From Candidatus Spyradocola sp. (GTDB lineage Bacteria > Bacillota > Clostridia > Christensenellales > UBA1750), in NCBI GenBank assembly GCA_034113365.1, contig JAXEXP010000158.1, positions 1,759 through 65,758 of the forward strand: a stretch of 64,000 bases of DNA, in the 5' to 3' direction. Position 1 is the stretch's first letter. Each line of letters opens with the position of its first letter. Both the position numbers and the translations under genes were made by a program. The notes under the pieces are model-generated. The model made no database searches. It worked only from the letters and a program-made list of their open reading frames with translations, and was not told the origin of the DNA. Shown here one piece after another: positions 1 to 64,000 of the stretch.

Positions 1-589
1 AGGAACAATCGTAGACATCCGGCTTGTCCCTCTGCGCCTGGCTGTACTTGCAGCCTACCTTGGATTTTGCCCAGCTGGCCGCCTTGGCTGCGACGTCCGC
101 CGCATCGTAGTGCTTGTCCTCTTGGGCCACATCGCTGTACCACAACCCATTGCGCTCCATGCACGCCTCCACGTCGCTGACGCGGCCCGTGGTGTCCAGC
201 GTCTTGGCCTGCGTGCTGTTCTGACCATAGCGATGGGCCAGCAGCGCGAACCGCCAGCGGTCGTCGCCCGCAAAGCCGTGACGCTTGGCCGCAAGGCCAG
301 CATAGTAGACGTACACCGCCGCCAGCCCCCTGATCGACGCCCAGCCCTCCAGGTCGAACTCGAACCCGGCATAGCGATAATAGTCCTGCGCATACTGCGG
401 CTTGAACTGGCACGGCCCCACCGAGCCCGCGCTGCTGACCAGCCCCAGCCGGAAGTTGCTCTCGCGCTCCACCGTGCCCAGCAGGATGCCCACCGGCACG
501 GAGAACTCCGCGCTTGCCGCCTGCGCAATGACCAGCGCCGCGTTGGGCGCGGCCTTGCCGTCTGCCTGTTTCCATGTGATCGTCGCCAT
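1..589 (-). CDS. Peptidoglycan hydrolase with an SLT-like lytic transglycosylase domain followed by the start of an NlpC/P60 domain (partial; continues past the left edge)
   Basis: Absent from the ORF track because it has no stop in the window. The minus frame from ATG 589..587 (TAATG overlap with the upstream stop) reads MATITWKQADGKAAP...LLGTVERESNFRLGLVSSAGSVGPCQF (SLT-type E-S...G.xQ motif) and ends ...SWAKSKVGCKYSQAQRDKPDVYDCS (NlpC/P60 catalytic-Cys motif). Confidence 0.75.
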   Translation of the reverse strand, partial: MATITWKQADGKAAPNAALVIAQAASAEFSVPVGILLGTVERESNFRLGLVSSAGSVGPCQFKPQYAQDYYRYAGFEFDLEGWASIRGLAAVYVYYAGLAAKRHGFAGDDRWRFALLAHRYGQNSTQAKTLDTTGRVSDVEACMERNGLWYSDVAQEDKHYDAADVAAKAASWAKSKVGCKYSQAQRDKPDVYDCS

Positions 590-1212
590 TACTCCGTCAC
601 CTCCGTCCAGCCGTAGACGCCCGGCTCCCAGGTGTTGGCGTCCACATCGCTTGTCCACTTGCTGCCGTTATGGATGACCTTCGCGCCCTGCGCATAGGCG
701 TCCGTGCTGCCGGTCGGCTGCACCCACTCGGGCCACTCCTGCGCCGGGTCGGCGATGCGCACCCACAGGCTGGGGCTGTTCTCGGGCGTCCACGTCTCCT
801 GCGAGGTGTGGGCGGTCAGGCAGCGGTACAGGTCTGCGCCGCGCGTGCGGATGTCGCCCACCACATACGCAGCGCCCGCGCCGCTCCACTCCTCAAACAG
901 CACGCGGGGCTGCGCATAAGCCACGTCGTCCGGGACGTATCGCTGCGCGGTGTGCGCCGCCTCCTTGACGGCCGCCTCGCCCTTGACGTAGGCGGCAAAC
1001 GCCTCAACGTCCGCAGCCAGCCCCTGCAGGTCGCTGCTCCAAAACATCACGCCCACAGCCGGGTTGGCCCGGATGGGGATTATGCGCCGCACCAGCGCCG
1101 GGGTGCAGACGGTCTGCGGGATAGCGGGGTTCTCTGCCAGCTGCGCGATGAGCTGCCGGGCTTCCTCGGTGTTTGTGTCGGCCACGATGACCATTCTGAG
1201 CTCTCTTTCCAT
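589..1212 (-). CDS. Phage protein with two C-terminal CBM5/12-like carbohydrate-binding repeats
   Basis: 207-aa ORF with RBS AAGGAGG upstream of ATG 1212. The repeats are YVVGDIRTRGADLYRCLTAHTSQETWTPENSPSLW and YAQGAKVIHNGSKWTSDVDANTWEPGVYGW (aromatic W/Y pattern of chitin-binding type-3 modules). Confidence 0.7.
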   Translation of the reverse strand: MERELRMVIVADTNTEEARQLIAQLAENPAIPQTVCTPALVRRIIPIRANPAVGVMFWSSDLQGLAADVEAFAAYVKGEAAVKEAAHTAQRYVPDDVAYAQPRVLFEEWSGAGAAYVVGDIRTRGADLYRCLTAHTSQETWTPENSPSLWVRIADPAQEWPEWVQPTGSTDAYAQGAKVIHNGSKWTSDVDANTWEPGVYGWTEVTE

Positions 1213-1224
1213 CTAGTGCCTCCT

Positions 1225-2358
1225 TTATTTTGCCAGCAGGTCGGCCAGCGTGGTGATGAGCACGGTGCCAATCTCTCCGTCAGCGCCTGCAGTGGACGTT
1301 GCAGTTATATTTTTTGTTGACTCAGTGGCAGTAGCAGATGCGCCTCCAAAACCTCCTCGTGCAGCGACGCTGCCTTCATTCGTGAAGTCACCAGTGTGAA
1401 TAATTGCGATGATACCGCCACCAGCGGCGCCAGCGCCCGCACCAGCCGAAGCATCAACGTATCCATATGAAGAGTTCGCATAATTGTTTGTGTTTTTCAC
1501 ACCATTGCCACCATCACCACCATCAGCAGTGATTACGCCAGTGCCTTCGATAACAACTCGACCTTTCGCAAAGATAAAGATAGCGCCGCCGCCGATTGCA
1601 TCCCCTGCAGTTCCAGCAACGCCCCAGGAATAACTGCCAATTGCGCCAGCGCCTCCAGGCCCCGCTCCTCCTATTTTTGCACCATTACCAGTTTTGGCAC
1701 CCGCTCCGCACCCATATATTCCTGCTATACCGGCGTCAACTTCTTCCGCAGTTTGTTTATACGGTATTGTCGTTCCAACAGGGGGCCTTTCCACAGAGGA
1801 ACCGCCGGCAAGAGCATTATAACTATACTGCACGTTCCCACTGCCGCCACCGTAGCCACCACCGAATGCAAATCCAAGACCGCCCTGTCCCGGCGCGCCA
1901 ATAGCAAAAGAATCTGTATTTTTATCTGTTTCAGAACCGTAATACTTTCGGAAGCCTTGACCAGTGCCAGCCGTCCCACCCTTCCCGCCAGTCAGACCTC
2001 CGCACAGCGCCACGTGCACCTCGGCGGCGCACTGATCCTCCATGGGGTTGGCCAGCGGGGCCTTTTTGTCCATGGAGATCGTGCCCTTGATCGTCAGGTC
2101 GCCGCTAAACAGCAGCACCATGCCGTTGCACCGGTTCGCCGCCGTCAACAGGCTGCCCGTGCCAATGTACCCGGACGTGTACTGCTTGACGATCTGTCCC
2201 TCGTCCTGCGCCACATCCAGCGCCAGCGTCTCGCCGTCCGCGACAAACAGCTCCCCGTCTCGCCCGTCGCCAAACCACCCGGCGTTGGCGCCGCCGCCCG
2301 TGGCCGCGCCCACCACGATGGAGATGCCCTTGCGCGCCGCATCTACTACTGTCGCCAT
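1225..2358 (-). CDS. Glycine-rich phage tail fibre/receptor-binding-like protein
   Basis: 377 aa with RBS GGAGGG. Long GGxGG/GxG tracts and the FGDGRDGELFV motif. It sits inside the fibre operon. Confidence 0.7.
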   Translation of the reverse strand: MATVVDAARKGISIVVGAATGGGANAGWFGDGRDGELFVADGETLALDVAQDEGQIVKQYTSGYIGTGSLLTAANRCNGMVLLFSGDLTIKGTISMDKKAPLANPMEDQCAAEVHVALCGGLTGGKGGTAGTGQGFRKYYGSETDKNTDSFAIGAPGQGGLGFAFGGGYGGGSGNVQYSYNALAGGSSVERPPVGTTIPYKQTAEEVDAGIAGIYGCGAGAKTGNGAKIGGAGPGGAGAIGSYSWGVAGTAGDAIGGGAIFIFAKGRVVIEGTGVITADGGDGGNGVKNTNNYANSSYGYVDASAGAGAGAAGGGIIAIIHTGDFTNEGSVAARGGFGGASATATESTKNITATSTAGADGEIGTVLITTLADLLAK

Positions 2359-2359
2359 A

Positions 2360-2545
2360 TCATCCCTCCGTCTGTTCCATGATTTTGAGCTTGAAGATCA
2401 GCGCCTCCTCAGGCACCGCATCGATGTACAGCAGCACACTTCCCGCGCCCGGGTCACAGGAGCCCCAGGCGTATGCGCCTTTCTGCGCATCGCTGATGGA
2501 CCAGAGCAGTGTGTCGTCCGCAGTGATCTCCTCGCAGGATATCAC
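2360..2545 (-). CDS. Small hypothetical phage protein (61 aa)
   Basis: GTG start 3 nt after the upstream stop. It fills the gap in a tightly packed operon. No clear RBS. Confidence 0.45.
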   Translation of the reverse strand: MISCEEITADDTLLWSISDAQKGAYAWGSCDPGAGSVLLYIDAVPEEALIFKLKIMEQTEG

Positions 2546-2548
2546 CGC

Positions 2549-2761
2549 TTAATACCCTTCCCTCGTGCTGCTCTCCACCCAGTCCTCCGGTACCACCGTA
2601 ACTGTCTTGGTGGCCTTGCAGCGCAGCCAATCGGCGTCACCGCCGCGCGTTAGGTACAGCGCATTTTCATCGAGCGTACCCGCACGCGCCATCGCGTCGT
2701 ACTCGCTCTGCGGCAGCTCATAAACATCCAAATTGCCTGTCACCACATCCGACCAGGCCAT
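2549..2761 (-). CDS. Small phage protein (70 aa)
   Basis: Start moved from 2803 to ATG 2761, which is preceded by AGGAGGTGGTGAC and lies just after the upstream TGA. Sequence MAWSDVVTGNLDVYELPQSEYDAM... Confidence 0.55.
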   Translation of the reverse strand: MAWSDVVTGNLDVYELPQSEYDAMARAGTLDENALYLTRGGDADWLRCKATKTVTVVPEDWVESSTREGY

Positions 2762-2762
2762 G

Positions 2763-4475
2763 TCACCACCTCCTGTAGGTATATCCGTCCGCTGCCACGC
2801 CATCGTCCGGGTAGGCGTCCGGATCGTCGCTCGTCACCCATCCCACACGCCGCTGAAAGGTATAGGCCTCCTGCGGGGGCGTAAAGTCTGCTGTCCACCG
2901 CGCAACGTCGCTGATGCGAATTTCGTCCATATACCCGGAGAAGCAACCACCGAGATAGTAGCCGATATTTATTGGCTTTGTGAACGAAAACGCTGCAGAG
3001 CTATTTGCGCTACCTTTGCACACACCGTTTTCAAATGCATAAAAGGTGCTGCCACTTCGCACCACGCTTCGATGTATCCACTGATTCAGCAAGGGGTATC
3101 CGCTGGCCATTGAATCGGCTACATTCCAGCTCGACGAGTTGTTTGAGGCGTAAAACTTGAGTGTCCCGTCAATGCTGTCCACGTATCCTAAGAGAAGACC
3201 AGAATAATTATCATTATTGCCGTTACGGGATATGGTTCCTGTGTTTCCGATGGCCGCAGTGCGGTATTCCCACCAATCTACCGTCCAGTCGCCAGAACCA
3301 TTGCAAAGAGATACATCGTCAATAGTGAGATAATGGCTCCCACCAAAGTACAGAGACTTACCTCCGAACCTGCTTTGCTCTGTGCTGACCTGTACACCGT
3401 TGTTGGTGAGCGCATGCCCGCCGATCCAATCCTCCAGCGTGTCGCTGATGAGCAGCAGCGTGTGCGGATCCTCCGCGCCCTCCAGCTTCTCCCAGATGTA
3501 GCACGGGCCCGTGCGCCGCTGCGCTCGGATGACGCGCTCCATCTGCGCTTCGTCCACGTCCCCCCACACACCGCCCTGCCTGACGTACAGCGTCCTGCCG
3601 CGCGTCCACACGCCGTTTTGCTTCACCCACAACGGGCAGCTCTGCACCTGAATGACCGTCACGCGCACATAGCCGTCGCCACTGTTTCCGGTAGCCGCTG
3701 TGCCGTCGGGCAGCGTCATGGCGGCATTGCCCGCGATCATGACAGCATCCGTCAGGTAGTGCGCGCTGTTCAGCAGGCAGCCGGATGGATAATTGGCCGC
3801 ATTGGCTGCTGTCCACAGATAGCCGCTGCCCCCGCCACCCCCGCGATCGTCATCCACTGAGCTATCCGGATACGCTCCCCCGCCGCCATACCAGCCGCCG
3901 CCGCCCGCGCCGCCGTAGCCCGAGGAGCGGTACAGGCCCTGCCCGCCCTGGCCGAAGGTCCCGGAGTTGCTGTTTCCGCCCGCGCCGCCTGCGGTCTGGG
4001 TACCGCCTCCGCCGCCCGTGCCGTAGTATTCCGACGCGGTGCCGCCGGTCTCTCCGCCTCCATACAGGCCGATCTTGCTGGCCGCGCCGTCCGAACCGCC
4101 GCCTCCCGCCACCAGCAGACGTGCATAAAGAGAGTTTTCGCCCAACCGCACGTCCGACGCACCGCCGCCGCCCGGATAGGTCGTGCGCGATCCTCCGCCG
4201 TTGAATCCGCCCGCCGTGCCGCCCGTATTGCCGGCGCCGCCAGCCAGCAGGAAGAGTACCGTCGCTTCCTCCAACATCAGCGTGCCCACGGCATACCCGC
4301 CCTTGCCGCCGTAAGTGGGAGAGGAGCGATAGCCGCCCTGCGCACCCCAGCACTCCAGCTTATAGATGCCCTTCGGCAGCTCAACCGGGATGGCTTGTCC
4401 GCTGTACGGGCAGTTAAGCACGTCGCCCGCTGACAGCTTTGTGGGCAGCACACCTGTCACATCATAGCTCGCCAC
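2763..4475 (-). CDS. Glycine-rich domain + LamG/concanavalin-like lectin domain protein (putative receptor-binding protein)
   Basis: 570 aa, GTG start with GAGGAGG RBS. The N-terminal region has CWGAQGGYRSSPTYGGKGGYAVG Gly-rich motifs. The C-terminal region has a LamG-like pattern (GDWTVDWWEY...LNQWIHRSVV...FSGYMDEIRISDVARW). Confidence 0.8.
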   Translation of the reverse strand: MASYDVTGVLPTKLSAGDVLNCPYSGQAIPVELPKGIYKLECWGAQGGYRSSPTYGGKGGYAVGTLMLEEATVLFLLAGGAGNTGGTAGGFNGGGSRTTYPGGGGASDVRLGENSLYARLLVAGGGGSDGAASKIGLYGGGETGGTASEYYGTGGGGGTQTAGGAGGNSNSGTFGQGGQGLYRSSGYGGAGGGGWYGGGGAYPDSSVDDDRGGGGGSGYLWTAANAANYPSGCLLNSAHYLTDAVMIAGNAAMTLPDGTAATGNSGDGYVRVTVIQVQSCPLWVKQNGVWTRGRTLYVRQGGVWGDVDEAQMERVIRAQRRTGPCYIWEKLEGAEDPHTLLLISDTLEDWIGGHALTNNGVQVSTEQSRFGGKSLYFGGSHYLTIDDVSLCNGSGDWTVDWWEYRTAAIGNTGTISRNGNNDNYSGLLLGYVDSIDGTLKFYASNNSSSWNVADSMASGYPLLNQWIHRSVVRSGSTFYAFENGVCKGSANSSAAFSFTKPINIGYYLGGCFSGYMDEIRISDVARWTADFTPPQEAYTFQRRVGWVTSDDPDAYPDDGVAADGYTYRRW

Positions 4476-4478
4476 GCG

Positions 4479-4727
4479 CTAAGCCTCCTCCAGTGCCAGG
4501 TACAGGTCGCCGTCCTGCCCCACTGATGCGTCAGGGGCTTCGTCCGTGGTGCCAGTGTACAGCGTACAGTACGTCCCGGTACCCGTGTGCAGCCCGTCTT
4601 GCGCATAGTACGTCTTGCCCGCCAGCACGTCCGGCTCCGTAGCAGTTGCGTCGTCCGTGGGGATCAGGGTAATGGTATCGGATGTCATCACCTGCCCGCA
4701 GCGTTTGCTGCCCCAATATAGTGCCAC
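4479..4727 (-). CDS. Small phage protein (82 aa)
   Basis: GTG start 7 nt after AGGAGGG, within the packed operon. Confidence 0.55.
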   Translation of the reverse strand: MALYWGSKRCGQVMTSDTITLIPTDDATATEPDVLAGKTYYAQDGLHTGTGTYCTLYTGTTDEAPDASVGQDGDLYLALEEA

Positions 4728-4743
4728 ATCGCGCCCTCCTCTC

Positions 4744-5919
4744 TTAATCCATCCATCTGTGCAGGGTCAGCGTTGCGCTGGCGCCGGCCGGTCCCTGTGG
4801 TCCCGTTGCGCCAATCTCACCCTTGTCGCCCTTTGGCCCCTGCGGCCCGGTCGCGCCGGTGTCGCCTTTGGGGCCCTGTGCACCTGTCGCACTGTCCTCC
4901 CCTGCTGGGCCGGTCGGGCCTTGCGGTCCCGTCTCGCCTTTGGGTCCCTGGGGACCCGTTGCGCCCGTTGCTCCCGTATCGCCCTTATCCCCCTTCGGAC
5001 CCTGCAGCGGGCCGTTATTGACCCAGCCGGATGTGCTTCCGTAGATGTAGATGTCATACGGTTCACCCGTGCCCACGCCGTAGGCGTCGCCGGGAGAAGG
5101 CGCTGTCACCGCTGCCCGCAGCGCCGCTGCCGAATCATAATAGTCCAGCACCGCAAAGCCCGAACCCGTGTCGCCCTTGTCCCCTTTGGGGCCCTGGACG
5201 CCTTGCGGACCCGTCGCACCGGTTTCGCCTTTTGGGCCCTGCGGGCCGGTCTCTCCCTGTGCACCCTGCGGCCCCTGTGCGCCCATGTCGCCCTTCGGGC
5301 CCTGCGGCCCGGTTGCGCCCATGTCACCCTTTGGCCCCTGCGGGCCGGTCGCGCCGGTGTCGCCTTTGTCACCCTTGGGGATGGACAGCGCGATGCGCAG
5401 CCCGCTGGTCTTGTCCAGCTGTGCGCTGCCCTGTGCCGCGGTTCCCTCCGGCAGCGTCTCAACGCTCACCGACACCCTGCTCACCGCTGCGGTAAAATCT
5501 TCCACAGCCTGCGCGCGGGCTAGAAGAGCCTGTCCCTCCTTCTCGACCATTTGTGCTTGTTCTGTAACCTGATCCAGCAGCGTGGGATTGGCCCTTGCGA
5601 TCTTTTCACCGATCGCCGGGAGCCGGTCTACATGCAGCTCGAAGGGCTCGCTATGCCATACCATCTCATCGCCCCTGCGCCGCTCCAGGTAGCACCGATA
5701 CCGTGCCGGCCTGCGCATGTAGGTGCGCTCCGGCGTCCAGACACCATTTTCAAGCCACAGTACGTCACCGGAATTGCCTGTGCTCAGGTACAGCAGACAA
5801 CACTCATCCTCGTTGCCCGGAACGACAAAGCGCACGCTCTCAGCATTGTGATCCTCCTGCATGCCCAACGTGACACAGCGCGGTTCCGGCGTTCTGCCGC
5901 GGAAGCGTATCGTTTTCAT
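4744..5919 (-). CDS. Collagen-like (G-X-Y) repeat tail fibre protein
   Basis: 391 aa with RBS AGGAGGG. Two long GxY blocks (GDKGDTGATGPQGPKGDMGATGPQGPKGD...) are separated by a globular hinge. Confidence 0.85.
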   Translation of the reverse strand: MKTIRFRGRTPEPRCVTLGMQEDHNAESVRFVVPGNEDECCLLYLSTGNSGDVLWLENGVWTPERTYMRRPARYRCYLERRRGDEMVWHSEPFELHVDRLPAIGEKIARANPTLLDQVTEQAQMVEKEGQALLARAQAVEDFTAAVSRVSVSVETLPEGTAAQGSAQLDKTSGLRIALSIPKGDKGDTGATGPQGPKGDMGATGPQGPKGDMGAQGPQGAQGETGPQGPKGETGATGPQGVQGPKGDKGDTGSGFAVLDYYDSAAALRAAVTAPSPGDAYGVGTGEPYDIYIYGSTSGWVNNGPLQGPKGDKGDTGATGATGPQGPKGETGPQGPTGPAGEDSATGAQGPKGDTGATGPQGPKGDKGEIGATGPQGPAGASATLTLHRWMD

Positions 5920-5928
5920 TGCGCCCTC

Positions 5929-7395
5929 CTATCGCACGCTGAACAGCACCATGTGCAGCGTGATCGACTCCGGCGGGACATTGTTCGTCCACACCTTCAC
6001 CGTTCCGGTACCCGGTTCCAGCGCAGTCATGCTGACCTTGCCCTTCCATTCATCCGGCAGAACCAGCAGAAGGATCATTCCCGGTACGATGAGCTCGTCC
6101 GCAATGGTCGCATCGTACCGCATTTCCATCTCGTTGTAGATCCAGTCCGCGGTCTGCAGCGTGACTCCCTTCTTTGCGACCTCATACACATTGCTGCCGA
6201 TGCGCTGCGCGGTCTCCTCCATCGCCGCTTCCAGGTTGGAGGCATCGTAATACCCCTTCTGGTCGGAAAGATGGATCTCACTGGCCGTATAGGCCGGCTT
6301 CTTGTCTCCGATCCACGACGGCAGCACAGCGTCCTCGCCCTTTGGGCCCTGGATCCCCTGTTCGCCCTGCGGTCCGACCTCACCCTGAATGCCCTGGTCG
6401 CCCTTGTCGCCCTTCGGTCCCTTGATGTTCACGGGCGTCGGGTTCTCCAGATCTCCGGTGTTCCACCAGCTCAGGTTTCCGTCCGCATCGATCTCTGGGT
6501 AGTAGTACGCGCCGTCAGCGCCAGTCTCACCGATCGCGCCCACGATCTGCCCATAGTTGACCCAGCCGCTTTTCTCTCCGTAAATGTAGACATCGCAGGG
6601 CGTCGTCGTGCCCACACCGTATCCATCGCCCGGTTTGGGCGCAGGCACAGCAGCCAGCAGCTCCTCTTCGGTGTCAAAGTGGTCGATCAGCTTAAAGCCC
6701 AGCCCCGTCTCGCCCTTCTCGCCGCGCGGCAGCCCCAGCGCCAGCCGGATGCCATCCTCTGCCGTCATGCTGATGCTCGCCGTTGCAGGGTATCCGGACT
6801 TGAGCGTGCTTGCCGTGACGCGGATTGAGGACAGCTTTCCCTCTCGCTCCGCCTCTGCATCCTGCCGCAGCTGCTCCGCTGCCTGCCGCTCTTCTTCCGC
6901 GGTCATGCGCAGCTCCTCAGCGTCCCGGCGTTCTGCCTCGGCCTCCTGCCGGTCCTCTTCCGTCGCCTCCAGCTGGTTGAGCTTAGCCAGCGCAGCAATC
7001 AGCGTGCGGAACTCATCCCGGCTCGTGATCTTGCCGTTGTCGTACAGCACGCCCTCCACATATACGTCAAACCTGGGCGAGTACAGGATTGCGCTGTCCA
7101 CGCCGTAGATCAGGAGCTCACAGGTGACCGCGCCTTCCACCGCCGCCAGCTGCTCGGGAATCTCATACTCCACAATGCTCCCGGTCAGCTCGCAGTCGTC
7201 CAGCAGCACCGTTCCGTCCGGCTTGACCGCGCGCAGGATCGCAGCGTCAAGGTATTCATAGCCCAGCGGCTTGCCGCCGTCCGTCAGCGCCGCGACGATC
7301 CGTCGCGCCTTTTGCTCGCCCTGCCGCATCCGGATGGACGCCTGGCTGCCGCTGCGCCGCACATCCAGCCTCAGATCGTAGGTCACGCTTCTCAT
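5929..7395 (-). CDS. BppU-like baseplate/fibre protein with coiled coil and collagen-like repeats
   Basis: Start moved to ATG 7395 (RBS AAGGAGGCGGAGGCT). The N-terminus MRSVTYDLRLDVRRSGSQASIRMRQGEQKARRIV resembles the BppU N-terminal domain as I recall it. An E/R/A-rich coiled coil and GxY blocks follow. Confidence 0.8.
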   Translation of the reverse strand: MRSVTYDLRLDVRRSGSQASIRMRQGEQKARRIVAALTDGGKPLGYEYLDAAILRAVKPDGTVLLDDCELTGSIVEYEIPEQLAAVEGAVTCELLIYGVDSAILYSPRFDVYVEGVLYDNGKITSRDEFRTLIAALAKLNQLEATEEDRQEAEAERRDAEELRMTAEEERQAAEQLRQDAEAEREGKLSSIRVTASTLKSGYPATASISMTAEDGIRLALGLPRGEKGETGLGFKLIDHFDTEEELLAAVPAPKPGDGYGVGTTTPCDVYIYGEKSGWVNYGQIVGAIGETGADGAYYYPEIDADGNLSWWNTGDLENPTPVNIKGPKGDKGDQGIQGEVGPQGEQGIQGPKGEDAVLPSWIGDKKPAYTASEIHLSDQKGYYDASNLEAAMEETAQRIGSNVYEVAKKGVTLQTADWIYNEMEMRYDATIADELIVPGMILLLVLPDEWKGKVSMTALEPGTGTVKVWTNNVPPESITLHMVLFSVR

Positions 7396-7489
7396 AGCCT
7401 CCGCCTCCTTTCGCTGACAGCGTATCACGCCAGTATGCGCGCCTTCTCCCCACATCACAGGAAAAAGCGCTCTGCTACACATAATCCTC

Positions 7490-7518
7490 TTGCACGTGTG
7501 ACATAATTATGGTATGAT
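7490..7518 (+). promoter_or_regulatory. Sigma-A-type promoter of the TA operon with a palindromic operator candidate
   Basis: TTGCAC (7490-7495), 17-nt spacer, TATGAT (7513-7518). The spacer contains the perfect palindrome CATAATTATG. Confidence 0.5.
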
Positions 7519-7542
7519 AAATCCACACAAAGGAGGGATATC

Positions 7543-7803
7543 ATGCCGAAGATCATTCCCATACGGGATCTGAAAGACACTGCTGCCATTTCTCAGATGT
7601 GCAGCGCATCGGATGAACCCGTTTTCATCACGAAAAACGGCTACGGCGACATGGTGATTATGAGCATGAAGGCTTATGAAGAGCGCATGCTCATGCAGGA
7701 CGTTTATGCCAAGCTCGCCAAGGCCGAAACCGAGTACCGCGAGGGCGAGGCTCTGGATGCCCGCACGGCGACGAAGGAGCTGCGTGCAAAGCATGGCCTA
7801 TAA
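7543..7803 (+). CDS. Type II antitoxin, Phd/YefM family
   Basis: 86 aa with RBS AAAGGAGGG. MPKIIPIRDLKDTAAIS...PVFITKNGYGDMVIMSMKAYE is a typical Phd/YefM N-terminus. Confidence 0.9.
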   Translation: MPKIIPIRDLKDTAAISQMCSASDEPVFITKNGYGDMVIMSMKAYEERMLMQDVYAKLAKAETEYREGEALDARTATKELRAKHGL

Positions 7804-8104
7804 GCTCAGCATCTCGCCCTCCGCCGTCGAAGATCTCGACGAGATCGTGGCCTACATCGCCCGTTCCCTGGATAACCCCGCGGCGGCAGCTGCATTTCTT
7901 GACAAAGTCTCCTCCTGCTATGACCGCATGGAGGAGATGCCCTATCTGTACGAGGAGTGCCGCGACCCAAATCTCCGCGCCCTCGGGTATCGCCGTGCCG
8001 TGATCGACCACTATGTCATGGTGTACAGCGTGGACGAACCGCAAAAGACCGTCCACATCCTGCGCTTCTTCTATGGCGCGCGCGACTACGAGAAACTCAT
8101 ATAA
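7793..8104 (+). CDS. Type II toxin, RelE/ParE family
   Basis: Start at ATG 7793, overlapping the antitoxin by 11 nt. 103 aa: MAYKLSISPSAVEDLDEIVAYI...VMVYSVDEPQKTVHILRFFYGARDYEKLI. Confidence 0.9.
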   Translation: MAYKLSISPSAVEDLDEIVAYIARSLDNPAAAAAFLDKVSSCYDRMEEMPYLYEECRDPNLRALGYRRAVIDHYVMVYSVDEPQKTVHILRFFYGARDYEKLI

Positions 8105-8121
8105 ACCGGTCAATTCATAGC

Positions 8122-8149
8122 AAAAAAGCGCCCCGATGGGGCGCTTTTT
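8122..8149. terminator. Bidirectional intrinsic terminator
   Basis: AAAAAAGCGCCCC-GAT-GGGGCGCTTTTT, flanked by an A-run and a T-run. It lies between convergent genes. Confidence 0.8.
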
Positions 8150-8152
8150 GCG

Positions 8153-11100
8153 TCAGTCCTCAAGCCAGCTGAGGATGCGTTCTTGCGTATAATACAACCT
8201 TCCCTTCGCATCATAAACGTTGATTTTCTTCAGCGTATCAACCAGCTTGTTGTACTCTTCCGTGTTGCCGTTCTGATATGCATCTATGATGAGCGGCTTG
8301 TACTTGCTCGTCAGGCTGCTCTTGATGCTCTCATCACTCACGCCATTCTTCTTCAGCAACACAATTTCTTCGTTCACACTCCTCCAGTCTCCGCTATCCA
8401 TATAGGCATACAGATCCTGCCGGATCTCATTGTTCTTCCAGTTCTCTGCATCCTTCTTGTCATATCCGGCGATGCTCAGCACGCGCACCGCCTGCGCATC
8501 ACTGGCATCTCCAGATACGGCAAGAAATGCTTTCTTTGCCGCAGCTTTTATGTAATCCTCCGGGGCCTGCGGAATGATCTGCCAATAGGTATCGCTCTGT
8601 TCCTGTATTACCTGGCTGATCTCCTCCACAGGGGTCATATCTCCAGTAACCATTGCCTCCTCAAATGCTTTCTGCAGGTCGTCTTTCGTCCACTGCTCCG
8701 GATTATACGGTTTGCTCTCCACTACGCCGTCGTCCTCCAGTTCGTTTATCGCGCTGTTTACAGCGCCATGGATCGCCGCCTCCGGAAATCCCTGCTTCAC
8801 CAATTCAGTGTAAAGTGCTGTGTACGCTTCATAATCCCATTCATTTACTCGGTATTCAGCCATCCGGGTGATGCGTTCATTGCCCAGCAGCTTTTTTCTC
8901 ACCTCATTTCCTCTCCTTGTGCTGGTTTTCAAATCCTTCGGAATATGCCGCTTGCTTCTAAGCGGAGACATGATCCAATCGCTCAAAGATGTTGCGGACT
9001 CAATCACTTCGTTCCGGTAATCTCGTCTTTTGCCCTCATTCGCTGCATTTGCTTTACCAGCCACACGTTCATCCTTTACCAGCTGTTTGAGCTCACGGAC
9101 TTGGGCTTCCAATGCCGAAATCCGGGTGTCGGAGCGCGCCTGCTGCTGCGCGAGCTTTTCATTGGCCAACAGCTGGTGCTGCCTTACCAGCTCTTTCGCG
9201 CGCTGCTTTGCGGCCTGCAGCTGCTCCTGCGCCCTCTGCCGTTCCTTTGCACGCAGCCTGCCTTCTGCGACACGCTCGGCGGTTTTGACGTCCTCCACCG
9301 CCTTTTTGTACTGCTCGGAGAGCGCCGCGCGCTTTGCCTGGTTCTCCGCCTTGACCGCCTTGAGCCGCTCCTCATACCTGTCCTTCGCCTCCTGCCGCAT
9401 CCTGCGCAGGTTCTCCGCCTGCTCGGCGCGCAGCGCATCCAGCCTGGCCTTCTGCCTGTCCGCGTAGGTGCGGTTGACGGGCAGGTTTGCGTACTCCTGC
9501 TGCATCGTCAGCCACAGATCGGCGGCCGCCTCATCCAGATTATAGCCGTAAGGGTTGACCAGCTGCGGCCGGGTCAGCTCCGCAGCGCGCACAAGGCTCT
9601 CCAGCATATCCGTACCGTCCGTGTCGAACAGCCAGGGGTATGCGTCGTGCAGCTCGCCCCAGGCCACGTCCAGCGGCACGCCGTCGCGCGTCAGCTTGAT
9701 GGTGCCGAAAACCTGCCGGCGGAAGTCGTTGTAGCTGCCGTACATCGCAGCGGCCTCGGCCTTCTGGTCCTCATTGAGCGACAGTCCGGTGTTCCGCAGG
9801 TAATCCTTCAGCTCCGTCAGCTGGTCGGACACCGTGGTGTCCATCTGCTTCGACTGCCTGAGCACCTTCTTTGCCAGGCCGATGCCCACGTCGTCGATCT
9901 CCCGCAGCGCCTCCTCGCTGTTCTCAGCCGTCGCCGCATAGGTATAGATCTGCTCAAGCTCCCCCGCCAGCGAAGCAGCGTCGTACCTGCTGTGCGTGTC
10001 CCGCACGATCTTTCGAGCCAGCTTCTCCACCGCCTGCGCGGAAACCTGGTTTCCGCCCGTCAGCCGCAGCTGTGCACGCGCATTCTCCAGCGCCGCCTTG
10101 AGCCGAGCGTTCTCCTTCTCCAGCCGCTGCGTGTCCTCCGGCGTCACGTCCTTGACGGAGAACTTTATTCCACCGACAAGTTCTTTGTAGGGAACACCCG
10201 TTATCTTGACTTCATCATCCGTCTCTGCTATACTGCCTATGGAACCATAGTGCGCCGATATCAATGGCAATTGGAGCCGGCGATCCACCAGCCACTTATT
10301 GGTTCTTTCTTTATCCTCATTCAGATACAGAACATCACTGTTTTCAACCTGTCCGGCCAATCCTCTGCCCTTTGCATAGGCATTCTTGATCAGCTGTACA
10401 TCCTCAACTTCAGTAGGACGACCAGGCGTAGAGAACTTCATGTTCACCGCCATCAAGATCGGATAGCCGTTACTGTCCGTAAGGTCTCCATACACCACAA
10501 CCGTCTGCGGCCTGTCGCCGGGGTTATTGGTGTTCGGTGCGACTCTGCTTTTCAGCACGATCACAGGATTCTCAAGCGCGTCAGGCACCTGCTTCAAAAG
10601 AGCATCTGTCATTTCGGGATGTCCCTTCATCGCATGATTGATGCTGGCACCTTGCATAACGGTTTTTTTCTTTCGTGCGCCAAGATCTTGCAACACATCA
10701 GGTGTGGTGCCTACTTCGATAATGGCATTGTCATCACGTCCGTTGTTCGCCCACTGATCATAATCCGTCGCAAACTGATCGCGTACAGACAGCTTCAGGC
10801 CATTCTTCGGCTTCAGCGTCTGCGAGATCTCGTCCACAACTCCGCGCTTGAAACCGTACTTCTCCAGATCGATCGGGCCGCCCTGGCGTGCCATAGGCTC
10901 TACACCCGCATCGCGCAGGATTGCATCTGTCTCAGCATCGTCCAGAATTCTGTGCACCTTCATTGCGCCCGTGATGATCCAAGGCACGGTGTCAGGGCGG
11001 GGATTCGTTCTGTAGCGGTAGTATCCAGCCGTCCCATCCGCTTCTCTGGGCAGCCGAGGCAGGCCTGCAAGAGAGTGCTGGAACTTTCCGTTCTTGTTGT

Positions 11101-11788
11101 ACCCATAGGACATTGCCTCATCCTGATAGTCAATGTCAGCGGCGCAATCGCATTCTGCCCACACGAAGTTGGCGGGGAACAGCTCCTTCTTTCCCGTATC
11201 CGGGTTCATTCTGGCAAACTGGGTAGCCATAGGCAAGTCGCCAAGATGCCACCCAGGGCGATATGCGAGCTGCTGTTTCGATGCCTGTGTTCCCTTCCCT
11301 CCTGCCTGCACCTGCATTCTTCCTGTTTTGCTGTCCGCTGCGCGAGGCGCAGCATCCGCGTTCAGCCATACTCCCACAGGGGTGGCTTCACCGCCCGGAT
11401 TTGCAACCATAGGCGGATATAATTCGCCAGGTTTGTTCTCAAATACGACAAACACCTTGTATCCGAGGATCGTCTTTTTCGGAGGATCTTCGTCTCTTAC
11501 AGAAAACTGCAGGTTTTTGTCAGAAAATTCATTGCGCTGCTGGACTTCTGTCTCATTGACAACAGCATCATTCTCTGCTATGCTAGAGGTAGGCAGAGAA
11601 GCAAGATGCGGTTCGGACGTAGACGCGGGGGTTCGGTTTTCACCGGGCATCATCTCGACTTGCGTAATGCCTTTTTTGTTTATATAGGCGGTTTCTACCC
11701 ACAATTTACGCCATTTCGAGTCAACGACCGCTTCCGACAGGAAGTATGTGCCGTTGATTTTCTTCTTTACGACAACAAGTGGAGACAT
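8153..11788 (-). CDS. Giant polyvalent-type mobile-element protein (1211 aa); probably a 5'-truncated remnant
   Basis: The multi-domain sequence includes GYKVF..LYPPMV..AYRPGWH..VWAEC and INHAMKGHPEMTDALLKQVPDALENPVIVLKS...PILMAVNM...VQLIKNAYAKGRG, followed by a long E/K/R/Q coiled coil. The first about 40 aa (SPLVVVKKKINGTYFLSEAVVDSKWRKLWVETAYINKKG) align only to the second half of the internal module. There is no RBS, and an in-frame TAA lies 5 codons upstream. Confidence 0.75.
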   Translation of the reverse strand: MSPLVVVKKKINGTYFLSEAVVDSKWRKLWVETAYINKKGITQVEMMPGENRTPASTSEPHLASLPTSSIAENDAVVNETEVQQRNEFSDKNLQFSVRDEDPPKKTILGYKVFVVFENKPGELYPPMVANPGGEATPVGVWLNADAAPRAADSKTGRMQVQAGGKGTQASKQQLAYRPGWHLGDLPMATQFARMNPDTGKKELFPANFVWAECDCAADIDYQDEAMSYGYNKNGKFQHSLAGLPRLPREADGTAGYYRYRTNPRPDTVPWIITGAMKVHRILDDAETDAILRDAGVEPMARQGGPIDLEKYGFKRGVVDEISQTLKPKNGLKLSVRDQFATDYDQWANNGRDDNAIIEVGTTPDVLQDLGARKKKTVMQGASINHAMKGHPEMTDALLKQVPDALENPVIVLKSRVAPNTNNPGDRPQTVVVYGDLTDSNGYPILMAVNMKFSTPGRPTEVEDVQLIKNAYAKGRGLAGQVENSDVLYLNEDKERTNKWLVDRRLQLPLISAHYGSIGSIAETDDEVKITGVPYKELVGGIKFSVKDVTPEDTQRLEKENARLKAALENARAQLRLTGGNQVSAQAVEKLARKIVRDTHSRYDAASLAGELEQIYTYAATAENSEEALREIDDVGIGLAKKVLRQSKQMDTTVSDQLTELKDYLRNTGLSLNEDQKAEAAAMYGSYNDFRRQVFGTIKLTRDGVPLDVAWGELHDAYPWLFDTDGTDMLESLVRAAELTRPQLVNPYGYNLDEAAADLWLTMQQEYANLPVNRTYADRQKARLDALRAEQAENLRRMRQEAKDRYEERLKAVKAENQAKRAALSEQYKKAVEDVKTAERVAEGRLRAKERQRAQEQLQAAKQRAKELVRQHQLLANEKLAQQQARSDTRISALEAQVRELKQLVKDERVAGKANAANEGKRRDYRNEVIESATSLSDWIMSPLRSKRHIPKDLKTSTRRGNEVRKKLLGNERITRMAEYRVNEWDYEAYTALYTELVKQGFPEAAIHGAVNSAINELEDDGVVESKPYNPEQWTKDDLQKAFEEAMVTGDMTPVEEISQVIQEQSDTYWQIIPQAPEDYIKAAAKKAFLAVSGDASDAQAVRVLSIAGYDKKDAENWKNNEIRQDLYAYMDSGDWRSVNEEIVLLKKNGVSDESIKSSLTSKYKPLIIDAYQNGNTEEYNKLVDTLKKINVYDAKGRLYYTQERILSWLED

Positions 11789-11821
11789 GTTATTCTGGGA
11801 ATCTTACGACGTGTTTTTTGA

Positions 11822-11865
11822 AGAATAAAAAATGCCGCCCGCGTCTGTCTGCGAACGCGAGCGGC
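11822..11865 (-). terminator. Minus-strand intrinsic terminator immediately upstream of the giant ORF
   Basis: On the minus strand: GCCGCTCGCG-(12 nt)-CGCGGGCGGC followed by ATTTTTTATTC. Confidence 0.5.
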
Positions 11866-11991
11866 TGGAGGTAAGAGAAAAAGGGGGTGATGCACCGCGC
11901 CCAAGCCCTGCAGCGCGATACACATTGAGATTTCGTGCACCTATATTCTATCACATTTACGCTCTTTATGCCACAAAAGAAGGTGAACAAC

Positions 11992-13155
11992 ATGGCAGAA
12001 AGAAAAAACGAGGCGGTCTGGCTGGAAAAGTATGGCCGCTGGCAGATCAAGGTGCAATTTGATGGGGAACGTCGCACATTCTCCAGCTCGACGCCCGGCC
12101 GAAAAGGGAAAATCGAAGCGGAAAAGAAGGCCGACGCATGGCTCACAACGGGGCACGCCAGCGGAAACGTCCGTCTGGGCAAGCTGTGGGACGAATACGT
12201 CGCAGATCTCCTGGATCGTTTCGGCGAAACCGGCACATCCTACCGGCAGCCCGAGCTGATGGGCAGACGTTACATCGTGCCGCGCCTGCAATACAAGCGG
12301 ATCAGCTCCATCACGCCGAAGGATTGGCAGGATTGCATCGATGCAGCGTATCGGGAGAGCAAAGCCAGAGGCAAGCCCCTGTCCGAGAAAACGCTCAAAG
12401 TGCTGCGCGCCACCATTACATCCTTCTGGAAATACTGTCGCAGCCGCCGCATACCCATTGATTACCATCGGGATGAGGACGGGCCGCTGACCATTCCGCG
12501 CGATGCCGTCACGGTGGAAAAGTCCATCCTGACGCCAGATGATGTGCGCACTCTCTTTGCAGTTGATACCATCCCGCACCGCGGCAAGCAGGAACCCTGC
12601 TGGTACATCCACGCATGGCGCCTCCTCGTCACCACGGGCTTGCGTCCTGGTGAACTCACAGGCCTCCAATGGGAGGATATATCCGACACACGACTTTCCG
12701 TCCGGCGATCCGTCAACGCGCTGGGAGAGATCACCTCGGGGAAAAACAAGAACGCCCGTCGTGTGATCGAGCTGCCGGCCATCGCAAAGGACATCCTCGC
12801 TGCCCAGCGACAGATGCTCCAGTCCTCCGGTATCATCTCACCGTGGATTTTCCCGGCACATGATGGAGCTGTCAGCGAGCCGCGCAACATCTACCGGCAA
12901 TGGCAGACATACTGCCGTTTGCATGGCATGACACAGACCAGCCTATACGAGCTGAGGCACACCATGATCTCCATCAACGTGGAGATGCCGGAAGCGCTGC
13001 TGCAGCAGATGGTCGGTCATAGCCGCAGCATGGATACCCGCGGCACATACGGGCATGCAATAGACGATTTCAGGCATGATACCGCACAGAAAGTAGATGC
13101 TGCATTGGGAAAAATCATACAAGTGGGTTACAAAGTGGGTTTCGACGAAAAGTAA
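11992..13155 (+). CDS. int: Tyrosine site-specific integrase
   Basis: Start at ATG 11992. The C-terminal catalytic pattern is ...GLRPGEL...LYELRHTMIS...MVGHSRSMDTRGTYGH (R..H-x-x-R..Y). It is adjacent to a tRNA 3' end. Confidence 0.9.
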   Translation: MAERKNEAVWLEKYGRWQIKVQFDGERRTFSSSTPGRKGKIEAEKKADAWLTTGHASGNVRLGKLWDEYVADLLDRFGETGTSYRQPELMGRRYIVPRLQYKRISSITPKDWQDCIDAAYRESKARGKPLSEKTLKVLRATITSFWKYCRSRRIPIDYHRDEDGPLTIPRDAVTVEKSILTPDDVRTLFAVDTIPHRGKQEPCWYIHAWRLLVTTGLRPGELTGLQWEDISDTRLSVRRSVNALGEITSGKNKNARRVIELPAIAKDILAAQRQMLQSSGIISPWIFPAHDGAVSEPRNIYRQWQTYCRLHGMTQTSLYELRHTMISINVEMPEALLQQMVGHSRSMDTRGTYGHAIDDFRHDTAQKVDAALGKIIQVGYKVGFDEK

Positions 13156-13188
13156 AGCGCCTGAAATCCTCGATTTCAGGCGCTTTTT
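13156..13188 (+). terminator. Intrinsic terminator of int
   Basis: AGCGCCTGAAATC-CTC-GATTTCAGGCGCT followed by TTTT. Confidence 0.75.
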
Positions 13189-13189
13189 C

Positions 13190-13266
13190 TGGTGGGGTTA
13201 AATGGACTCGAACCATCGACCTTCACGATGTCAACGTGACACTCTAACCAACTGAGCTATAACCCC
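13190..13266 (-). tRNA. tRNA-Val (anticodon GAC)
   Basis: The reverse complement GGGGTTATAGCTCAGTTGGTTAGAGTGTCACGTTGACATCGTGAAGGTCGATGGTTCGAGTCCATTTAACCCCACCA folds as a cloverleaf. The anticodon loop is TTGACAT and the CCA is encoded. Confidence 0.9.
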
Positions 13267-13278
13267 GTTGCTCTTAAT

Positions 13279-13306
13279 ATTATACACATTTCAGTAAAAA
13301 ATGCAA
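13279..13306 (-). promoter_or_regulatory. Promoter of tRNA-Val
   Basis: Minus strand: TTGCAT, 16-nt spacer, TATAAT, about 12 nt upstream of the tRNA 5' end. Confidence 0.5.
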
Positions 13307-13403
13307 TACCCAAAATCAACTTTTTTTAAGTTTTCCAAAAAGCCCTTGATACTGGGATTTTTTGTGATATACTGTGTTTGTAATCGAAAGGAGGTTGTTA
13401 CTT

Positions 13404-13631
13404 ATGAAGTCGGTTACCATCCACCTGTCTCTGGCGGAAAACGTAAAGGATTTCGTCAACGTCGTCAGCAAGTATCCCTACGACATCGATCTTCGTTCCG
13501 GTCGTCACGTTGTTGATGCGAAGTCCATCCTGGGCATCTTCAGCCTCGACCTGAACAAGCCCATCACCATGGAAGTTTACGAGAACGACTGTGAGGATCT
13601 CCTGGAGGAGATCAAGCCTTTCATCGTGTAG
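13404..13631 (+). CDS. HPr-like protein (HPr fold; active-site His apparently missing)
   Basis: Start at ATG 13404 (RBS AAAGGAGG). VVDAKSILGIFSLDL matches the HPr Ser46 region. The GxHARPA His15 region is replaced by SLAENVKD. Confidence 0.75.
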   Translation: MKSVTIHLSLAENVKDFVNVVSKYPYDIDLRSGRHVVDAKSILGIFSLDLNKPITMEVYENDCEDLLEEIKPFIV

Positions 13632-13711
13632 GCTTCCGACAACGCGCCTTATCCCTAACCGGAGGGCGTATCACCTGAAAATACAGCCGCCGTGCGGCTC
13701 ATACCACAACG

Positions 13712-13768
13712 CAAAGCGCGGAAGGAAAGATCACCCGATCCCTCCTTCCGCGCTTTGCTTGCTTTTCT
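13712..13768 (+). terminator. Intrinsic terminator after the HPr-like gene
   Basis: CAAAGCGCGGAAGGA...TCCTTCCGCGCTTTG followed by CTTGCTTTTCT. Confidence 0.65.
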
Positions 13769-13849
13769 ATTCGCATTGACCCCCGAACCGGGATATGCTA
13801 TACTGATAGGTACAAAAGCTGTAAATTACATCAATGAGGTGAGCATTTC

Positions 13850-14503
13850 ATGGCCAGTTACCGCAACGGGATCGAGACGCGCAAGGCGCTGTACGGCTCC
13901 GCCCGGCGCAACTTTGCGCAGCACGGCTATTTCGGCGCCTCCATCCAGGGCATCGTGCGCGACGCCAACGCAAAGCTGGGTCTGTTCACCTATTATTTCG
14001 AGAGCAAGGAGTCCCTCGCGCTGCAGATCCTCTCCGAGCTGCAGCACAATGTGCGCGATTATGTCGCCGCACAGCCCGCCGCCTCTGCGCTGGAGGGGCT
14101 GTCGCTGGCGCTGCTGCACGCCCGCGTCTGGCTCGCGCTGCAGACCCGCGAGGTCAGCGTCCAGCGCTTCGTGCGCGAGCTGTGCACCTGCAACGCCTAT
14201 CTTCAGCAAGCGGAGGCCGCGCTGCGCGCGCTGTGGCAGCGCCTGCACCCCTCCGCCCCCGTCACCGATTTCATCGTGCTGGGCTGCTCCATGGCCACCG
14301 GCATGCTGCGCCAGTTCGAGCAGGACCTGCCCCTGCTGCAGCTGAGCTGCCCCCTGGAGGACGCGCTGGACCGCGTGCTGACCGCCGCCTTCTCGCTGCT
14401 CGAGTGCGACGCGCCCCGCCTCCGCGACGCCGTCTCCGCCTCGCGGTGCGCCGCGCAGCACATCTCTCCCCGCATCGGCGCGGACTTCACCGTACTCGCT
14501 TAA
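13850..14503 (+). CDS. TetR/AcrR family transcriptional regulator
   Basis: 217 aa. The N-terminal HTH is TRKALYGSARRNFAQHGYFGASIQGIVRDANAKLGLFTYYFESKE. Upstream promoter is TTGACC-17-TATACT, with the inverted repeat TGTAA-A-TTACA (13822-13832) as an operator candidate. Confidence 0.85.
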   Translation: MASYRNGIETRKALYGSARRNFAQHGYFGASIQGIVRDANAKLGLFTYYFESKESLALQILSELQHNVRDYVAAQPAASALEGLSLALLHARVWLALQTREVSVQRFVRELCTCNAYLQQAEAALRALWQRLHPSAPVTDFIVLGCSMATGMLRQFEQDLPLLQLSCPLEDALDRVLTAAFSLLECDAPRLRDAVSASRCAAQHISPRIGADFTVLA

Positions 14504-14560
14504 CCCATTTCTAACACACAGCGGCCCCAAAAGCTGATATACTGGGTACCATAAACGAAT

Positions 14561-14600
14561 AGACGGTTCGTGACCATCCCGTCGTTAAACAAAACTACGG
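14561..14600 (+). promoter_or_regulatory. preQ1-I riboswitch aptamer
   Basis: AGACGG-UUCGUGACCAUC-CCGUC-GUUAAACAAAACUACGG. It has a 5-bp P1 stem and the A-rich tail UUAAACAAAACUA-GG typical of the class. It lies upstream of queT. Confidence 0.75.
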
Positions 14601-14683
14601 ATTTTGCATCCGCCTGCAGGCTTGCGGCGCGTCTGTGCACGCGCGCCCACCCGCAGGCTGTTGTCTGCGTATTTTTGCGCCAC

Positions 14684-14723
14684 AAAGGGGAGCGGTCACA
14701 GCGGCCGCTCCCCTCGTTTTGTG
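14684..14723 (+). terminator. Leader terminator (putative expression platform) upstream of queT
   Basis: AAAGGGGAGCGG-(9 nt)-CCGCTCCCCT followed by CGTTTTGTG, 38 nt before the queT start. Confidence 0.6.
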
Positions 14724-14760
14724 CGATCAAAATCCTTTCAGAAACAGGAGTGTTGTCCAA

Positions 14761-15240
14761 ATGAAACTCACCACCCGCAGACTCGTTCGCGGCGCGCTCA
14801 TCGCCGCGCTGTACGCCGTGCTGTGCATGGCCTTCTTCTCCATCTCCTATGGCGACGTGCAGTTCCGCATCAGCGAGGCGCTCACCGTGCTGCCCATCCT
14901 CATGCCCGAGGCCATCCCCGGCCTGTTCGTGGGCTGCCTGCTGAGCAACGTGCTGGGCGGCTATGGCGTGATGGACATCGTGTTCGGCTCGCTGGCCACG
15001 CTGCTCGCCTCCCTGGCCACCTATTTCATGCGCAAGCTGCCCGCCTGGATCGCCGTGCTGCCCGTGGTGGTGGTCAACGCGCTGGTCGTGGGCTACTTTA
15101 CGCTCCACCTGGCCGCCGGCCTGCCCTTCTGGCCCTCCGCGCTGTCCGTGGGCCTGGGCGAAGCCGTGGTGGTCTACGTGCTCGGCCTGCCGCTGCACTA
15201 CGCCCTCAAAAAGTTCCTCCCCGAAAAATTCCTCCACTGA
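14761..15240 (+). CDS. queT: Queuosine-precursor transporter QueT (ECF S-component-like)
   Basis: Start at ATG 14761 (AGGAG RBS). 159 aa, polytopic. MKLTTRRLVRGALIAALYAVLCMAF...FRISEALTVLP is typical of QueT. Confidence 0.85.
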   Translation: MKLTTRRLVRGALIAALYAVLCMAFFSISYGDVQFRISEALTVLPILMPEAIPGLFVGCLLSNVLGGYGVMDIVFGSLATLLASLATYFMRKLPAWIAVLPVVVVNALVVGYFTLHLAAGLPFWPSALSVGLGEAVVVYVLGLPLHYALKKFLPEKFLH

Positions 15241-15302
15241 TCCCCCAAAATGACGCACCAAGCCCCGCTTTCTCTCTTCCCGGAAAGCGGGGCTTTTCCA
15301 TC

Positions 15303-16304
15303 CTATTCCGTTTCGATGCCGTACCTGCGCGCAATGCGCTCCACGTCCTGTCGCACCATCTGCCGCAGCGCCGCGGGCTCCAGCACCTCGCACAGCCCGG
15401 CGTACTGCAGCGCGAAGATGCGCATGTTCTCCAGCGACGACTCCAGCTGCACCACCATGTTCTCCCCGTCCGCCTCCGGCTCCATGCGCGCGTATTGCCC
15501 GAACGCGTCGTACACCTGCCCCGCCGCGCTCACGGGCATGCGCAGCCGCACGCGCATCACCTCGCCGCTGAACATGTACCGGTGCTCCGCCGCGTACTTC
15601 GCCATGTCCACCCCGCCGCGGAAGTCCGGCAGGTCGTATGCCGTGCGCGCGGGCAGCTCCGTCACCTGAAGCCCGCTGATGTGGTCCACACGGAAGTGCC
15701 GCACCTCCTGCGCCCCGTCGTAGCACGCCAGCAGATAATACTGCCCCTGCGCGCAGATCAGCGCCAGCGGATGCGCCTGCCGCACACGCCCGTCGTCGTG
15801 CAGCTGCCCGTCCGTGCCCACACGGCTGTACAAAAACCGCACCTGCACGTGCGCCGCAATGGCCCCCGTCAGCGCGTCCATCCGCTCAAAAAAGTCCCGG
15901 TTGTGCGTGCGGTTCCACTTGTCCACCGCCTGCACGCCGCGCAGCCCGTCCGAAAACCCCGTCCGCCCCATGCCCTGCAGCTTTCCGATCAGCACGCGCG
16001 CCTCGTCCGAGGGAATGTACCGGCTCAGCAGTACGCTGTCGATGAGCACGCGCAGCTCCCCGTCGGAAAACACCGGCTCCAGATACGCGCCCTTGCCGCC
16101 CGGCCCCGTGCCGATGTCATACCCCAGCTCCCGCAGCAGCGACAGGTTGCGCGCCACCGCGTTGCGCCCCGCCTCCATCCCGAACTCCCCGCGCAGCCTG
16201 TCCTCGATCTGCTTGATCGTCATCGGCTTTTCCTGCGAGGAATGCCGCCGCAGCACCTCCAGTATGCACAGCGCCAGCCCCTTCTTGCCGCCCACAGCCG
16301 TCAT
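15303..16304 (-). CDS. HTH + WYL domain transcriptional regulator
   Basis: Start at ATG 16304 (RBS AAGGAGGGAG). The N-terminal wHTH is followed by RFLYSRVGTDGQ...YYLLACYDGAQEVRHFRVDHI (WYL-type beta-rich core). Confidence 0.85.
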   Translation of the reverse strand: MTAVGGKKGLALCILEVLRRHSSQEKPMTIKQIEDRLRGEFGMEAGRNAVARNLSLLRELGYDIGTGPGGKGAYLEPVFSDGELRVLIDSVLLSRYIPSDEARVLIGKLQGMGRTGFSDGLRGVQAVDKWNRTHNRDFFERMDALTGAIAAHVQVRFLYSRVGTDGQLHDDGRVRQAHPLALICAQGQYYLLACYDGAQEVRHFRVDHISGLQVTELPARTAYDLPDFRGGVDMAKYAAEHRYMFSGEVMRVRLRMPVSAAGQVYDAFGQYARMEPEADGENMVVQLESSLENMRIFALQYAGLCEVLEPAALRQMVRQDVERIARRYGIETE

Positions 16305-16440
16305 GCCCGCTCCCTCCTTTCCCCCATTATACACCCTCTCCCGCCAAAAAACACAGCGCCGCAGCGCATTTCACATGACGGAGCCATATTTCACGTCCGA
16401 AGGGCATTCCACAAATCCCGCAAGGGATTTATTTCGATAA

Positions 16441-16483
16441 AAAGAAACAGCCTTTATCCATAAAACAAAGGCTGTTTCTTTTC
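16441..16483 (-). terminator. Terminator downstream of the tRNA-Gln/Glu operon
   Basis: AAGAAACAGCCTTT-(13 nt)-AAAGGCTGTTTCTT with flanking T/A runs, directly after the tRNA-Glu 3' end. Confidence 0.7.
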
Positions 16484-16559
16484 TGGCACCTCCAAGGGGA
16501 TTCGAACCCCTGTTGCCGCCGTGAGAGGGCGGTGTCCTAGGCCACTAGACCATGGAGGC
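16484..16559 (-). tRNA. tRNA-Glu (anticodon CTC)
   Basis: Reverse complement GCCTCCATGGTCTAGTGGCCTAGGACACCGCCCTCTCACGGCGGCAACAGGGGTTCGAATCCCCTTGGAGGTGCCA. The anticodon loop is CTCTCAC. Confidence 0.9.
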
Positions 16560-16567
16560 ATATAAAA

Positions 16568-16641
16568 TGGCAGCGGGACTAGGATTCGAACCTAGGCAAT
16601 ACGAGTCAGAGTCGTAGGTGCTACCGTTACACCATCCCGCT
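16568..16641 (-). tRNA. tRNA-Gln (anticodon CTG)
   Basis: Reverse complement AGCGGGATGGTGTAACGGTAGCACCTACGACTCTGACTCGTATTGCCTAGGTTCGAATCCTAGTCCCGCTGCCA. The anticodon loop is CTCTGAC. Confidence 0.9.
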
Positions 16642-16679
16642 ATACCGTTCGTTGGCCCGTCACCGTGTCAACGAAGATG

Positions 16680-16708
16680 ATTATAGCAGTCAGACCGGGA
16701 ATTGTCAA
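16680..16708 (-). promoter_or_regulatory. Consensus sigma-A promoter of the tRNA-Gln/Glu operon
   Basis: Minus strand: TTGACA, 17-nt spacer, TATAAT, preceded by an A/T-rich UP-like tract (GAGAAAAAAGTTGAAAAAGG). Confidence 0.7.
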
Positions 16709-16963
16709 CACCTTTTTCAACTTTTTTCTCAAAAAAGTTTTCCGCCGCGCAAAAAGCAAGAAAAAACCCCAAAGTGCCGCTCGCCCTATTTTGACACCTG
16801 CTACGTAAAGCAGGGTGGTGCCCTGCGCGCGTCCGCTGCCTTCCGCTGACAGTTCCCCGAAGGGAAGGCGGCCTGGCATTGGAACGAACGACCCAGGCTC
16901 CATTTTGAGTCTGTAGGTTCAAAATCAGGACGTTACGCACACCCCAGGATTTCTTGTGGCTCT

Positions 16964-16993
16964 ATTATAGACCGGGCGCCAAGCGCTTGTCAA
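16964..16993 (-). promoter_or_regulatory. Second near-consensus promoter about 320 nt upstream of tRNA-Gln
   Basis: Minus strand: TTGACA (16993-16988), 18-nt spacer, TATAAT (16969-16964). It overlaps the palindrome CAAGCGCTTG. Confidence 0.5.
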
Positions 16994-17014
16994 GCGCCAT
17001 ATTTTTCTTGCGCG

Positions 17015-17821
17015 TCAGGGCTGCGCGCGCTGTGCCCGCAGCCGCTTTTCGCATTCGGCGACGCCCAGGTACATCAGCGCCGCCAGCACGCACAGCACCG
17101 CCGTGCCCGCCATCACCAGGTCCAGCTTGAACACCTGCCCGCCGTAGACGATCAGATACCCCAGCCCCGCCCGGCTGACCAGGAATTCCCCCACGATCAC
17201 GCCCACCCAGCTCATGCCGATGCCCAATTTCAGCGCCGAGACCGTCGTGGGCAGCGCGCCGGGGAATACCACCATCGAAAAGCACTGCAGCTTGCTCGCG
17301 CCAAAGGACCGAAGCAGCGTCAGCTTCTCCGGCTCAATGGCCAGGAACCCGCCCAGCACCGTCACCATCGTCACGATCACCGACACCAGCAGGCTCATCA
17401 CGATGATGGCCGGCATCCCCGACCCGATCCACACGATGAGCACCGGCCCCAGCGCGATCTTGGGCAGGGCGTTGAGCACCACCAGGTACGGATCCAGCAC
17501 GCGGCACAGCGTGTCCGACCACCACAGCGCCACCGCCAGCCCGATGCCCAGCAGCGAGCCCACCACAAAGCCCACCACCGTCTCCCACAGCGTCACGCCC
17601 ACGTGCAGCCACAGCTCGCCCGTGCGTGCCAGCGTCCACAGCGTGCCCGCCATGCGGCTGGGGCTGGACAGCAGGAACGCGTCGATCACGCCCAGCCGCG
17701 CCAGCGCCTCCCACAGCAGCAGGAATACCGCCAGTATGCCCCATCTTGCCGCCGCTATGCCCCTCTTTCTGCGCCGCAGCCCGGCCAGATACCTCCTCTG
17801 CGCCGCCGATTCATTGCACAT
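17015..17821 (-). CDS. ABC transporter permease (NitT/TauT-type)
   Basis: Start moved to ATG 17821 (11-nt overlap with the ATPase gene). Polytopic, with an EAA-like region ...LPKIALGPVLIVWIG... Confidence 0.85.
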   Translation of the reverse strand: MCNESAAQRRYLAGLRRRKRGIAAARWGILAVFLLLWEALARLGVIDAFLLSSPSRMAGTLWTLARTGELWLHVGVTLWETVVGFVVGSLLGIGLAVALWWSDTLCRVLDPYLVVLNALPKIALGPVLIVWIGSGMPAIIVMSLLVSVIVTMVTVLGGFLAIEPEKLTLLRSFGASKLQCFSMVVFPGALPTTVSALKLGIGMSWVGVIVGEFLVSRAGLGYLIVYGGQVFKLDLVMAGTAVLCVLAALMYLGVAECEKRLRAQRAQP

Positions 17822-18575
17822 GTACGTCCAGCTCCTTCCAGATGCGGTCAAAATAGTCCCGGAACCGCGCATCCCGCCGCCGCTGCATCGGGCCGCCCAC
17901 AAGCTCGATCCCGTGCTCCGACTTGATCCTGGCCGGCCTGTGCGTCAGCACCACCACCCGATCCGCCATAGAAATGGCCTCCGATACGTCGTGCGTGACG
18001 AGGATGGTGGCGCGGTCGCTGCCGGAGAGGGCCTGCTTGACCTCGTCGGCAAGCTGGATGCGGGTCTGGGAGTCCAGCGCGGAGAAGGGTTCGTCCAGCA
18101 GCAGGAACTCCGGCTCCACCGCCAGCGTGCGCACCAGCGCCGCGCGCTGCCGCATGCCGCCCGACAGCTGCCCCGGAAATGCGTGCGCAAACTCGGCAAG
18201 GCCGCAGCTTTCCAGCAGCGAATCCACCAGGGAAAGCTGCTTTTTTGTGGGCTTTCCGCGCACGCGCAGGCCCACCAGCGCATTGTCGCGCACCGTCAGC
18301 CAGTCGAAAAGATGGTCGCGCTGCAGCATGTAGCCCATGTGCGCAGGCGGCGAAACAATGGGCTGTCCGCGCAGCAGCACGCGGCCCGCATCCGGGCGCA
18401 GCAGGCCCGCCGCGAGCGAGAGCACCGTGGACTTTCCGCACCCGCTGGGCCCGAGCAGCGCGACAAACTCGCCCCTGCGGACGGAAAGCGTGAAATCCTC
18501 CAAGACCGCCGTCTCACCGCTCTGCTGGTGATAGCGCATGCAGACGTGGTCGAAAACAAGCAAAGCGTCCTCCAT
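17811..18575 (-). CDS. ABC transporter ATP-binding protein (NitT/TauT-type)
   Basis: Walker A GPSGCGKST, signature LSGGMRQR, Walker B LLLDEPFSALD. ATG 18575 lies 5 nt after AGGAGGGG. Confidence 0.9.
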   Translation of the reverse strand: MEDALLVFDHVCMRYHQQSGETAVLEDFTLSVRRGEFVALLGPSGCGKSTVLSLAAGLLRPDAGRVLLRGQPIVSPPAHMGYMLQRDHLFDWLTVRDNALVGLRVRGKPTKKQLSLVDSLLESCGLAEFAHAFPGQLSGGMRQRAALVRTLAVEPEFLLLDEPFSALDSQTRIQLADEVKQALSGSDRATILVTHDVSEAISMADRVVVLTHRPARIKSEHGIELVGGPMQRRRDARFRDYFDRIWKELDVHVQ

Positions 18576-18650
18576 AATCACCCCTCCTGAGCGCGGGGGA
18601 ATCGTTTACATGGGCAGTGTATGCGGCGCAGGGGCAGGATGTGAGGGCGC

Positions 18651-18796
18651 AAAAACGCCCCTGTACGCAGACGGTGCAGGGGCGGAAAACTGCGTCTAAA
18701 GCTTCGTTGGGGGGACTGACACCTCATCAGTCGCCTGCGGGCGACAGCTTCCCCTCAAGGGGAAGCCATGGGATCGCAGCGTTCAGGGGCGAGTTT
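18651..18796. repeat. GC-rich multi-hairpin extragenic repeat (copy A)
   Basis: Hairpins GCCCCTG...CAGGGGC, GTCGCC-TGCG-GGCGAC and CTTCCCC-TCAA-GGGGAAG. It is near-identical to 19062-19330 apart from an insertion. Confidence 0.7.
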
Positions 18797-19045
18797 TTAT
18801 GCGAGGATGTAGGCCTGATAGCGGGTCAGCGGGGGCAATTCGAGCGTGGTTTTGCCCTGATGAACGGTCAGTTTTGGGGGATGCGCGGCGTCCACGGGGG
18901 TGACAGTTTCGTAGGGTCTGGGGAAGGTGACGGTCACGCTGTGGAGGGGGATGTAGGGGTCGAAGGTGGCGCTGTTGAAGCCCGAAAGGTTGATAATTTG
19001 CAGAAATGTGCGATCATCAGGAAGGAAGTTCAGGTGAACATGGAC
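18797..19045 (-). pseudogene. Orphan 3' fragment paralogous to the C-terminus of the GHL6-like gene
   Basis: Translates to ...NFLPDDRTFLQIINLSGFNSATFDPYIPLHSVTVTFPRPYETVTPVDAAHPPKLTVHQGKTTLELPPLTRYQAYILA. The intact gene ends ...NTLPDGRTFLQILNLSGFNGVTFEPCIPLHGVTVTLPKPYETVTPVDAAQPPKLTVQQGKTTLELPPLTRYQAYILA. Confidence 0.7.
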
Positions 19046-19061
19046 GAGACATAAGGGGGAC

Positions 19062-19330
19062 AAAACCGCCCCTGTACGCAGACGGTGCAGAGGCGGAAAA
19101 CTGCGTCTAAAGCTTCGTTTGGGGGACTGACACCTCATCAGTCGCTGCGGCGACAGCTTCCCGCTGCGCACCGAACCAGCCGTTCCGTCTGTTCCGGTGT
19201 TCCGGTCGGCTTATTCTCCATAAACAGTCCACTGGACTGTTTATTCCGAAACGCTCGACCTCCAGGGCTTCGCCCCTCCGGGTGAACCCTCAAGGGGAAG
19301 CCATAGGGTCGCACCGTTCAGGGGCGGTTT
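19062..19330. repeat. GC-rich multi-hairpin extragenic repeat (copy B) carrying a nested insertion of about 125 nt
   Basis: Same unit as 18651-18796. The CTTCCC|CTCAAGGGGAAG hairpin is split by an insert (about 19163-19288) containing AAACAGTCCA-C-TGGACTGTTT. Confidence 0.7.
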
Positions 19331-21268
19331 TTATGCGAGGATGTAGGCCTGATAGCGGGTCAGCGGGGGCAGTTCGAGCGTGGTTTTGCCCTGCTGAACG
19401 GTCAGCTTTGGAGGCTGCGCGGCGTCCACGGGGGTGACAGTTTCGTAGGGTTTGGGGAGGGTGACGGTCACGCCGTGGAGGGGGATGCAGGGCTCAAACG
19501 TGACGCCGTTGAAGCCCGAAAGGTTGAGGATTTGCAGGAATGTGCGGCCGTCCGGGAGGGTGTTTAGGAAAATTTCCGCGCAGGACGGCGCGTTTGTGGC
19601 GAGCTGGGAGAGGGCTGCGGGCGAAAGCTTGCGCAGCGCATCCAGCGCGATAAGCCTGTGATCGGCATAGCCGTAGTCGCGGTAGAGCTGGCCTATGCGG
19701 AAGGTGAGGGCCATGATCTGGCCGTCCGGGCTGGTCAGAAGGGCTTGTTCCGGGCCGGTTTTGTGGCCGTAGCAGCGCTCGGGCGGGCCGAAACGGGCGG
19801 GATGCACCAGCGGCAGCTCGCCGTTTTCGCAGTCAAAAACGCCGAATTCCTGGTCCAGAATCACCCAATCGCGGTCGGGGAAGGAGGGGAAAAGCGCCTT
19901 GTTTTGGGTGGAGAGATAGGCCGCGCGGGTGGCGGTTTCGGTGCGGAGAAAGCGCGCGTGCAGCAGCGTTTCGGCGCGGTTTTCGGGCGCTGTGAGCGCG
20001 GAAAACAGGATGCGCAGGCCGTGCTTTTGAGCCGCATCGAGCAGCGCATCGGGCACCTTTTGGGGGTCGGGGACGATCAAAACGTCGTGATTTTGCACCT
20101 TTTCGGGGTACATTTCGGCGGCAAAATGGTCGAGGGAGTCGAAGGGGACGTGCGCCTCCTTGAGCAGATTGTACCAGCCGAGGTACTCCTTATTGGACTT
20201 GTCGGGGCGGTAGAGCAGCACGCGCGCGCAGGAGGTCAGGCGGCCGTAGAGCGCCGCGTTGCGCTCGTGGAACGCGAACACCTCGCGCATCGCCGCCACG
20301 CCCGCGCGGTCGGGATAGTCCGCAAAGTCGCCGATGATGCAAAAATCCAGCTGCGAGCCCGCGGCCATGTTCTGGTAGAGGCGGATCTTCGTAAGCTCGG
20401 GCGACACGCCCTGAAAGCGGTAGAAGATGTCCACCGCGTTGATGGCGCAGTTGAGCATGGTCTTTTCCCCCGCCCAGCTAAACGCCGCCGTGCCACAGTT
20501 TTCCGACGCGGAATACAGGAAAAAGGGCAGCGGACGGTCCACCGCGGAGTTGGATTCCTCGCGGATGATGTCCACGTTGTGGTGGTAGGTGCACACCGCG
20601 ACCTCGGGATTGACGTCCTTTACGGCCTGCCGGATGCGGGTGAGCAGCGCGTGCACGGTGTGCTCCTTGAAGGCGGCGTAGGTTTTGTCGGACTTCCAGC
20701 TGTCGCCCTTGGGCAGGTCGCGTCCGCTGTAGGCGCGGTAGGCGGCCTTACAGGACGGGCAGTTGCAGATGCCGTGCTCGACGTTGGAATAGTCCTTGGT
20801 CTGGAAGCCGAACATGTTGAAAAACACGCCGTCCACGGGGTATTTTTGCAGCACCTCGCGAAGGATCTCGATGGAAATGCGCTGCTGGTAGTCGCCGCAG
20901 ACGCAGGTGACGGCGGTGTCGTTATAGTGCAGGTGCTGGCCGGATTCCGAGACGTAGTACCACTCGGGGTGCTGCAAAAGCAGGCGCTCGTGCGTCTTGG
21001 AGAAGTCGAAGCGCGCGATGACGCGGACGCCGTTTTTGTGGCAGATGTCCACGATTTTTCCCAATGTGTCGCCCTTGAGATACGGACTTACCGTCTGGAA
21101 GGACAGCTCGGACGGGAAGAACGAGGTGATGCCGCCCGCGCCCACCATCACGCAGTTGCAGTGGGACAGGCGGATCTGCTCGAACCACTGCTCCACGTCC
21201 ATGCCCGCGTCGACGTCGCGCAGGTTGTTCTGGATCATGCGAAGGTCGTTCTGAAGCCACCAGTGCAT
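19331..21268 (-). CDS. Putative glycoside hydrolase-like TIM-barrel protein (GHL6-type N-terminus)
   Basis: 645 aa with RBS AAGGGGGA. MHWWLQNDLRMIQNNLRDVDA...NCVMVGAGGITSFFPS...GVRVIARFDFSK resembles the hypothetical glycosyl-hydrolase-6 family as I recall it. Confidence 0.7.
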   Translation of the reverse strand: MHWWLQNDLRMIQNNLRDVDAGMDVEQWFEQIRLSHCNCVMVGAGGITSFFPSELSFQTVSPYLKGDTLGKIVDICHKNGVRVIARFDFSKTHERLLLQHPEWYYVSESGQHLHYNDTAVTCVCGDYQQRISIEILREVLQKYPVDGVFFNMFGFQTKDYSNVEHGICNCPSCKAAYRAYSGRDLPKGDSWKSDKTYAAFKEHTVHALLTRIRQAVKDVNPEVAVCTYHHNVDIIREESNSAVDRPLPFFLYSASENCGTAAFSWAGEKTMLNCAINAVDIFYRFQGVSPELTKIRLYQNMAAGSQLDFCIIGDFADYPDRAGVAAMREVFAFHERNAALYGRLTSCARVLLYRPDKSNKEYLGWYNLLKEAHVPFDSLDHFAAEMYPEKVQNHDVLIVPDPQKVPDALLDAAQKHGLRILFSALTAPENRAETLLHARFLRTETATRAAYLSTQNKALFPSFPDRDWVILDQEFGVFDCENGELPLVHPARFGPPERCYGHKTGPEQALLTSPDGQIMALTFRIGQLYRDYGYADHRLIALDALRKLSPAALSQLATNAPSCAEIFLNTLPDGRTFLQILNLSGFNGVTFEPCIPLHGVTVTLPKPYETVTPVDAAQPPKLTVQQGKTTLELPPLTRYQAYILA

Positions 21269-21280
21269 AAGTTTTCCCCC

Positions 21281-21739
21281 TTATTTTGTGTTTGTGAGGT
21301 GATCGAGAAGGGCCTGACAGCCGCGGGAGATGTCGTCATAGGCGGCGTCGAAGTCGTCGGTGTACCACGGGTCGGCGACGTCGCCGGGGGCGTCGGTGTA
21401 GTCCAGCAGGCGGTGCAGCTTGCCGTCGGGGTCGCCGCCCGCGATGCGGCGCATGGCGCGCAGGTTGTTGCCATCCATGCCGATGAGCAGGTCGTAGCGC
21501 GCATAGTCGCCCGCCATCATCTGCACCGCGCGGTGGTCGGTCAGCGGGACGCCCATCTCCTGCAGCTTGCGCCTTGCGGGCGGATAGATGGGATTTCCCC
21601 ATTCCTCGGTAGACGTGGCGGCGGAATTGATGTAAAATTGCTCCGTAAGGCCGCGTTTTGCGACCATTTGCTTGAAAATGCACTCCGCCATGGGCGAGCG
21701 GCAGATGTTGCCAAGACACACGAACAGCACGCGGATCAT
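21281..21739 (-). CDS. Low-molecular-weight protein-tyrosine phosphatase
   Basis: MIRVLFVCLGNICRSPMAE (CX5R-S P-loop) plus the DPWY/DD motif. ATGA overlap with the upstream gene. Confidence 0.9.
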   Translation of the reverse strand: MIRVLFVCLGNICRSPMAECIFKQMVAKRGLTEQFYINSAATSTEEWGNPIYPPARRKLQEMGVPLTDHRAVQMMAGDYARYDLLIGMDGNNLRAMRRIAGGDPDGKLHRLLDYTDAPGDVADPWYTDDFDAAYDDISRGCQALLDHLTNTK

Positions 21740-22296
21740 ACGCGCTCCTCCTCCAGCAGCTTTTCCATGATGATAAAGCGCCCCATCCGCCAGTCGGCGT
21801 GGCCGGTGGGCGCAAAGCCCGCCTTGGTGTACAGGTGCAGCGCGGCGGGGTTTTGCGAAAACACGTCCAGACGCAGCGAACGCACACCGGAATCGCGGGC
21901 TTCCTCAAAGATATGGTGCAGCGCCTGACCGGCGAGGCCCTTGCTCTGAAACTCCGGGTGGACGCACAGGCGGTGCAGCACGAGCCACGGGCGCTCGGGC
22001 TGCGCCCAGGCACAGGCGGCGTAGTCGTCGTCGCAGTCGTGGTTGAGTGCGTAGATGAGCGCGATGCGTTCGCCCACGATGCCTATGCGCAGGGTGCCGT
22101 CGGCGACGTCCTGCAAAAAATCGCCGCGGGTGGGGTAGTATTCGCACCACTGATGGATGCCGCGGCGCTCCATGTCGTCGATGGCGGCGCGGATGAGCGC
22201 CATGATCTCGTCCAGGTCCTCTTCCCGGGCGGGGCGGTAGGCGATGTCCACGGTCAGCAGCTCCCTTCCGTTTCGTTGATGGGGATACTTTACCAT
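21736..22296 (-). CDS. GNAT family N-acetyltransferase
   Basis: Acetyl-CoA motif region ...LHRLCVHPEFQSKGLAGQALHHI. ATG 22296 lacks an RBS. The alternative GTG 22251 lies 9 nt after GGAAGGGAG and may be the true start. Confidence 0.8.
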   Translation of the reverse strand: MVKYPHQRNGRELLTVDIAYRPAREEDLDEIMALIRAAIDDMERRGIHQWCEYYPTRGDFLQDVADGTLRIGIVGERIALIYALNHDCDDDYAACAWAQPERPWLVLHRLCVHPEFQSKGLAGQALHHIFEEARDSGVRSLRLDVFSQNPAALHLYTKAGFAPTGHADWRMGRFIIMEKLLEEERV

Positions 22297-22342
22297 ATTT
22301 CACAGCGAAATACAAACCGTACGATCGAAAGGATGGTTTTTG

Positions 22343-23308
22343 ATGCAGATCCTGCGCAACGAGCTGATCTTCCAGCCGAGGGAGGGCGTGCAGTGCCACG
22401 CGAGCCACATCGCACTGCCGCCGGACGGCGGGGCGTTTGCGGTGTGGTTTCAGGGCACGCGCGAGGGCGCGGACGACGTGCGCATCTGGGGCGCGTGTTT
22501 GCCCAAAGAGGGGCACTGGGAGGAGCCTGCGCCGCTGACGCCCGACAACGGGCTGCCGCACTGGAATCCGGTGCTGTACCTGCGGAAGGATGGCGTGCTG
22601 CTGCTGTTCTACAAGGAAGGGCGCGTGATCGCGGACTGGCACACGATGGTGATGCGGTCAAAAGACTTTGGGCGCAGCTGGTCGGAGCCGGAGGAGCTGG
22701 TGCCGGGCGACGTGGGCGGCAGGGGGCCTGTACGCAACAAGATACTGGTGCTGCCGGACGGGGCATTGCTTGCACCGGCGTCGCTGGAAAAGGGCGAATG
22801 GCGGTGCTTTATGGATCGCTCGGAGGACGGTGGGGCGAGCTGGGCGCGGACGGCGGACATCCGCATCCCGCGGCCGGAGGGCGAAATTCCGACGCCGTTT
22901 GGGGCGATCCAGCCCACGCTCTGGCGCGACAATAAGGGCGTACATGCGCTGCTGCGCACTACGCAGGGGACGCTGTATCGCGTGGATTCAGTGGATGAGG
23001 GGTTGAGCTGGTGCGAACCCTATGCAACATCCATGCCCAACAACAACAGCGGCGTGGACGTGGCCTGCGCGCCGGATGGGACGCTCTATCTGGTGTGCAA
23101 CCCGGTGGGCGGCAACTGGGCAGCGCGCTCGCCGATCTCGGTGTTTGTGTCGCGGGATAGCGGGGCGAAGTGGGAATTGCTCACGCCTCTGGTGACCATG
23201 CCGGGGGAGTATTCGTATCCGGCGGTGCTGTGGCGGGACGGCGCGCTGCACATCACGCACACCTGGCAGCGGCGGTCGATCTGCTACTGGCAGCTCCGGC
23301 TAAACTAA
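22343..23308 (+). CDS. BNR/sialidase-like (exo-alpha-sialidase fold) protein
   Basis: Asp-box-like motifs SKDFGRSWSEP and SEDGGASWART. 321 aa from ATG 22343. Confidence 0.75.
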   Translation: MQILRNELIFQPREGVQCHASHIALPPDGGAFAVWFQGTREGADDVRIWGACLPKEGHWEEPAPLTPDNGLPHWNPVLYLRKDGVLLLFYKEGRVIADWHTMVMRSKDFGRSWSEPEELVPGDVGGRGPVRNKILVLPDGALLAPASLEKGEWRCFMDRSEDGGASWARTADIRIPRPEGEIPTPFGAIQPTLWRDNKGVHALLRTTQGTLYRVDSVDEGLSWCEPYATSMPNNNSGVDVACAPDGTLYLVCNPVGGNWAARSPISVFVSRDSGAKWELLTPLVTMPGEYSYPAVLWRDGALHITHTWQRRSICYWQLRLN

Positions 23309-23309
23309 A

Positions 23310-23515
23310 CACTCCCCCAGGCCATCCCGGCGTCCGTCGCGGACGCCTTAGACCTCTGCATCCTCCCCCTTGTGGGGAGGGTGCAGAGGTCATCCCCGGG
23401 AAGTTAGGTAAACATTCCCCAGAACGTCCCGGCGTCCGTCGAGGACGCCATAGACCCCTGCACCCCTCCCCCTTGCGGGGAGGGGTGCAGGGGTCATCCC
23501 CCCCCCCGGGAGGCC
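23310..23515. repeat. Two tandem units of about 103 bp, each with two GC-rich hairpins
   Basis: Unit 1 has GGCGTCC-GTCGC-GGACGCC and CTCTGCATCCTCCCC-TTGT-GGGGAGGGTGCAGAG. Unit 2 has GGCGTCC-GTCGA-GGACGCC and CTGCACCCCTCCCC-TTGC-GGGGAGGGGTGCAG. Unit 2 ends in a C10 run (23498-23507), versus C4 in unit 1. Confidence 0.75.
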
Positions 23516-23626
23516 AGTACAAGACAGGATGCGGTTTGTTAAACTGCCGGGAACGGCTTGCGCAGGGCGGTACAAACAGGTAAAATAATGTAAGGATGGA
23601 ATGATTTTTCCGAAGGGAGATTTCGC

Positions 23627-25513
23627 ATGATCGATCGAGCGATATTCAACAGCGCGCCGCTGGCGCCCAACGCGTTCGCGCCGCTGCCCGTGGGGGCTGT
23701 CAAGCCCGCCGGGTATCTGCGCGACGTGGAGCGCACGATGGCAAACGGGCTGAGCGGCAACCTTACCAAGGTATGGGACAGCCTGAAGGACTGCGCGTGG
23801 CTGGGCGGCGACGGCGACGACTGGGAGCGCGGGCCGTACTACTTTGACGGGCTGATCCCGCTGGCGTGGCAGCTTGGCGACGAGGAGCTGAAAAGCCTGG
23901 CGCAGAAATTCATCGACTGGACGCTGGATTCGCAGCGCGAGGACGGGTTCTTCGGGCCTGCGACCAACGACGACTGGTGGCCTCGCATGGTGGCGCTCAA
24001 GTGCATGCAGCAGTACTTCACCGCCACGGGCGACAAGCGCGTACTGAGCTTTCTGGCGCGCTATTTTGCGTACCAGAACAAGGCGCTGGACGAGAGGCCT
24101 TTGGGGCTGTGGAGCATCGCGCGCGTGGGCGAGGAGTTGCAGGTGATCCAGTTCCTGTACAACATCACGGGGCAGAAGGCGCTGCTGAAGCTGCAGGACA
24201 AGCTGATGCAGCAGTCCATCGACTGGACGGGGTACTTCCACACCTTCCCCGACGCGCGGGATCAGAAGCGCGCGTTCCCGTGGTCGCTGCTGGGGCCGAT
24301 GCTCGAGAACAACACCGACGCGTGGTCGGCGGGCTGGCAGCAGCACCATCATGTGCACGGCGTCAACATCGCCATGGCGCTCAAGACGCCCATGCTGGAC
24401 CACGAAGTGCACGGCGGCATCAAGCAGGAGCAGGCCTTCCGCGCGGGGTGGACCAAGCTGATGCGCGCGCACGGCGTGGCGTGCGGTCTGTACACCTGCG
24501 ACGAGCACCTGTCGGGCGCAAACCCCTCGCAGGGCATCGAGACGTGCACGGTGGTGGAGATGATGTACACGCTCGAGAGCCTGATGGCGATGTGCGACGA
24601 CGCGGAGCTGGGCGACCTGTGGGAGCGCATTGCGTACAACGCGCTGCCCGGCGCGCTGACGCCGGACGGCTGGGCGCACCCGTACTACCAGCAGGTGAAC
24701 CAGATCCGCATAGACGATCAGAAGCGCGATTTCTACAACAACGACAAGGACAGCAACGTGCTGGGGCTGGAGCCCACGTTTGGCTGCTGCACCGCAAATC
24801 TGCACCAGGGCTGGCCGAAGTTCACGGCGCACCTGTGGATGGCGACGCGCGAGGGCGGGCTGGCGGCGCAGTCTTACGCGCCGTGCGAGGTGCTGTGGCG
24901 CGTCGGGCCGGCGAAGGTGAACGTCAGCGTTGAGGGGAACTATCCCGTGTCCGAGGAGATCGTGATCCGCGTCAGGTGCTCGCAGGAGGCGGCCTTCCCG
25001 CTGAAGCTGCGCATCCCCGGCTGGACGCAGGACGCGTATGCAAAGATCGGCGAGACGGTGTACCCGGCAAAGGCGGGCTCTTACCTGACCCTGGAGCGCG
25101 TCTGGGGCGAGGAGACGGAGATCCGGCTGTTCATCGCGCAGGAGGTGCGCACGGAGAAGTGGTATCACCAGACGCTGGCGGTGTACCGCGGGCCGCTGCT
25201 GTACGTGCTGCCGATTGAGACGCGCTGGGAATACAAGGGCGAGCTGCCGCTGTGCGACCGCTGGGCGTACCCGCTGTCGCAGTGGAATTACGCGCTGCTG
25301 CCGGAATATGGATTTACCGTGGACAAGACGGGAACAAAGATCACGGCGACGGCGTTTATCTGCCCGGAATGGGGCGAAAAGCATGGCTCGGCGGATCAGC
25401 CGCCGGTGCGGCCGCTGCGGCAGGCGGACAAGGAGCGCGTGCACATCACGCTGGTGCCCTACGGCACGTCCATGCTGCGCATCGCGCAGTTCCCCTACGG
25501 CAGAGAGGAATAG
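23627..25513 (+). CDS. GH127/DUF1680-like beta-L-arabinofuranosidase family protein
   Basis: 628 aa with RBS GAAGGGAG. The N-terminus ...PLPVGAVKPAGYL..., the central ...HHHVHGVNIAMALK... and the C-terminal Cys-rich ...EPTFGCCTANLHQGWPKF are typical of the family as I recall it. Confidence 0.75.
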   Translation: MIDRAIFNSAPLAPNAFAPLPVGAVKPAGYLRDVERTMANGLSGNLTKVWDSLKDCAWLGGDGDDWERGPYYFDGLIPLAWQLGDEELKSLAQKFIDWTLDSQREDGFFGPATNDDWWPRMVALKCMQQYFTATGDKRVLSFLARYFAYQNKALDERPLGLWSIARVGEELQVIQFLYNITGQKALLKLQDKLMQQSIDWTGYFHTFPDARDQKRAFPWSLLGPMLENNTDAWSAGWQQHHHVHGVNIAMALKTPMLDHEVHGGIKQEQAFRAGWTKLMRAHGVACGLYTCDEHLSGANPSQGIETCTVVEMMYTLESLMAMCDDAELGDLWERIAYNALPGALTPDGWAHPYYQQVNQIRIDDQKRDFYNNDKDSNVLGLEPTFGCCTANLHQGWPKFTAHLWMATREGGLAAQSYAPCEVLWRVGPAKVNVSVEGNYPVSEEIVIRVRCSQEAAFPLKLRIPGWTQDAYAKIGETVYPAKAGSYLTLERVWGEETEIRLFIAQEVRTEKWYHQTLAVYRGPLLYVLPIETRWEYKGELPLCDRWAYPLSQWNYALLPEYGFTVDKTGTKITATAFICPEWGEKHGSADQPPVRPLRQADKERVHITLVPYGTSMLRIAQFPYGREE

Positions 25514-25544
25514 ACTACATCATTCATGCAAGGAGAAATGAAAA

Positions 25545-26612
25545 ATGGGACTGAAGATCGGCATCATTGGCTTTGGCGGCATGGCGCACTGGCATGCGAG
25601 CAACGCGGGCAAGCTGGAGGGCGTGGAGTTCCTCGCGGCCTACGACGTGGACGAGCAGCAGCTGGTGAGCGCGGAAAAGGAATTCGGCATGAAGCCGTGC
25701 AGGACGCTGGACGAGCTGCTTAACATCCCGGAGATCAACTTTGTGCTGGTGGCGACGCCCAATCAGGTGCACAAGGAGCTTGTGATCGCGGCGCTGCGCG
25801 CGGGCAAGAACGTGATGACGGAAAAGCCCGCGACGCTGTCGGTCGCGGACTGGGACGAGATGGTGGCGGTCAGCCGCGAGTGCGGCAAGCTGCTCACCGT
25901 GCACCAGAACCGCCGCTGGGACAAGGACTACCGCGTGATGCGCGAGGTGATCGAAAATGGCACCATCGGCAAGGTGTACTCCATCGAGAGCCGCGTGTTC
26001 GGCACGGTGGGCGGCATGTACGGCTGGCGCGCGTTCAAGGAGTACGGCGGCGGCATGGTGCTGGACTGGGGCGTGCACCTGTTTGACCAGCTGCTGTGGA
26101 TGTACCCGGACAAGAAGATCGTGGACGTCAAGGCCGAGCTGATGAGCCTGCTGGAGGCCAACCGCGAGGTGGACGACTACTTCAAGGTGATGCTCAAGCT
26201 GGAGGACGGCCCCGTGCTGACGGTGGAGGTGGGCTCCTACGCCTTCCGCGCGCTGCCGCGCTGGTACTGCATCGGCGACAACGGAACGCTGCAGATCGAC
26301 GACTTTTCCTGCGAAAAGGGCGGCATCACGCGGCCGCGGTTCGGCGCGGCGGGTAATGTGGCGCCCGTTGTGGTGCAGACCCCCGCAGGCCCCACGCGCA
26401 TGATGGCCCCCCGGCCCCCGGAGACGCGCGAGGAGCTGCCGCTGCCCGAGGTGGAGGCCAGCTGGACGAGCCTGTACGAGAACCTGGTGGACGTGATCGA
26501 CAACGGCGCGGAGCTGATCGTCAAGCCCGAGCAGGTGCGCCGCGTGCTGCAGCTGATCGAGGCGATCTTCGACTCGGCTTGGTGCGGACACTCCGTGGGC
26601 GTGCGCATCTGA
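25545..26612 (+). CDS. Gfo/Idh/MocA family oxidoreductase
   Basis: Rossmann N-terminus MGLKIGIIGFGGMAHWH and the EKP motif (VMTEKPAT). Confidence 0.85.
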   Translation: MGLKIGIIGFGGMAHWHASNAGKLEGVEFLAAYDVDEQQLVSAEKEFGMKPCRTLDELLNIPEINFVLVATPNQVHKELVIAALRAGKNVMTEKPATLSVADWDEMVAVSRECGKLLTVHQNRRWDKDYRVMREVIENGTIGKVYSIESRVFGTVGGMYGWRAFKEYGGGMVLDWGVHLFDQLLWMYPDKKIVDVKAELMSLLEANREVDDYFKVMLKLEDGPVLTVEVGSYAFRALPRWYCIGDNGTLQIDDFSCEKGGITRPRFGAAGNVAPVVVQTPAGPTRMMAPRPPETREELPLPEVEASWTSLYENLVDVIDNGAELIVKPEQVRRVLQLIEAIFDSAWCGHSVGVRI

Positions 26613-26651
26613 GTATAAAATCCCCCCTGACCAGACCCGGGAGGTACTGAC

Positions 26652-27542
26652 ATGAAACTGCGAATGAGGCTTTGTGCACTGCTTGCGGCGCTGCTGCTCA
26701 TGCTGACGGGCTGCGGCGGCGAGGCGACTTCGTCCTACGACAGGCCCGCGGTGAGCGAGCCGGAGATGTACGTGGAAGAGGCCTATGCGCCGGGCGCGGG
26801 GCTGGATGAGAGCGACTTTTCCGTGGACGGCATGGTGGAAAGCTCCCGCAAGCTGATCCGGCGCAGCACGCTGCAGCTGGAGACGCTGGACTTTGACCAG
26901 GCGGTGGACGAGATCAACGCGCTGGTGACCCAGCTGGGCGGTTACATGGAGTCCAGCTACGTGGAGGGCGGCGCACACGGCGGCAGCCGCACGGCAAACT
27001 TCACCTGCCGCGTGCCCGCGAAGGACTTTGCCGCGGCAAACGAGAAGCTGGCCGCCGTGGGCAACGTGGTGTCGCGCAGCCAGAGCGCCGAGGACGTGAC
27101 CGACCAGTACTACGACGTGCAGGCCGAGCTGGACGCGCTGAAGGTGCAGCAGGAGCGGCTGCTGGCGATGATGGAGCAGGCCACGGAGATGGCGGATCTG
27201 ATCGCGCTGGAGGAGGAGCTGACCGAGGTGCGCTACCGCATCAACGACCGCACCTCCGCCATCAAGCGCTACGACGGGCTGGTGGAGTACGCCACCATCG
27301 ACATCGACCTGACCGAGGTGGTGGAATACCAGGAGCTGCCGGCCGAGACCTTCGGCGACCGCGTGGCGGAGACCTTCTTTGGCTCCCTGGAGTTCGCAAA
27401 GGAATTCGGCCAGGGCATCGTGCTGGTGATCGTGGCCGTGCTGCCCTTTGCGGCGGTCTACGGCGGCATCGCGGCGATCGCGGCTGGGCTGATCGTGCTG
27501 ATCGTCAAGCTGTGCCGGAACAAAAAGAAGCAGCAGAAATAA
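26652..27542 (+). CDS. DUF4349-like lipoprotein with a C-terminal TM anchor
   Basis: Lipobox LLMLTGC, a coiled-coil middle region, and a C-terminal hydrophobic stretch followed by KLCRNKKKQQK. Confidence 0.7.
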   Translation: MKLRMRLCALLAALLLMLTGCGGEATSSYDRPAVSEPEMYVEEAYAPGAGLDESDFSVDGMVESSRKLIRRSTLQLETLDFDQAVDEINALVTQLGGYMESSYVEGGAHGGSRTANFTCRVPAKDFAAANEKLAAVGNVVSRSQSAEDVTDQYYDVQAELDALKVQQERLLAMMEQATEMADLIALEEELTEVRYRINDRTSAIKRYDGLVEYATIDIDLTEVVEYQELPAETFGDRVAETFFGSLEFAKEFGQGIVLVIVAVLPFAAVYGGIAAIAAGLIVLIVKLCRNKKKQQK

Positions 27543-27553
27543 CCGAATTACCG

Positions 27554-27592
27554 GGCGGCGTTCCGCGGCATGTGCGCAGGACGCCGCTTTTT
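27554..27592 (+). terminator. Intrinsic terminator
   Basis: GGCGGCGTTCC-(15 nt)-GGACGCCGC followed by TTTTTTG. Confidence 0.7.
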
Positions 27593-27712
27593 TGCGCCCG
27601 CCGCGTTGCCGTGTGTAACAAAAACTTTGCTTTTGAATTATTGAGCTCCCAAGTATGCCGGTGTATACTAGAGGATGGCATTATACATCATACACGGAGG
27701 GAATAGGGAAAC

Positions 27713-29080
27713 ATGCAGGAAGGTTTGACACGTGAAAACAAGATGGGCGTCATGCCCGTGGGCAAGCTGCTGATGAGCATGTCGCTTCCCATCATGATCT
27801 CGATGCTGATCCAGGCGCTGTACAACATCGTGGACTCGATGTTCGCGGCGCGCATCAGCGAGGACGCGCTGACGGCGGTGTCGCTGGCCTTCCCCATACA
27901 GAACCTGATGATCGCGGTGGCCACGGGCACGGGCGTGGGCATGAACTCGCTGCTGTCCAAGGCGCTGGGCGCGAAGGACTTTGACCGGGCCAACCGCGCG
28001 GCGACCAACGGTCTGTTCGTGCTGGTGCTCTCCTGTGTGCCCTTCATGCTGTTCGGTGGCCTGCTGACCGACTGGTTCATGCGCACGCAGACCGACATCG
28101 AGAGCATCATACTGCACGGCGACAGCTACCTGCGCGTGGTGTGTCTGGTGAGCGTGGGGGCGTTTGGCGCGATCGCGGTGGAGCGGCTGCTGCAGGCGAC
28201 GGGCAAGACGGTCTACTCCATGATCACGCAGGCGGTGGGCGCGGTGGTCAACATCGCGCTGGACCCCGTGCTCATCTTCGGCCTGTGCGGCCTGCCCGCG
28301 ATGGGCGTGACGGGCGCGGCGGTGGCCACGGTGATCAGCCAGTGCGTCAGCTTCGTGCTGGGCATCGTGTTCAACGTGTGCTGCAACCGCGAGATCAGCC
28401 TGAGCTACCGCGGCTTCCGTCCCGACGGCCACATCATCGGCCGCATCTACGCGGTGGGCGTGCCCTCCATCCTGATGGCCTCCATCGGCTCGGTGATGAC
28501 GTTCTTCATGAACCGCATCCTGATCGCCTTCTCCTCGACGGCCACGGCGGTGCTGGGCGTGTACTTCAAGCTGCAGTCCTTCATCTTCATGCCCATCTTC
28601 GGCCTGAACAACGGCCTTGTGCCCATCGTGTCCTACAACTACGGCGCCAAGAAGAAAAAGCGCATGATGCGCAGCATCAAGCTGGCGATCCTGACGGCGC
28701 TGTGCATCATGGCGGCGGGCTTCCTCGCCTTTGAGCTGATCCCGGACCAGCTGATGGGGCTGTACAACGCCTCGGAGCACATGCTGTCCATCGGCGAGCC
28801 CGCGCTGCGCATCATCGGCATCCATTTCCTGATCGCGGGCTACTGCATCGTGGCCGGGTCGGTGTTCCAGGCGCTGGGCAATGCGCTGCCCAGCCTGATC
28901 ACCTCGCTGGCGCGCCAGCTGGTGGTGCTGCTGCCCGTGGCCTGGCTGCTGGCGCAGACCGGCAACGTCAACAACGTGTGGTGGGCCTTCCCCATCGCCG
29001 AGGTGATGTCGGCCGCGATGACCACGCTGTTCTTCGTGCGCGAGTACCGCGCAAAGATCAAGCCTCTGCCCGAGGAATGA
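27713..29080 (+). CDS. MATE family efflux transporter
   Basis: 455 aa, 12-TM pattern. The N-terminus ...MPVGKLLMSMSLPIMISMLIQALYNIVDSMF is typical of MATE proteins. Confidence 0.9.
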   Translation: MQEGLTRENKMGVMPVGKLLMSMSLPIMISMLIQALYNIVDSMFAARISEDALTAVSLAFPIQNLMIAVATGTGVGMNSLLSKALGAKDFDRANRAATNGLFVLVLSCVPFMLFGGLLTDWFMRTQTDIESIILHGDSYLRVVCLVSVGAFGAIAVERLLQATGKTVYSMITQAVGAVVNIALDPVLIFGLCGLPAMGVTGAAVATVISQCVSFVLGIVFNVCCNREISLSYRGFRPDGHIIGRIYAVGVPSILMASIGSVMTFFMNRILIAFSSTATAVLGVYFKLQSFIFMPIFGLNNGLVPIVSYNYGAKKKKRMMRSIKLAILTALCIMAAGFLAFELIPDQLMGLYNASEHMLSIGEPALRIIGIHFLIAGYCIVAGSVFQALGNALPSLITSLARQLVVLLPVAWLLAQTGNVNNVWWAFPIAEVMSAAMTTLFFVREYRAKIKPLPEE

Positions 29081-29213
29081 TAATCTGAACCTGTAGCTCC
29101 TCCCGATCCTGCAATAGTGCGCAAGCATCATCGCAGGATCAGGAGGATTATTTCTGTACGCGCAGTATTCATAAAAAAAGAAAACGCCCGGTTTCAGGCG
29201 TTTTCTATCACAA

Positions 29214-29290
29214 TGGTGGGTCGCAGTAGACTCGAACTACCGACCTCACGCTTATCAGGCGTGTGCTCTAACCAACTGAGCTAGCGACCC
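29214..29290 (-). tRNA. tRNA-Ile (anticodon GAT)
   Basis: Reverse complement GGGTCGCTAGCTCAGTTGGTTAGAGCACACGCCTGATAAGCGTGAGGTCGGTAGTTCGAGTCTACTGCGACCCACCA. Upstream promoter TTGACA-17-TATGCT lies at 29309-29337 (minus strand). Confidence 0.9.
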
Positions 29291-29474
29291 GTGCTTTACA
29301 GCTTAAACAGCATAACACGCCGCAGAGGATTTGTCAAGGGATACCGTCAAAATTCTGTATAATAAAGTAAGATAAGGCAATTATAGGAACTCATCGGCTT
29401 CGCCTTTCGTCTCTATAGCAGGAAGCGCAGCGGAATCTGCACTCCCCAAAACGACGATAGGAAGTGTCCATGAG

Positions 29475-30188
29475 ATGAAGAAGAGTACGTTATTCGGTAT
29501 GCTGCTGATGCTGAGTCTGGTCGTATTTACGGCGGCGTTGACCGCCTGTGCCGCGCCAGCGTCGGAGGCGCCGACCGAAGCACCGGTCGCTTCGTCCGAA
29601 CCGGTCACTCCGGAGTCTGAGCCGCAGCCGGAGCCGTCCATTCCCGCAGCCGTCATGCCCCTGAACCCGCTGGAGGATGCGCAGGACGCGCTGGAGGATG
29701 GCGTTTACCCCGTCAGCTTCTCCGCTGGGGACCTGGCAAAGGAAGACAGCGGCTTAGTGCTGACCGTGGAGGTATTCGGCTTCGATCGCTACGCCAAGGG
29801 GGACATCGACGCGCTGGCTATAGGCGGGCACATCCGCGTCTGCGGTGTGGAGCGAGAGGTCACAGCCATCGAGCGCGATCCCCAGTTCGGGGACGTGGTA
29901 ATTAACGGGGACATTCGGCTGATGGCGCAGGAGGACGAATACCGCACAACGGCCGAAAACGACCATCCGATGTATTATTCGGTGGGCAAGGTCGTGATTC
30001 CGCTGTCCGCGGAGGCGGTGTTCACGGACAAGTCCGACCCGGAAGCGGCGCCGGAGGGCGCGGTGTTCGGGTACGACGAGATTCCCGACGCCATACGCAA
30101 CGGCGCGCAGGACTTTTCCTGCTACAACACCACAATCACAGTGCGGGGTGGCAGCATTGTGGAGCTGATCCGCCGCTGGATTCCCTGA
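29475..30188 (+). CDS. Hypothetical lipoprotein
   Basis: Signal/lipobox FTAALTAC followed by a P/E/S-rich linker. 237 aa. Confidence 0.6.
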   Translation: MKKSTLFGMLLMLSLVVFTAALTACAAPASEAPTEAPVASSEPVTPESEPQPEPSIPAAVMPLNPLEDAQDALEDGVYPVSFSAGDLAKEDSGLVLTVEVFGFDRYAKGDIDALAIGGHIRVCGVEREVTAIERDPQFGDVVINGDIRLMAQEDEYRTTAENDHPMYYSVGKVVIPLSAEAVFTDKSDPEAAPEGAVFGYDEIPDAIRNGAQDFSCYNTTITVRGGSIVELIRRWIP

Positions 30189-30258
30189 GATTTACCGTCA
30201 AATATGCCAAGAGGACGAGAGCGCATCGGCTTTCGTCCTCTATTGTTTTTGGTGCTGT

Positions 30259-31236
30259 TTACGCTTCGTCCGCGGGGAAGATGACGCCCATCTGGCGGCG
30301 GGCTTCGTCCATGACGCGGGCGGCGAGGAGCGAGGCGCGGTGGTAAGCGGACACATCGGCGCGGGTGCGGACGATGTCCTGGAATGCGGCGATCTCAAAG
30401 CGCATGGACTGGGGCTCGTGCACGGTGGGCAGCGTCTGGCGGGGCTGGCCGCGCAGGCACAGCGTCAGCTCCTGCGGCACGGAGATGTGGTCGACGAGCA
30501 GGCTGCCGTTTTCGCCCTGGAACTCGCTGGGGATGCAGCCGTCGGCGATCTTGGAATAGTGGATGTCCACCTGGAAATCGCCGTAGGACAGCAGGATGGA
30601 GCCCGCGCCGTCAAAGCCGTTGGGGAGCTTTACGGCGGTGGCCTGAACCGAGCGGGGCTCGCCGAAGAGCAGCACGGCGGGATGAACGCAATAGACGCCG
30701 ATGTCGAGCAGCGAGCTGTTGGATAGCGCGGGGTTGAACGCGTTGAGCACCTGGCCCGCCTTGAACTTATCATAGCGGGAGGAATACTGGCAGTAGGTGA
30801 GGCTGGCGCGGCGCAGCGTGCCCAGGGCGGGCAGCGCGTCCCGCAGCGTGGCGAAGGACGGCTCGAAGATGGGCTTCATGGCCTCGAGCAGCACCACGCC
30901 CATCTCGCGGGCGCAGGCGAGCATCTCCTCCACCTCGCGGGCGTTGCTGGCCATGGGTTTTTCGCACAAAACGTGCTTTCCGGCGCGCATCATCGCGATG
31001 GACTGCGCGCAGTGGGCGTAGTTGGGGCTGGCGACGTAGACGGCCTCCACCTCGGGGCAGGCGGCCAGATCCTCCAGGCTCCAGAATGCCTTTTTCGCGC
31101 CCTGCTGCGCGGCGAATTGCTCCGCTCGCTCGCGGGTGCGGCTGCAGACGGCGTAGAGCTCAAAATCCTCGCACAGCCTTCCCGCGGAGATGAATTTCTC
31201 CACGATGCTGCCCGAGCCGATGACGGCAAAGCGCAT
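30259..31236 (-). CDS. Gfo/Idh/MocA family oxidoreductase
   Basis: Start moved to ATG 31236 (RBS AGGAGGAAACCCC). MRFAVIGSGSIVEKF and the CEKP motif. Confidence 0.85.
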   Translation of the reverse strand: MRFAVIGSGSIVEKFISAGRLCEDFELYAVCSRTRERAEQFAAQQGAKKAFWSLEDLAACPEVEAVYVASPNYAHCAQSIAMMRAGKHVLCEKPMASNAREVEEMLACAREMGVVLLEAMKPIFEPSFATLRDALPALGTLRRASLTYCQYSSRYDKFKAGQVLNAFNPALSNSSLLDIGVYCVHPAVLLFGEPRSVQATAVKLPNGFDGAGSILLSYGDFQVDIHYSKIADGCIPSEFQGENGSLLVDHISVPQELTLCLRGQPRQTLPTVHEPQSMRFEIAAFQDIVRTRADVSAYHRASLLAARVMDEARRQMGVIFPADEA

Positions 31237-31247
31237 GGGGTTTCCTC

Positions 31248-31940
31248 CTATTCGTCGCGCACGGCGGCGCATTTGTCGATAAACCAGCGGAAGATGGGCA
31301 TCATGTTCTCGCCGATGAGGCGCTCGGGGTGCCACTGGGTGGCCAGGATCCGGTCGCCGCGCTCGTAGGCCTCCACCACGCCGTCGTCGCTGGTGGCGGC
31401 CAGCGTAAAGCAGGGCGCGAGGGTCTCCACGGCCTGATGGTGCGTGGAATTGACGAGCACCTTCTCCTGGCCGGGGAAGAGCGAGGCCAGCAGCGTGCCG
31501 GGCACCAGATGCGCATCATGGCGCGTCTCGCGGTTCTGGTGGTTGATGTGCACCTCGGGGCGGTCGAAGATGTGCTGGCAATGGGTGCCGCCCATCGCCA
31601 CGTTGAGCACCTGCTCGCCGCGGCAGATGGCCAGGATGGGCTTGTTGCCCGCAAAGAAGGTGCGCGCCAGGCGCAGCTCAGTGTCGTCGCGTTCAAAGGG
31701 CACCAGCTCGGCCTTTTCGTGGGCGGGCTGGCCCAGCGTTTCGGGGCGCAGGTCCGCGCCGCCGGTGAGCAGCAGGCCGTCGAAGTGGGCCAGTATGTAG
31801 TCGGCCTCCTGCTGATCGGGCACGTTGCCCACATAGAAGGGGCGGCCGCCTGCGGCCTCCACCGCGTGGGTGTAGTTGGCGCCGGGCGCCGCGGGGTCGT
31901 CGAATATGATGGATGCAATGGCGATGTTGGGCTTATTCAT
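31248..31940 (-). CDS. Class I glutamine amidotransferase-like / gamma-glutamyl-GABA hydrolase (peptidase C26) family
   Basis: Start at ATG 31940. LLLTGGADL, the nucleophile ICRGEQ, and HHQA...WHPE. The 573-aa tracked ORF is an artefactual extension. Confidence 0.85.
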   Translation of the reverse strand: MNKPNIAIASIIFDDPAAPGANYTHAVEAAGGRPFYVGNVPDQQEADYILAHFDGLLLTGGADLRPETLGQPAHEKAELVPFERDDTELRLARTFFAGNKPILAICRGEQVLNVAMGGTHCQHIFDRPEVHINHQNRETRHDAHLVPGTLLASLFPGQEKVLVNSTHHQAVETLAPCFTLAATSDDGVVEAYERGDRILATQWHPERLIGENMMPIFRWFIDKCAAVRDE

Positions 31941-32165
31941 GGGTGGCGTTCGACCTTTCGGGTGGAATTGGCGGTTTTTGCCTGTGACCATTGTACCCGC
32001 GCTGCGACGGATATGCAAGTAAAAAAGTTGCGCCCTGCAAAAATTACCATGTTCCCTGTATTTAAGGGTTTTGGCAGGTTTTGAGGTGGAGTGGAAGAAA
32101 CATCCATTGAAAAGGCTGGGGAAACTGTGATAGGCTGTAAAAAACAGAAAGGAGAGTGAACAAAA

Positions 32166-32966
32166 ATGATCAAGTTCGCTGCAATTTTGACTTCCGCTGC
32201 CATCGCCTGCTCGGGCGCCGCCGCGCCCGCGAGGGAGGACATCGCCTGCCGCATCGCCGCGCTGCGCTGCAGCCGCCCCGCCGTCGCCTGCCCCGCGCAG
32301 GACGCCTGGACCGGCTGCCCCACCCTCCCCGGCTGCACCCTCCCCGGCTGCGATCTGAAGGATTGCGAACCCAACGACTGCACGCCGAACGACTGCGCGC
32401 CGGACAGCTGCGAGCCGTCCGACTGTGGCTCCTCTGACTGCGAGCCGGAGGTGCAGCCCACGCAGACCCCGACCGTGACGCCCGCGCCCACGCAGGCTCC
32501 GACTGCGACGCCTGTGCCTACCGCGGCCCCTACGCAGGCTCCGACCGCGACGCCCGTGCCCACTGAGGGCACGGACGAGCTGCCCGGCGTGAGCGCCTAC
32601 GCGCAGGAGGTGGTGCGGCTGGTGAACATCGAGCGCGAAAACGCGGGCCTTGCGCCGCTTGCGATGGACGCGACGCTGAGCGCGGCGGCGCAGGTGCGCG
32701 CGCAGGAGATCGATGTGAGCTTCTCGCACACCCGCCCGGACGGCACCTCGTGCTTTACGGTGCTCAAGGATTTTGGCATCTCCTACCGCGCCTGCGGTGA
32801 GAACATCGCCAAGGGCTCTCCCAGCCCGGCGCGCGTGGTGGAGGGCTGGATGAACTCCGCCGGCCACAGAGCCAACATACTCAACGCGAACTTCACCGCC
32901 ATCGGCGTGGGCGTGTATGCCGACGCCGCAGGCACGCTGCACTGGGCGCAGCTGTTCACCGCGTAA
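32166..32966 (+). CDS. Secreted CAP/SCP-domain protein with an N-terminal Cys-rich pentad repeats and a Pro/Thr linker
   Basis: The C-terminus ...VNIERENAGLAPL...GENIAKG...VEGWMNSAGHRANIL is CAP-like. The N-terminus has DLKDC-EPNDC-TPNDC-APDSC-EPSDC-GSSDC followed by APTQAPTATPVPT twice. Confidence 0.85.
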   Translation: MIKFAAILTSAAIACSGAAAPAREDIACRIAALRCSRPAVACPAQDAWTGCPTLPGCTLPGCDLKDCEPNDCTPNDCAPDSCEPSDCGSSDCEPEVQPTQTPTVTPAPTQAPTATPVPTAAPTQAPTATPVPTEGTDELPGVSAYAQEVVRLVNIERENAGLAPLAMDATLSAAAQVRAQEIDVSFSHTRPDGTSCFTVLKDFGISYRACGENIAKGSPSPARVVEGWMNSAGHRANILNANFTAIGVGVYADAAGTLHWAQLFTA

Positions 32967-32985
32967 CACCCTCTGAAGGGAGCAA

Positions 32986-33017
32986 ACGGCCCGGCGTCTG
33001 TGCAGACGCCGGGCCGT
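32986..33017. terminator. Hairpin terminator between convergent genes
   Basis: GGCCCGGCGTCTG-TG-CAGACGCCGGGCC followed by GTTGGTGTT. Confidence 0.6.
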
Positions 33018-33032
33018 TGGTGTTCGATGGGC

Positions 33033-33374
33033 CTATTCGCCCTTCAGGCGCTCCAGGGCGAGCCGGAGCAGGTCGTCGGAGGCGGCGGTGATGGTGCGGA
33101 TCTGGTCGGGGGTGGCGTCGTCGTAGTGGACGCCGCAGGCGGCGCAGACGGGGGTGTGGAGGGCATCGGAGAGGGCGGCGGCCCAGCGGGTGCTGAGCAC
33201 GTCGTCGCGGTGGGACTGCCGCAGCAGAGTGCGGGGCGGGCAGCCGGGTTCGGCGAGGGTGACGGCGCCGACGTGGGTGCGGCAGCCGCCGGTGAGCAGC
33301 ACGTGCAGGCCCTCGTCCAGCGGGGTGAGGGCTGCACGCAGGAGGAAATCCAGCACGGTGATCTCCAACAGCAT
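33033..33374 (-). CDS. LpdD-like small subunit/chaperone of UbiD-type decarboxylase
   Basis: 113 aa, translationally coupled (TGACATG) to ubiX. It resembles the small LpdD proteins of gallate decarboxylase clusters as I recall them. Confidence 0.65.
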   Translation of the reverse strand: MLLEITVLDFLLRAALTPLDEGLHVLLTGGCRTHVGAVTLAEPGCPPRTLLRQSHRDDVLSTRWAAALSDALHTPVCAACGVHYDDATPDQIRTITAASDDLLRLALERLKGE

Positions 33375-33375
33375 G

Positions 33376-33942
33376 TCAGCAGCCCTCCCAGCGGCGGAAG
33401 CCGTCGGCCTCGATGCCGAAGCAGTCGAGCAGCTTGCAGGCGATGTGGCGCGTCAGATCGTCGACGGACGCGGGGGCGTTGTAGTAGCTGAGCATGGGCG
33501 GCACGATGCGCACACCCAGCTGCGACAGCTCGTAGAGGTTGCGCAGGTGGATGGGCGAGAGCGGCGTCTCGCGCGGGCAGAGCACCAGGGGGCGCGCTTC
33601 CTTGAGGGTAACGTCGGCGGCGCGCAGCAGCAGGCTGTCGCTGTAGCCGCTGTGGACGCCCGCGAGCGTCTTCATGCTGCAGGGCACGATGAGCATGCCG
33701 CAGCTGCGCCAGGTGCCCGAGGCGGGGCCTGCGCCGATGTCGCGGTTGTCGTAGGCGCAGTCGGCCAGCGCGCAGAACTGCTCCGGGGTCAGGCCCGTCT
33801 CGGCCTGAACGGTGCGCCTGCCGCCGTCGGTGAGGATCAGGTGGCTCTCGACGCCGGCTTGACGCAGCGCGCGCAGCACCTGCACCGCGATGGGCGCGCC
33901 CGATGCGCCGCTCACGCCCACGATGAGGCGTTTTTTGTCCAT
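33376..33942 (-). CDS. ubiX: UbiX family flavin prenyltransferase
   Basis: MDKKRLIVGVSGASGAPIAVQVLRAL...IVPCSMKTLAGV. Confidence 0.9.
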   Translation of the reverse strand: MDKKRLIVGVSGASGAPIAVQVLRALRQAGVESHLILTDGGRRTVQAETGLTPEQFCALADCAYDNRDIGAGPASGTWRSCGMLIVPCSMKTLAGVHSGYSDSLLLRAADVTLKEARPLVLCPRETPLSPIHLRNLYELSQLGVRIVPPMLSYYNAPASVDDLTRHIACKLLDCFGIEADGFRRWEGC

Positions 33943-33954
33943 GGCGATGCTCCT

Positions 33955-35430
33955 TTAGTCCTCAAAATCGGGCAGCCAATGCCGGGGATCGACCTCCATG
34001 AAGCGGGCGCGGGCAAAGCGCGCCTTCTGGTCGAAGGGCACGGTGCAGTCGAATATGGTCTTGCAGGCGATGCCGTGGTCGCGGATGGAGGGCGAGCAGG
34101 CGGGGTCGTTGGAGGGGTCGAGGGGATGGCAGCGCACGCCGGGGATGGTGATGACGTCCGCATCGCCCTGGAAGCGGGTGTTCATGGCCCACAGCACGTC
34201 GTTCATGTCGAAGGGATCGACGTCCTCGTCCACGAGGAACACGTGCTTGAGCTCGCTGAAGGCCGAGAAGGCGAGCAGCGCGGCCTGGCGCTGGCGGCCC
34301 TCGTCGCTGGGGACGGACTTGACGAACTGCAGCACCGCCATGTACTTGCCGCCGCCCGCGGAGGCGCAGTAGACGTTCTTGAGGCGGCCGGGCATCGCCT
34401 TTTCCACCATGCCCAGGATGCTGGCCTCGGTGGGGATGCCCGCCATGGAGACGTGCTCCTCGGAGGGGCCGATGCAGGTCTGCAGGATGGGATGCTTGCG
34501 GTGGGTGACGGCCTTGACCTTGATGATCCAGCACTGGTCGGAGGCGGGGCCGGTGTAGCCGGGGAACTCGGGCATGGCGTAGCCCGTGCCGGAGTTCTGA
34601 TCCTCGCGCACGCGCACATGGGGCAGCACCTCGCCCTCGACGACGTACTCGGCGTTCGCGATGGCGCGCTCGTTGACCGTCAGGCAGGGGGTGAGCTCGA
34701 CGGGCTTGCCGCGCAGCGCGCCCGCGATGGACAGCTCGTCAAAGCCCAGGGGCGTGGTCGGCGGCTCAAAGCAGGAGGCCACCTCGATGGCGGGGTCCAC
34801 GCCGATGGACACCGAGATGGGCAGGGGCTGGTTCAGCGCCTCGGCGCGCTCGGCCATGGCGCCGATGTGGCGCGCGCCGGGCGTGAAGAAGATGGACAGC
34901 TCGTCCTTGCCCTGGATGCACAGGCGGTGGATGGTCACGTCCGACCGGCCGGTGTCGGGATGGCTGGCGTAGCACATGCCCAGCGTGATGTAGGGGCCGG
35001 CGTCGTCCGGGGTGTTGGTGGGGGCGGGCAGCAGCCTGTACAGATCAAAGTCCGGATCAGTGGCCAGGTGCACGACCTCGCGGCAGGGAGGCTCCGCCTC
35101 GGTGACGACGGGCTGAATGGGGTGCTGCGCGGCCTCGCACAGCCGCCAGCCCAGCCGGGAGGGCTCGCAGTCCAGCAGCGCGGCGACGCGCTTGCGGCTG
35201 GCCAGCACGCCGATGGCCACGGTGGCGTCGGGATGGCCCTGCACGGAGTGGAAGAGCATCGCAGGGCCGGTGCGGGTGGGGCGCATCACGGTGCCGCCCG
35301 CGCCCACGCGGCGGTAGACGCCCGAAAGCTCGGCCTCGGGGCGCACGGGCACGTCGGTCTCCACCAGCTGCCCGGGCAGGGAGCGCAGCAGCTCCAGCGC
35401 GCTGCGCAGGTCAGTTACGGAATTGCTCAT
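33955..35430 (-). CDS. UbiD family (prenylated-FMN) decarboxylase, gallate/protocatechuate decarboxylase-like
   Basis: 491 aa. UbiD motifs include ...DAGPYITLGM...HRL... and ...SEEHVSMAGIPTEASI... Confidence 0.88.
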   Translation of the reverse strand: MSNSVTDLRSALELLRSLPGQLVETDVPVRPEAELSGVYRRVGAGGTVMRPTRTGPAMLFHSVQGHPDATVAIGVLASRKRVAALLDCEPSRLGWRLCEAAQHPIQPVVTEAEPPCREVVHLATDPDFDLYRLLPAPTNTPDDAGPYITLGMCYASHPDTGRSDVTIHRLCIQGKDELSIFFTPGARHIGAMAERAEALNQPLPISVSIGVDPAIEVASCFEPPTTPLGFDELSIAGALRGKPVELTPCLTVNERAIANAEYVVEGEVLPHVRVREDQNSGTGYAMPEFPGYTGPASDQCWIIKVKAVTHRKHPILQTCIGPSEEHVSMAGIPTEASILGMVEKAMPGRLKNVYCASAGGGKYMAVLQFVKSVPSDEGRQRQAALLAFSAFSELKHVFLVDEDVDPFDMNDVLWAMNTRFQGDADVITIPGVRCHPLDPSNDPACSPSIRDHGIACKTIFDCTVPFDQKARFARARFMEVDPRHWLPDFED

Positions 35431-35448
35431 GCTTTACTCCTCCCCTTC

Positions 35449-36813
35449 TCATCGTGCGATGCGCTGCGCCCAGGCGACAAAGCCGCCGGGCACGTCCGCC
35501 GCGCAGTGGTCGCGGCCCCACACCATCGCGTAGTCCACGTCGGGGTGGCCCGCGTTGCGCAGCTTGGTGGCCAGGATCATCGCCATGGTAAAGGAGGTGT
35601 GCGGGTCCCTGGTGCCCACGCGAACGCGGAAGTGCGGCGCCCAGCCGGCCGCATGCCCGGCGTCGATGCAGCGGAAGGGATCGATCAGCGCGCGGCGGCG
35701 GATGAGGGCCTCGTCCGTGCGGGAGAGGGCGTAGGCGTCGTGGTGCTGCGCGTACTGCTCGGGGAACTGCGCCTGCAGCGCCTCCAGCGCGCGGGCCACG
35801 TCGGGGCTGAAGTGGCGGTAGTTGGTGGTCTCGTCACCGAACTCCTGCGTCTCGGGGTTGTTGTAGGTGATGGAGTCGAAGGAGGGGCAGGGCTTGAGGC
35901 GCGTTAAGTAGCCCTGGTACAGGTCGTCGAGCTCCTGCGGGATCCAGGCGCTGCCGCCCGCCTGCGCGGCCTGCCGCACCACCTGCATCAGGTAGTCGTA
36001 GCCGGAGCCGCTGCGGCCGTCGGGGTTCAGCGTCAGGGGCGCGCCCGTCTGCGGATGGCGCAGCGCGAGGGAATTGAAGTATTCGATGTAGATCTTCTTG
36101 AGCTCGGCCGACAGCGCCTGGGAAAACGCGTCCAGCTCGCCCTCGCCGATGCCCTTGTAGGCCGTCACGCCGTCAAACATCCACTCGTAGCCCGCGTCGG
36201 CGTGCTCCAGGTCGATGATGGGGCAATAGCACTGCGCGGCGAACACGTCGTCGCCCACGTCCAGGGCGGCGCCCGCCTCCTGCAGCATCGGCAGGTACTC
36301 GGGCGCGTTGCCCGTCACGCCCAGCAGCGAGCTCATCGCGCCGCCTGCGGACACGCCGGTGGAGAGGATGCGGTAGGGGTTGCCGGGGAGCTTGTCGGCG
36401 TTGTGCTTCAGGAAGCGCACGGCGGCCTTGAGGTCCACCAGGCCGATGGGGGATTTGCCGATGAAGCGGCCGGATTCGTCCGTGGTCTGCTTGCCGCGCG
36501 CGCCCGCGGTAACGTAGACCAGGCCCGCGGCGAGGCACTCCCGGCCAAAGTCGTCCAGCGGCTCGGGGCTGCACTCGGAGTAGCCGCCCACGCAGTTGCG
36601 CAGCACGATGGGGGCGGTGGCCGCGTCCCAGCCGCCCACGCTGCCGCCGCGGCGGTAGGCCAGAGGCACGTACAGGTTGATGCTCTGCAGATCCGGCCGC
36701 AGCGCGTGCGCGCAGGTCACCACGTTTTCCAGCGCCCAGCAGCCGTCCTCCTCGCGGCGCACCCAGCTGCCGTCATAGGCGGAAAGGTCCAGAGAAAATA
36801 CGTTTTCTTTCAT
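35449..36813 (-). CDS. Tannase-like serine esterase (subtype B tannase-like)
   Basis: Start at ATG 36813 (RBS GGGAGGG). The nucleophile elbow is TGVSAGG, with ...CYCPIIDLEHAD... It resembles intracellular Lactobacillus-type tannase as I recall it. Confidence 0.7.
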   Translation of the reverse strand: MKENVFSLDLSAYDGSWVRREEDGCWALENVVTCAHALRPDLQSINLYVPLAYRRGGSVGGWDAATAPIVLRNCVGGYSECSPEPLDDFGRECLAAGLVYVTAGARGKQTTDESGRFIGKSPIGLVDLKAAVRFLKHNADKLPGNPYRILSTGVSAGGAMSSLLGVTGNAPEYLPMLQEAGAALDVGDDVFAAQCYCPIIDLEHADAGYEWMFDGVTAYKGIGEGELDAFSQALSAELKKIYIEYFNSLALRHPQTGAPLTLNPDGRSGSGYDYLMQVVRQAAQAGGSAWIPQELDDLYQGYLTRLKPCPSFDSITYNNPETQEFGDETTNYRHFSPDVARALEALQAQFPEQYAQHHDAYALSRTDEALIRRRALIDPFRCIDAGHAAGWAPHFRVRVGTRDPHTSFTMAMILATKLRNAGHPDVDYAMVWGRDHCAADVPGGFVAWAQRIAR

Positions 36814-37015
36814 GTTTTTCCCTCCCTGTGATGAAGTTTTACTTATGAGATCAGTATAGCGCAGCGCCGGCCAAAACTGCAATTCAAAACCCGCGCCGTT
36901 TTATTCCAATAAGGAATGTATCAGAAGGTGGAAGCATGCCACTGGCTCTGTGCGGGCAAACATGCTATAATGAAGGCGGTTTGACGAGTCAAGCACAAAG
37001 GGGGACTTGGGGGCA

Positions 37016-38392
37016 ATGAAGGACTTTCTGCGGGCAGCGGCGCGCGTTGTGCCCAGCCAGCGGCAGCTGGACTGGTTTGATCTGAATTTCTATGCGTTCG
37101 TACACTTTGGCGTAAACACCTTCACCGACCGCGAGTGGGGCACGGGTGCCGAGCCGGAGAGCGTGTTTGATCCCACGGATCTGGACTGCGACCAGTGGGT
37201 GGAGGCCGTCAAGGCCGCGGGCATGAAGGGGCTGGTGCTCACCGCGAAGCACCACGACGGCTTCTGCCTGTGGCCGAGCAAATACACGGAGCACTCGGTG
37301 AAGAACAGCCCGTTCCGGGGCGACGTGGTGAAGCTGGCTGCGGACGCCTGCCGCAGGGGCGGGATCAAATTCGGCTTCTATCTCTCGCCGTGGGATCGGA
37401 ACAACCCGCTCTACGGCACGCCGGAGTACAACGACTACTTCTGCAACCAGCTGACCGAGCTGCTGACGGGCTACGGCGACATCTTCTACGTGTGGTTCGA
37501 CAACGCCTGCGGCGAGGGGCCCAACGGCAAAAAGCAGGTGTACGATTTCCCGCGCTACTTTGAATTGATCCGCAGGTACCAGCCCAACGCGGTGATCTTC
37601 AACGACTTCGGGCCGGACGTGCGCTGGTGCGGCAACGAGGCGGGCGTGGCGCGGCAGAGCGAGTGGGCAGTTGTGCCGCACGAGCTGTGCTACTGGGCGC
37701 AGCGGCAGACTGGCGCAGGACCGCTGCACGAGGCTGCGCCGCACGCGCTGGACACGCTGTTCAACACCGATCCGCTGATCGGCACGGCGCCGCAGATCTT
37801 CTACAGCGACGGGCTGGTCTGCACGCCGTGCGAAATCGACATGTCCATCCGCCCCGGCTGGTTCTGGCACGAAAAGGAGGAACCGCACAGCCTGGAGCGT
37901 CTGTTCAACACCTATCTGACGTCGGTGGGCGCGAACGCGGCGTTCAACCTGAACGTGCCGCCCGACCGGCGCGGACGCATCGACGAGCGCGACGTGCAGC
38001 GGCTGAAGGAATTCGGACAGCTGCTGCAGGCGGAGTTTGGCAGTCAGATCCCGGTGGACGTGCGGCGCGTGGACGACGGCACGCAGTGGGCGGGCGAATG
38101 GGAGCTGACGTTTGCGCCCGGCGAGCGGCCCGTCCGATACATCGTGCTGGAGGAGGATCTTGCGCGCGGACAGCGCATCGAGAGCTTCAAGATCGCGGAT
38201 GCGGGTTCGGACGCGCACTTCCCGCTGTACTACGGCACCACGGTGGGGCACCGCGCCATCTGCCGCCTGGGCGATCCGTTCGCGCTGCAGAACCCGCTGA
38301 CGGACGACGCAGACCCCGCGCCGCGCGTGCTGCGACTGCTGGTGACCGGCTCGCGCGACGTGCCGGCGCTCAAGACCATCAAGGCATACTGA
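37016..38392 (+). CDS. Alpha-L-fucosidase (GH29)
   Basis: ...FYAFVHFGVNTFTDREWG...LVLTAKHHDGFCLWPSKYT...FGFYLSPWD. These are GH29 hallmarks. Confidence 0.85.
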   Translation: MKDFLRAAARVVPSQRQLDWFDLNFYAFVHFGVNTFTDREWGTGAEPESVFDPTDLDCDQWVEAVKAAGMKGLVLTAKHHDGFCLWPSKYTEHSVKNSPFRGDVVKLAADACRRGGIKFGFYLSPWDRNNPLYGTPEYNDYFCNQLTELLTGYGDIFYVWFDNACGEGPNGKKQVYDFPRYFELIRRYQPNAVIFNDFGPDVRWCGNEAGVARQSEWAVVPHELCYWAQRQTGAGPLHEAAPHALDTLFNTDPLIGTAPQIFYSDGLVCTPCEIDMSIRPGWFWHEKEEPHSLERLFNTYLTSVGANAAFNLNVPPDRRGRIDERDVQRLKEFGQLLQAEFGSQIPVDVRRVDDGTQWAGEWELTFAPGERPVRYIVLEEDLARGQRIESFKIADAGSDAHFPLYYGTTVGHRAICRLGDPFALQNPLTDDADPAPRVLRLLVTGSRDVPALKTIKAY

Positions 38393-38408
38393 CAAGGAGG
38401 AAACAGCC

Positions 38409-38660
38409 ATGCTGCAATACCGCTACGACACCCAGCTGCTCATCGACGGGGACGACCTGGACGAGCAGGCGATCAACGACTACATCCGCGACAACATCCC
38501 CGGCGACAGCCTGTTGGCCGTGGGCGACGACATGCTCATCAAGATCCACTATCACACCAACGTGCCGTGGAAGGTGCTGGAATACTGCGCCACGCTGGGC
38601 GACATCTACGACATCGTGGTGGAGAACATGGAGCGTCAGTCCAGCGGACTGCACGGGTGA
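38409..38660 (+). CDS. Small protein resembling the middle segment of FakA/YloV (DAK2-fusion) proteins
   Basis: 83 aa. ...GDSLLAVGDDMLIKIHYHTNVPWKVLEYCATLGDIYDIVVENMERQ. Confidence 0.5.
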   Translation: MLQYRYDTQLLIDGDDLDEQAINDYIRDNIPGDSLLAVGDDMLIKIHYHTNVPWKVLEYCATLGDIYDIVVENMERQSSGLHG

Positions 38661-38665
38661 GCGGC

Positions 38666-39418
38666 ATGGCGGAGCATTTCTCCGGCAAGGCCGGGCAGTA
38701 CGCAAAGGGGCGCGGCGGCTACCCCGAGGCGCTGTACGACGCGCTGTACGGGCGGTACGGCTTCTCCCCCAGCGACGCCATAGCGGACGTGGGCGCGGGC
38801 ACGGGCGCGTTTTCCCGGGAGCTGCTCAAGCGGGGCAGCCGGGTCTGGGCGGTGGAGCCCGACGCGCAGATGCTGCAAAAGGCGGCGGACGCGCTGGGCG
38901 GGCACGAAGCCTTTCACGCGGTGGCGGCGACGGCCGAGCACACGGGGCTGCTGGACGGCGCGTTTGACCACGTGACCTGCGCCTCCGCGTTCCACTGGCT
39001 GGACGCGGAGGCCTTCCGCGCCGAATGCCTGCGCCTGCTGCGGCCGGGCGGCAGCGTGGTGCTGGTGTGGAAGGTGCGGGATGCGCAGTCCCCGCTGGGA
39101 CGGGCGCTGACGGAAGTCCTGGCCGCGCACTGCGAGGACTTCACGGGCCTGGCGCACGGGTTTGACGCCTGTCAGGGGGACATCCGGCGGTTTTATGGCG
39201 GGAAATTTGAGCAGCTGCGGTTTCCGGACGATGCGGTGCAGGATCGGGAGGGCTTCCGGGCGCGGATACTGTCCAGCTCGTATGCCCCGAGGCCGCAGGA
39301 CGAGGGGTTTGCGACGCTGTGCCGGGCGCTGGACGAATTGTTCGACCGGTTTGAACAGGACGGGGTCGTGACCGTGCCGACGAGCGCCATTGCCTTCATC
39401 GGCGCGCCACGGGGCTGA
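38666..39418 (+). CDS. Class I SAM-dependent methyltransferase
   Basis: Start at ATG 38666. Motif I is IADVGAGTGAFS. Confidence 0.8.
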   Translation: MAEHFSGKAGQYAKGRGGYPEALYDALYGRYGFSPSDAIADVGAGTGAFSRELLKRGSRVWAVEPDAQMLQKAADALGGHEAFHAVAATAEHTGLLDGAFDHVTCASAFHWLDAEAFRAECLRLLRPGGSVVLVWKVRDAQSPLGRALTEVLAAHCEDFTGLAHGFDACQGDIRRFYGGKFEQLRFPDDAVQDREGFRARILSSSYAPRPQDEGFATLCRALDELFDRFEQDGVVTVPTSAIAFIGAPRG

Positions 39419-39503
39419 ACCTCCCCTTCGGTCCGCCGCTCTGCTTATTCCAAAACGCCCGGACTCAAGGGGAGCCGGAACATTGCGAAAGGAAGTGCTA
39501 TAC

Positions 39504-39764
39504 TTGTACAAGATCACACTGGGCATCGAAGGGATGGCCTGCGGAATGTGCGAATCGCACGTAAACGACGCGGTGCGCAAGGCGTTTGCCGTCAAAAAGG
39601 TGTCCTCCTGGCACGGAAAGAAGCGCACGGAGATCCTCGCCGAGCAGCCCATCGTCGAGGAGGAACTGCGCGCGGCCATCGGGCAGACGGGGTACACCGT
39701 GACCTCCTACGCCTGCGAGCCCTACGAAAAAAAGAGCTTCTCCCTGTTCAAGAGAAAGGGATAG
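39504..39764 (+). CDS. Heavy-metal-associated (HMA) domain protein
   Basis: GMACGMCESHV (GMxCxxC) motif. Probable TTG start 9 nt after AAAGGAAG. Confidence 0.7.
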   Translation: MYKITLGIEGMACGMCESHVNDAVRKAFAVKKVSSWHGKKRTEILAEQPIVEEELRAAIGQTGYTVTSYACEPYEKKSFSLFKRKG

Positions 39765-39801
39765 GCTCCAACCGACCCTTGTGTTTAGCAAAAGATACGC
39801 G

Positions 39802-39836
39802 CACGGCATTGCCGCACGCGTATTTTTTATGGCAGG
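39802..39836 (+). terminator. Intrinsic terminator
   Basis: ATACGCG-(13 nt)-CGCGTAT followed by TTTTTAT. Confidence 0.6.
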
Positions 39837-39865
39837 ATATGCGCTCCTGTCTGCGTTATGCGAAT

Positions 39866-41263
39866 TTATCTGCTGCGGACCGCGCGGCGGCCGAATACGA
39901 ACGCTGCGCACAGCGCCAGTGCGAACACCGCGGCTGCGGGCGCGCCGCCCTCACCCGTCTTGGGCGAGGTGCAGTCCTCCTGCACGGGCGTCTCCTCGAG
40001 CAGGCAGGCGGTGGGCGTGGGCGCGGGCTGCTCCGTGTAGTCCGGGTAGTACGTGGGGCCGGGGTTGGTGGGGACGGGCGTAGGCGTCGCCTCGACGGAC
40101 ACCCAGTAGATGCCGTCCTTGAACCAGGTGAAGGTCTTGATGAGGTTGTTTTCATCGATGCCCGTCAGGCTCAGCGTGTGCGAGCCCTCGGCGTTCGCCT
40201 TGTCGATCACGTCCTGGATGAAGGCAGTGGAGCCGTCGGGGTTCTTGCCCCAGTCCACGTCAAAGTCGTCGAGGCCCGTCAGCTTCCAGTAGCCGTTGTC
40301 GCCGCTGGGGGCGTGATAGGTGCTGTAAAACTCGATGGTGCCGGGCTCGATGGCCTCCACATAGAAGCAGTTCTTGCCCAGGATGTTGGCGGTGAGCGGA
40401 GCGGAGACCGTCTCGCCCTCGCCGCTGAGGTTGACCAAACCGATGACCACGTTTTCAAAGCGGTTGTCCCGGATGTCCACCTTCATGGTGCCCGGAGCGT
40501 TCTGCTGCGCGATGACCTTGGCGCGCAGCGCCTCCGTGCCGCGGACGGTATTGCCGCCGATCTCCAGCACACCGCCGCCGCTGCCGCCGCCCAGGTAGCC
40601 GTGGATGGCAAAGCTGCAGCCCGTGATGGTGTTGCCCGTCAGCCGGTAGGTCTGACCGGCAGGGATGGAATAGTTGTCGCCCATGATCTCGATGGCGTTG
40701 GAAAAGCCGCTGATGGTGCAGTTCTTCACCTCGACGCGCTCGCAATCCCAGAAAATGCCGTACTTGGCGTTCTCACCGGTCACGGTGCAGTTCTCGACCG
40801 TGAGCGACACGCCGCTGCCGCCGTAGGCGCCGTGGTGCGTCGAGATCGCCGCGTCGCACCAGCTCGCAGTGGAAGAGCCTGCGCGCACCGTCAGGTTTCT
40901 CAGCGTGACGTCGCCGCTGTGGACGTTGATGCCGCCGTTGTCCCACTGATCGCTGCGCGCGGTGTCCTGCAGCGCTTCAATGACGACGCCGGACTGCGAT
41001 TCGCCCTCGACGGTCAGCCCGTTCAGGCCCGACGGCACCGTAAAGCGGGCATAGGCGCCCTCCTTGACCACGATGGTCCAGCCGGTCTTGTCCTCCTGCG
41101 CCGCGATGTGGTCGATGGCGGCCTGGATGGTCGTAAAGGTCTCCTCCGCGCCGACGGTCACGGTCTTTGCGGGGTCGCCTTCCGCGTATGCCGCCGCGGG
41201 GAATGCCCACAGCAGCAGCAGCGCGGCCAGCAGCATGCACAGAAGCCTCGTTCTTTTACCCAT
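39866..41263 (-). CDS. Secreted right-handed beta-helix protein with an SPKTG cell-wall sorting signal
   Basis: Start at ATG 41263 (RBS AAAGGAGAG). Signal peptide ...AFPAAAYA and repeated NxTVxG/NCTIxG turns. The C-terminus is SPKTGEGG + a hydrophobic stretch + GRRAVRSR. Confidence 0.8.
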   Translation of the reverse strand: MGKRTRLLCMLLAALLLLWAFPAAAYAEGDPAKTVTVGAEETFTTIQAAIDHIAAQEDKTGWTIVVKEGAYARFTVPSGLNGLTVEGESQSGVVIEALQDTARSDQWDNGGINVHSGDVTLRNLTVRAGSSTASWCDAAISTHHGAYGGSGVSLTVENCTVTGENAKYGIFWDCERVEVKNCTISGFSNAIEIMGDNYSIPAGQTYRLTGNTITGCSFAIHGYLGGGSGGGVLEIGGNTVRGTEALRAKVIAQQNAPGTMKVDIRDNRFENVVIGLVNLSGEGETVSAPLTANILGKNCFYVEAIEPGTIEFYSTYHAPSGDNGYWKLTGLDDFDVDWGKNPDGSTAFIQDVIDKANAEGSHTLSLTGIDENNLIKTFTWFKDGIYWVSVEATPTPVPTNPGPTYYPDYTEQPAPTPTACLLEETPVQEDCTSPKTGEGGAPAAAVFALALCAAFVFGRRAVRSR

Positions 41264-41392
41264 AATTCGTCTCTCCTTTCCCTGACTGAAAACACGTCCC
41301 GTTGCAAAAGGTGTGCTTTTCGGGACTGGGACAAGCTGTGGATATAACTTCAATCTGCCGTTGCCAAATGCGAAGAAATATCAGGAATATTG

Positions 41393-41421
41393 TTGCGGAC
41401 GGCGTGAATTCCTGCTATAAT
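41393..41421 (+). promoter_or_regulatory. Orphan sigma-A-type promoter between two minus-strand genes
   Basis: TTGCGG (41393-98), 17-nt spacer, TATAAT (41416-21). Confidence 0.45.
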
Positions 41422-41427
41422 CAACAG

Positions 41428-41504
41428 CAGGGGATCCATCCCCAATCCTACACAATATGACACAGTTTATGGGCAATTCAGGACGCAGCAGCGTCCTTTT
41501 TTTG
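41428..41504 (+). ncRNA. Candidate small RNA (about 77 nt)
   Basis: It starts about 7 nt after the TATAAT. It has a 5' hairpin GGGGA-TCCA-TCCCC, a single-stranded AAUCCUACACAAUAUGACACAGUUUAUGGGCAAUUC stretch, and an intrinsic terminator AGGACGC-AGCA-GCGTCCT + TTTTTTT. There is no plus-strand gene downstream. Confidence 0.4.
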
Positions 41505-41539
41505 TGCTTTCAGCGGTGGAAAGACGCGGGTTTACCGGG

Positions 41540-42217
41540 CTATTCCGCGAAGAACGCGGCCTCGAGCAGCGCGCAGAGCGCGTGGTAGACGGGCAGCGTG
41601 TACTCCTGCACGCGGTAGGTCTCTGCGGACGGCAGGCGCAGCGTCACGTCGCACAGCGCGGACAGCGCGCTCTCCTTCTCCCCGGTGATGGCCAGCGTGC
41701 GCAGGCCCTTTGCGCGCGCGGCGTGCACGGCGTTGACCACGTTGCGGGAATTGCCCGAGGTGGACAGCGCCAGCAGCGCGTCCCCGCCCTGCCCCAGCGC
41801 CCAGACCTGCTGGGCGTAAACCATGGAGGCGTCCACATCGTTTGCATAGGCCGACAGCAGCGCGCCGTGGGTGTTGAGCGACAGCGCGGGCAGCGCCCCC
41901 TGCAGGCGGTCCGCAAAGCCGGCGGGCATGTCCGGCGTATCGTCCAGCAGCGCGCGCTCCTCCGCGGTGAGCGGACGCCGCTTCAGGAAGCCCTTCATCA
42001 GCTCGCCCACGATGTGGTCCGCGTCGGCTGCGCTGCCGCCGTTGCCGCAGAGCAGCAGCTTGCCGCCCGCTTCAAAGGCGCCCTGCAGCAGCGCGTAGGC
42101 GTCCAGCAGCCCGGAGCGGAGTGGGGTGAGCGCGGGATTGTCCCCGAGCAGGCGCTGCAGTATGGCGCGCTGCTCCGGTGTGAGCATGGGGGTGTGTTCC
42201 TCGGGGATATGTGTCAT
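41540..42217 (-). CDS. SIS domain protein (GmhA/phosphoheptose isomerase-like)
   Basis: Start at ATG 42217 (RBS GGAGGAACCCGTC). ...LLCGNGGSAADADH...ALSTSGNSRNV. Confidence 0.8.
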   Translation of the reverse strand: MTHIPEEHTPMLTPEQRAILQRLLGDNPALTPLRSGLLDAYALLQGAFEAGGKLLLCGNGGSAADADHIVGELMKGFLKRRPLTAEERALLDDTPDMPAGFADRLQGALPALSLNTHGALLSAYANDVDASMVYAQQVWALGQGGDALLALSTSGNSRNVVNAVHAARAKGLRTLAITGEKESALSALCDVTLRLPSAETYRVQEYTLPVYHALCALLEAAFFAE

Positions 42218-42351
42218 GACGGGTTCCTCCATTCCGCACAATTTATGTATATTCACGTATGCTGCGCATTATTCCGGCGATGCAGAAAAAAACGCATAAA
42301 TAGATTTCCCGCTCCGCGCCGCGCTTTCCTGCCGGACGGGAGGGCATCTTT

Positions 42352-42392
42352 GCACGAAAAGGGCCGCCCGTTTGATGGGGCGACCCTTTCCG
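42352..42392 (-). terminator. Terminator downstream of amt
   Basis: Minus strand: AAAGGGTCGCCCC-ATCAAAC-GGGCGGCCCTTT followed by TCGTG. Confidence 0.55.
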
Positions 42393-42460
42393 TGTGTGTG
42401 ATTTAGGAAGGAGAATTCTGGGAGCCCGCGTTGTTGACTCCCAAACTGGATTGACTGGAA

Positions 42461-44200
42461 TTACTCGACGTCCTGCAGAGCGTCGTAGCCCTCTTCGCCG
42501 GTGCGGACCTTGACGACGTTCTCCACGTCGTAGACGAAGATCTTGCCGTCGCCGATGTTGCCGGTGTAGAGCACCTTCTTGGCGGTCTCGATGACGGAGC
42601 GGACAGGCACCTTGCTCACCACGATGTCCACCTGCACCTTGGGCAGCAGGCTGGGCTCGATCTGGACGCCGCGGTAGTACTCGGTGGCGCCCTTCTGCAT
42701 GCCGCAGCCCAGCACGTGGGACACGGTCATGCCGGTGATGCCGATGTTCATCATGGCGTTCTTGAGCGACTCGAGGCGGGCCTCCTTGCAGAGGATCTCG
42801 ACCTTGGTCAGCTTCACGCCATCGGCGCGAACGGGGCTCTCGTAGGCGGGAACGGACTTGACCTCCACGGCCTCGGCGACGGGAACGGTGCCAGTGACCA
42901 TGACGGGGGCGTCGTCCATGATGTCCTCAGGCAGGGTGGCAAAGCCGGCGTAGGCGCTGGGCAGGCCGTGCTCGGTGGCATCCAGACCAGTGAGCTCCTC
43001 CTCGCGGGAGACGCGCAGGCCGACGATTGCCTTGATGACCAGGAAGGTGATGGTGATGGTGACGGCCGTCCAGGCGGCTACGGACAGCACGCCCAGCGCC
43101 TGCAGGCCCAGCTGCGTCAGGCCGCCGCCATAGAACAGGCCATTGAACTTGATGGCGCCGGACTCAAGCTGGCGGGCGAATGCGGGAGCGGTATCGGTGG
43201 CGAACAGGCCGACGGCCAGCGTGCCCCAGATGCCGTTGAATGCGTGGACGGCGACCGCGCCGACGGGGTCGTCGATGTGCAGCACATGATCGAGGAACCA
43301 GACGCCGAACACGACCAGCAGGCCGGCGACCGCGCCGATGACGGCGGCGCCCGCAGCGTCGGTCACGTCACAGCCGGCGGTGATGGCCACAAGGCCGGCC
43401 AGCGAGGCGTTAAGCGACATGGAGACATCGGGCTTGCCGTACTTGACCCAGGTAAAGATCATGGTGACGACGGTGGCGACGGCAGGCGCCACGGTGGTGG
43501 TCAGGAAGATGGAGCCCAGCTCCTCGACGGTCTGGGCGGCAGCACCGTTGAAGCCGTACCAGCCCAGCCACAGGATGAACACGCCCAGCGCGCCCAGCGC
43601 GAGGCTATGGCCGGGGAAGGCGTTGACCTTGACGACCTTGCCCTTTTCATCCTTCTTGAACTTGCCGATTCTCGGCCCAAGGATCTTGGCGCCGATCAGC
43701 GCGCTCAGGCCGCCGACCATGTGGATGGCGCAGGAGCCGGCAAAGTCGTGGAAGCCCAGCTCGGCCAGCCAGCCGCCGCCCCAGATCCAGTGCGCCTCGA
43801 TGGGGTAGATCAGCGCGGAGATGACCGCGGAGTAGATGCAGTAGGACAGGAACTTGGTGCGCTCGGCCATCGCGCCGGAGACGATGGTGGCGGTGGTGGC
43901 GCAGAACACAAGGTTGAACACGAAGTTCGACCAGTCGAAGTTCTCATAGGCGGTGAAGATGTCCAGGCCGGGCTTGCCGATGAAGCCGAACAGGTCCTCG
44001 CCCAGCAGCAGGCCGAAGCCGATGAGTACGAACACCACGGTACCGATGCAGAAGTCCATCAGGTTCTTCATGATGATATTGCCGGTGTTCTTGATCCGGG
44101 TGAAGCCCGCTTCGACCATCGCAAAGCCGGCCTGCATCCAGAACACGAGCGCCGCGCCGATCAGAAACCAGACGCTGAATACGATCGAATTCGCATCCAT
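42461..44200 (-). CDS. amt: Ammonium transporter (Amt) fused to a C-terminal P-II (GlnB/GlnK) domain
   Basis: 579 aa. The Amt core includes AGFAMVEAGF...AIHMVGG...AVHAFNGIWG. After a linker comes KVEILCKEARLESLKNAMMNIGITGMTVSHVLGCGMQKGATEYYRG...GDGKIFVYDV (P-II T-loop and B-loop). Confidence 0.9.
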   Translation of the reverse strand: MDANSIVFSVWFLIGAALVFWMQAGFAMVEAGFTRIKNTGNIIMKNLMDFCIGTVVFVLIGFGLLLGEDLFGFIGKPGLDIFTAYENFDWSNFVFNLVFCATTATIVSGAMAERTKFLSYCIYSAVISALIYPIEAHWIWGGGWLAELGFHDFAGSCAIHMVGGLSALIGAKILGPRIGKFKKDEKGKVVKVNAFPGHSLALGALGVFILWLGWYGFNGAAAQTVEELGSIFLTTTVAPAVATVVTMIFTWVKYGKPDVSMSLNASLAGLVAITAGCDVTDAAGAAVIGAVAGLLVVFGVWFLDHVLHIDDPVGAVAVHAFNGIWGTLAVGLFATDTAPAFARQLESGAIKFNGLFYGGGLTQLGLQALGVLSVAAWTAVTITITFLVIKAIVGLRVSREEELTGLDATEHGLPSAYAGFATLPEDIMDDAPVMVTGTVPVAEAVEVKSVPAYESPVRADGVKLTKVEILCKEARLESLKNAMMNIGITGMTVSHVLGCGMQKGATEYYRGVQIEPSLLPKVQVDIVVSKVPVRSVIETAKKVLYTGNIGDGKIFVYDVENVVKVRTGEEGYDALQDVE

Positions 44201-44240
44201 GAAAATCCATCCTTTCGTCTATCCATATATTGGGGTGGGT

Positions 44241-44311
44241 TATACAAAAAGGCGGGCAGGGCGTTCGCTTCCTTGAGCGGGGAAAGCAAATCGCCATGCA
44301 CGCCTTTGTGC
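44241..44311 (-). promoter_or_regulatory. Intergenic purF-amt attenuator: a hexaloop hairpin overlapping a long terminator
   Basis: Minus strand: GCAC-AAAGGC-GTGC (44311-44298). The terminator arms AAAGGCGTGCATGGC / GCCCTGCCCGCCTTT pair at 13 of 15 positions and are followed by TTTTGTAT. Confidence 0.45.
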
Positions 44312-44327
44312 CAAAGTGATGTGGGCG

Positions 44328-45740
44328 CTATTCAAACGCCGTTTTGTCTGCCTGCGTGGGCACGGGCCAGGGGTACTGGCCGGAGAAGCAGGCCTTGCAG
44401 AAGCCCAGTGCGCTGTCGCCCGCGATGGCCTCCACCTGGTCAAGGGGCAGGAAGCCCAGGCTGTCCGCGCCGATGCGGCTGCACAGCTCGTCGTGGGTGT
44501 AGAGCACGCTGGCCAGGTGGCTGCGGTCGTCGATGTCGGTGCCGTAGTAGCAGGGCCAGAGGAACTCGGGGGCGGAGATGCGGACGTGCACCTGCGCCGC
44601 GCCGGCCTTTTTGAGGAGCTCTACGATCTGGCGCATCGTGGTGCCGCGGACGATGGAGTCGTCCACCATCACCACGCGCTTGCCGCGCACGCTCTCCTTG
44701 AGCGGGGAGAGCTTGATGGACACGGCGCTTTCGCGGCCCGACTGCGTGGGCTGGATGAAGGTCCTGCCGATGTAGCGGTTCTTGACCAGGCCCTCGCCGT
44801 AGGGGATGCCGCTCTCCTGCGCAAAGCCGATGGCGGCCACCAGCCCGGAATCGGGCACGCCGATGACCAGATCGGCCTGCACGGGGTGGGTTCGCGCCAG
44901 TATCCTTCCGGCCTCGATGCGGGCGTTGTAGACGCTCTGTCCGTCGATGACGGAATCCGGCCGGGCAAAGTAGATGTGCTCGAATATGCACAGCGCGCAA
45001 TCCTTGCGTTCGCACTCGGGCGCCCAGCGAATGCTGCGCTGGCCCTGCTGCTCCACGACGAGCAGCTCTCCGGGAGCGAGGTCGCGCTCAAAGGTTGCGC
45101 CGATGGCGTCCAGCGCGCAGCTTTCGGAGGCGAAGAGCACGCTGTCCTCCAGCCTGCCCATGCACAGCGGGCGCATGCCCTTGCTGTCGCGGGCGGCGAT
45201 GAGCTTGCTGGGGCTCATCACCAGCAGGGAGAAGGAGCCCTCCAGCCGGGGGAGCACCCGGCGCACCGCTTCCTCGACGCTGGGGGTGTTCAGACGCTCC
45301 TTTGCGATGAGGAAGGCGATGACCTCGGTATCGGAGGTGCACTGGAAGATCGCGCCCTGCTGCTCCAGCTCCTTGCGCAGCACGGCTGCGTTGGAGATGT
45401 TGCCGTTGTGGGCGATGACCAGGCTGCCCTTGATGTAATCCACGCCCAGGGGCTGGATGTTGCGGCGGTTGTTGCCGCCGGTGGTGGAGTAGCGCACGTG
45501 TCCGATGGCGATGCCGCCCGGCATGCGGGAGAGCAGCGCCTCGTCGAACACCTCGTGCACCAGCCCCAGGTCCTTGTGAAGGTTGATCAGGTTATGGTCG
45601 TTGACTGCGATGCCGCAGGCCTCCTGGCCGCGGTGCTGCAGTGCGTAAAGCGCGTAGTAGACGGTCTTTGCGGTGTCGACGCTCTCTTCGTTGCGGTTGA
45701 AGATGCCGAACACGCCGCATTCTTCATGGATATGCTGCAC
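44328..45740 (-). CDS. purF: Amidophosphoribosyltransferase
   Basis: GTG start (RBS GGAGG). ...HEECGVFGIF (N-terminal nucleophile Cys) and the PRT motif VVMVDDSIVRGTT. Confidence 0.9.
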   Translation of the reverse strand: MQHIHEECGVFGIFNRNEESVDTAKTVYYALYALQHRGQEACGIAVNDHNLINLHKDLGLVHEVFDEALLSRMPGGIAIGHVRYSTTGGNNRRNIQPLGVDYIKGSLVIAHNGNISNAAVLRKELEQQGAIFQCTSDTEVIAFLIAKERLNTPSVEEAVRRVLPRLEGSFSLLVMSPSKLIAARDSKGMRPLCMGRLEDSVLFASESCALDAIGATFERDLAPGELLVVEQQGQRSIRWAPECERKDCALCIFEHIYFARPDSVIDGQSVYNARIEAGRILARTHPVQADLVIGVPDSGLVAAIGFAQESGIPYGEGLVKNRYIGRTFIQPTQSGRESAVSIKLSPLKESVRGKRVVMVDDSIVRGTTMRQIVELLKKAGAAQVHVRISAPEFLWPCYYGTDIDDRSHLASVLYTHDELCSRIGADSLGFLPLDQVEAIAGDSALGFCKACFSGQYPWPVPTQADKTAFE

Positions 45741-45755
45741 AGGCGCTGCCTCCGT

Positions 45756-47846
45756 TTACTGCACGCTGAACAGGATGTCGCCGTAGGTGGGGAAGGGCCA
45801 GTACTTCTTGGCCACGCACATCTCCAGCTCGTCGGCCACGGCGCGCAGCTCGTTCATCGCGGGGATGACGGCGTCGCGGTAGTAGACGGCCTCCTCGGGG
45901 GCGGAGGCGGCATGGGACTTGGCGCCGCACTCGGCCTTCTCCAGCGCGTCGATCTTCTCGGCGAGGCTGTCGGCCAGGCTGGAGATCTTGTCGCACAGCG
46001 CGGTCTCGGCCTTGGCGGTCAGGCCCAGCTCCTTCTTCTTGAGCATGGTATCGGTCAGCTCCGCGATGTTGGTCAGCGCGGCGGGGAGGATGTCCTTGCT
46101 CGCCATGTCCAGCATGGTCTGCGCCTCGATGTTGATGATCTTGGCGTAGTTCTCCATCAGGATCTCGTAGCGGCTCTTCATCTCGGTCTCGGTGAACACG
46201 CCGTGGCGGGAGAACATCGCGATGTTCTCGGGCTTGACGAAGTAGGGCAGCGCGTCGGGCGTGGTCTTGAGGTTGAGCAGGCCGCGCTTTTCGGCCTCGG
46301 TGACCCACTCGGCGGCGTAGTTGTCGCCGTTGAAGATGATGCGCTTGTGCTCGTGGATGGTGCGCTGCAGAAGCTGCGCCAGCGCGGTCTTGAAGTCCTC
46401 GGCCTTTTCAAGCTCGTCGGCAAAGAGCATCAGCTCGTCGGCCACGGCGGTGTTGAGCACGATGTTGGGGCCGGCGATGGAGAAGGTGGAGCCCAGGGAG
46501 CGGAACTCGAACTTGTTGCCGGTGAAGGCAAAGGGCGAGGTGCGGTTGCGGTCGGTGGTGTCCTTGGGGAAGTGGGGCAGCACCTTGACGCCGATCTCCA
46601 TCTCGGTCTTTTCCTTCTTGGTGTAGGAGGCGCCCTCCTCAATGGCCTCGAGGATGCCGGTCAGCTCGTCGCCCAGGAACATGGAGATGATGGCGGGCGG
46701 CGCTTCGTTGGCGCCGAGGCGGTGGTCGTTGCCCGCGGAGGCAACGGAGATGCGCAGCAGATCCTGATGCTCATCCACGGCCTTGATGACCGCGCACAGG
46801 AAGAGCAGGAACTGCGCGTTCTCGTACGGATCGGTGCCGGGCTCGAGCAGGTTCTTGCCGTCGTCCGTGGAGATGGACCAGTTGTTGTGCTTGCCCGAGC
46901 CGTTGACGCCGGCAAAGGGCTTCTCGTGCAGCAGGCACACCATGTCGTGGTGCGCGGCGACCTTCTTCATGGTCTCCATGGTCAGCTGGTTGTGGTCGGT
47001 GGCCACGTTGGTGGTGCCGAAGATGGGCGCCAGCTCGTGCTGCGCGGGGGCGACCTCGTTGTGCTTGGTCTTGGCCAGCACGCCCAGCTTCCACAGCTCC
47101 TCGTCCAGCTCCTTCATGTAGGCCGAGACGCGGGGCTTGACGGCGCCGAAGTAGTGGTCGTCCAGCTCCTGGCCCTTGGGGGGCTTGGCGCCGAACAGCG
47201 TGCGGCCGGTGTAGATCAGGTCGCGGCGCTTCTCGTAGACCGACTTGTCAATGAGGAAGTACTCCTGCTCGGGGCCGACGGTGGTGACCACGCGCTTGGA
47301 GGTGGTGTTGCCAAAGAGCTTGAGGATGCGCATCGCCTGGTTGCTCAGCTCCTCCATGGAGCGCAGCAGCGGGGTCTTTTTGTCCAGCACCTCGCCGGTG
47401 TAGGAGCAGAAGGCCGTGGGGATGCACAGGATGCCGTCCTTGATGAAGGCGTAGGAGGTGGGGTCCCAGGCGGTGTAGCCGCGGGCCTCAAAGGTGGCGC
47501 GCAGGCCGCCGCTGGGGAAGGAGGACGCGTCGGGCTCGCCCTTGATGAGCTCCTTGCCCGAGAACTCCATGATGACCTTGCCCTCGCCCGTGGGGCTGAT
47601 GAAGGAGTCGTGCTTCTCGGCCGTGATGCCGGTCATGGGCTGGAACCAGTGGGTAAAGTGCGTGACGCCCTTTTCGATGGCCCAGTCCTTCATGGCGTTG
47701 GCCACCACGTTGGCAACGGCGATGTCCAGGGTCTTGCCGTCCTGAATGGTCTTGCGCAGCGCCTTGTAGGTCTCCTTGGGCAGACGCTCGTGCATCACCG
47801 CATCGTTGAACACCATGCTGCCAAACAGCTCAGGTACGCTAGTCAT
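45756..47846 (-). CDS. glnN: Glutamine synthetase type III
   Basis: Start at ATG 47846 (RBS GAGGAGG). 696 aa. [30 protein letters not shown]...[12 protein letters not shown] is typical of type III GS. Confidence 0.9.
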
Positions 47847-47880
47847 ATCGCATTTCCTCCTCTTTCCACACAACAGTGCG

Positions 47881-47935
47881 ATAAAATGAAAAGACGCTGC
47901 GAGCCACTTTGCTTGGCTCACAGCGTCTTTGCTGT
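47881..47935 (-). promoter_or_regulatory. glnN leader: a hexaloop hairpin overlapping a strong intrinsic terminator
   Basis: Minus strand: ACAGC-AAAGAC-GCTGT (47935-47920). The terminator is AAGACGCTGTGAGCCA-AGCAAAG-TGGCTCGCAGCGTCTT (16 bp) + TTCATTTTAT. Confidence 0.55.
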
Positions 47936-47945
47936 CGATGGCGGA

Positions 47946-47974
47946 ATGATAACACCAAAGTTTTTTCCTGTCAA
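47946..47974 (-). promoter_or_regulatory. Putative glnN promoter
   Basis: Minus strand: TTGACA, 17-nt spacer, TATCAT. Confidence 0.5.
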
Positions 47975-48116
47975 CAGGTTTACACAATCTTAGCGTTCCG
48001 TCGTTAATTAATAAGATTTGTTGATTTTTCTATCGCAAAAACATTGATTTATAGTTAATTTCAGTGTATACTTAAGGTGCATACGAAATGCACAAAAGAA
48101 TAAAGGAGGTACTCAC

Positions 48117-48843
48117 ATGAAACGAATGACTTCTCTCATCCTCTCTCCTTCTTGTGCTTATGCCGTCCCTCCCCCTCACGACGTATGCTCAGACTATTCC
48201 TGCTAGCGCAACCGAAAACGTTGCATCCGTCACAAATTACGCACCCAGCCTTGACCATCAAGCTGCAGATCAGGCCGCGCTTGAGGGTGTGAATGAATTA
48301 AGCGCTAAGGCTAGGGAACTCGGGGTGCAAATCACGCCTTCCGCCCGTGTCATTGACACTGACACTTCGACGGTTCATCAGCTTGATTCTTACTCCGGCA
48401 CACAAATGCTGCAAAGAACGGAGTATACCGATCGCTCCGTTGACGAAACATATGTGACAACTGCAGCAACAACTTACTACGAAACCGGTTCTAAGTATGC
48501 CGGCGTAAACGTAACGATTTACGCACGAGTATATTGGACTCTGCATTACGACAGCTTGGGAGTTCCTAAAGTTAACTGTACTCATTCGGAGCACTGGGTT
48601 GTACAGTCTACAAATGCGGTGACGACGATGACCCTGTCCAACTACATCTGCACCACCTTCCCCGCTACATACGAAAATTCTCGCTATGTCAGCAGCCCGT
48701 CGAGCGGCACGCATTATTCCCTCAACAGTCCTTACACTGCTGACATTGCCTATCTGACCAAAACTGATGCACACTTCTGGGCTACTACAGAGGCATACAT
48801 TGATGGAAATTGCGTGGTTGTTGACATAAATCACAAGTTCTGA
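48117..48843 (+). pseudogene. Low-GC secreted protein gene with an apparent +1 frame disruption inside the signal peptide
   Basis: A strong RBS TAAAGGAGG precedes ATG 48117, which encodes MKRMTSLILS... This frame stops at 48204-48206. The long ORF (48154-48843) is in the +1 frame and continues as ...LLLVLMPSLPLTTYAQTIPASA. Joining the two gives a canonical signal peptide. The switch lies in the CT-rich tract 48141-48153. Confidence 0.55.
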
Positions 48844-48916
48844 TAACAACGACAGGACAGACTCTGTACTCCCATAGGGTTCGTTGATTGACCGCCCACT
48901 CATTAGGAGGATTTGC

Positions 48917-49711
48917 ATGTCTTTGAATCCAAATCGCCGCCGCGCGCTGTGTCAGGCCCTTGCCGGGCTCCTGCTGCTTCTGCTCTTTTTCGCCCAGGGA
49001 CCGCTGCTGCGCCTCCCGCTGGATCCGGCTCTGAGCAGCTTTGCATCCCGCCGCGCGCTCGTGCCGCCGCTTCTCTTTGATCTGGCCGTGGCGCTCTGCC
49101 TTGCGCTGAGCGGCATGATCGAACTGCCGCGCAAGCGGGATCTTGCCGAGCTCGCGCCTGCTTTGCTGTATCTGCTCCTGCTGCCTCTGCAGGAGATCCC
49201 GCTGCTGGGCGGCCCGTACGGCGGATCCTCCGGCGCGGCCGAGCCCCGTCTGGCGCTGACGCCCCTGTTCGGCGCGCTGGCCATGCTGTCGCTGCTGCGC
49301 TTTGGGTACGCCGCCGTCCGAGGCGCAGGGCGCTTCACCTTCTCGCCGCGCGCCTGCGCCGTTTGGGCGTCGCTCGCGGCCTGCGCGCTGTGCCTGCCCT
49401 CGCTCACTGCCTCTCTGCAGCCCGACGGATGGGTCCGCACCCTGTTTTGCGTGTGCCTCCTGCTGGCCGCCATGACGCTGCTGCCGCATGCGCAGGCTGC
49501 CAGTCTGCCGGGCTGCTGCGCGGCGCTCATCGCCGGGCTGGTTCCCCTGCTGCTCTCCATTCTGTCCTTTTACACGACGCTGCTGCAGGGCTCCATGTTG
49601 TATTCCCTGTGCGCGTTGTGTCTGACGCCTGCAGCGCTGCCGCTGTACGGGGCCGTCGCTCTGCTCGGGCTGAGCGGGGCGCTCTCCCGACTTCGCCGGC
49701 CAGCCGCCTAG
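48917..49711 (+). CDS. Polytopic membrane protein, unknown function
   Basis: Start at ATG 48917 (RBS TAGGAGG). Several L/A-rich hydrophobic segments. Confidence 0.6.
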   Translation: MSLNPNRRRALCQALAGLLLLLLFFAQGPLLRLPLDPALSSFASRRALVPPLLFDLAVALCLALSGMIELPRKRDLAELAPALLYLLLLPLQEIPLLGGPYGGSSGAAEPRLALTPLFGALAMLSLLRFGYAAVRGAGRFTFSPRACAVWASLAACALCLPSLTASLQPDGWVRTLFCVCLLLAAMTLLPHAQAASLPGCCAALIAGLVPLLLSILSFYTTLLQGSMLYSLCALCLTPAALPLYGAVALLGLSGALSRLRRPAA

Positions 49712-49818
49712 CCGCCTGCTTTTCCTCCGCACCGCATTTTGGGTCAGCTCCGCGCGTCCATCCTGCAAAAATTCCGTTTTGCGCCCAAAATGCACGGAAA
49801 CATAACATGAAAATACTC

Positions 49819-49847
49819 TTGACGGAACGCGCCGTAATGTGTATACT
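49819..49847 (+). promoter_or_regulatory. Putative promoter of the glutamate-synthase-like operon
   Basis: TTGACG, 17-nt spacer (ending in TGTG), TATACT. Confidence 0.5.
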
Positions 49848-49860
49848 TTCCCCATAATCA

Positions 49861-49940
49861 GGTGAACAAAGGGGTTCACCGGATGGGCTGCGGGCAAAAT
49901 GCCCCGCGGCCCTTCCGGTGGGCTCCTTTTCATTGTTTTC
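49861..49940 (+). promoter_or_regulatory. Leader attenuator: a hexaloop hairpin mutually exclusive with a compound terminator
   Basis: GGTGAAC-AAAGGG-GTTCACC (49861-80). The terminator base stem GGGGTTCACCGG (49871-82) / CCGGTGGGCTCC (49915-26) encloses GGGCTGCGGG...CCCGCGGCCC and is followed by TTTTCATTGTTTTC. The RBS follows directly. Confidence 0.55.
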
Positions 49941-49955
49941 AAGGAGGTTTTCGGT

Positions 49956-51047
49956 ATGCTCAAAGAGGGGCAGGTCAGGATCCCGGCGGGCTGCGCGATC
50001 TCGGGCGTGATCTCAAAGTCCGGCCAAGGGATCTGCGGCAGCGAGATCGTGCGCTCCATCGCCACCATGCACGACCGGAGCAACGGCCTGGGCGGCGGCT
50101 TTGCGGGCTACGGCATCTATCCGCAGTACAAGGACTACTACGCCTTCCACATCTTCTACAACGACACCGCTGCGCGCAAGGCCTGCGAGGACTTTCTGGA
50201 GGAGCACTTTGACATCGTGAACCTGTCCAAGATCCCCACGCGCAAGATCCCCTCCATCGTCAACGAGCCGCTGATCTGGCGCTACTTCGTGCGGCCGCTG
50301 CACACCAAGCTCGAGGCCTCGCAGCTGGACGAGAAGGAGTTCACCTCGCAGTGCGTCATCCGCATCAATTCCGGCATTGAGGGGGCGTTCGTGTTCTCCT
50401 CGGGCAAGAATATGGGCGTGTTCAAGGCGGTGGGCTACCCCGAGGACGTGGGCGAGTTCTACCGGCTGGACGAGTATGAGGGCTACTGCTGGACGGCGCA
50501 CGGACGCTATCCCACCAACACGCCCGGCTGGTGGGGCGGCGCGCATCCCTTCTCGCTGCTGGATCTGTCGGTGGTGCACAACGGCGAGATCAGCTCGTAT
50601 GACGCCAACCGCCGCTGGATCGAGATGTACGGCTACAAGTGCACGCTGCTGACCGATACCGAGGTCATCACCTACATTATAGACTTCCTGGTGCGCAAAA
50701 AGCAGCTGACCTACGAGGAGATGGCGTCGGTGATCGCCGCGCCCTTCTGGTCGGCCATCGACAAGTACCCCGAGGCGGAGCGCAAGCGTCTGACCTACCT
50801 GCGCTCCATGTTCTCCTCGCTGCTGATCACGGGACCGTTCTCCATACTGGTGGGCTTCACCGGCGGCCTGATGGCGCTCAACGACCGGCTCAAGCTGCGC
50901 TCCATGGTCATCGGCGAAAAGGGCGACCGCGTCTACATCGCCAGCGAGGAGTGCGCCATCCGCGTGCTGGAGCCCGAGCTGGACGCGCTCTGGTCCCCCA
51001 AGGGCGGGCAGCCCGTCATCATCCACAGCAAAGGCGGTGTTCAGTAA
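49956..51047 (+). CDS. Class II glutamine amidotransferase domain protein (glutamate synthase domain-1-like)
   Basis: Start at ATG 49956 (RBS AAGGAGG). ...HDRSNGLGGGFAGYG...WTAHGRYPTNTPGWWGGAHPF...VVHNGEISSY. Confidence 0.85.
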   Translation: MLKEGQVRIPAGCAISGVISKSGQGICGSEIVRSIATMHDRSNGLGGGFAGYGIYPQYKDYYAFHIFYNDTAARKACEDFLEEHFDIVNLSKIPTRKIPSIVNEPLIWRYFVRPLHTKLEASQLDEKEFTSQCVIRINSGIEGAFVFSSGKNMGVFKAVGYPEDVGEFYRLDEYEGYCWTAHGRYPTNTPGWWGGAHPFSLLDLSVVHNGEISSYDANRRWIEMYGYKCTLLTDTEVITYIIDFLVRKKQLTYEEMASVIAAPFWSAIDKYPEAERKRLTYLRSMFSSLLITGPFSILVGFTGGLMALNDRLKLRSMVIGEKGDRVYIASEECAIRVLEPELDALWSPKGGQPVIIHSKGGVQ

Positions 51048-52553
51048 ATGGCCATCCAATACATCTATCCGGAATTTGAAGTGGTGCGCAACGCCGACCG
51101 CTGCATCGCCTGCCGCGTCTGCGAGCGGCAATGCGCCAACGAGGTGCATCACTACGACGGCGACCTCAAGAAGATGATCGCCGAGGAGAGCAAGTGCGTC
51201 TGCTGCCATCGCTGCGTCGCGCTCTGCCCCACCCACGCGCTCAAGATCGTCAAGAGCGACCACACCTTCCGCCCCAACACCAACTGGCAGGCGCAGACCA
51301 TCAACGAGATCTACCGACAGGCAGGCTCGGGCGGCGTGCTGCTGTCCTCGATGGGCAACCCGAAGGAATACCCCGTCTACTGGGACAAGCTGCTCATCAA
51401 CGCCTCGCAGGTGACCAACCCCTCCATCGACCCGCTGCGCGAGCCCATGGAGACGCGCATCTTCCTCGGCCGCAAGAGCGACGAGATCCGCCGCGACCCC
51501 GAGGGGAACCTCATCACCGACACCGCGCCGCAGCTGGAGCTGAACGTTCCCATCCTGTTCTCCGCGATGAGCTACGGCTCCATCTCCTACAACGCGCACG
51601 AATCGCTGGCGCGGGCGGCGCAGGCGCTGGGCACGCTGTACAACACCGGCGAGGGCGGCCTGCACGAGGACTTCTACCAGTACGGCGCGAACACCATCGT
51701 GCAGGTGGCGTCGGGGCGCTTCGGCGTGCACAAGGACTACCTGCAGGCGGGCGCGGCCATTGAGATCAAGATGGGTCAGGGCGCAAAGCCCGGCATCGGC
51801 GGCCACCTGCCCGGGGCCAAGATCGTGGGCGACGTATCGCGCACGCGCATGATCCCCGAGGGCAGCGACGCCATCTCCCCCGCGCCGCACCACGACATCT
51901 ACTCCATCGAGGATCTGCACCAGCTGGTGCATTCGCTCAAAGAAGCCACGCACTACAAAAAGCCCGTGATCGTCAAGATCGCGGCGGTGCACAACGTGGC
52001 GGCCATCGCGTCTGGCATCGCGCGCTCGGGCGCGGACATCATCGCCATCGACGGCTTCCGCGGCGGCACGGGCGCTGCGCCCACCCGCATCCGCGACAAC
52101 GTGGGCATCCCGATCGAGCTTGCGCTGGCGGCGGTGGATCAGCGGCTGCGCGGGGAGGGCATCCGCAACAACGTATCGCTGATCGTGGGCGGCTCCATCC
52201 GCTCGTCGGCGGACGTGGTCAAGGCCATCTGTCTGGGCGCGGACGCGGTCTACATCGCCACCGCCGCGCTGATGGCGCTGGGCTGCCATCTGTGCCGCTC
52301 CTGTCAGGCGGGCAAGTGCAACTGGGGCATCGCGACGCAGCGTCCCGAGCTGGTCAAGCGCCTCAACCCCGACATCGGCTCCGAGCGGCTGATCAATCTG
52401 GTGACCGCGTGGAACCACGAGATCAAGGAAATGATGGGCGGCATGGGCATCAACAGCATCGAGTCCATGCGCGGCAACCGGCTGATGCTGCGCGGCGTGG
52501 GGCTGACCGAGAAGGAGCTTGAGATCCTGGGCGTCAAGCACGCGGGCGAATAA
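51048..52553 (+). CDS. Glutamate synthase FMN-binding domain protein with an N-terminal 4Fe-4S ferredoxin module
   Basis: CIACRVCERQC...CVCCHRCVALCP, then ...FSAMSYGSIS...KMGQGAKPGIGGHLPG...HHDIYSIEDL...DGFRGGTGAAP. Confidence 0.9.
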   Translation: MAIQYIYPEFEVVRNADRCIACRVCERQCANEVHHYDGDLKKMIAEESKCVCCHRCVALCPTHALKIVKSDHTFRPNTNWQAQTINEIYRQAGSGGVLLSSMGNPKEYPVYWDKLLINASQVTNPSIDPLREPMETRIFLGRKSDEIRRDPEGNLITDTAPQLELNVPILFSAMSYGSISYNAHESLARAAQALGTLYNTGEGGLHEDFYQYGANTIVQVASGRFGVHKDYLQAGAAIEIKMGQGAKPGIGGHLPGAKIVGDVSRTRMIPEGSDAISPAPHHDIYSIEDLHQLVHSLKEATHYKKPVIVKIAAVHNVAAIASGIARSGADIIAIDGFRGGTGAAPTRIRDNVGIPIELALAAVDQRLRGEGIRNNVSLIVGGSIRSSADVVKAICLGADAVYIATAALMALGCHLCRSCQAGKCNWGIATQRPELVKRLNPDIGSERLINLVTAWNHEIKEMMGGMGINSIESMRGNRLMLRGVGLTEKELEILGVKHAGE

Positions 52554-52570
52554 AGGAGGGCAGAACGGAT

Positions 52571-52999
52571 ATGAAACGCATCTATGTAGAGGAAAAATGG
52601 TGTCTGGGCTGCCACCTGTGCGAGTACAACTGCGCATTTGCCAACAGCGGCAGCGACAGCATGGTCAAGGCTCTCAAGGACAAGCCCATCCATCCGCGCA
52701 TTCAGGTGGAGGAGCAGGACGGCGTGTGCTACGCGGTGTCCTGCCGCCACTGCACCGAACCGCTGTGCGTCAAGTCCTGCATCAGCGGCGCGCTGAGCCA
52801 GCAGGACGGCGCGATCTTCATCGACCCGGACAAGTGCGTGGGCTGCTACACCTGCGTGCTGGCCTGCCCCTACGGCTGCATCATGCCGACCGAGGAAGGC
52901 CCCGTGCAGAAGTGCGAGCTGTGCATGAAGAACGCCGCCGGCGCGCCCGCGTGCGTGGCGGGCTGTCCCAACCGCGCCATCGTGTATGAGGAGAGGTGA
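52571..52999 (+). CDS. 4Fe-4S dicluster domain protein
   Basis: CLGCHLCEYNC, CRHCTEPLCVKSC, CVGCYTCVLACP and CELC...C motifs. Confidence 0.85.
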   Translation: MKRIYVEEKWCLGCHLCEYNCAFANSGSDSMVKALKDKPIHPRIQVEEQDGVCYAVSCRHCTEPLCVKSCISGALSQQDGAIFIDPDKCVGCYTCVLACPYGCIMPTEEGPVQKCELCMKNAAGAPACVAGCPNRAIVYEER

Positions 53000-53003
53000 G
53001 CAT

Positions 53004-54233
53004 ATGAAATACGTCATCATCGGCAACTCCGCGGCGGCGGTGGGCGGCGTGGAGGGCATCCGCTCGGTGGACAAGGAGGGCAGCATCACGCTGATTTCCT
53101 CCGAGCCGCACCACACCTACTCCCGGCCGCTGATCTCCTACCTTGCCTGGGGCAAGACGGATGAGCCGCACATGAAATACCGTCCCGACGATTTCTACGA
53201 AAAGAACGGCGTCACGCCGCTGCTGGGCTGCACGGCGGTGTCCATCGACCGGCAGACCCGCACGGTGGCGCTGGCGGACGGCAAAAAGGTTCCCTATGAC
53301 AGGCTGCTGGTTGCGACGGGCTCCTCGCCGTTCGTGCCCCCGATGGAGGGGCTGGAAACGGTGGAGAACAAGTTCAGCTTCATGACGCTGGACGACGCCA
53401 GGGCGCTGATGGCGGCGCTTCAGCCCGACAGCCGCGTGCTGATCGTGGGCGCGGGCCTGATCGGCATGAAGTGCGCCGAGGGCATCCGCCACCTGTGCGG
53501 CGAAATGACGATCCTGGACCTTGCGCCGCGCATCCTTCCCGCCGTGCTGGACGAAGAGGGCTCGGCAATTGTGCAGAAGCATGTGGAGGCACAGGGCATC
53601 ACCTTCCATCTTTCCGACAGCGTGGCGCGCTTTGAGCCGCACACGGCGCACCTGAAATCGGGCGCGACGGTGGACTTTGACGTGCTGGTGCTGGCGGTGG
53701 GCGTGCGGCCCAATGCGCAGCTGGTGCAGGATGCGGGCGGCAAGGTGGCGCGCGGCATCGTGACCGACGAGCGCCAGTGCACGACGCTGGAGAACATCTA
53801 CGCGGCGGGCGACTGCACGGTGAGCCACGACATCACGAGCGGTTTGGACAAGATACTCGCGCTGCTGCCCAATGCGTACCTGCAGGGCGAGGTTGCGGGC
53901 AAGAACATGGCGGGCGGCGACGCGGTCTACGACAAGGCCATCCCGATGAACGCAGGCGGCTTCTTCGGGCTGCACATCGCCACCTGCGGCGACCTGCACG
54001 GCGAGGATTCCATCTCGCGCGAAAACGGCAGCTACAAGCGGCTGGTGGTGCGCGACGGCAAGCTTAAAGGCTTCATCCTCATCGGGGACGTGGCGCGCGC
54101 GGGCATCTACACGTCGCTGGTGCGCGAGCAGACGCCGCTGTGCTCCATCGACTTTGAGCTGATCAAGCAAAAGCCGCAGCTGATGGCCTTTGCCGCGGAC
54201 GCGCGCAGGAAGAAGCTGGGAGGTGTTGTGTGA
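53004..54233 (+). CDS. NAD(P)/FAD-dependent pyridine-nucleotide-disulfide oxidoreductase
   Basis: Start at ATG 53004. MKYVIIGNSAAAVG and the second Rossmann fold VLIVGAGLIGMKCAE. Confidence 0.85.
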   Translation: MKYVIIGNSAAAVGGVEGIRSVDKEGSITLISSEPHHTYSRPLISYLAWGKTDEPHMKYRPDDFYEKNGVTPLLGCTAVSIDRQTRTVALADGKKVPYDRLLVATGSSPFVPPMEGLETVENKFSFMTLDDARALMAALQPDSRVLIVGAGLIGMKCAEGIRHLCGEMTILDLAPRILPAVLDEEGSAIVQKHVEAQGITFHLSDSVARFEPHTAHLKSGATVDFDVLVLAVGVRPNAQLVQDAGGKVARGIVTDERQCTTLENIYAAGDCTVSHDITSGLDKILALLPNAYLQGEVAGKNMAGGDAVYDKAIPMNAGGFFGLHIATCGDLHGEDSISRENGSYKRLVVRDGKLKGFILIGDVARAGIYTSLVREQTPLCSIDFELIKQKPQLMAFAADARRKKLGGVV

Positions 54234-54958
54234 TGACGCGCATCAACGTAAAGGGGCTGGCGTTTCGCCAGGTCAATGAGAAGATCGAGCAGACGCACGA
54301 CCGCGACATCGTGCTGGAAAACGTGTGCGGGCAGCGCTACATCGGCGCGGGCTCCTCGGGGCGGCATCTGGTGATCGAGGGCGTGCCGGGCAACGCGCTG
54401 GGCGCCTACCTGGACGGCACGACCATTGAGGTCTCCGGCAACGCGCAGGACGCCACCGGCGACACCATGAACGACGGCGACATCATCGTAAACGGCTCCT
54501 CGGGCGACGCGACGGGCTATGCGATGCGCGGCGGACGCATCTTCGTGCGCGGCAGCGTGGGCTACCGCGCGGGCATCCACATGAAGGCCTATAAGGACAA
54601 GATCCCCGCGGTGGTCATCGGCGGCGAGGCGGGCTGCTTCCTGGGCGAGTACCAGGCGGGCGGGCGCATCGTGGTGCTGGGACTGGACACGGAGGGCCGC
54701 GCGCCGGTGGACGCGTTCTGCGCAACGGGCATGCACGGCGGCGTGATCTACCTGCGCAGCGACGTGCTGCCCGACGACCTGCCCCCGCAGGTGGTGGCGC
54801 ACCGCGCCGGCGCGGAGGATCTGGCCGACATCGAAAAGTACGTGCTGCCCTTCTGCCAGCACTTCGGGCTGGACGTCAAGAACGTTATGGATCACAACTT
54901 CTTTTGCCTGAAACCTAACACAAATAACCCTTACAAACAGCTTTACACGCAAAACTGA
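54233..54958 (+). CDS. GXGXG-motif protein (glutamate synthase domain-3-like)
   Basis: TGATG overlap with the upstream gene. Repeated beta-helix turns ...GVPGNALGAYLDGTTIEVSGNAQDATGDTMNDGDIIVNGSSGDATGYAMRGGRIFVRGSVGYRAG. Confidence 0.85.
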   Translation: MTRINVKGLAFRQVNEKIEQTHDRDIVLENVCGQRYIGAGSSGRHLVIEGVPGNALGAYLDGTTIEVSGNAQDATGDTMNDGDIIVNGSSGDATGYAMRGGRIFVRGSVGYRAGIHMKAYKDKIPAVVIGGEAGCFLGEYQAGGRIVVLGLDTEGRAPVDAFCATGMHGGVIYLRSDVLPDDLPPQVVAHRAGAEDLADIEKYVLPFCQHFGLDVKNVMDHNFFCLKPNTNNPYKQLYTQN

Positions 54959-54970
54959 TCGCAGTATAAT
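54942..54970 (+). promoter_or_regulatory. Promoter of glnA
   Basis: TTTACA, 17-nt spacer, TATAAT (54965-70). Confidence 0.6.
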
Positions 54971-55041
54971 TGGATGTAAATTTTTTAATGCCGTTTGGTT
55001 TCGGCAGGATCCCCCACGCGGGGCAATTAAGGAGGCGCACC

Positions 55042-56259
55042 ATGAGTTACACCGACACGGAGGTATTGCAGTTTGTGCGGGAGAACGACGTCAAGTTCAT
55101 CCGCCTGGCCTTCTGCGACATTTACGGCACGCTCAAGAACATCGCCATCATGGCCGAGGAGCTGCCGCGCGCGTTTGAATACGGCCTCGCATTCAACGCG
55201 GGGATGGTCCGGGGCTTTTCCTCCGCCACGCACGACGACATGGTGCTGCACCCCGACGCCTCCACGCTGGAGGTGCTGCCCTGGCGGCCGCAGACGGGCC
55301 GCGTGGCGCGCTTCTACTGCGACATCACCTACCCCGACGGCACGCCCTTTGAGCAGGACGGCCGGCAGATCCTGCGTCAGGCGCTGAGCGCGGCGCAGGA
55401 GCGGGGCATCACGGCGCGCATCGCGGCAAAGAGCGAGTTCTACCTCTTCCGCCTGGACGAAAACGGCGACCCCACCGCCATCCCGCACGACAACGCGGGC
55501 TTTCTGGACGTGGCGCCCCACGATCGCGGCGAGAACGTGCGCCGCGACATCTGCCTGAACCTGGAGCAGATGGGCATCCGCCCGATGTCCTCTCACCACG
55601 AGATGGGCCCCGGCCAGAACGAGATCGCCATCGCGCCCGAGGAGCCCATGGTGGCGGCGGATCACTGCGTGACCTTCCGCAACCTGGTGGGCACCATCGC
55701 CGCGCGCAACGGCCTGTACGCCGACATGGGCCCCAAGCCCATGCCCGAGCACGAGGGCAGCGGCTTCCACCTGAGCCTGAACGTGGTCAAGGACGGCCGC
55801 CCGCTGTTCGCGCCCGTGGACGGGCAGCTGACCCAGCCTGCGCAGTCCTTCATCGCGGGCATCCTCCATCACATGCCGGAGATGACGCTGTTCCTGAACT
55901 CCACGCCCGCCTCCTATGCGCGTTTGGGCAACCCCGACGCGCCCAAGGCGGTGGCCTGGAGTCAGCGCGGCCGCACGCAGATCGTGCGCGTGCCGCTGCC
56001 GCAGGGCGACAACGCGCGCGTGGAGCTGCGCTCGCCCGACAACCTGTGCAACCCCTACGTCGTCTACGCGCTGACGCTGCTGGCGGGCATGGACGGCATG
56101 GAGCGCGGCCTTGCGCTGCCGCCTGCCGACGCGCCCACGGGCGATGCGCTGCCCGATTCCATGCAGCATGCGGCGGAGCTTGCCGCGGCATCGTCTTTCC
56201 TTAAAAAGGTGCTGCCCGCACAGACGCTGCACGCCTACCTCACCCGCAGCCCCAACTGA
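55042..56259 (+). CDS. glnA: Glutamine synthetase, short type I-like
   Basis: Start at ATG 55042 (RBS AAGGAGG). ...VKFIRLAFCDIYGTLKNIAI...HHEMGPGQNEI...GSGFHLSL...NSYARLG...RSPD. Confidence 0.9.
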   Translation: MSYTDTEVLQFVRENDVKFIRLAFCDIYGTLKNIAIMAEELPRAFEYGLAFNAGMVRGFSSATHDDMVLHPDASTLEVLPWRPQTGRVARFYCDITYPDGTPFEQDGRQILRQALSAAQERGITARIAAKSEFYLFRLDENGDPTAIPHDNAGFLDVAPHDRGENVRRDICLNLEQMGIRPMSSHHEMGPGQNEIAIAPEEPMVAADHCVTFRNLVGTIAARNGLYADMGPKPMPEHEGSGFHLSLNVVKDGRPLFAPVDGQLTQPAQSFIAGILHHMPEMTLFLNSTPASYARLGNPDAPKAVAWSQRGRTQIVRVPLPQGDNARVELRSPDNLCNPYVVYALTLLAGMDGMERGLALPPADAPTGDALPDSMQHAAELAAASSFLKKVLPAQTLHAYLTRSPN

Positions 56260-56310
56260 CATCCCTTGTCCCCTCCGGGCTTTTAAGGCAGGAAAGGAGC
56301 GAACGCGCGC

Positions 56311-56880
56311 ATGGATAGCGCATTGCTGGTCTCCAGCAGCGACAAGGGCAGGCAGATGCTGCTGGAGCTGATGAACGGCTCGCAGCCCATGAAACTGACC
56401 ACCGCATCCAGCGGCAGCGAGGCCAGACGCCTGGCCGCTGAGATCGAATACGACCTGATCATCGTCAACGCGCCGCTGTCCGACGAATACGGCGACGGTC
56501 TTTCGGCCACCCTTTCGATGGATACCTCCGCAGGCATACTGCTGATCGTGCGCGCTGAGAACGCGGACGAGGTGGCGGAAAAGGTGGAGGACATGGGTGT
56601 GATGGTGCTGGGCAAGCCCATCGGCCGGGCGATGTTCTACCAGGCCATCAAGATGGTGACGGCCGCGCGGCGCAGGGTGCTGGGCCTCAAGTCCGAAAAC
56701 CTGCAGCTGCAGAAGAAGATCGACGAGATCCGCATGGTGGACCGCGCCAAGTGCGCGCTGATTCAGTATCTGTCCATGACGGAGCCGCAGGCGCACCGCT
56801 ACATCGAAAAGCAGGCGATGGACCGCAGGCAGACGCGCATGCAGATCGCACAGTCCATCATCAAAATCTACGAACCATAG
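56311..56880 (+). CDS. ANTAR-domain response-regulator-like RNA-binding antiterminator
   Basis: The receiver-like N-terminus is followed by a coiled coil and ...IDEIRMVDRAKCALIQYLSMTEPQAHRYIEKQAMDRRQTRMQIAQSII (ANTAR). Confidence 0.9.
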   Translation: MDSALLVSSSDKGRQMLLELMNGSQPMKLTTASSGSEARRLAAEIEYDLIIVNAPLSDEYGDGLSATLSMDTSAGILLIVRAENADEVAEKVEDMGVMVLGKPIGRAMFYQAIKMVTAARRRVLGLKSENLQLQKKIDEIRMVDRAKCALIQYLSMTEPQAHRYIEKQAMDRRQTRMQIAQSIIKIYEP

Positions 56881-56882
56881 CC

Positions 56883-56907
56883 AAGGGGGATCTCTCCCCC
56901 TTTTTTT
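56883..56907 (+). terminator. Intrinsic terminator after the ANTAR gene
   Basis: AAGGGGGA-TCTC-TCCCCCTT followed by TTTTT. Confidence 0.7.
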
Positions 56908-56915
56908 AGTGATAA

Positions 56916-58544
<1,629 letters not shown>

Positions 58545-58584
58545 GATCGCTCCCCCCGCAAACACACATCCAAGGAGGAACCCC

Positions 58585-59775
58585 ATGCGCATCAACGCAA
58601 ACTACCGCAACATCAAGGACAGCTACCTGTTTTCCACGATCGGAAAGAAAGTGTCGGCGTTCACCGCCGCGCACCCCGAGGCCGACGTGATCCGCCTGGG
58701 CATCGGCGACGTGACGCGCCCGCTCAGCCCCGCCGTGGTGGAGGCGATGGCCAACGCCGCGCGCGAGCTGGGTACGCCCGAGGGCTTCCACGGCTACATC
58801 CCCTCCGAGCAGGGCTATTTCTTCCTGCGCGAGGCCATCGCGAGCTACTACGCGGGCCACGGCGTGATGCTCTCCCCCGACGAGATCTTCATCAGCGACG
58901 GCGCCAAGAGCGACCTTGGCAACCTGCTGGATCTGTTCGACGCGGACAACACCGTGCTCATCCCCGACCCCGTCTACCCCGCCTACGTCGACGCCAACGT
59001 CATGGCCGGCCGCCGCGTGGTCTACTGCGACGCCACGGTAGAGAACGGCTTCCTGCCGCTGCCCTACGACAGCGTCCGCGCAGACCTCATCTACATCTGC
59101 TCGCCCAACAACCCCCCCGGCGCGGTGTACGGCCGCGAGGGGCTGAAAAAATGGGTGGACTACGCGCTTAAAAACGACGCGATCCTGCTCTTTGACGCGG
59201 CCTACGAGGCCTTCATCGGCGATCCCGCGCTGCCCCGCTCCATCTACGAGATCGAGGGCGCGGCGCAGTGTGCCATCGAGGTGTGCTCCTTCTCCAAGAT
59301 GGCGGGCTTCACCGGCACGCGCTGCGGCTGGACGGTGGTGCCGGAGGCGCTGGTGCGCGAGGGCATGAGCCTCAACCGCATGTGGATGCGCCGCCAGACC
59401 ACCAAGTACAACGGCACGCCCTACGTCATCCATCGCGCGGCCGAGGCGGTGTTCACGGACGAGGGCTACCGCCAGTGCATGGAGTCCATCGCCTATTATA
59501 AGGAAAACGCCCGCATCATGGCCGGCACGCTGGATCGGCTGGGCATCTTCTACACCGGCGGCGTCAACTCGCCCTACATCTGGCTGCGCTGCCCGGGCGG
59601 GCTGGACAGCTGGACGTTCTTCGACAAGCTGCTGGAGCAGGCCAACGTGGTGGGCACGCCCGGCGAGGGCTTCGGCGCGAACGGCGAGGGCTTCTTCCGC
59701 CTGACCGCCTTCAACACCCGCGAAAAGACCGCCGAGGCCATGCAGCGCTTCGAGCGCCTCGCGCGCAGCCTGTAA
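58585..59775 (+). CDS. dapL: LL-diaminopimelate aminotransferase-like PLP enzyme
   Basis: Start at ATG 58585 (RBS AAGGAGG). MRINANYRNIKDSYLFSTIGKKV...IRLGIGDVTRPL...SFSKMAGFTGTRCG. Confidence 0.8.
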   Translation: MRINANYRNIKDSYLFSTIGKKVSAFTAAHPEADVIRLGIGDVTRPLSPAVVEAMANAARELGTPEGFHGYIPSEQGYFFLREAIASYYAGHGVMLSPDEIFISDGAKSDLGNLLDLFDADNTVLIPDPVYPAYVDANVMAGRRVVYCDATVENGFLPLPYDSVRADLIYICSPNNPPGAVYGREGLKKWVDYALKNDAILLFDAAYEAFIGDPALPRSIYEIEGAAQCAIEVCSFSKMAGFTGTRCGWTVVPEALVREGMSLNRMWMRRQTTKYNGTPYVIHRAAEAVFTDEGYRQCMESIAYYKENARIMAGTLDRLGIFYTGGVNSPYIWLRCPGGLDSWTFFDKLLEQANVVGTPGEGFGANGEGFFRLTAFNTREKTAEAMQRFERLARSL

Positions 59776-59789
59776 AAGACCGCGTTTTA

Positions 59790-59830
59790 CGCCCGGATGG
59801 GAGCTTTCCCCGTCCGGGCGTTGCATTTTG
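59790..59830 (+). terminator. Intrinsic terminator after dapL
   Basis: CGCCCGGA-(15 nt)-TCCGGGCG followed by TTGCATTTTG. Confidence 0.6.
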
Positions 59831-59890
59831 CGGCGGTTTCTGGTATACCTGATTGCAGAATACAGCCTGTCGGGGGTGCGGAAACTAACC

Positions 59891-60379
59891 ATGTTTGCTA
59901 TTCTATCGATCCGCGACGCGGCGGCGGCGCAGCTGACGAACGCCGGGGATGAGTCCTGGGCGGCGCGTTTGCGCGAACTGCCGCCGGAGCGCATCCACAT
60001 CGCCGTGTGCGTCGAGCCGTATCTGACCCGCATCTTCACCGGGGAAAAGACGCTGGAATCCCGCCTGGCGCGGCATCGCGTCGCGCCGTGGCATCGGGTC
60101 AGGGCGGGAGATGCGGTGCTGCTGAAGCGCTCCGGCGGGCCGGTCGTGGGCGGGTTCGAGGTTTCGGCGTGCGATTTTATTGAGATCGGCGACATCGAAG
60201 CATTCTGGGCGCGATACGGCGATGCGCTGTGCGTGGGCGAGGATTTCCGGCAGCGCAAGCGGGCCAGCCGCTATGCCACGCTGCTCACGGTGGGACGCCC
60301 CTTTTCGCTGCCCGAGCCCATCCCCTGCCGGGAGAAAAACCGGCGGTCGTGGATCGATTTTCCGCAGGAACAGCCATAA
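59891..60379 (+). CDS. ASCH-like domain protein
   Basis: Start at ATG 59891. ...VEPYLTRIFTGEKTLESRL...GDAVLLKRSGGPVVG. Confidence 0.6.
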   Translation: MFAILSIRDAAAAQLTNAGDESWAARLRELPPERIHIAVCVEPYLTRIFTGEKTLESRLARHRVAPWHRVRAGDAVLLKRSGGPVVGGFEVSACDFIEIGDIEAFWARYGDALCVGEDFRQRKRASRYATLLTVGRPFSLPEPIPCREKNRRSWIDFPQEQP

Positions 60380-60391
60380 CGGAGGGATCTT

Positions 60392-60868
60392 ATGACAATG
60401 GAAGCAAAGCCGGCGCGGCTGTCACGCACGGTGCAGACGCAGATCGTGCTCAACGAGCACATCAACGGCGCAGGTCGCCTGTTCGGCGGGCGGCTGATGG
60501 AGTGGATCGACATCGTTGCGGGCGTGGCGGCGCGGCGGCATTCCGGGCGCAACGTGACCACCGCGTCGGTGGACACGCTGTCCTTCAAGGCGCCCGCGTA
60601 CCTCAACGACACGGTGTCCATCGAGGGCGTGGTGACCTGCACCGGGCGCACGTCGATGGAGGTGCGCGTGGACACCTACGTCGAGGCGCTGGACGGGCAG
60701 CGCAGCATGATCAACCGCGCGTATCTGGTGCTGGTGGCGCTGGACGCGCAGGGGCATCCCACTCCCGTACCCCCTCTGCTGGCCGAGACCGACGAGGAAC
60801 GGGCCGAGCAAGAGGCGGGTCTGCGCCGCAATGCGCTGCGCAAACAGCGTCAGAAGGAACAATTTTAG
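60392..60868 (+). CDS. Acyl-CoA thioesterase (hotdog fold)
   Basis: ...NEHINGAGRLFGGRLMEWIDIVAG...TASVDTLSFKAP. Confidence 0.85.
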   Translation: MTMEAKPARLSRTVQTQIVLNEHINGAGRLFGGRLMEWIDIVAGVAARRHSGRNVTTASVDTLSFKAPAYLNDTVSIEGVVTCTGRTSMEVRVDTYVEALDGQRSMINRAYLVLVALDAQGHPTPVPPLLAETDEERAEQEAGLRRNALRKQRQKEQF

Positions 60869-60953
60869 GGATTCTCAAAAATAATTCTTGACATTCCTCC
60901 CCGTTTTTTGGTATGCTCGGATTCCATTTTTTCACACAAAAGGAGAGGTTTTC

Positions 60954-61694
60954 ATGGAAAACGTCACGAAAAACGACCTGCTTGCCGCGCTGCGCGCGCT
61001 GGGCGTGCGTCCCGGGGACGTGCTGGAGGTGCACAGCTCGCTGAGCAGCTTCGGGCACGTGGAGGGCGGCGCGGAAACCGTGGTAGCGGCGCTCAAGGAG
61101 GCGGTGACCGAGGAGGGCACGCTGTTCATGCCGGCGCTGCGCCTGTCGCCGCCCGTGCCGCTGACGGACGAGGACAGGGCGCTGGGGCTGACGAGCAGGA
61201 TCCGCATCCTGCCGCCCGACGCGCCGCGCACCGCGATGGGCGCCATCGCCGACCTGTTCCGCGTGCAGGAGGGCACGGTGGTGTCGGACGGCGTGTTCCG
61301 CGTGGCGGCGTGGGGCAAACACGCGGGCGAGGCGCTGACCGGCGGGCTGGACTATGTGATCGCCAACGGCGGAAAAGCGCTGCTGATGGGCGTGGACATC
61401 TACCGGCTGACGGCGATGCACTACGTCGAGGACGCGCTGCCGCAGAAGGTGCGCGACGTTTTCGCCCCCTCCGCCGAGGCGCTGCGCCGCTACCCGGAGG
61501 ACGAATGGCTCATCGAGGCGGGCGAGCCGCCCATCAAGGCGTGGTACACCATTCAGGATCGCGCCTATGCGCGCGGGCTGATCCAGGAGATGCGCGTGGG
61601 CGCGAGCCGCTGGATGGTCCTGCCCGTGCGCAACGTGACCGAGCTGTACCGGCAGGCGCTGCTGACCGAGGGTAGCGCGCTGTACGGCCTGTAA
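60954..61694 (+). CDS. Aminoglycoside N3-acetyltransferase (AAC(3)) family protein
   Basis: Start at ATG 60954 (RBS AGGAGAGG). ...LGVRPGDVLEVHSSLSSFG... Confidence 0.8.
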   Translation: MENVTKNDLLAALRALGVRPGDVLEVHSSLSSFGHVEGGAETVVAALKEAVTEEGTLFMPALRLSPPVPLTDEDRALGLTSRIRILPPDAPRTAMGAIADLFRVQEGTVVSDGVFRVAAWGKHAGEALTGGLDYVIANGGKALLMGVDIYRLTAMHYVEDALPQKVRDVFAPSAEALRRYPEDEWLIEAGEPPIKAWYTIQDRAYARGLIQEMRVGASRWMVLPVRNVTELYRQALLTEGSALYGL

Positions 61695-61715
61695 CACACA
61701 GAAAGGAAGCCTACG

Positions 61716-62216
61716 ATGCGAAGAAGCGACCGACAGATCACCGACCTTGCCGCCATCCGAACCATACTGGAGGGCGAAAACCACCTGCACCTGGGCCTTG
61801 CGGACGGCAGGATGCCCTATGTGGTGCCGATGAGTTACGGCTACACGCTGGACGACGAAGGCAGGCTGACGTTCCACCTGCACTGCGCCGACGAGGGCGA
61901 AAAGCTGGACATCCTGCGCCGCAACCCGCAGGTGTGCTTTGAGGTGTCGCGTCAGGTGCGCATCGTGCCCAGCGACACCACGGACAAGTGGACGGCGAAG
62001 TACCGCAGCGTGGTCGGCTTTGGCCGCGCGGTGATCGAGCAGACGCGGCAGGAGAAGGAGCGCTCGCTGACGGTGCTGCTGCGCCACCTGGGCTACGAGG
62101 GCGAAGCGCAGTTCCGCGGGGAGATCGTGGACCGCATCGTGACCATCCGCATCGAGGCGGAAAGCTACACGGGCAAGAGCAACATCAAGCCCGGCGAGGA
62201 GGGCTGCGTGCGATGA
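61716..62216 (+). CDS. Pyridoxamine 5'-phosphate oxidase family (Nim-like) flavoprotein
   Basis: MRRSDRQITD...HLGLADGRMPYVVPMSYG. Confidence 0.8.
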   Translation: MRRSDRQITDLAAIRTILEGENHLHLGLADGRMPYVVPMSYGYTLDDEGRLTFHLHCADEGEKLDILRRNPQVCFEVSRQVRIVPSDTTDKWTAKYRSVVGFGRAVIEQTRQEKERSLTVLLRHLGYEGEAQFRGEIVDRIVTIRIEAESYTGKSNIKPGEEGCVR

Positions 62217-62692
62217 GGGTGCTGGTCAGCGCGTGTCTGCTGGGCGCGCGGTGCCGCTACGACGGCGCGAGCAAGCCGCTGCCGGGGCTGGAGCGCCTGC
62301 TGGACGCCATCGACCCGGTGCCGGTCTGCCCGGAACAGCTGGGCGGGCTGCCCACGCCGCGCACCCCCGCCGAGCGCTGCGGCGACCGCGTCGTCACGCG
62401 CGACGGAACGGACGTCACCGCGCAGTACGAGCGCGGCGCGCAGGAGGCGCTGCGTCTGGCGCAGCTGACGGGCTGCACGCTGGCGCTTCTAAAAGAAAAA
62501 AGCCCCTCCTGCGGCTGCGGGCGCATCTACGACGGCACGCACACGGGCACGCTCACCGACGGCAATGGCGTCGCCGCGGAACTGCTGCTGCAAAACGGCG
62601 TCCACGTGTTTGGCGAAACGCAGCTGGATGCACTGCTGGACAGTCTGGCAGCCCGGGGAAAAAACGAGGGAGGAGAAGGAGGTTTGCAATGA
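62213..62692 (+). CDS. DUF523-like protein
   Basis: ATGA overlap. MRVLVSACLLGARCRYDG...SPSCG. Confidence 0.75.
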   Translation: MRVLVSACLLGARCRYDGASKPLPGLERLLDAIDPVPVCPEQLGGLPTPRTPAERCGDRVVTRDGTDVTAQYERGAQEALRLAQLTGCTLALLKEKSPSCGCGRIYDGTHTGTLTDGNGVAAELLLQNGVHVFGETQLDALLDSLAARGKNEGGEGGLQ

Positions 62693-63459
62693 AACCGATG
62701 GCAAGCGACTGGTACAAGAAGATCTGGACGCTGAGCATTCAGGATATGTCCTGGGTGGAAGATACGGCTCGTCAGGTGGATTTTCTGATTGAGAAGCTGG
62801 AACTGAAAGGGAATGAAAACATACTGGACCTGGCCTGCGGATTTGGCCGTCATTCCCTGGAGCTTGCGCGCCGGGGCTTTGAGGTAACGGGCGTTGACAT
62901 TACCCCGGCCTATATCGAGTATGCCGCAGCGCAGGCGCAAGCGGAGAATCTGAACGCCAGATTTATCTGCTCCGACATTCGGGACGTTGCCTTTGCGGAG
63001 CAATTTGACGTCGTGCTGAACATGGCGGACGGGGCCATAGGCTACCTTGAAAACGAGGAGGAAAACCGGAAAATTTTTCAGGTGGTATCCAACGCGCTGA
63101 AGCCGGGCGGAAAGCACTTCATGGACATCATGAACGGAGGCTATGCGGAAAGCCATTTCCCCTGCAGACTGTGGGAAGCGGGAGAAAAGTGCCTTACCCT
63201 ATCCAACTTTGAATGGGATGCAAAGAAAAAGATTTTGATTTACGGTCAGGTGGACTATCCCTATGGCGAACCGCTTTATAAGCCTGATATGCAGGAAGGC
63301 AACCCGATCCGGCTTTATACGCGGGAAGAAATAGAGTCCATTTTCGGGGAGCTGAACATGAAGGTAATGGATTGCTGCGCAGATTTCAGCGGCACACCGG
63401 CATCGGATAACCATATTCAGCTGATGGTTTGCTCCCGGAAACAATCATCTGTTGAGTGA
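62689..63459 (+). CDS. Class I SAM-dependent methyltransferase
   Basis: ATGA overlap. Motif I is ILDLACGFGRHS. Confidence 0.8.
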   Translation: MKPMASDWYKKIWTLSIQDMSWVEDTARQVDFLIEKLELKGNENILDLACGFGRHSLELARRGFEVTGVDITPAYIEYAAAQAQAENLNARFICSDIRDVAFAEQFDVVLNMADGAIGYLENEEENRKIFQVVSNALKPGGKHFMDIMNGGYAESHFPCRLWEAGEKCLTLSNFEWDAKKKILIYGQVDYPYGEPLYKPDMQEGNPIRLYTREEIESIFGELNMKVMDCCADFSGTPASDNHIQLMVCSRKQSSVE

Positions 63460-63485
63460 AAAACATGGAGCTCTGACAAAGACAA

Positions 63486-63526
63486 ACAGGGAACCCGTCC
63501 TTTTGGGCGAGTTCCCTGTCTTTTTT
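63486..63526. terminator. Hairpin terminator between convergent genes
   Basis: ACAGGGAAC-(16 nt)-GTTCCCTGT followed by CTTTTTT. Confidence 0.65.
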
Positions 63527-63544
63527 GGGGAAAACCGTCAGCGC

Positions 63545-63721
63545 TTACTTGGCGCGGTAGCTCGAGCAGTTGGTCTCGTTCTCGGCCTTGCCGTCGTGGC
63601 AGTCGCAGCAGGGCTTGACGTTGATGGCGGACAGCGTGCAGGTGCAGGCCTGCTTGTCGTTGTAGGCACAGGAATCCACATGGCAGTTGATGCTCTGATG
63701 ACCGGTTGCTTTGTTCTGCAT
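63545..63721 (-). CDS. DUF1540-like Cys/His-rich small protein (58 aa)
   Basis: Below the ORF-track size cut-off. RBS AAGGAGG is followed by MQNKATGHQSINCHVDSCAYNDKQACTCTLSAINVKPCCDCHDGKAENETNCSSYRAK. Confidence 0.75.
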   Translation of the reverse strand: MQNKATGHQSINCHVDSCAYNDKQACTCTLSAINVKPCCDCHDGKAENETNCSSYRAK

Positions 63722-63777
63722 GAACTTTTACCTCCTTGCTTTGGTTGCAAGGCTAGTATGTCCGCGCACGCCGCGCG

Positions 63778-64000
63778 CTATTCCGCCCGGGCTGACAGCT
63801 TCTGCACGTCCTGCCATTGTTTTCCAAGCGAATCAAAAGGCACGGGGTCGGCGGGCTGCTCCTGCCGCGCGGTCAGGTGCTTTACGTAGTATTTGACGTC
63901 GTGCCACGCGCCCTGCTTGTAGCCCGCCTGCGGATAGGTCATCGCAAGAGAGAAGCCCATGTGCTCGTGGAAGCGCTCGGAGGGCAGGTTTGGGCAGCCC
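63778..64000 (-). CDS. GNAT acetyltransferase C-terminal part (partial; continues past the right edge)
   Basis: The frame stays open upstream of M63960 to the window end (...FHEHMGFSLAMTYPQAGYKQGAWHDVKYYVKHL). It resembles phosphinothricin/MSO-type acetyltransferases. Confidence 0.55.
   Translation of the reverse strand, partial: GCPNLPSERFHEHMGFSLAMTYPQAGYKQGAWHDVKYYVKHLTARQEQPADPVPFDSLGKQWQDVQKLSARAE

What the first reader, a model, noticed from the sequence alone, without database searches (positions are those of the whole stretch)
42461..56880. Putative ANTAR regulon: three attenuators with the same design around a 14-kb nitrogen supercluster
Established knowledge is that ANTAR/NasR-type antiterminators bind leader hairpins with hexanucleotide loops in which A1 and G4 are critical, and binding prevents terminator formation. 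Three control points share one architecture. They are the glnN leader (loop AAAGAC), the purF-amt spacer (loop AAAGGC) and the gltB-like leader (loop AAAGGG). In each, the terminator 5' arm begins inside the hexaloop. The ANTAR protein is encoded right after glnA (56311-56880). The glnA leader itself has a strong promoter and no terminator. Two of the sites appear to have room for only one hairpin after the predicted transcription start, whereas the canonical model has two, which would be a variant mode. In addition, the 10-mer GACGGAACGC occurs upstream of both the glnN promoter (47993-48002, minus strand) and the gltB-like promoter (49821-49830). That is weak evidence for a shared DNA or RNA site.
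Basis: partly seen in the sequence, partly recalled or inferred. Interest (0 to 1): 0.6.

Follow-up and report, generated by a model that had tools for sequence, protein, structure and literature searches.

The report
Nitrogen-gene attenuators with ANTAR hexaloop hairpins
Three nitrogen-assimilation transcription units in this gut Clostridia genome each carry a terminator overlapped by a small conserved RNA hairpin, and the regulator protein encoded in the same cluster most likely binds that hairpin to allow read-through; this is a known kind of switch, here with one hairpin instead of the textbook two.

Summary
The glnN leader (47935-47886, -), the purF-amt spacer (44311-44246, -) and the gltB-like leader (49861-49930, +) each have a hexaloop hairpin (AAAGAC, AAAGGC, AAAGGG, closed by C-G). 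In each, the loop and 3' arm form the base of a strong intrinsic terminator. A REC-ANTAR protein is encoded after glnA (56311-56880).

The design is not chance. The element nnnC-AANGGY-Gnnn plus overlapping terminator recurs before orthologous glnN, gltB-like and amt genes in dozens of Clostridia and spirochaete MAGs. In relatives it also precedes asnA, asnB, pyrG, nadE, purA, gdhA and glnA. Stem changes are compensatory and include G-U pairs.

A covariance model built from published EutV-type ANTAR substrates ranks the three sites first, second and fourth in the 64-kb window.

The protein models onto RNA-bound EutV and keeps most of its RNA-contact residues. Its receiver has Asn in place of the phospho-acceptor Asp, so it is a pseudo-receiver.

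A second hexaloop is absent in about 93% of related sites. The hairpin usually starts 5-12 nt after the -10 box.

The shared 10-mer is chance.

Verdict: a NitR/GnfR-type ANTAR nitrogen regulon. It is a new member of a known kind with a single-hexaloop layout.

The parts
47946..47974 (-). glnN promoter, TTGACA-17-TATCAT with a TG extension
   Evidence: 11 of 12 matches. The -10 box ends 10 nt before the hairpin.
47920..47935 (-). glnN leader antiterminator hairpin ACAGC-AAAGAC-GCUGU (hexaloop, C-G closing pair)
   Evidence: hairpin alone -5.4 kcal/mol. Conserved as (A)CAGC-AAAGGC-GCUG(U) before glnN in 33 of 78 loci. Identical stem in L081. R1 hit of 18.0 bits.
47886..47930 (-). glnN leader intrinsic terminator. 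The 5' arm AAAGACGCUGUGAGCCA starts inside the hexaloop; the stem is followed by a U-tract
   Evidence: 17 pairs. The terminator state is -30.3 kcal/mol against -15.7 with the hairpin enforced.
47902..47913 (-). Possible weak second hexaloop AGC-AAAGUG-GCU in the apex of the glnN terminator. Doubtful.
   Evidence: Aligned as P2 by the canonical model. Not conserved in L081 or in other glnN leaders.
45756..47846 (-). glnN, type III glutamine synthetase (696 aa, ATG at 47846)
   Evidence: Pfam GSIII_N, Gln-synt_C and Gln-synt_C-ter. 64-73% identity to 80 loci.
44328..45740 (-). purF-like amidophosphoribosyltransferase, lying between glnN and the amt attenuator
   Evidence: Pfam GATase_6/7 plus Pribosyltran.
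44298..44311 (-). purF-amt spacer antiterminator hairpin GCAC-AAAGGC-GUGC
   Evidence: -3.8 kcal/mol. R1 local hit of 11.5 bits. (G/A)CAC-AANGGY-GUG(Y) occurs before amt in 13 related loci, 11 of them without their own promoter.
44246..44307 (-). purF-amt spacer intrinsic terminator (AAAGGCGUGCAUGGCG ... CGCCCUGCCCGCCUUUUU), internal to a glnN-purF-amt transcript
   Evidence: -41.3 kcal/mol, z -3.4. (-34.9 against -20.9 with the hairpin enforced). No promoter was found in the spacer.
42461..44200 (-). Ammonium transporter fused to a P-II domain
   Evidence: Pfam Ammonium_transp (392 bits) plus P-II (81.6 bits).
49819..49847 (+). Promoter of the gltB-like operon, TTGACG-17-TATACT
   Evidence: 10 of 12 matches. 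The -10 box ends 13 nt before the hairpin.
49861..49880 (+). gltB-like leader antiterminator hairpin GGUGAAC-AAAGGG-GUUCACC
   Evidence: -9.1 kcal/mol. Fully conserved in L081 while the inner terminator has diverged. 21 orthologues of the downstream gene carry (AU)GAAC-AAAGGY-GUUC(AU). R1 hit of 17.5 bits.
49868..49930 (+). gltB-like leader intrinsic terminator, 5' arm starting in the hexaloop, then UUUU
   Evidence: -58 kcal/mol, z -5.7. (-54.5 against -39.7 with the hairpin enforced).
49956..54958 (+). Split (archaeal-type) glutamate synthase genes: GATase_2 domain 49956-51047, Glu_synthase/FMN 51048-52553, Fer4 52571-52999, Pyr_redox_2 52986-54233, GXGXG 54230-54958
   Evidence: Pfam. Start codon checked. 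The same gene order ends in glnA-ANTAR in many loci.
54942..54970 (+). glnA promoter TTTACA-17-TATAAT; its leader has no terminator or hexaloop
55043..56259 (+). glnA, type I glutamine synthetase
   Evidence: Pfam Gln-synt_N plus Gln-synt_C. ATG at 55043 with an AAGGAGG ribosome-binding site.
56311..56880 (+). NitR-like regulator: pseudo-receiver (Asn53 in place of the phospho-acceptor Asp), coiled coil and ANTAR domain
   Evidence: Pfam ANTAR 55.4 bits. Asn53 is invariant in 29 homologues and aligns with the Asp of Rv1626. AF2 pLDDT 92, TM 0.85 to RNA-bound EutV 6ww6_B. R141, R145, K147, E158, H162 and M170 align with EutV RNA-contact residues.
56883..56902 (+). Terminator ending the gltB-like/glnA/ANTAR operon; no hexaloop hairpin

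Best explanation
The cluster is a nitrogen-assimilation regulon controlled after transcription initiation by the REC-ANTAR protein at 56311-56880. This protein resembles clostridial NitR and Geobacter GnfR.

Default state (inferred from energies). Each of the three control points makes an RNA in which a short hairpin competes with a terminator. The hairpin is a 4-7 bp stem closed by C-G, with loop AAAGNN. The terminator reuses the hairpin's loop and 3' arm as the base of its 5' arm. The terminator is about 14-15 kcal/mol more stable, so transcription stops by default.

Induced state (inferred). When the ANTAR protein is active, presumably under nitrogen limitation, its dimer binds the hexaloop hairpin as the hairpin emerges. 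G4 stacks on His162 and Met170 acts as the plug, as Tyr164 and Met172 do in EutV. Binding holds the loop and 3' arm away from the terminator's 3' arm. What remains is an inner hairpin 11-21 nt from the U-tract, which cannot terminate, so RNA polymerase reads through.

Wiring (shown by sequence).
- glnN and the gltB-like operon are gated right after their promoters.
- amt is gated a second time inside the glnN-purF-amt transcript.
- glnA and the ANTAR gene get basal expression from an ungated glnA promoter.
- They also sit downstream of the gated gltB-like leader, with no terminator in between. This gives positive autoregulation.

Signal input (inferred). Only one hexaloop is used per site. The receiver domain cannot be phosphorylated, because Asn replaces Asp. 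Activity must therefore be set by a ligand or a partner protein, which remains unidentified.
For: Anatomy and energetics
- Searches give the structures. The terminator state against the hairpin-enforced state is -30.3 vs -15.7, -34.9 vs -20.9 and -54.5 vs -39.7 kcal/mol.

Conservation
- A scan of 161 sources (2.2 Mb) for a hexaloop hairpin plus a terminator reusing the loop and 3' arm found 144 sites with AA.G[GA]. loops against 44 in reversed-sequence decoys. For AAAGGC the counts were 55 against 5.
- With no constraint on loop sequence, only AANGGY loops are enriched.
- The 8-mer CAAAGG[CT]G has at least 3 more flanking pairs in 28% of 369 occurrences. Control 8-mers reach 4-9%.
- Stems are specific to gene class and vary by compensatory and G-U changes.
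- 21 of 21 orthologues of the gltB-like first gene identified among the genes lying downstream of scanned sites carry the element; gltB-like genes without a scanned site were not counted. 33 of 78 glnN loci carry it.
- In the closest relative, L081, the hairpins are intact while the inner terminator sequence has diverged with compensation.

Link to ANTAR
- The published consensus is SYAC-AAHGRH-GUDB / RRGY-AAHGDV-GCYY.
- Model R1, built only from Ramesh Fig. S2 sequences, gives 18.0, 17.5 and 11.5 bits at the three sites. These rank 1, 2 and 4 in 128 kb searched without filters.
- ANTAR genes sit in the flanks of site-bearing loci (odds ratio 10, Fisher p about 1e-4, not corrected for phylogeny).
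- The ANTAR gene is typically the last gene of the attenuated split-GOGAT(-glnA) operon.
- The protein matches Pfam ANTAR, has TM 0.85 to RNA-bound EutV, and conserves the RNA-contact residues.

Regulon logic
- Downstream genes in relatives are asnA, asnB, pyrG, nadE, purA, gdhA, glnA, glnN, GOGAT and amt-PII. All use ammonia or glutamine.

Precedent
- GnfR binds CAGGCAANGGCGCC overlapping terminators in Geobacter (PMC2995071).
- NitR induces GS and GOGAT under nitrogen limitation in Clostridium (PMC6316151).
Against: - No experiment was done. Binding, read-through and the nitrogen signal are all inferred.
- The published mechanism for EutV needs two hexaloops (PMC3369931; PMC8934654). These sites have one, so either the mode differs or a cryptic second element exists.
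- About half of the site-bearing glnN loci show no ANTAR gene within 10 kb. It may lie elsewhere in those genomes, but whole genomes could not be checked.
- The co-occurrence statistic ignores phylogeny and synteny.
- Part of the loop (AAA) would pair with the terminator U-tract anyway, so not all loop conservation need reflect protein contacts.
- Stem pairs 2-4 in the covariation count were selected for pairing.
Confidence: 0.77

Rival explanations
1. The regulator is the same ANTAR protein, but in this genome it works in the canonical two-hexaloop mode. The second hairpin would be hidden in the apex of each terminator: AGC-AAAGUG-GCU at 47913-47902 for glnN and CGCU-CAAGGA-AGCG at 44279-44266 for amt.
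For: - The canonical model R1 aligns a full P1+P2 at glnN with 18.0 bits.
- The amt candidate has G4 and a 4-bp stem (read from the sequence).
- EutV needs both loops for antitermination.
Against: - The gltB-like site has only a 5-nt AAAAU apex loop without G4.
- The amt candidate has C at position 1.
- The glnN candidate is lost in the closest relative, L081.
- Across relatives, only 5 of 96 sites have any A..G.. hexaloop in the inner region, and 13 of 96 have one upstream, which equals the 12% background.
- 65 of 70 R1 hits have one proper hexaloop.
Confidence: 0.12
2. The conserved hairpin-terminator elements are real attenuators, but another, unidentified RNA-binding factor or a metabolite reads them. 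The neighbouring ANTAR protein would have other targets.
For: - 18 site-bearing glnN loci have no ANTAR gene within 10 kb.
- No binding data exist.
Against: - Loop and closing pair equal the ANTAR consensus, and a model trained on eut substrates finds the sites.
- The ANTAR gene is embedded in the attenuated operon in many species.
- A 16-20 nt hairpin is too small for a riboswitch, and Rfam has no match.
- The loops are GGC/GGU rather than the GGA that CsrA needs (my own knowledge).
Confidence: 0.06
3. The inverted repeat just downstream of the -10 box (for example ACAGC-N6-GCTGT) is a DNA operator for a repressor, not an RNA hairpin.
For: In 69 of 96 sites the repeat starts 5-12 bp after a sigma-70 type -10 box, a typical operator position.
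Against: - The conserved part is the asymmetric spacer AAAGGC, while the arms vary.
- About 12% of the stem cells are G-U pairs, which make sense only in RNA.
- 11 of 13 amt sites have no promoter.
- Every site is in sense orientation and is reused by a terminator.
Confidence: 0.03
4. These are ordinary terminators whose A-tract happens to be preceded by a short complementary run. There is no regulation and the resemblance is chance.
For: - In the window alone, AAAGNN hairpins are no more frequent than in shuffles.
- 4-bp stems arise easily by chance.
Against: - Terminators sit between promoter and start codon of essential assimilation genes.
- Enrichment over decoys is strong and gene-class-specific conservation is clear.
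Confidence: 0.02

Closest known systems
NitR of Clostridium saccharobutylicum NCP262 ('C. acetobutylicum P262'): glnA-nitR-gltAB cluster (Stutz et al. 2007, as cited in PMC6316151; also PMC4676874 for Clo1313_2030 of C. thermocellum)
   Same: - An ANTAR regulator is encoded directly after glnA in a Clostridia GS/GOGAT cluster.
- It is proposed to antiterminate GS/GOGAT genes under nitrogen limitation.
- The C. thermocellum cluster Clo1313_2030-2036 likewise has a receiver+ANTAR gene in a GS-GOGAT gene cluster.
   Different: - I could not read the primary paper or compare sequences with NitR itself.
- The clostridial model includes an antisense RNA to glnA. None was looked for here.
- Here glnA's own leader is ungated, and the gates sit at glnN, amt and the split GOGAT.
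GnfK/GnfR of Geobacter sulfurreducens (Ueki & Lovley 2010, PMC2995071)
   Same: - A REC-ANTAR protein antiterminates nitrogen genes.
- Its EMSA-supported site CAGGCAANGGCGCC is a GGC-AANGGC-GCC hexaloop hairpin that overlaps the terminator. This is nearly the same sequence as the glnN element here (CAGC-AAAGAC-GCUG).
   Different: - GnfR is phosphorylated by the kinase GnfK. The protein here has Asn at the acceptor position.
- Geobacter promoters are RpoN-dependent and the targets are nif genes. Here the promoters are sigma-70 type and the targets are assimilation genes.
EutV/EutW of Enterococcus faecalis and the dual-hexaloop ANTAR substrate (Ramesh 2012, PMC3369931; Walshe 2022, PMC8934654)
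   Same: - Hexaloop with A1 and G4, a C-G closing pair, and a hairpin that overlaps the terminator's 5' arm.
- Protein fold (TM 0.85) and RNA-contact residues.
- Ramesh's genome search already listed hits before GS, GOGAT, amt and P-II genes in Firmicutes.
   Different: - EutV substrates have two hexaloop hairpins and need both. This class has one, at the position of P2, at the extreme 5' end of the transcript.
- EutV is a phosphorylated response regulator.
AmiR/AmiC of Pseudomonas aeruginosa and NasT/NasS, NasR
   Same: - ANTAR antiterminators of nitrogen-related operons.
- AmiR also has a non-phosphorylated pseudo-receiver, and a His at the position that stacks on G4.
   Different: - AmiR is controlled by sequestration by AmiC, NasT by NasS, and NasR by its own NIT domain. 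No such partner gene is evident here.
- Their leaders are described as dual hairpins.

Membership tests
ANTAR-target RNA (dual-hexaloop motif of Ramesh 2012) | Terminal hexanucleotide loop with A at position 1 and G at position 4 | tested here: met
   The loops are AAAGAC, AAAGGC and AAAGGG. The class consensus in relatives is AANGGY.
ANTAR-target RNA (dual-hexaloop motif of Ramesh 2012) | Stem of at least 3 bp with conserved closing pairs (AC..GU or GC..GC) | tested here: met
   The stems are 5, 4 and 7 bp, all closed by C-G.
ANTAR-target RNA (dual-hexaloop motif of Ramesh 2012) | Two tandem hairpins (P1 and P2), both with A1/G4 hexaloops | tested here: not met
   In the window:
- glnN has only a weak 3-bp candidate.
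- amt has a candidate with C at position 1.
- gltB-like has none.

In relatives:
- 65 of 70 model hits have one proper hexaloop.
- 13 of 96 sites have an upstream candidate and 5 of 96 an inner candidate, which is background level.
- The -10 box ends 5-12 nt before the hairpin.
ANTAR-target RNA (dual-hexaloop motif of Ramesh 2012) | The hairpin is mutually exclusive with an intrinsic terminator | tested here: met
   The loop and 3' arm form the base of the terminator's 5' arm at all three sites.
ANTAR-target RNA (dual-hexaloop motif of Ramesh 2012) | Scores with a covariance model of known substrates (Ramesh used a 10-bit cut-off with their own model) | tested here: met
   R1, built from 28 Fig. 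S2 sequences, gives 18.0, 17.5 and 11.5 bits (E 0.01, 0.014, 0.44). The third is a local match to one hairpin only.
ANTAR-target RNA (dual-hexaloop motif of Ramesh 2012) | Bound by an ANTAR protein, with A1/G4-dependent antitermination | not testable with these tools
   Needs EMSA or ITC and in vitro or in vivo read-through assays.
ANTAR-domain antiterminator proteins (PF03861) | ANTAR domain above the Pfam threshold, and an ANTAR fold | tested here: met
   55.4 bits against a cut-off of 27.3. AF2 pLDDT 92. Best superposition is on RNA-bound EutV 6ww6_B, TM 0.85, rmsd 2.6 A.
ANTAR-domain antiterminator proteins (PF03861) | Residues that contact the hexaloop in EutV (R142/K143, K147, K149, E160, Y164, M172) | tested here: met
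   They align with R141, R145, K147, E158, H162 and M170, all invariant in 29 homologues. Tyr is replaced by His, as in AmiR.
Two-component response regulators (phosphorylated REC) | Phospho-acceptor Asp at the end of strand beta-3 | tested here: not met
   Asn53 aligns with the acceptor Asp of Rv1626. It is invariant in 29 homologues within the motif INAPLxDExG. The Pfam REC hit is below threshold (25.6 against 30.2). The domain is a pseudo-receiver.
NitR (clostridial glnA-linked ANTAR regulator) | Encoded immediately downstream of glnA in a GS/GOGAT cluster | tested here: met
   glnA is at 55043-56259 and the ANTAR gene at 56311-56880. The same order is seen in L002, L003, L006, L024, L026, L052, L087, L091, L096, L102 and L127.
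NitR (clostridial glnA-linked ANTAR regulator) | Sequence orthology to C. saccharobutylicum NitR | not tested
   The NitR sequence and the primary paper are not held.

The most novel reading that the evidence does not exclude
A single 5'-terminal hexaloop hairpin is sufficient for ANTAR antitermination in a large group of Clostridia, and in spirochaetes that share the system. The hairpin would be read by a pseudo-receiver NitR-type protein whose activity is set by a ligand or partner protein rather than by phosphorylation. Glutamine synthetase or P-II are speculative candidates for that partner. This would make it the global nitrogen regulator of these gut anaerobes and the minimal form of an ANTAR switch. 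It would contrast with the two-loop requirement shown for EutV.
Probability: 0.4. Interest if true: 0.6.

Novelty: new member of a known kind. Interest (0 to 1): 0.42.

Why it matters
- It gives a concrete, testable wiring diagram for nitrogen control in an uncultured gut Christensenellales lineage (closest named protein: Candidatus Spyradocola) and in many other Clostridia. The diagram has one regulator, one 16-20 nt RNA signature and about ten ammonia- or glutamine-using target genes.
- It shows that searches built on the dual-hairpin model under-describe this class. These sites score only 11-19 bits, and one model hairpin is filled with promoter sequence.
- A descriptor of one hexaloop plus a terminator that reuses it finds the sites cleanly.
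- If one hexaloop really suffices, the kinetic 'successive binding' model derived from EutV is not general.
- The invariant pseudo-receiver points to an unknown nitrogen signal input.

Tried and rejected
- **Rfam.** A search at gathering thresholds over the whole window, and at E up to 10 over 44100-50100, found no family covering the sites.
- **The 10-mer GACGGAACGC.**
  - It has exactly two exact copies in the window.
  - One overlaps the -35 box and spacer of the gltB-like promoter. The other lies 20-30 nt upstream of the glnN -35 box.
  - Neither is conserved in the closest relative, L081.
  - It occurs only 6 times in 160 loci, never at an attenuated promoter.
  - Rejected as chance.
- **A second hexaloop upstream or inside the terminators.** Searched directly and with the canonical model. 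Rejected as a conserved feature.
- **Leader peptide or ribosome-mediated attenuation.** The hairpin starts within a few nt of the transcription start, so there is no room.
- **The terminator after amt** (about 42390-42357, cgg-AAAGGG-tcg). It lacks the C-G closing pair and is an ordinary operon-end terminator.
- **The terminator after the ANTAR gene** (56883-56902). It has no competing hairpin.
- **A weak R1 hit at 13254-13306** beside a tRNA. It has irregular loops and was dismissed.
- **Technical slips corrected.**
  - My first reference for the gltB-like first gene was one base out of frame. This was detected and redone, and it explains the 'purFlike' labels.
  - A first count of glnA-ANTAR adjacency (7 of 52) was an artefact of fragmented tblastn hits. 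Inspection shows that the adjacency is common.
- **The Stutz 2007 NitR paper** is not held.

Full report
**1. What is in the window**

Pfam assigns the genes of 42461-58544 as follows.
- Minus strand: an ammonium transporter fused to P-II (42461-44200), a purF-like amidotransferase (44328-45740) and type III glutamine synthetase glnN (45756-47846).
- Plus strand: a five-gene split glutamate synthase, made of GATase_2 (49956-51047), Glu_synthase (51048-52553), Fer4 (52571-52999), Pyr_redox_2 (52986-54233) and GXGXG (54230-54958).
- Then type I glnA (55043-56259), a receiver+ANTAR protein (56311-56880) and pyrG.

The nearest named homologue of the ANTAR protein comes from Candidatus Spyradocola, Christensenellales.

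**2. The observation**

The three hairpins, loops and terminators are exactly as described.
- In each minimum-energy fold the terminator's 5' arm begins inside the hexaloop and continues through the hairpin's 3' arm.
- The terminator state is 14-15 kcal/mol more stable than the state with the hairpin enforced: -30.3 vs -15.7, -34.9 vs -20.9 and -54.5 vs -39.7 kcal/mol.
- The hairpins alone are worth only -5.4, -3.8 and -9.1 kcal/mol.
- The default is therefore termination, and a factor is needed to hold the hairpin.
- With the hairpin held, the remaining inner hairpin lies 11-21 nt from the U-tract.

Sigma-70 type promoters precede the glnN and gltB-like hairpins by 10 and 13 nt, measured from the -10 box. 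The amt site has no promoter and sits 16 nt after the purF stop codon. It is therefore an internal gate in a glnN-purF-amt transcript. glnA has its own strong promoter and an unterminated leader. No terminator lies between 49930 and 56883 on the plus strand. glnA and the ANTAR gene can therefore also be read from the gated gltB-like promoter.

**3. Is it more than chance?**

Inside the window alone, AAAGNN hairpins are not enriched (8 against 6.2 +/- 2.5). The evidence comes from relatives. I fetched 80 glnN-centred loci from species genomes and 80 ANTAR-centred metagenome loci.
- A descriptor scan looked for a hexaloop hairpin of at least 4 bp plus a downstream arm that pairs with the last three loop bases and the 3' arm, followed by a T-run. 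With no constraint on loop sequence, only AANGGY loops stand out. AAAGGC gave 29 hits, followed by AAAGGT, AACGGT, AACGGC, AATGGC and AAGGGC. There was an excess only at loop length 6.
- Over all 161 sources (2.2 Mb), AA.G[GA]. loops give 144 sites against 44 in reversed-sequence decoys. AAAGGC gives 55 against 5.
- The bare 8-mer CAAAGG[CT]G is flanked by at least 3 further pairs in 28% of 369 occurrences. Control 8-mers reach 4-9%.
- Stems are specific to gene class: (A)CAGC/GCUG(U) before glnN, (AU)GAAC/GUUC(AU) before the gltB-like gene and (G/A)CAC/GUG(Y) before amt. The window follows this rule exactly.
- Stem variants include CAAC/GUUG, UAGC/GCUA, CGGC/GCCG, CGGC/GUCG, GGAC/GUCC and AGAC/GUCU.
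- About 12% of the selected stem cells are G-U pairs. This argues for RNA pairing rather than a DNA operator. Stem pairs 2-4 were selected for pairing, so the enrichment figures carry more weight than that covariation score.
- In the closest relative, L081 (81% ANTAR identity), both hairpins are intact while the inner terminator sequence has changed with compensation.

**4. The regulon**

In relatives the same element precedes asnA, asnB, pyrG, nadE, purA, gdhA and glnA, as well as glnN, the split GOGAT and amt-PII. All of these consume ammonia or glutamine. The elements also occur in Treponema and Sphaerochaeta MAGs (L019, L052, L064).

**5. Who reads the hairpin?**

Four lines of evidence point to the ANTAR protein.
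- **Consensus.** The published ANTAR substrate consensus is SYAC-AAHGRH-GUDB / RRGY-AAHGDV-GCYY (Ramesh 2012, Fig. S2). The amt and gltB-like hairpins are of the 'AC..GU' type and the glnN hairpin is of the 'GC..GC' type.
- **Model search.** Model R1 was built only from 28 published eut-type sequences. Searched over the whole window without filters, it scores the glnN, gltB-like and amt sites at 18.0, 17.5 and 11.5 bits. These are ranks 1, 2 and 4.
- **Gene context.** The ANTAR gene is the last gene of the attenuated split-GOGAT(-glnA) operon in many species. Site-bearing glnN loci are enriched for an ANTAR gene within 10 kb: 18/4 against 18/40, odds ratio 10, p about 1e-4, not corrected for phylogeny.
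- **Protein.** It is a competent ANTAR protein. Pfam gives 55.4 bits. The AF2 model has pLDDT 92 and fits RNA-bound EutV best (TM 0.85). The EutV residues that contact the hexaloop are R142/K143, K147, K149, E160, Y164 and M172. They align with R141, R145, K147, E158, H162 and M170, all invariant in 29 homologues.

Precedents exist.
- Geobacter GnfR binds CAGGCAANGGCGCC, which is the same hairpin overlapping terminators.
- Clostridial NitR is an ANTAR protein encoded after glnA and is said to induce GS/GOGAT on nitrogen limitation.
- Ramesh's Table S2 lists hits before GS/ANTAR, amt and GOGAT-like genes in Alkaliphilus, C. thermocellum, Carboxydothermus and Desulfotomaculum.

**6. One hexaloop, not two**

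The canonical model has P1 and P2, both required. This class differs.
- 69 of 96 high-confidence sites have a promoter whose -10 box ends 5-12 nt before the hairpin.
- Only 13 of 96 have any A..G.. hexaloop hairpin in the 50 nt upstream, which equals the 12% background. Those lie in promoter DNA. Only 5 of 96 have one in the inner region.
- When the canonical model is run on relatives, 65 of 70 hits have one proper hexaloop. 'GC..GC' sites are placed on model P2 with the -10 box region forced into P1. 'AC..GU' sites are placed on P1 with an arbitrary P2.
- In the window the glnN terminator apex can form AGC-AAAGUG-GCU and the amt one CGCU-CAAGGA-AGCG. The first is lost in L081, the second has C at position 1, and the gltB-like site has no equivalent.

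I therefore regard the single hexaloop, sitting where P2 sits in EutV substrates, as the working unit. Walshe 2022 showed that both ANTAR domains of one dimer grip a single hexaloop. That makes the single-loop mode structurally plausible.

**7. The sensor**

The receiver domain has Asn53 where Rv1626 has its phospho-acceptor Asp. Asn53 is invariant within an INAPLxDExG motif in 29 homologues of 53-81% identity. The protein is a pseudo-receiver, as AmiR is. What controls it is unknown. A ligand or a partner such as GS or P-II is speculation.

**8. The 10-mer**

The 10-mer is present twice, but at different positions relative to the -35 box. It is absent from L081 and from the attenuated promoters of all loci. 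It is chance.

**9. Verdict**

This is a well-supported, though not experimentally tested, NitR/GnfR-type ANTAR nitrogen regulon. The kind is known. This is a new member in an uncultured gut lineage. Two features deserve a test: single-hexaloop, 5'-terminal attenuators, and an invariant pseudo-receiver.

Noticed in passing
window 48000-48900: A low-GC island lies between the divergent glnN and gltB-like promoters. A strong ribosome-binding site and the ATG at 48117 give only 29 aa (MKRMTSLILSPSCAYAVPPPHDVCSDYSC*). A 229-aa ORF continues in another frame (48154-48843, no Pfam hit). It looks like a frameshifted secreted-protein gene or a sequencing error. In relatives the two attenuated promoters are back to back (for example L026, sites about 150 nt apart).
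   Followed up: partly
window 48917-49711: A high-GC ORF of 264 aa with no Pfam match also sits between the two nitrogen promoters. From the DNA it looks Leu/Ala-rich and membrane-like, but it was not translated in the correct frame.
   Followed up: no
window 56311-56880 (residue 53): The receiver domain of the ANTAR protein has Asn in place of the phospho-acceptor Asp. It is invariant in 29 homologues within the motif INAPLxDExG. The protein is a pseudo-receiver whose input signal is unknown.
   Followed up: partly
window 56883-56943: pyrG starts 40 nt after the ANTAR-operon terminator, with no recognisable promoter in between. In relatives (L019:76-1677, L034:7607-9214) pyrG has its own hexaloop attenuator.
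   Followed up: partly
window 47969-47992 (- strand); L081 glnN leader: The block AAGATTnTGTAAACCnGTTGACAG, just upstream of and including the glnN -35 box, is conserved with the closest relative while the flanks are not. It could be an UP element or a transcription-factor site.
   Followed up: no
window 16363-16953 and 13193-13266, 29217-29290: Gut-1 RNA (16363-16439, 62 bits), 6S RNA (16762-16953) and four tRNAs, all on the minus strand. Gut-1 fits a gut-associated organism.
   Followed up: no
L034:216-300; L019:9866-9950; L064:7889-8010: Two hexaloop attenuators lie in tandem before one gene (asnB in L034, glnN in L019 and L064). These would act as serial gates.
   Followed up: no
L019, L052, L064 (Treponema and Sphaerochaeta MAGs): The same hexaloop-terminator elements occur in spirochaete MAGs, and in L052 the ANTAR operon does too. 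This suggests horizontal transfer of the whole system.
   Followed up: no
window 42357-42390 (- strand): An ordinary terminator follows amt (AAAGGGtCGCCC...GGGCGgCCCTTTT). It superficially resembles the motif but lacks the C-G closing pair and any competing stem.
   Followed up: yes
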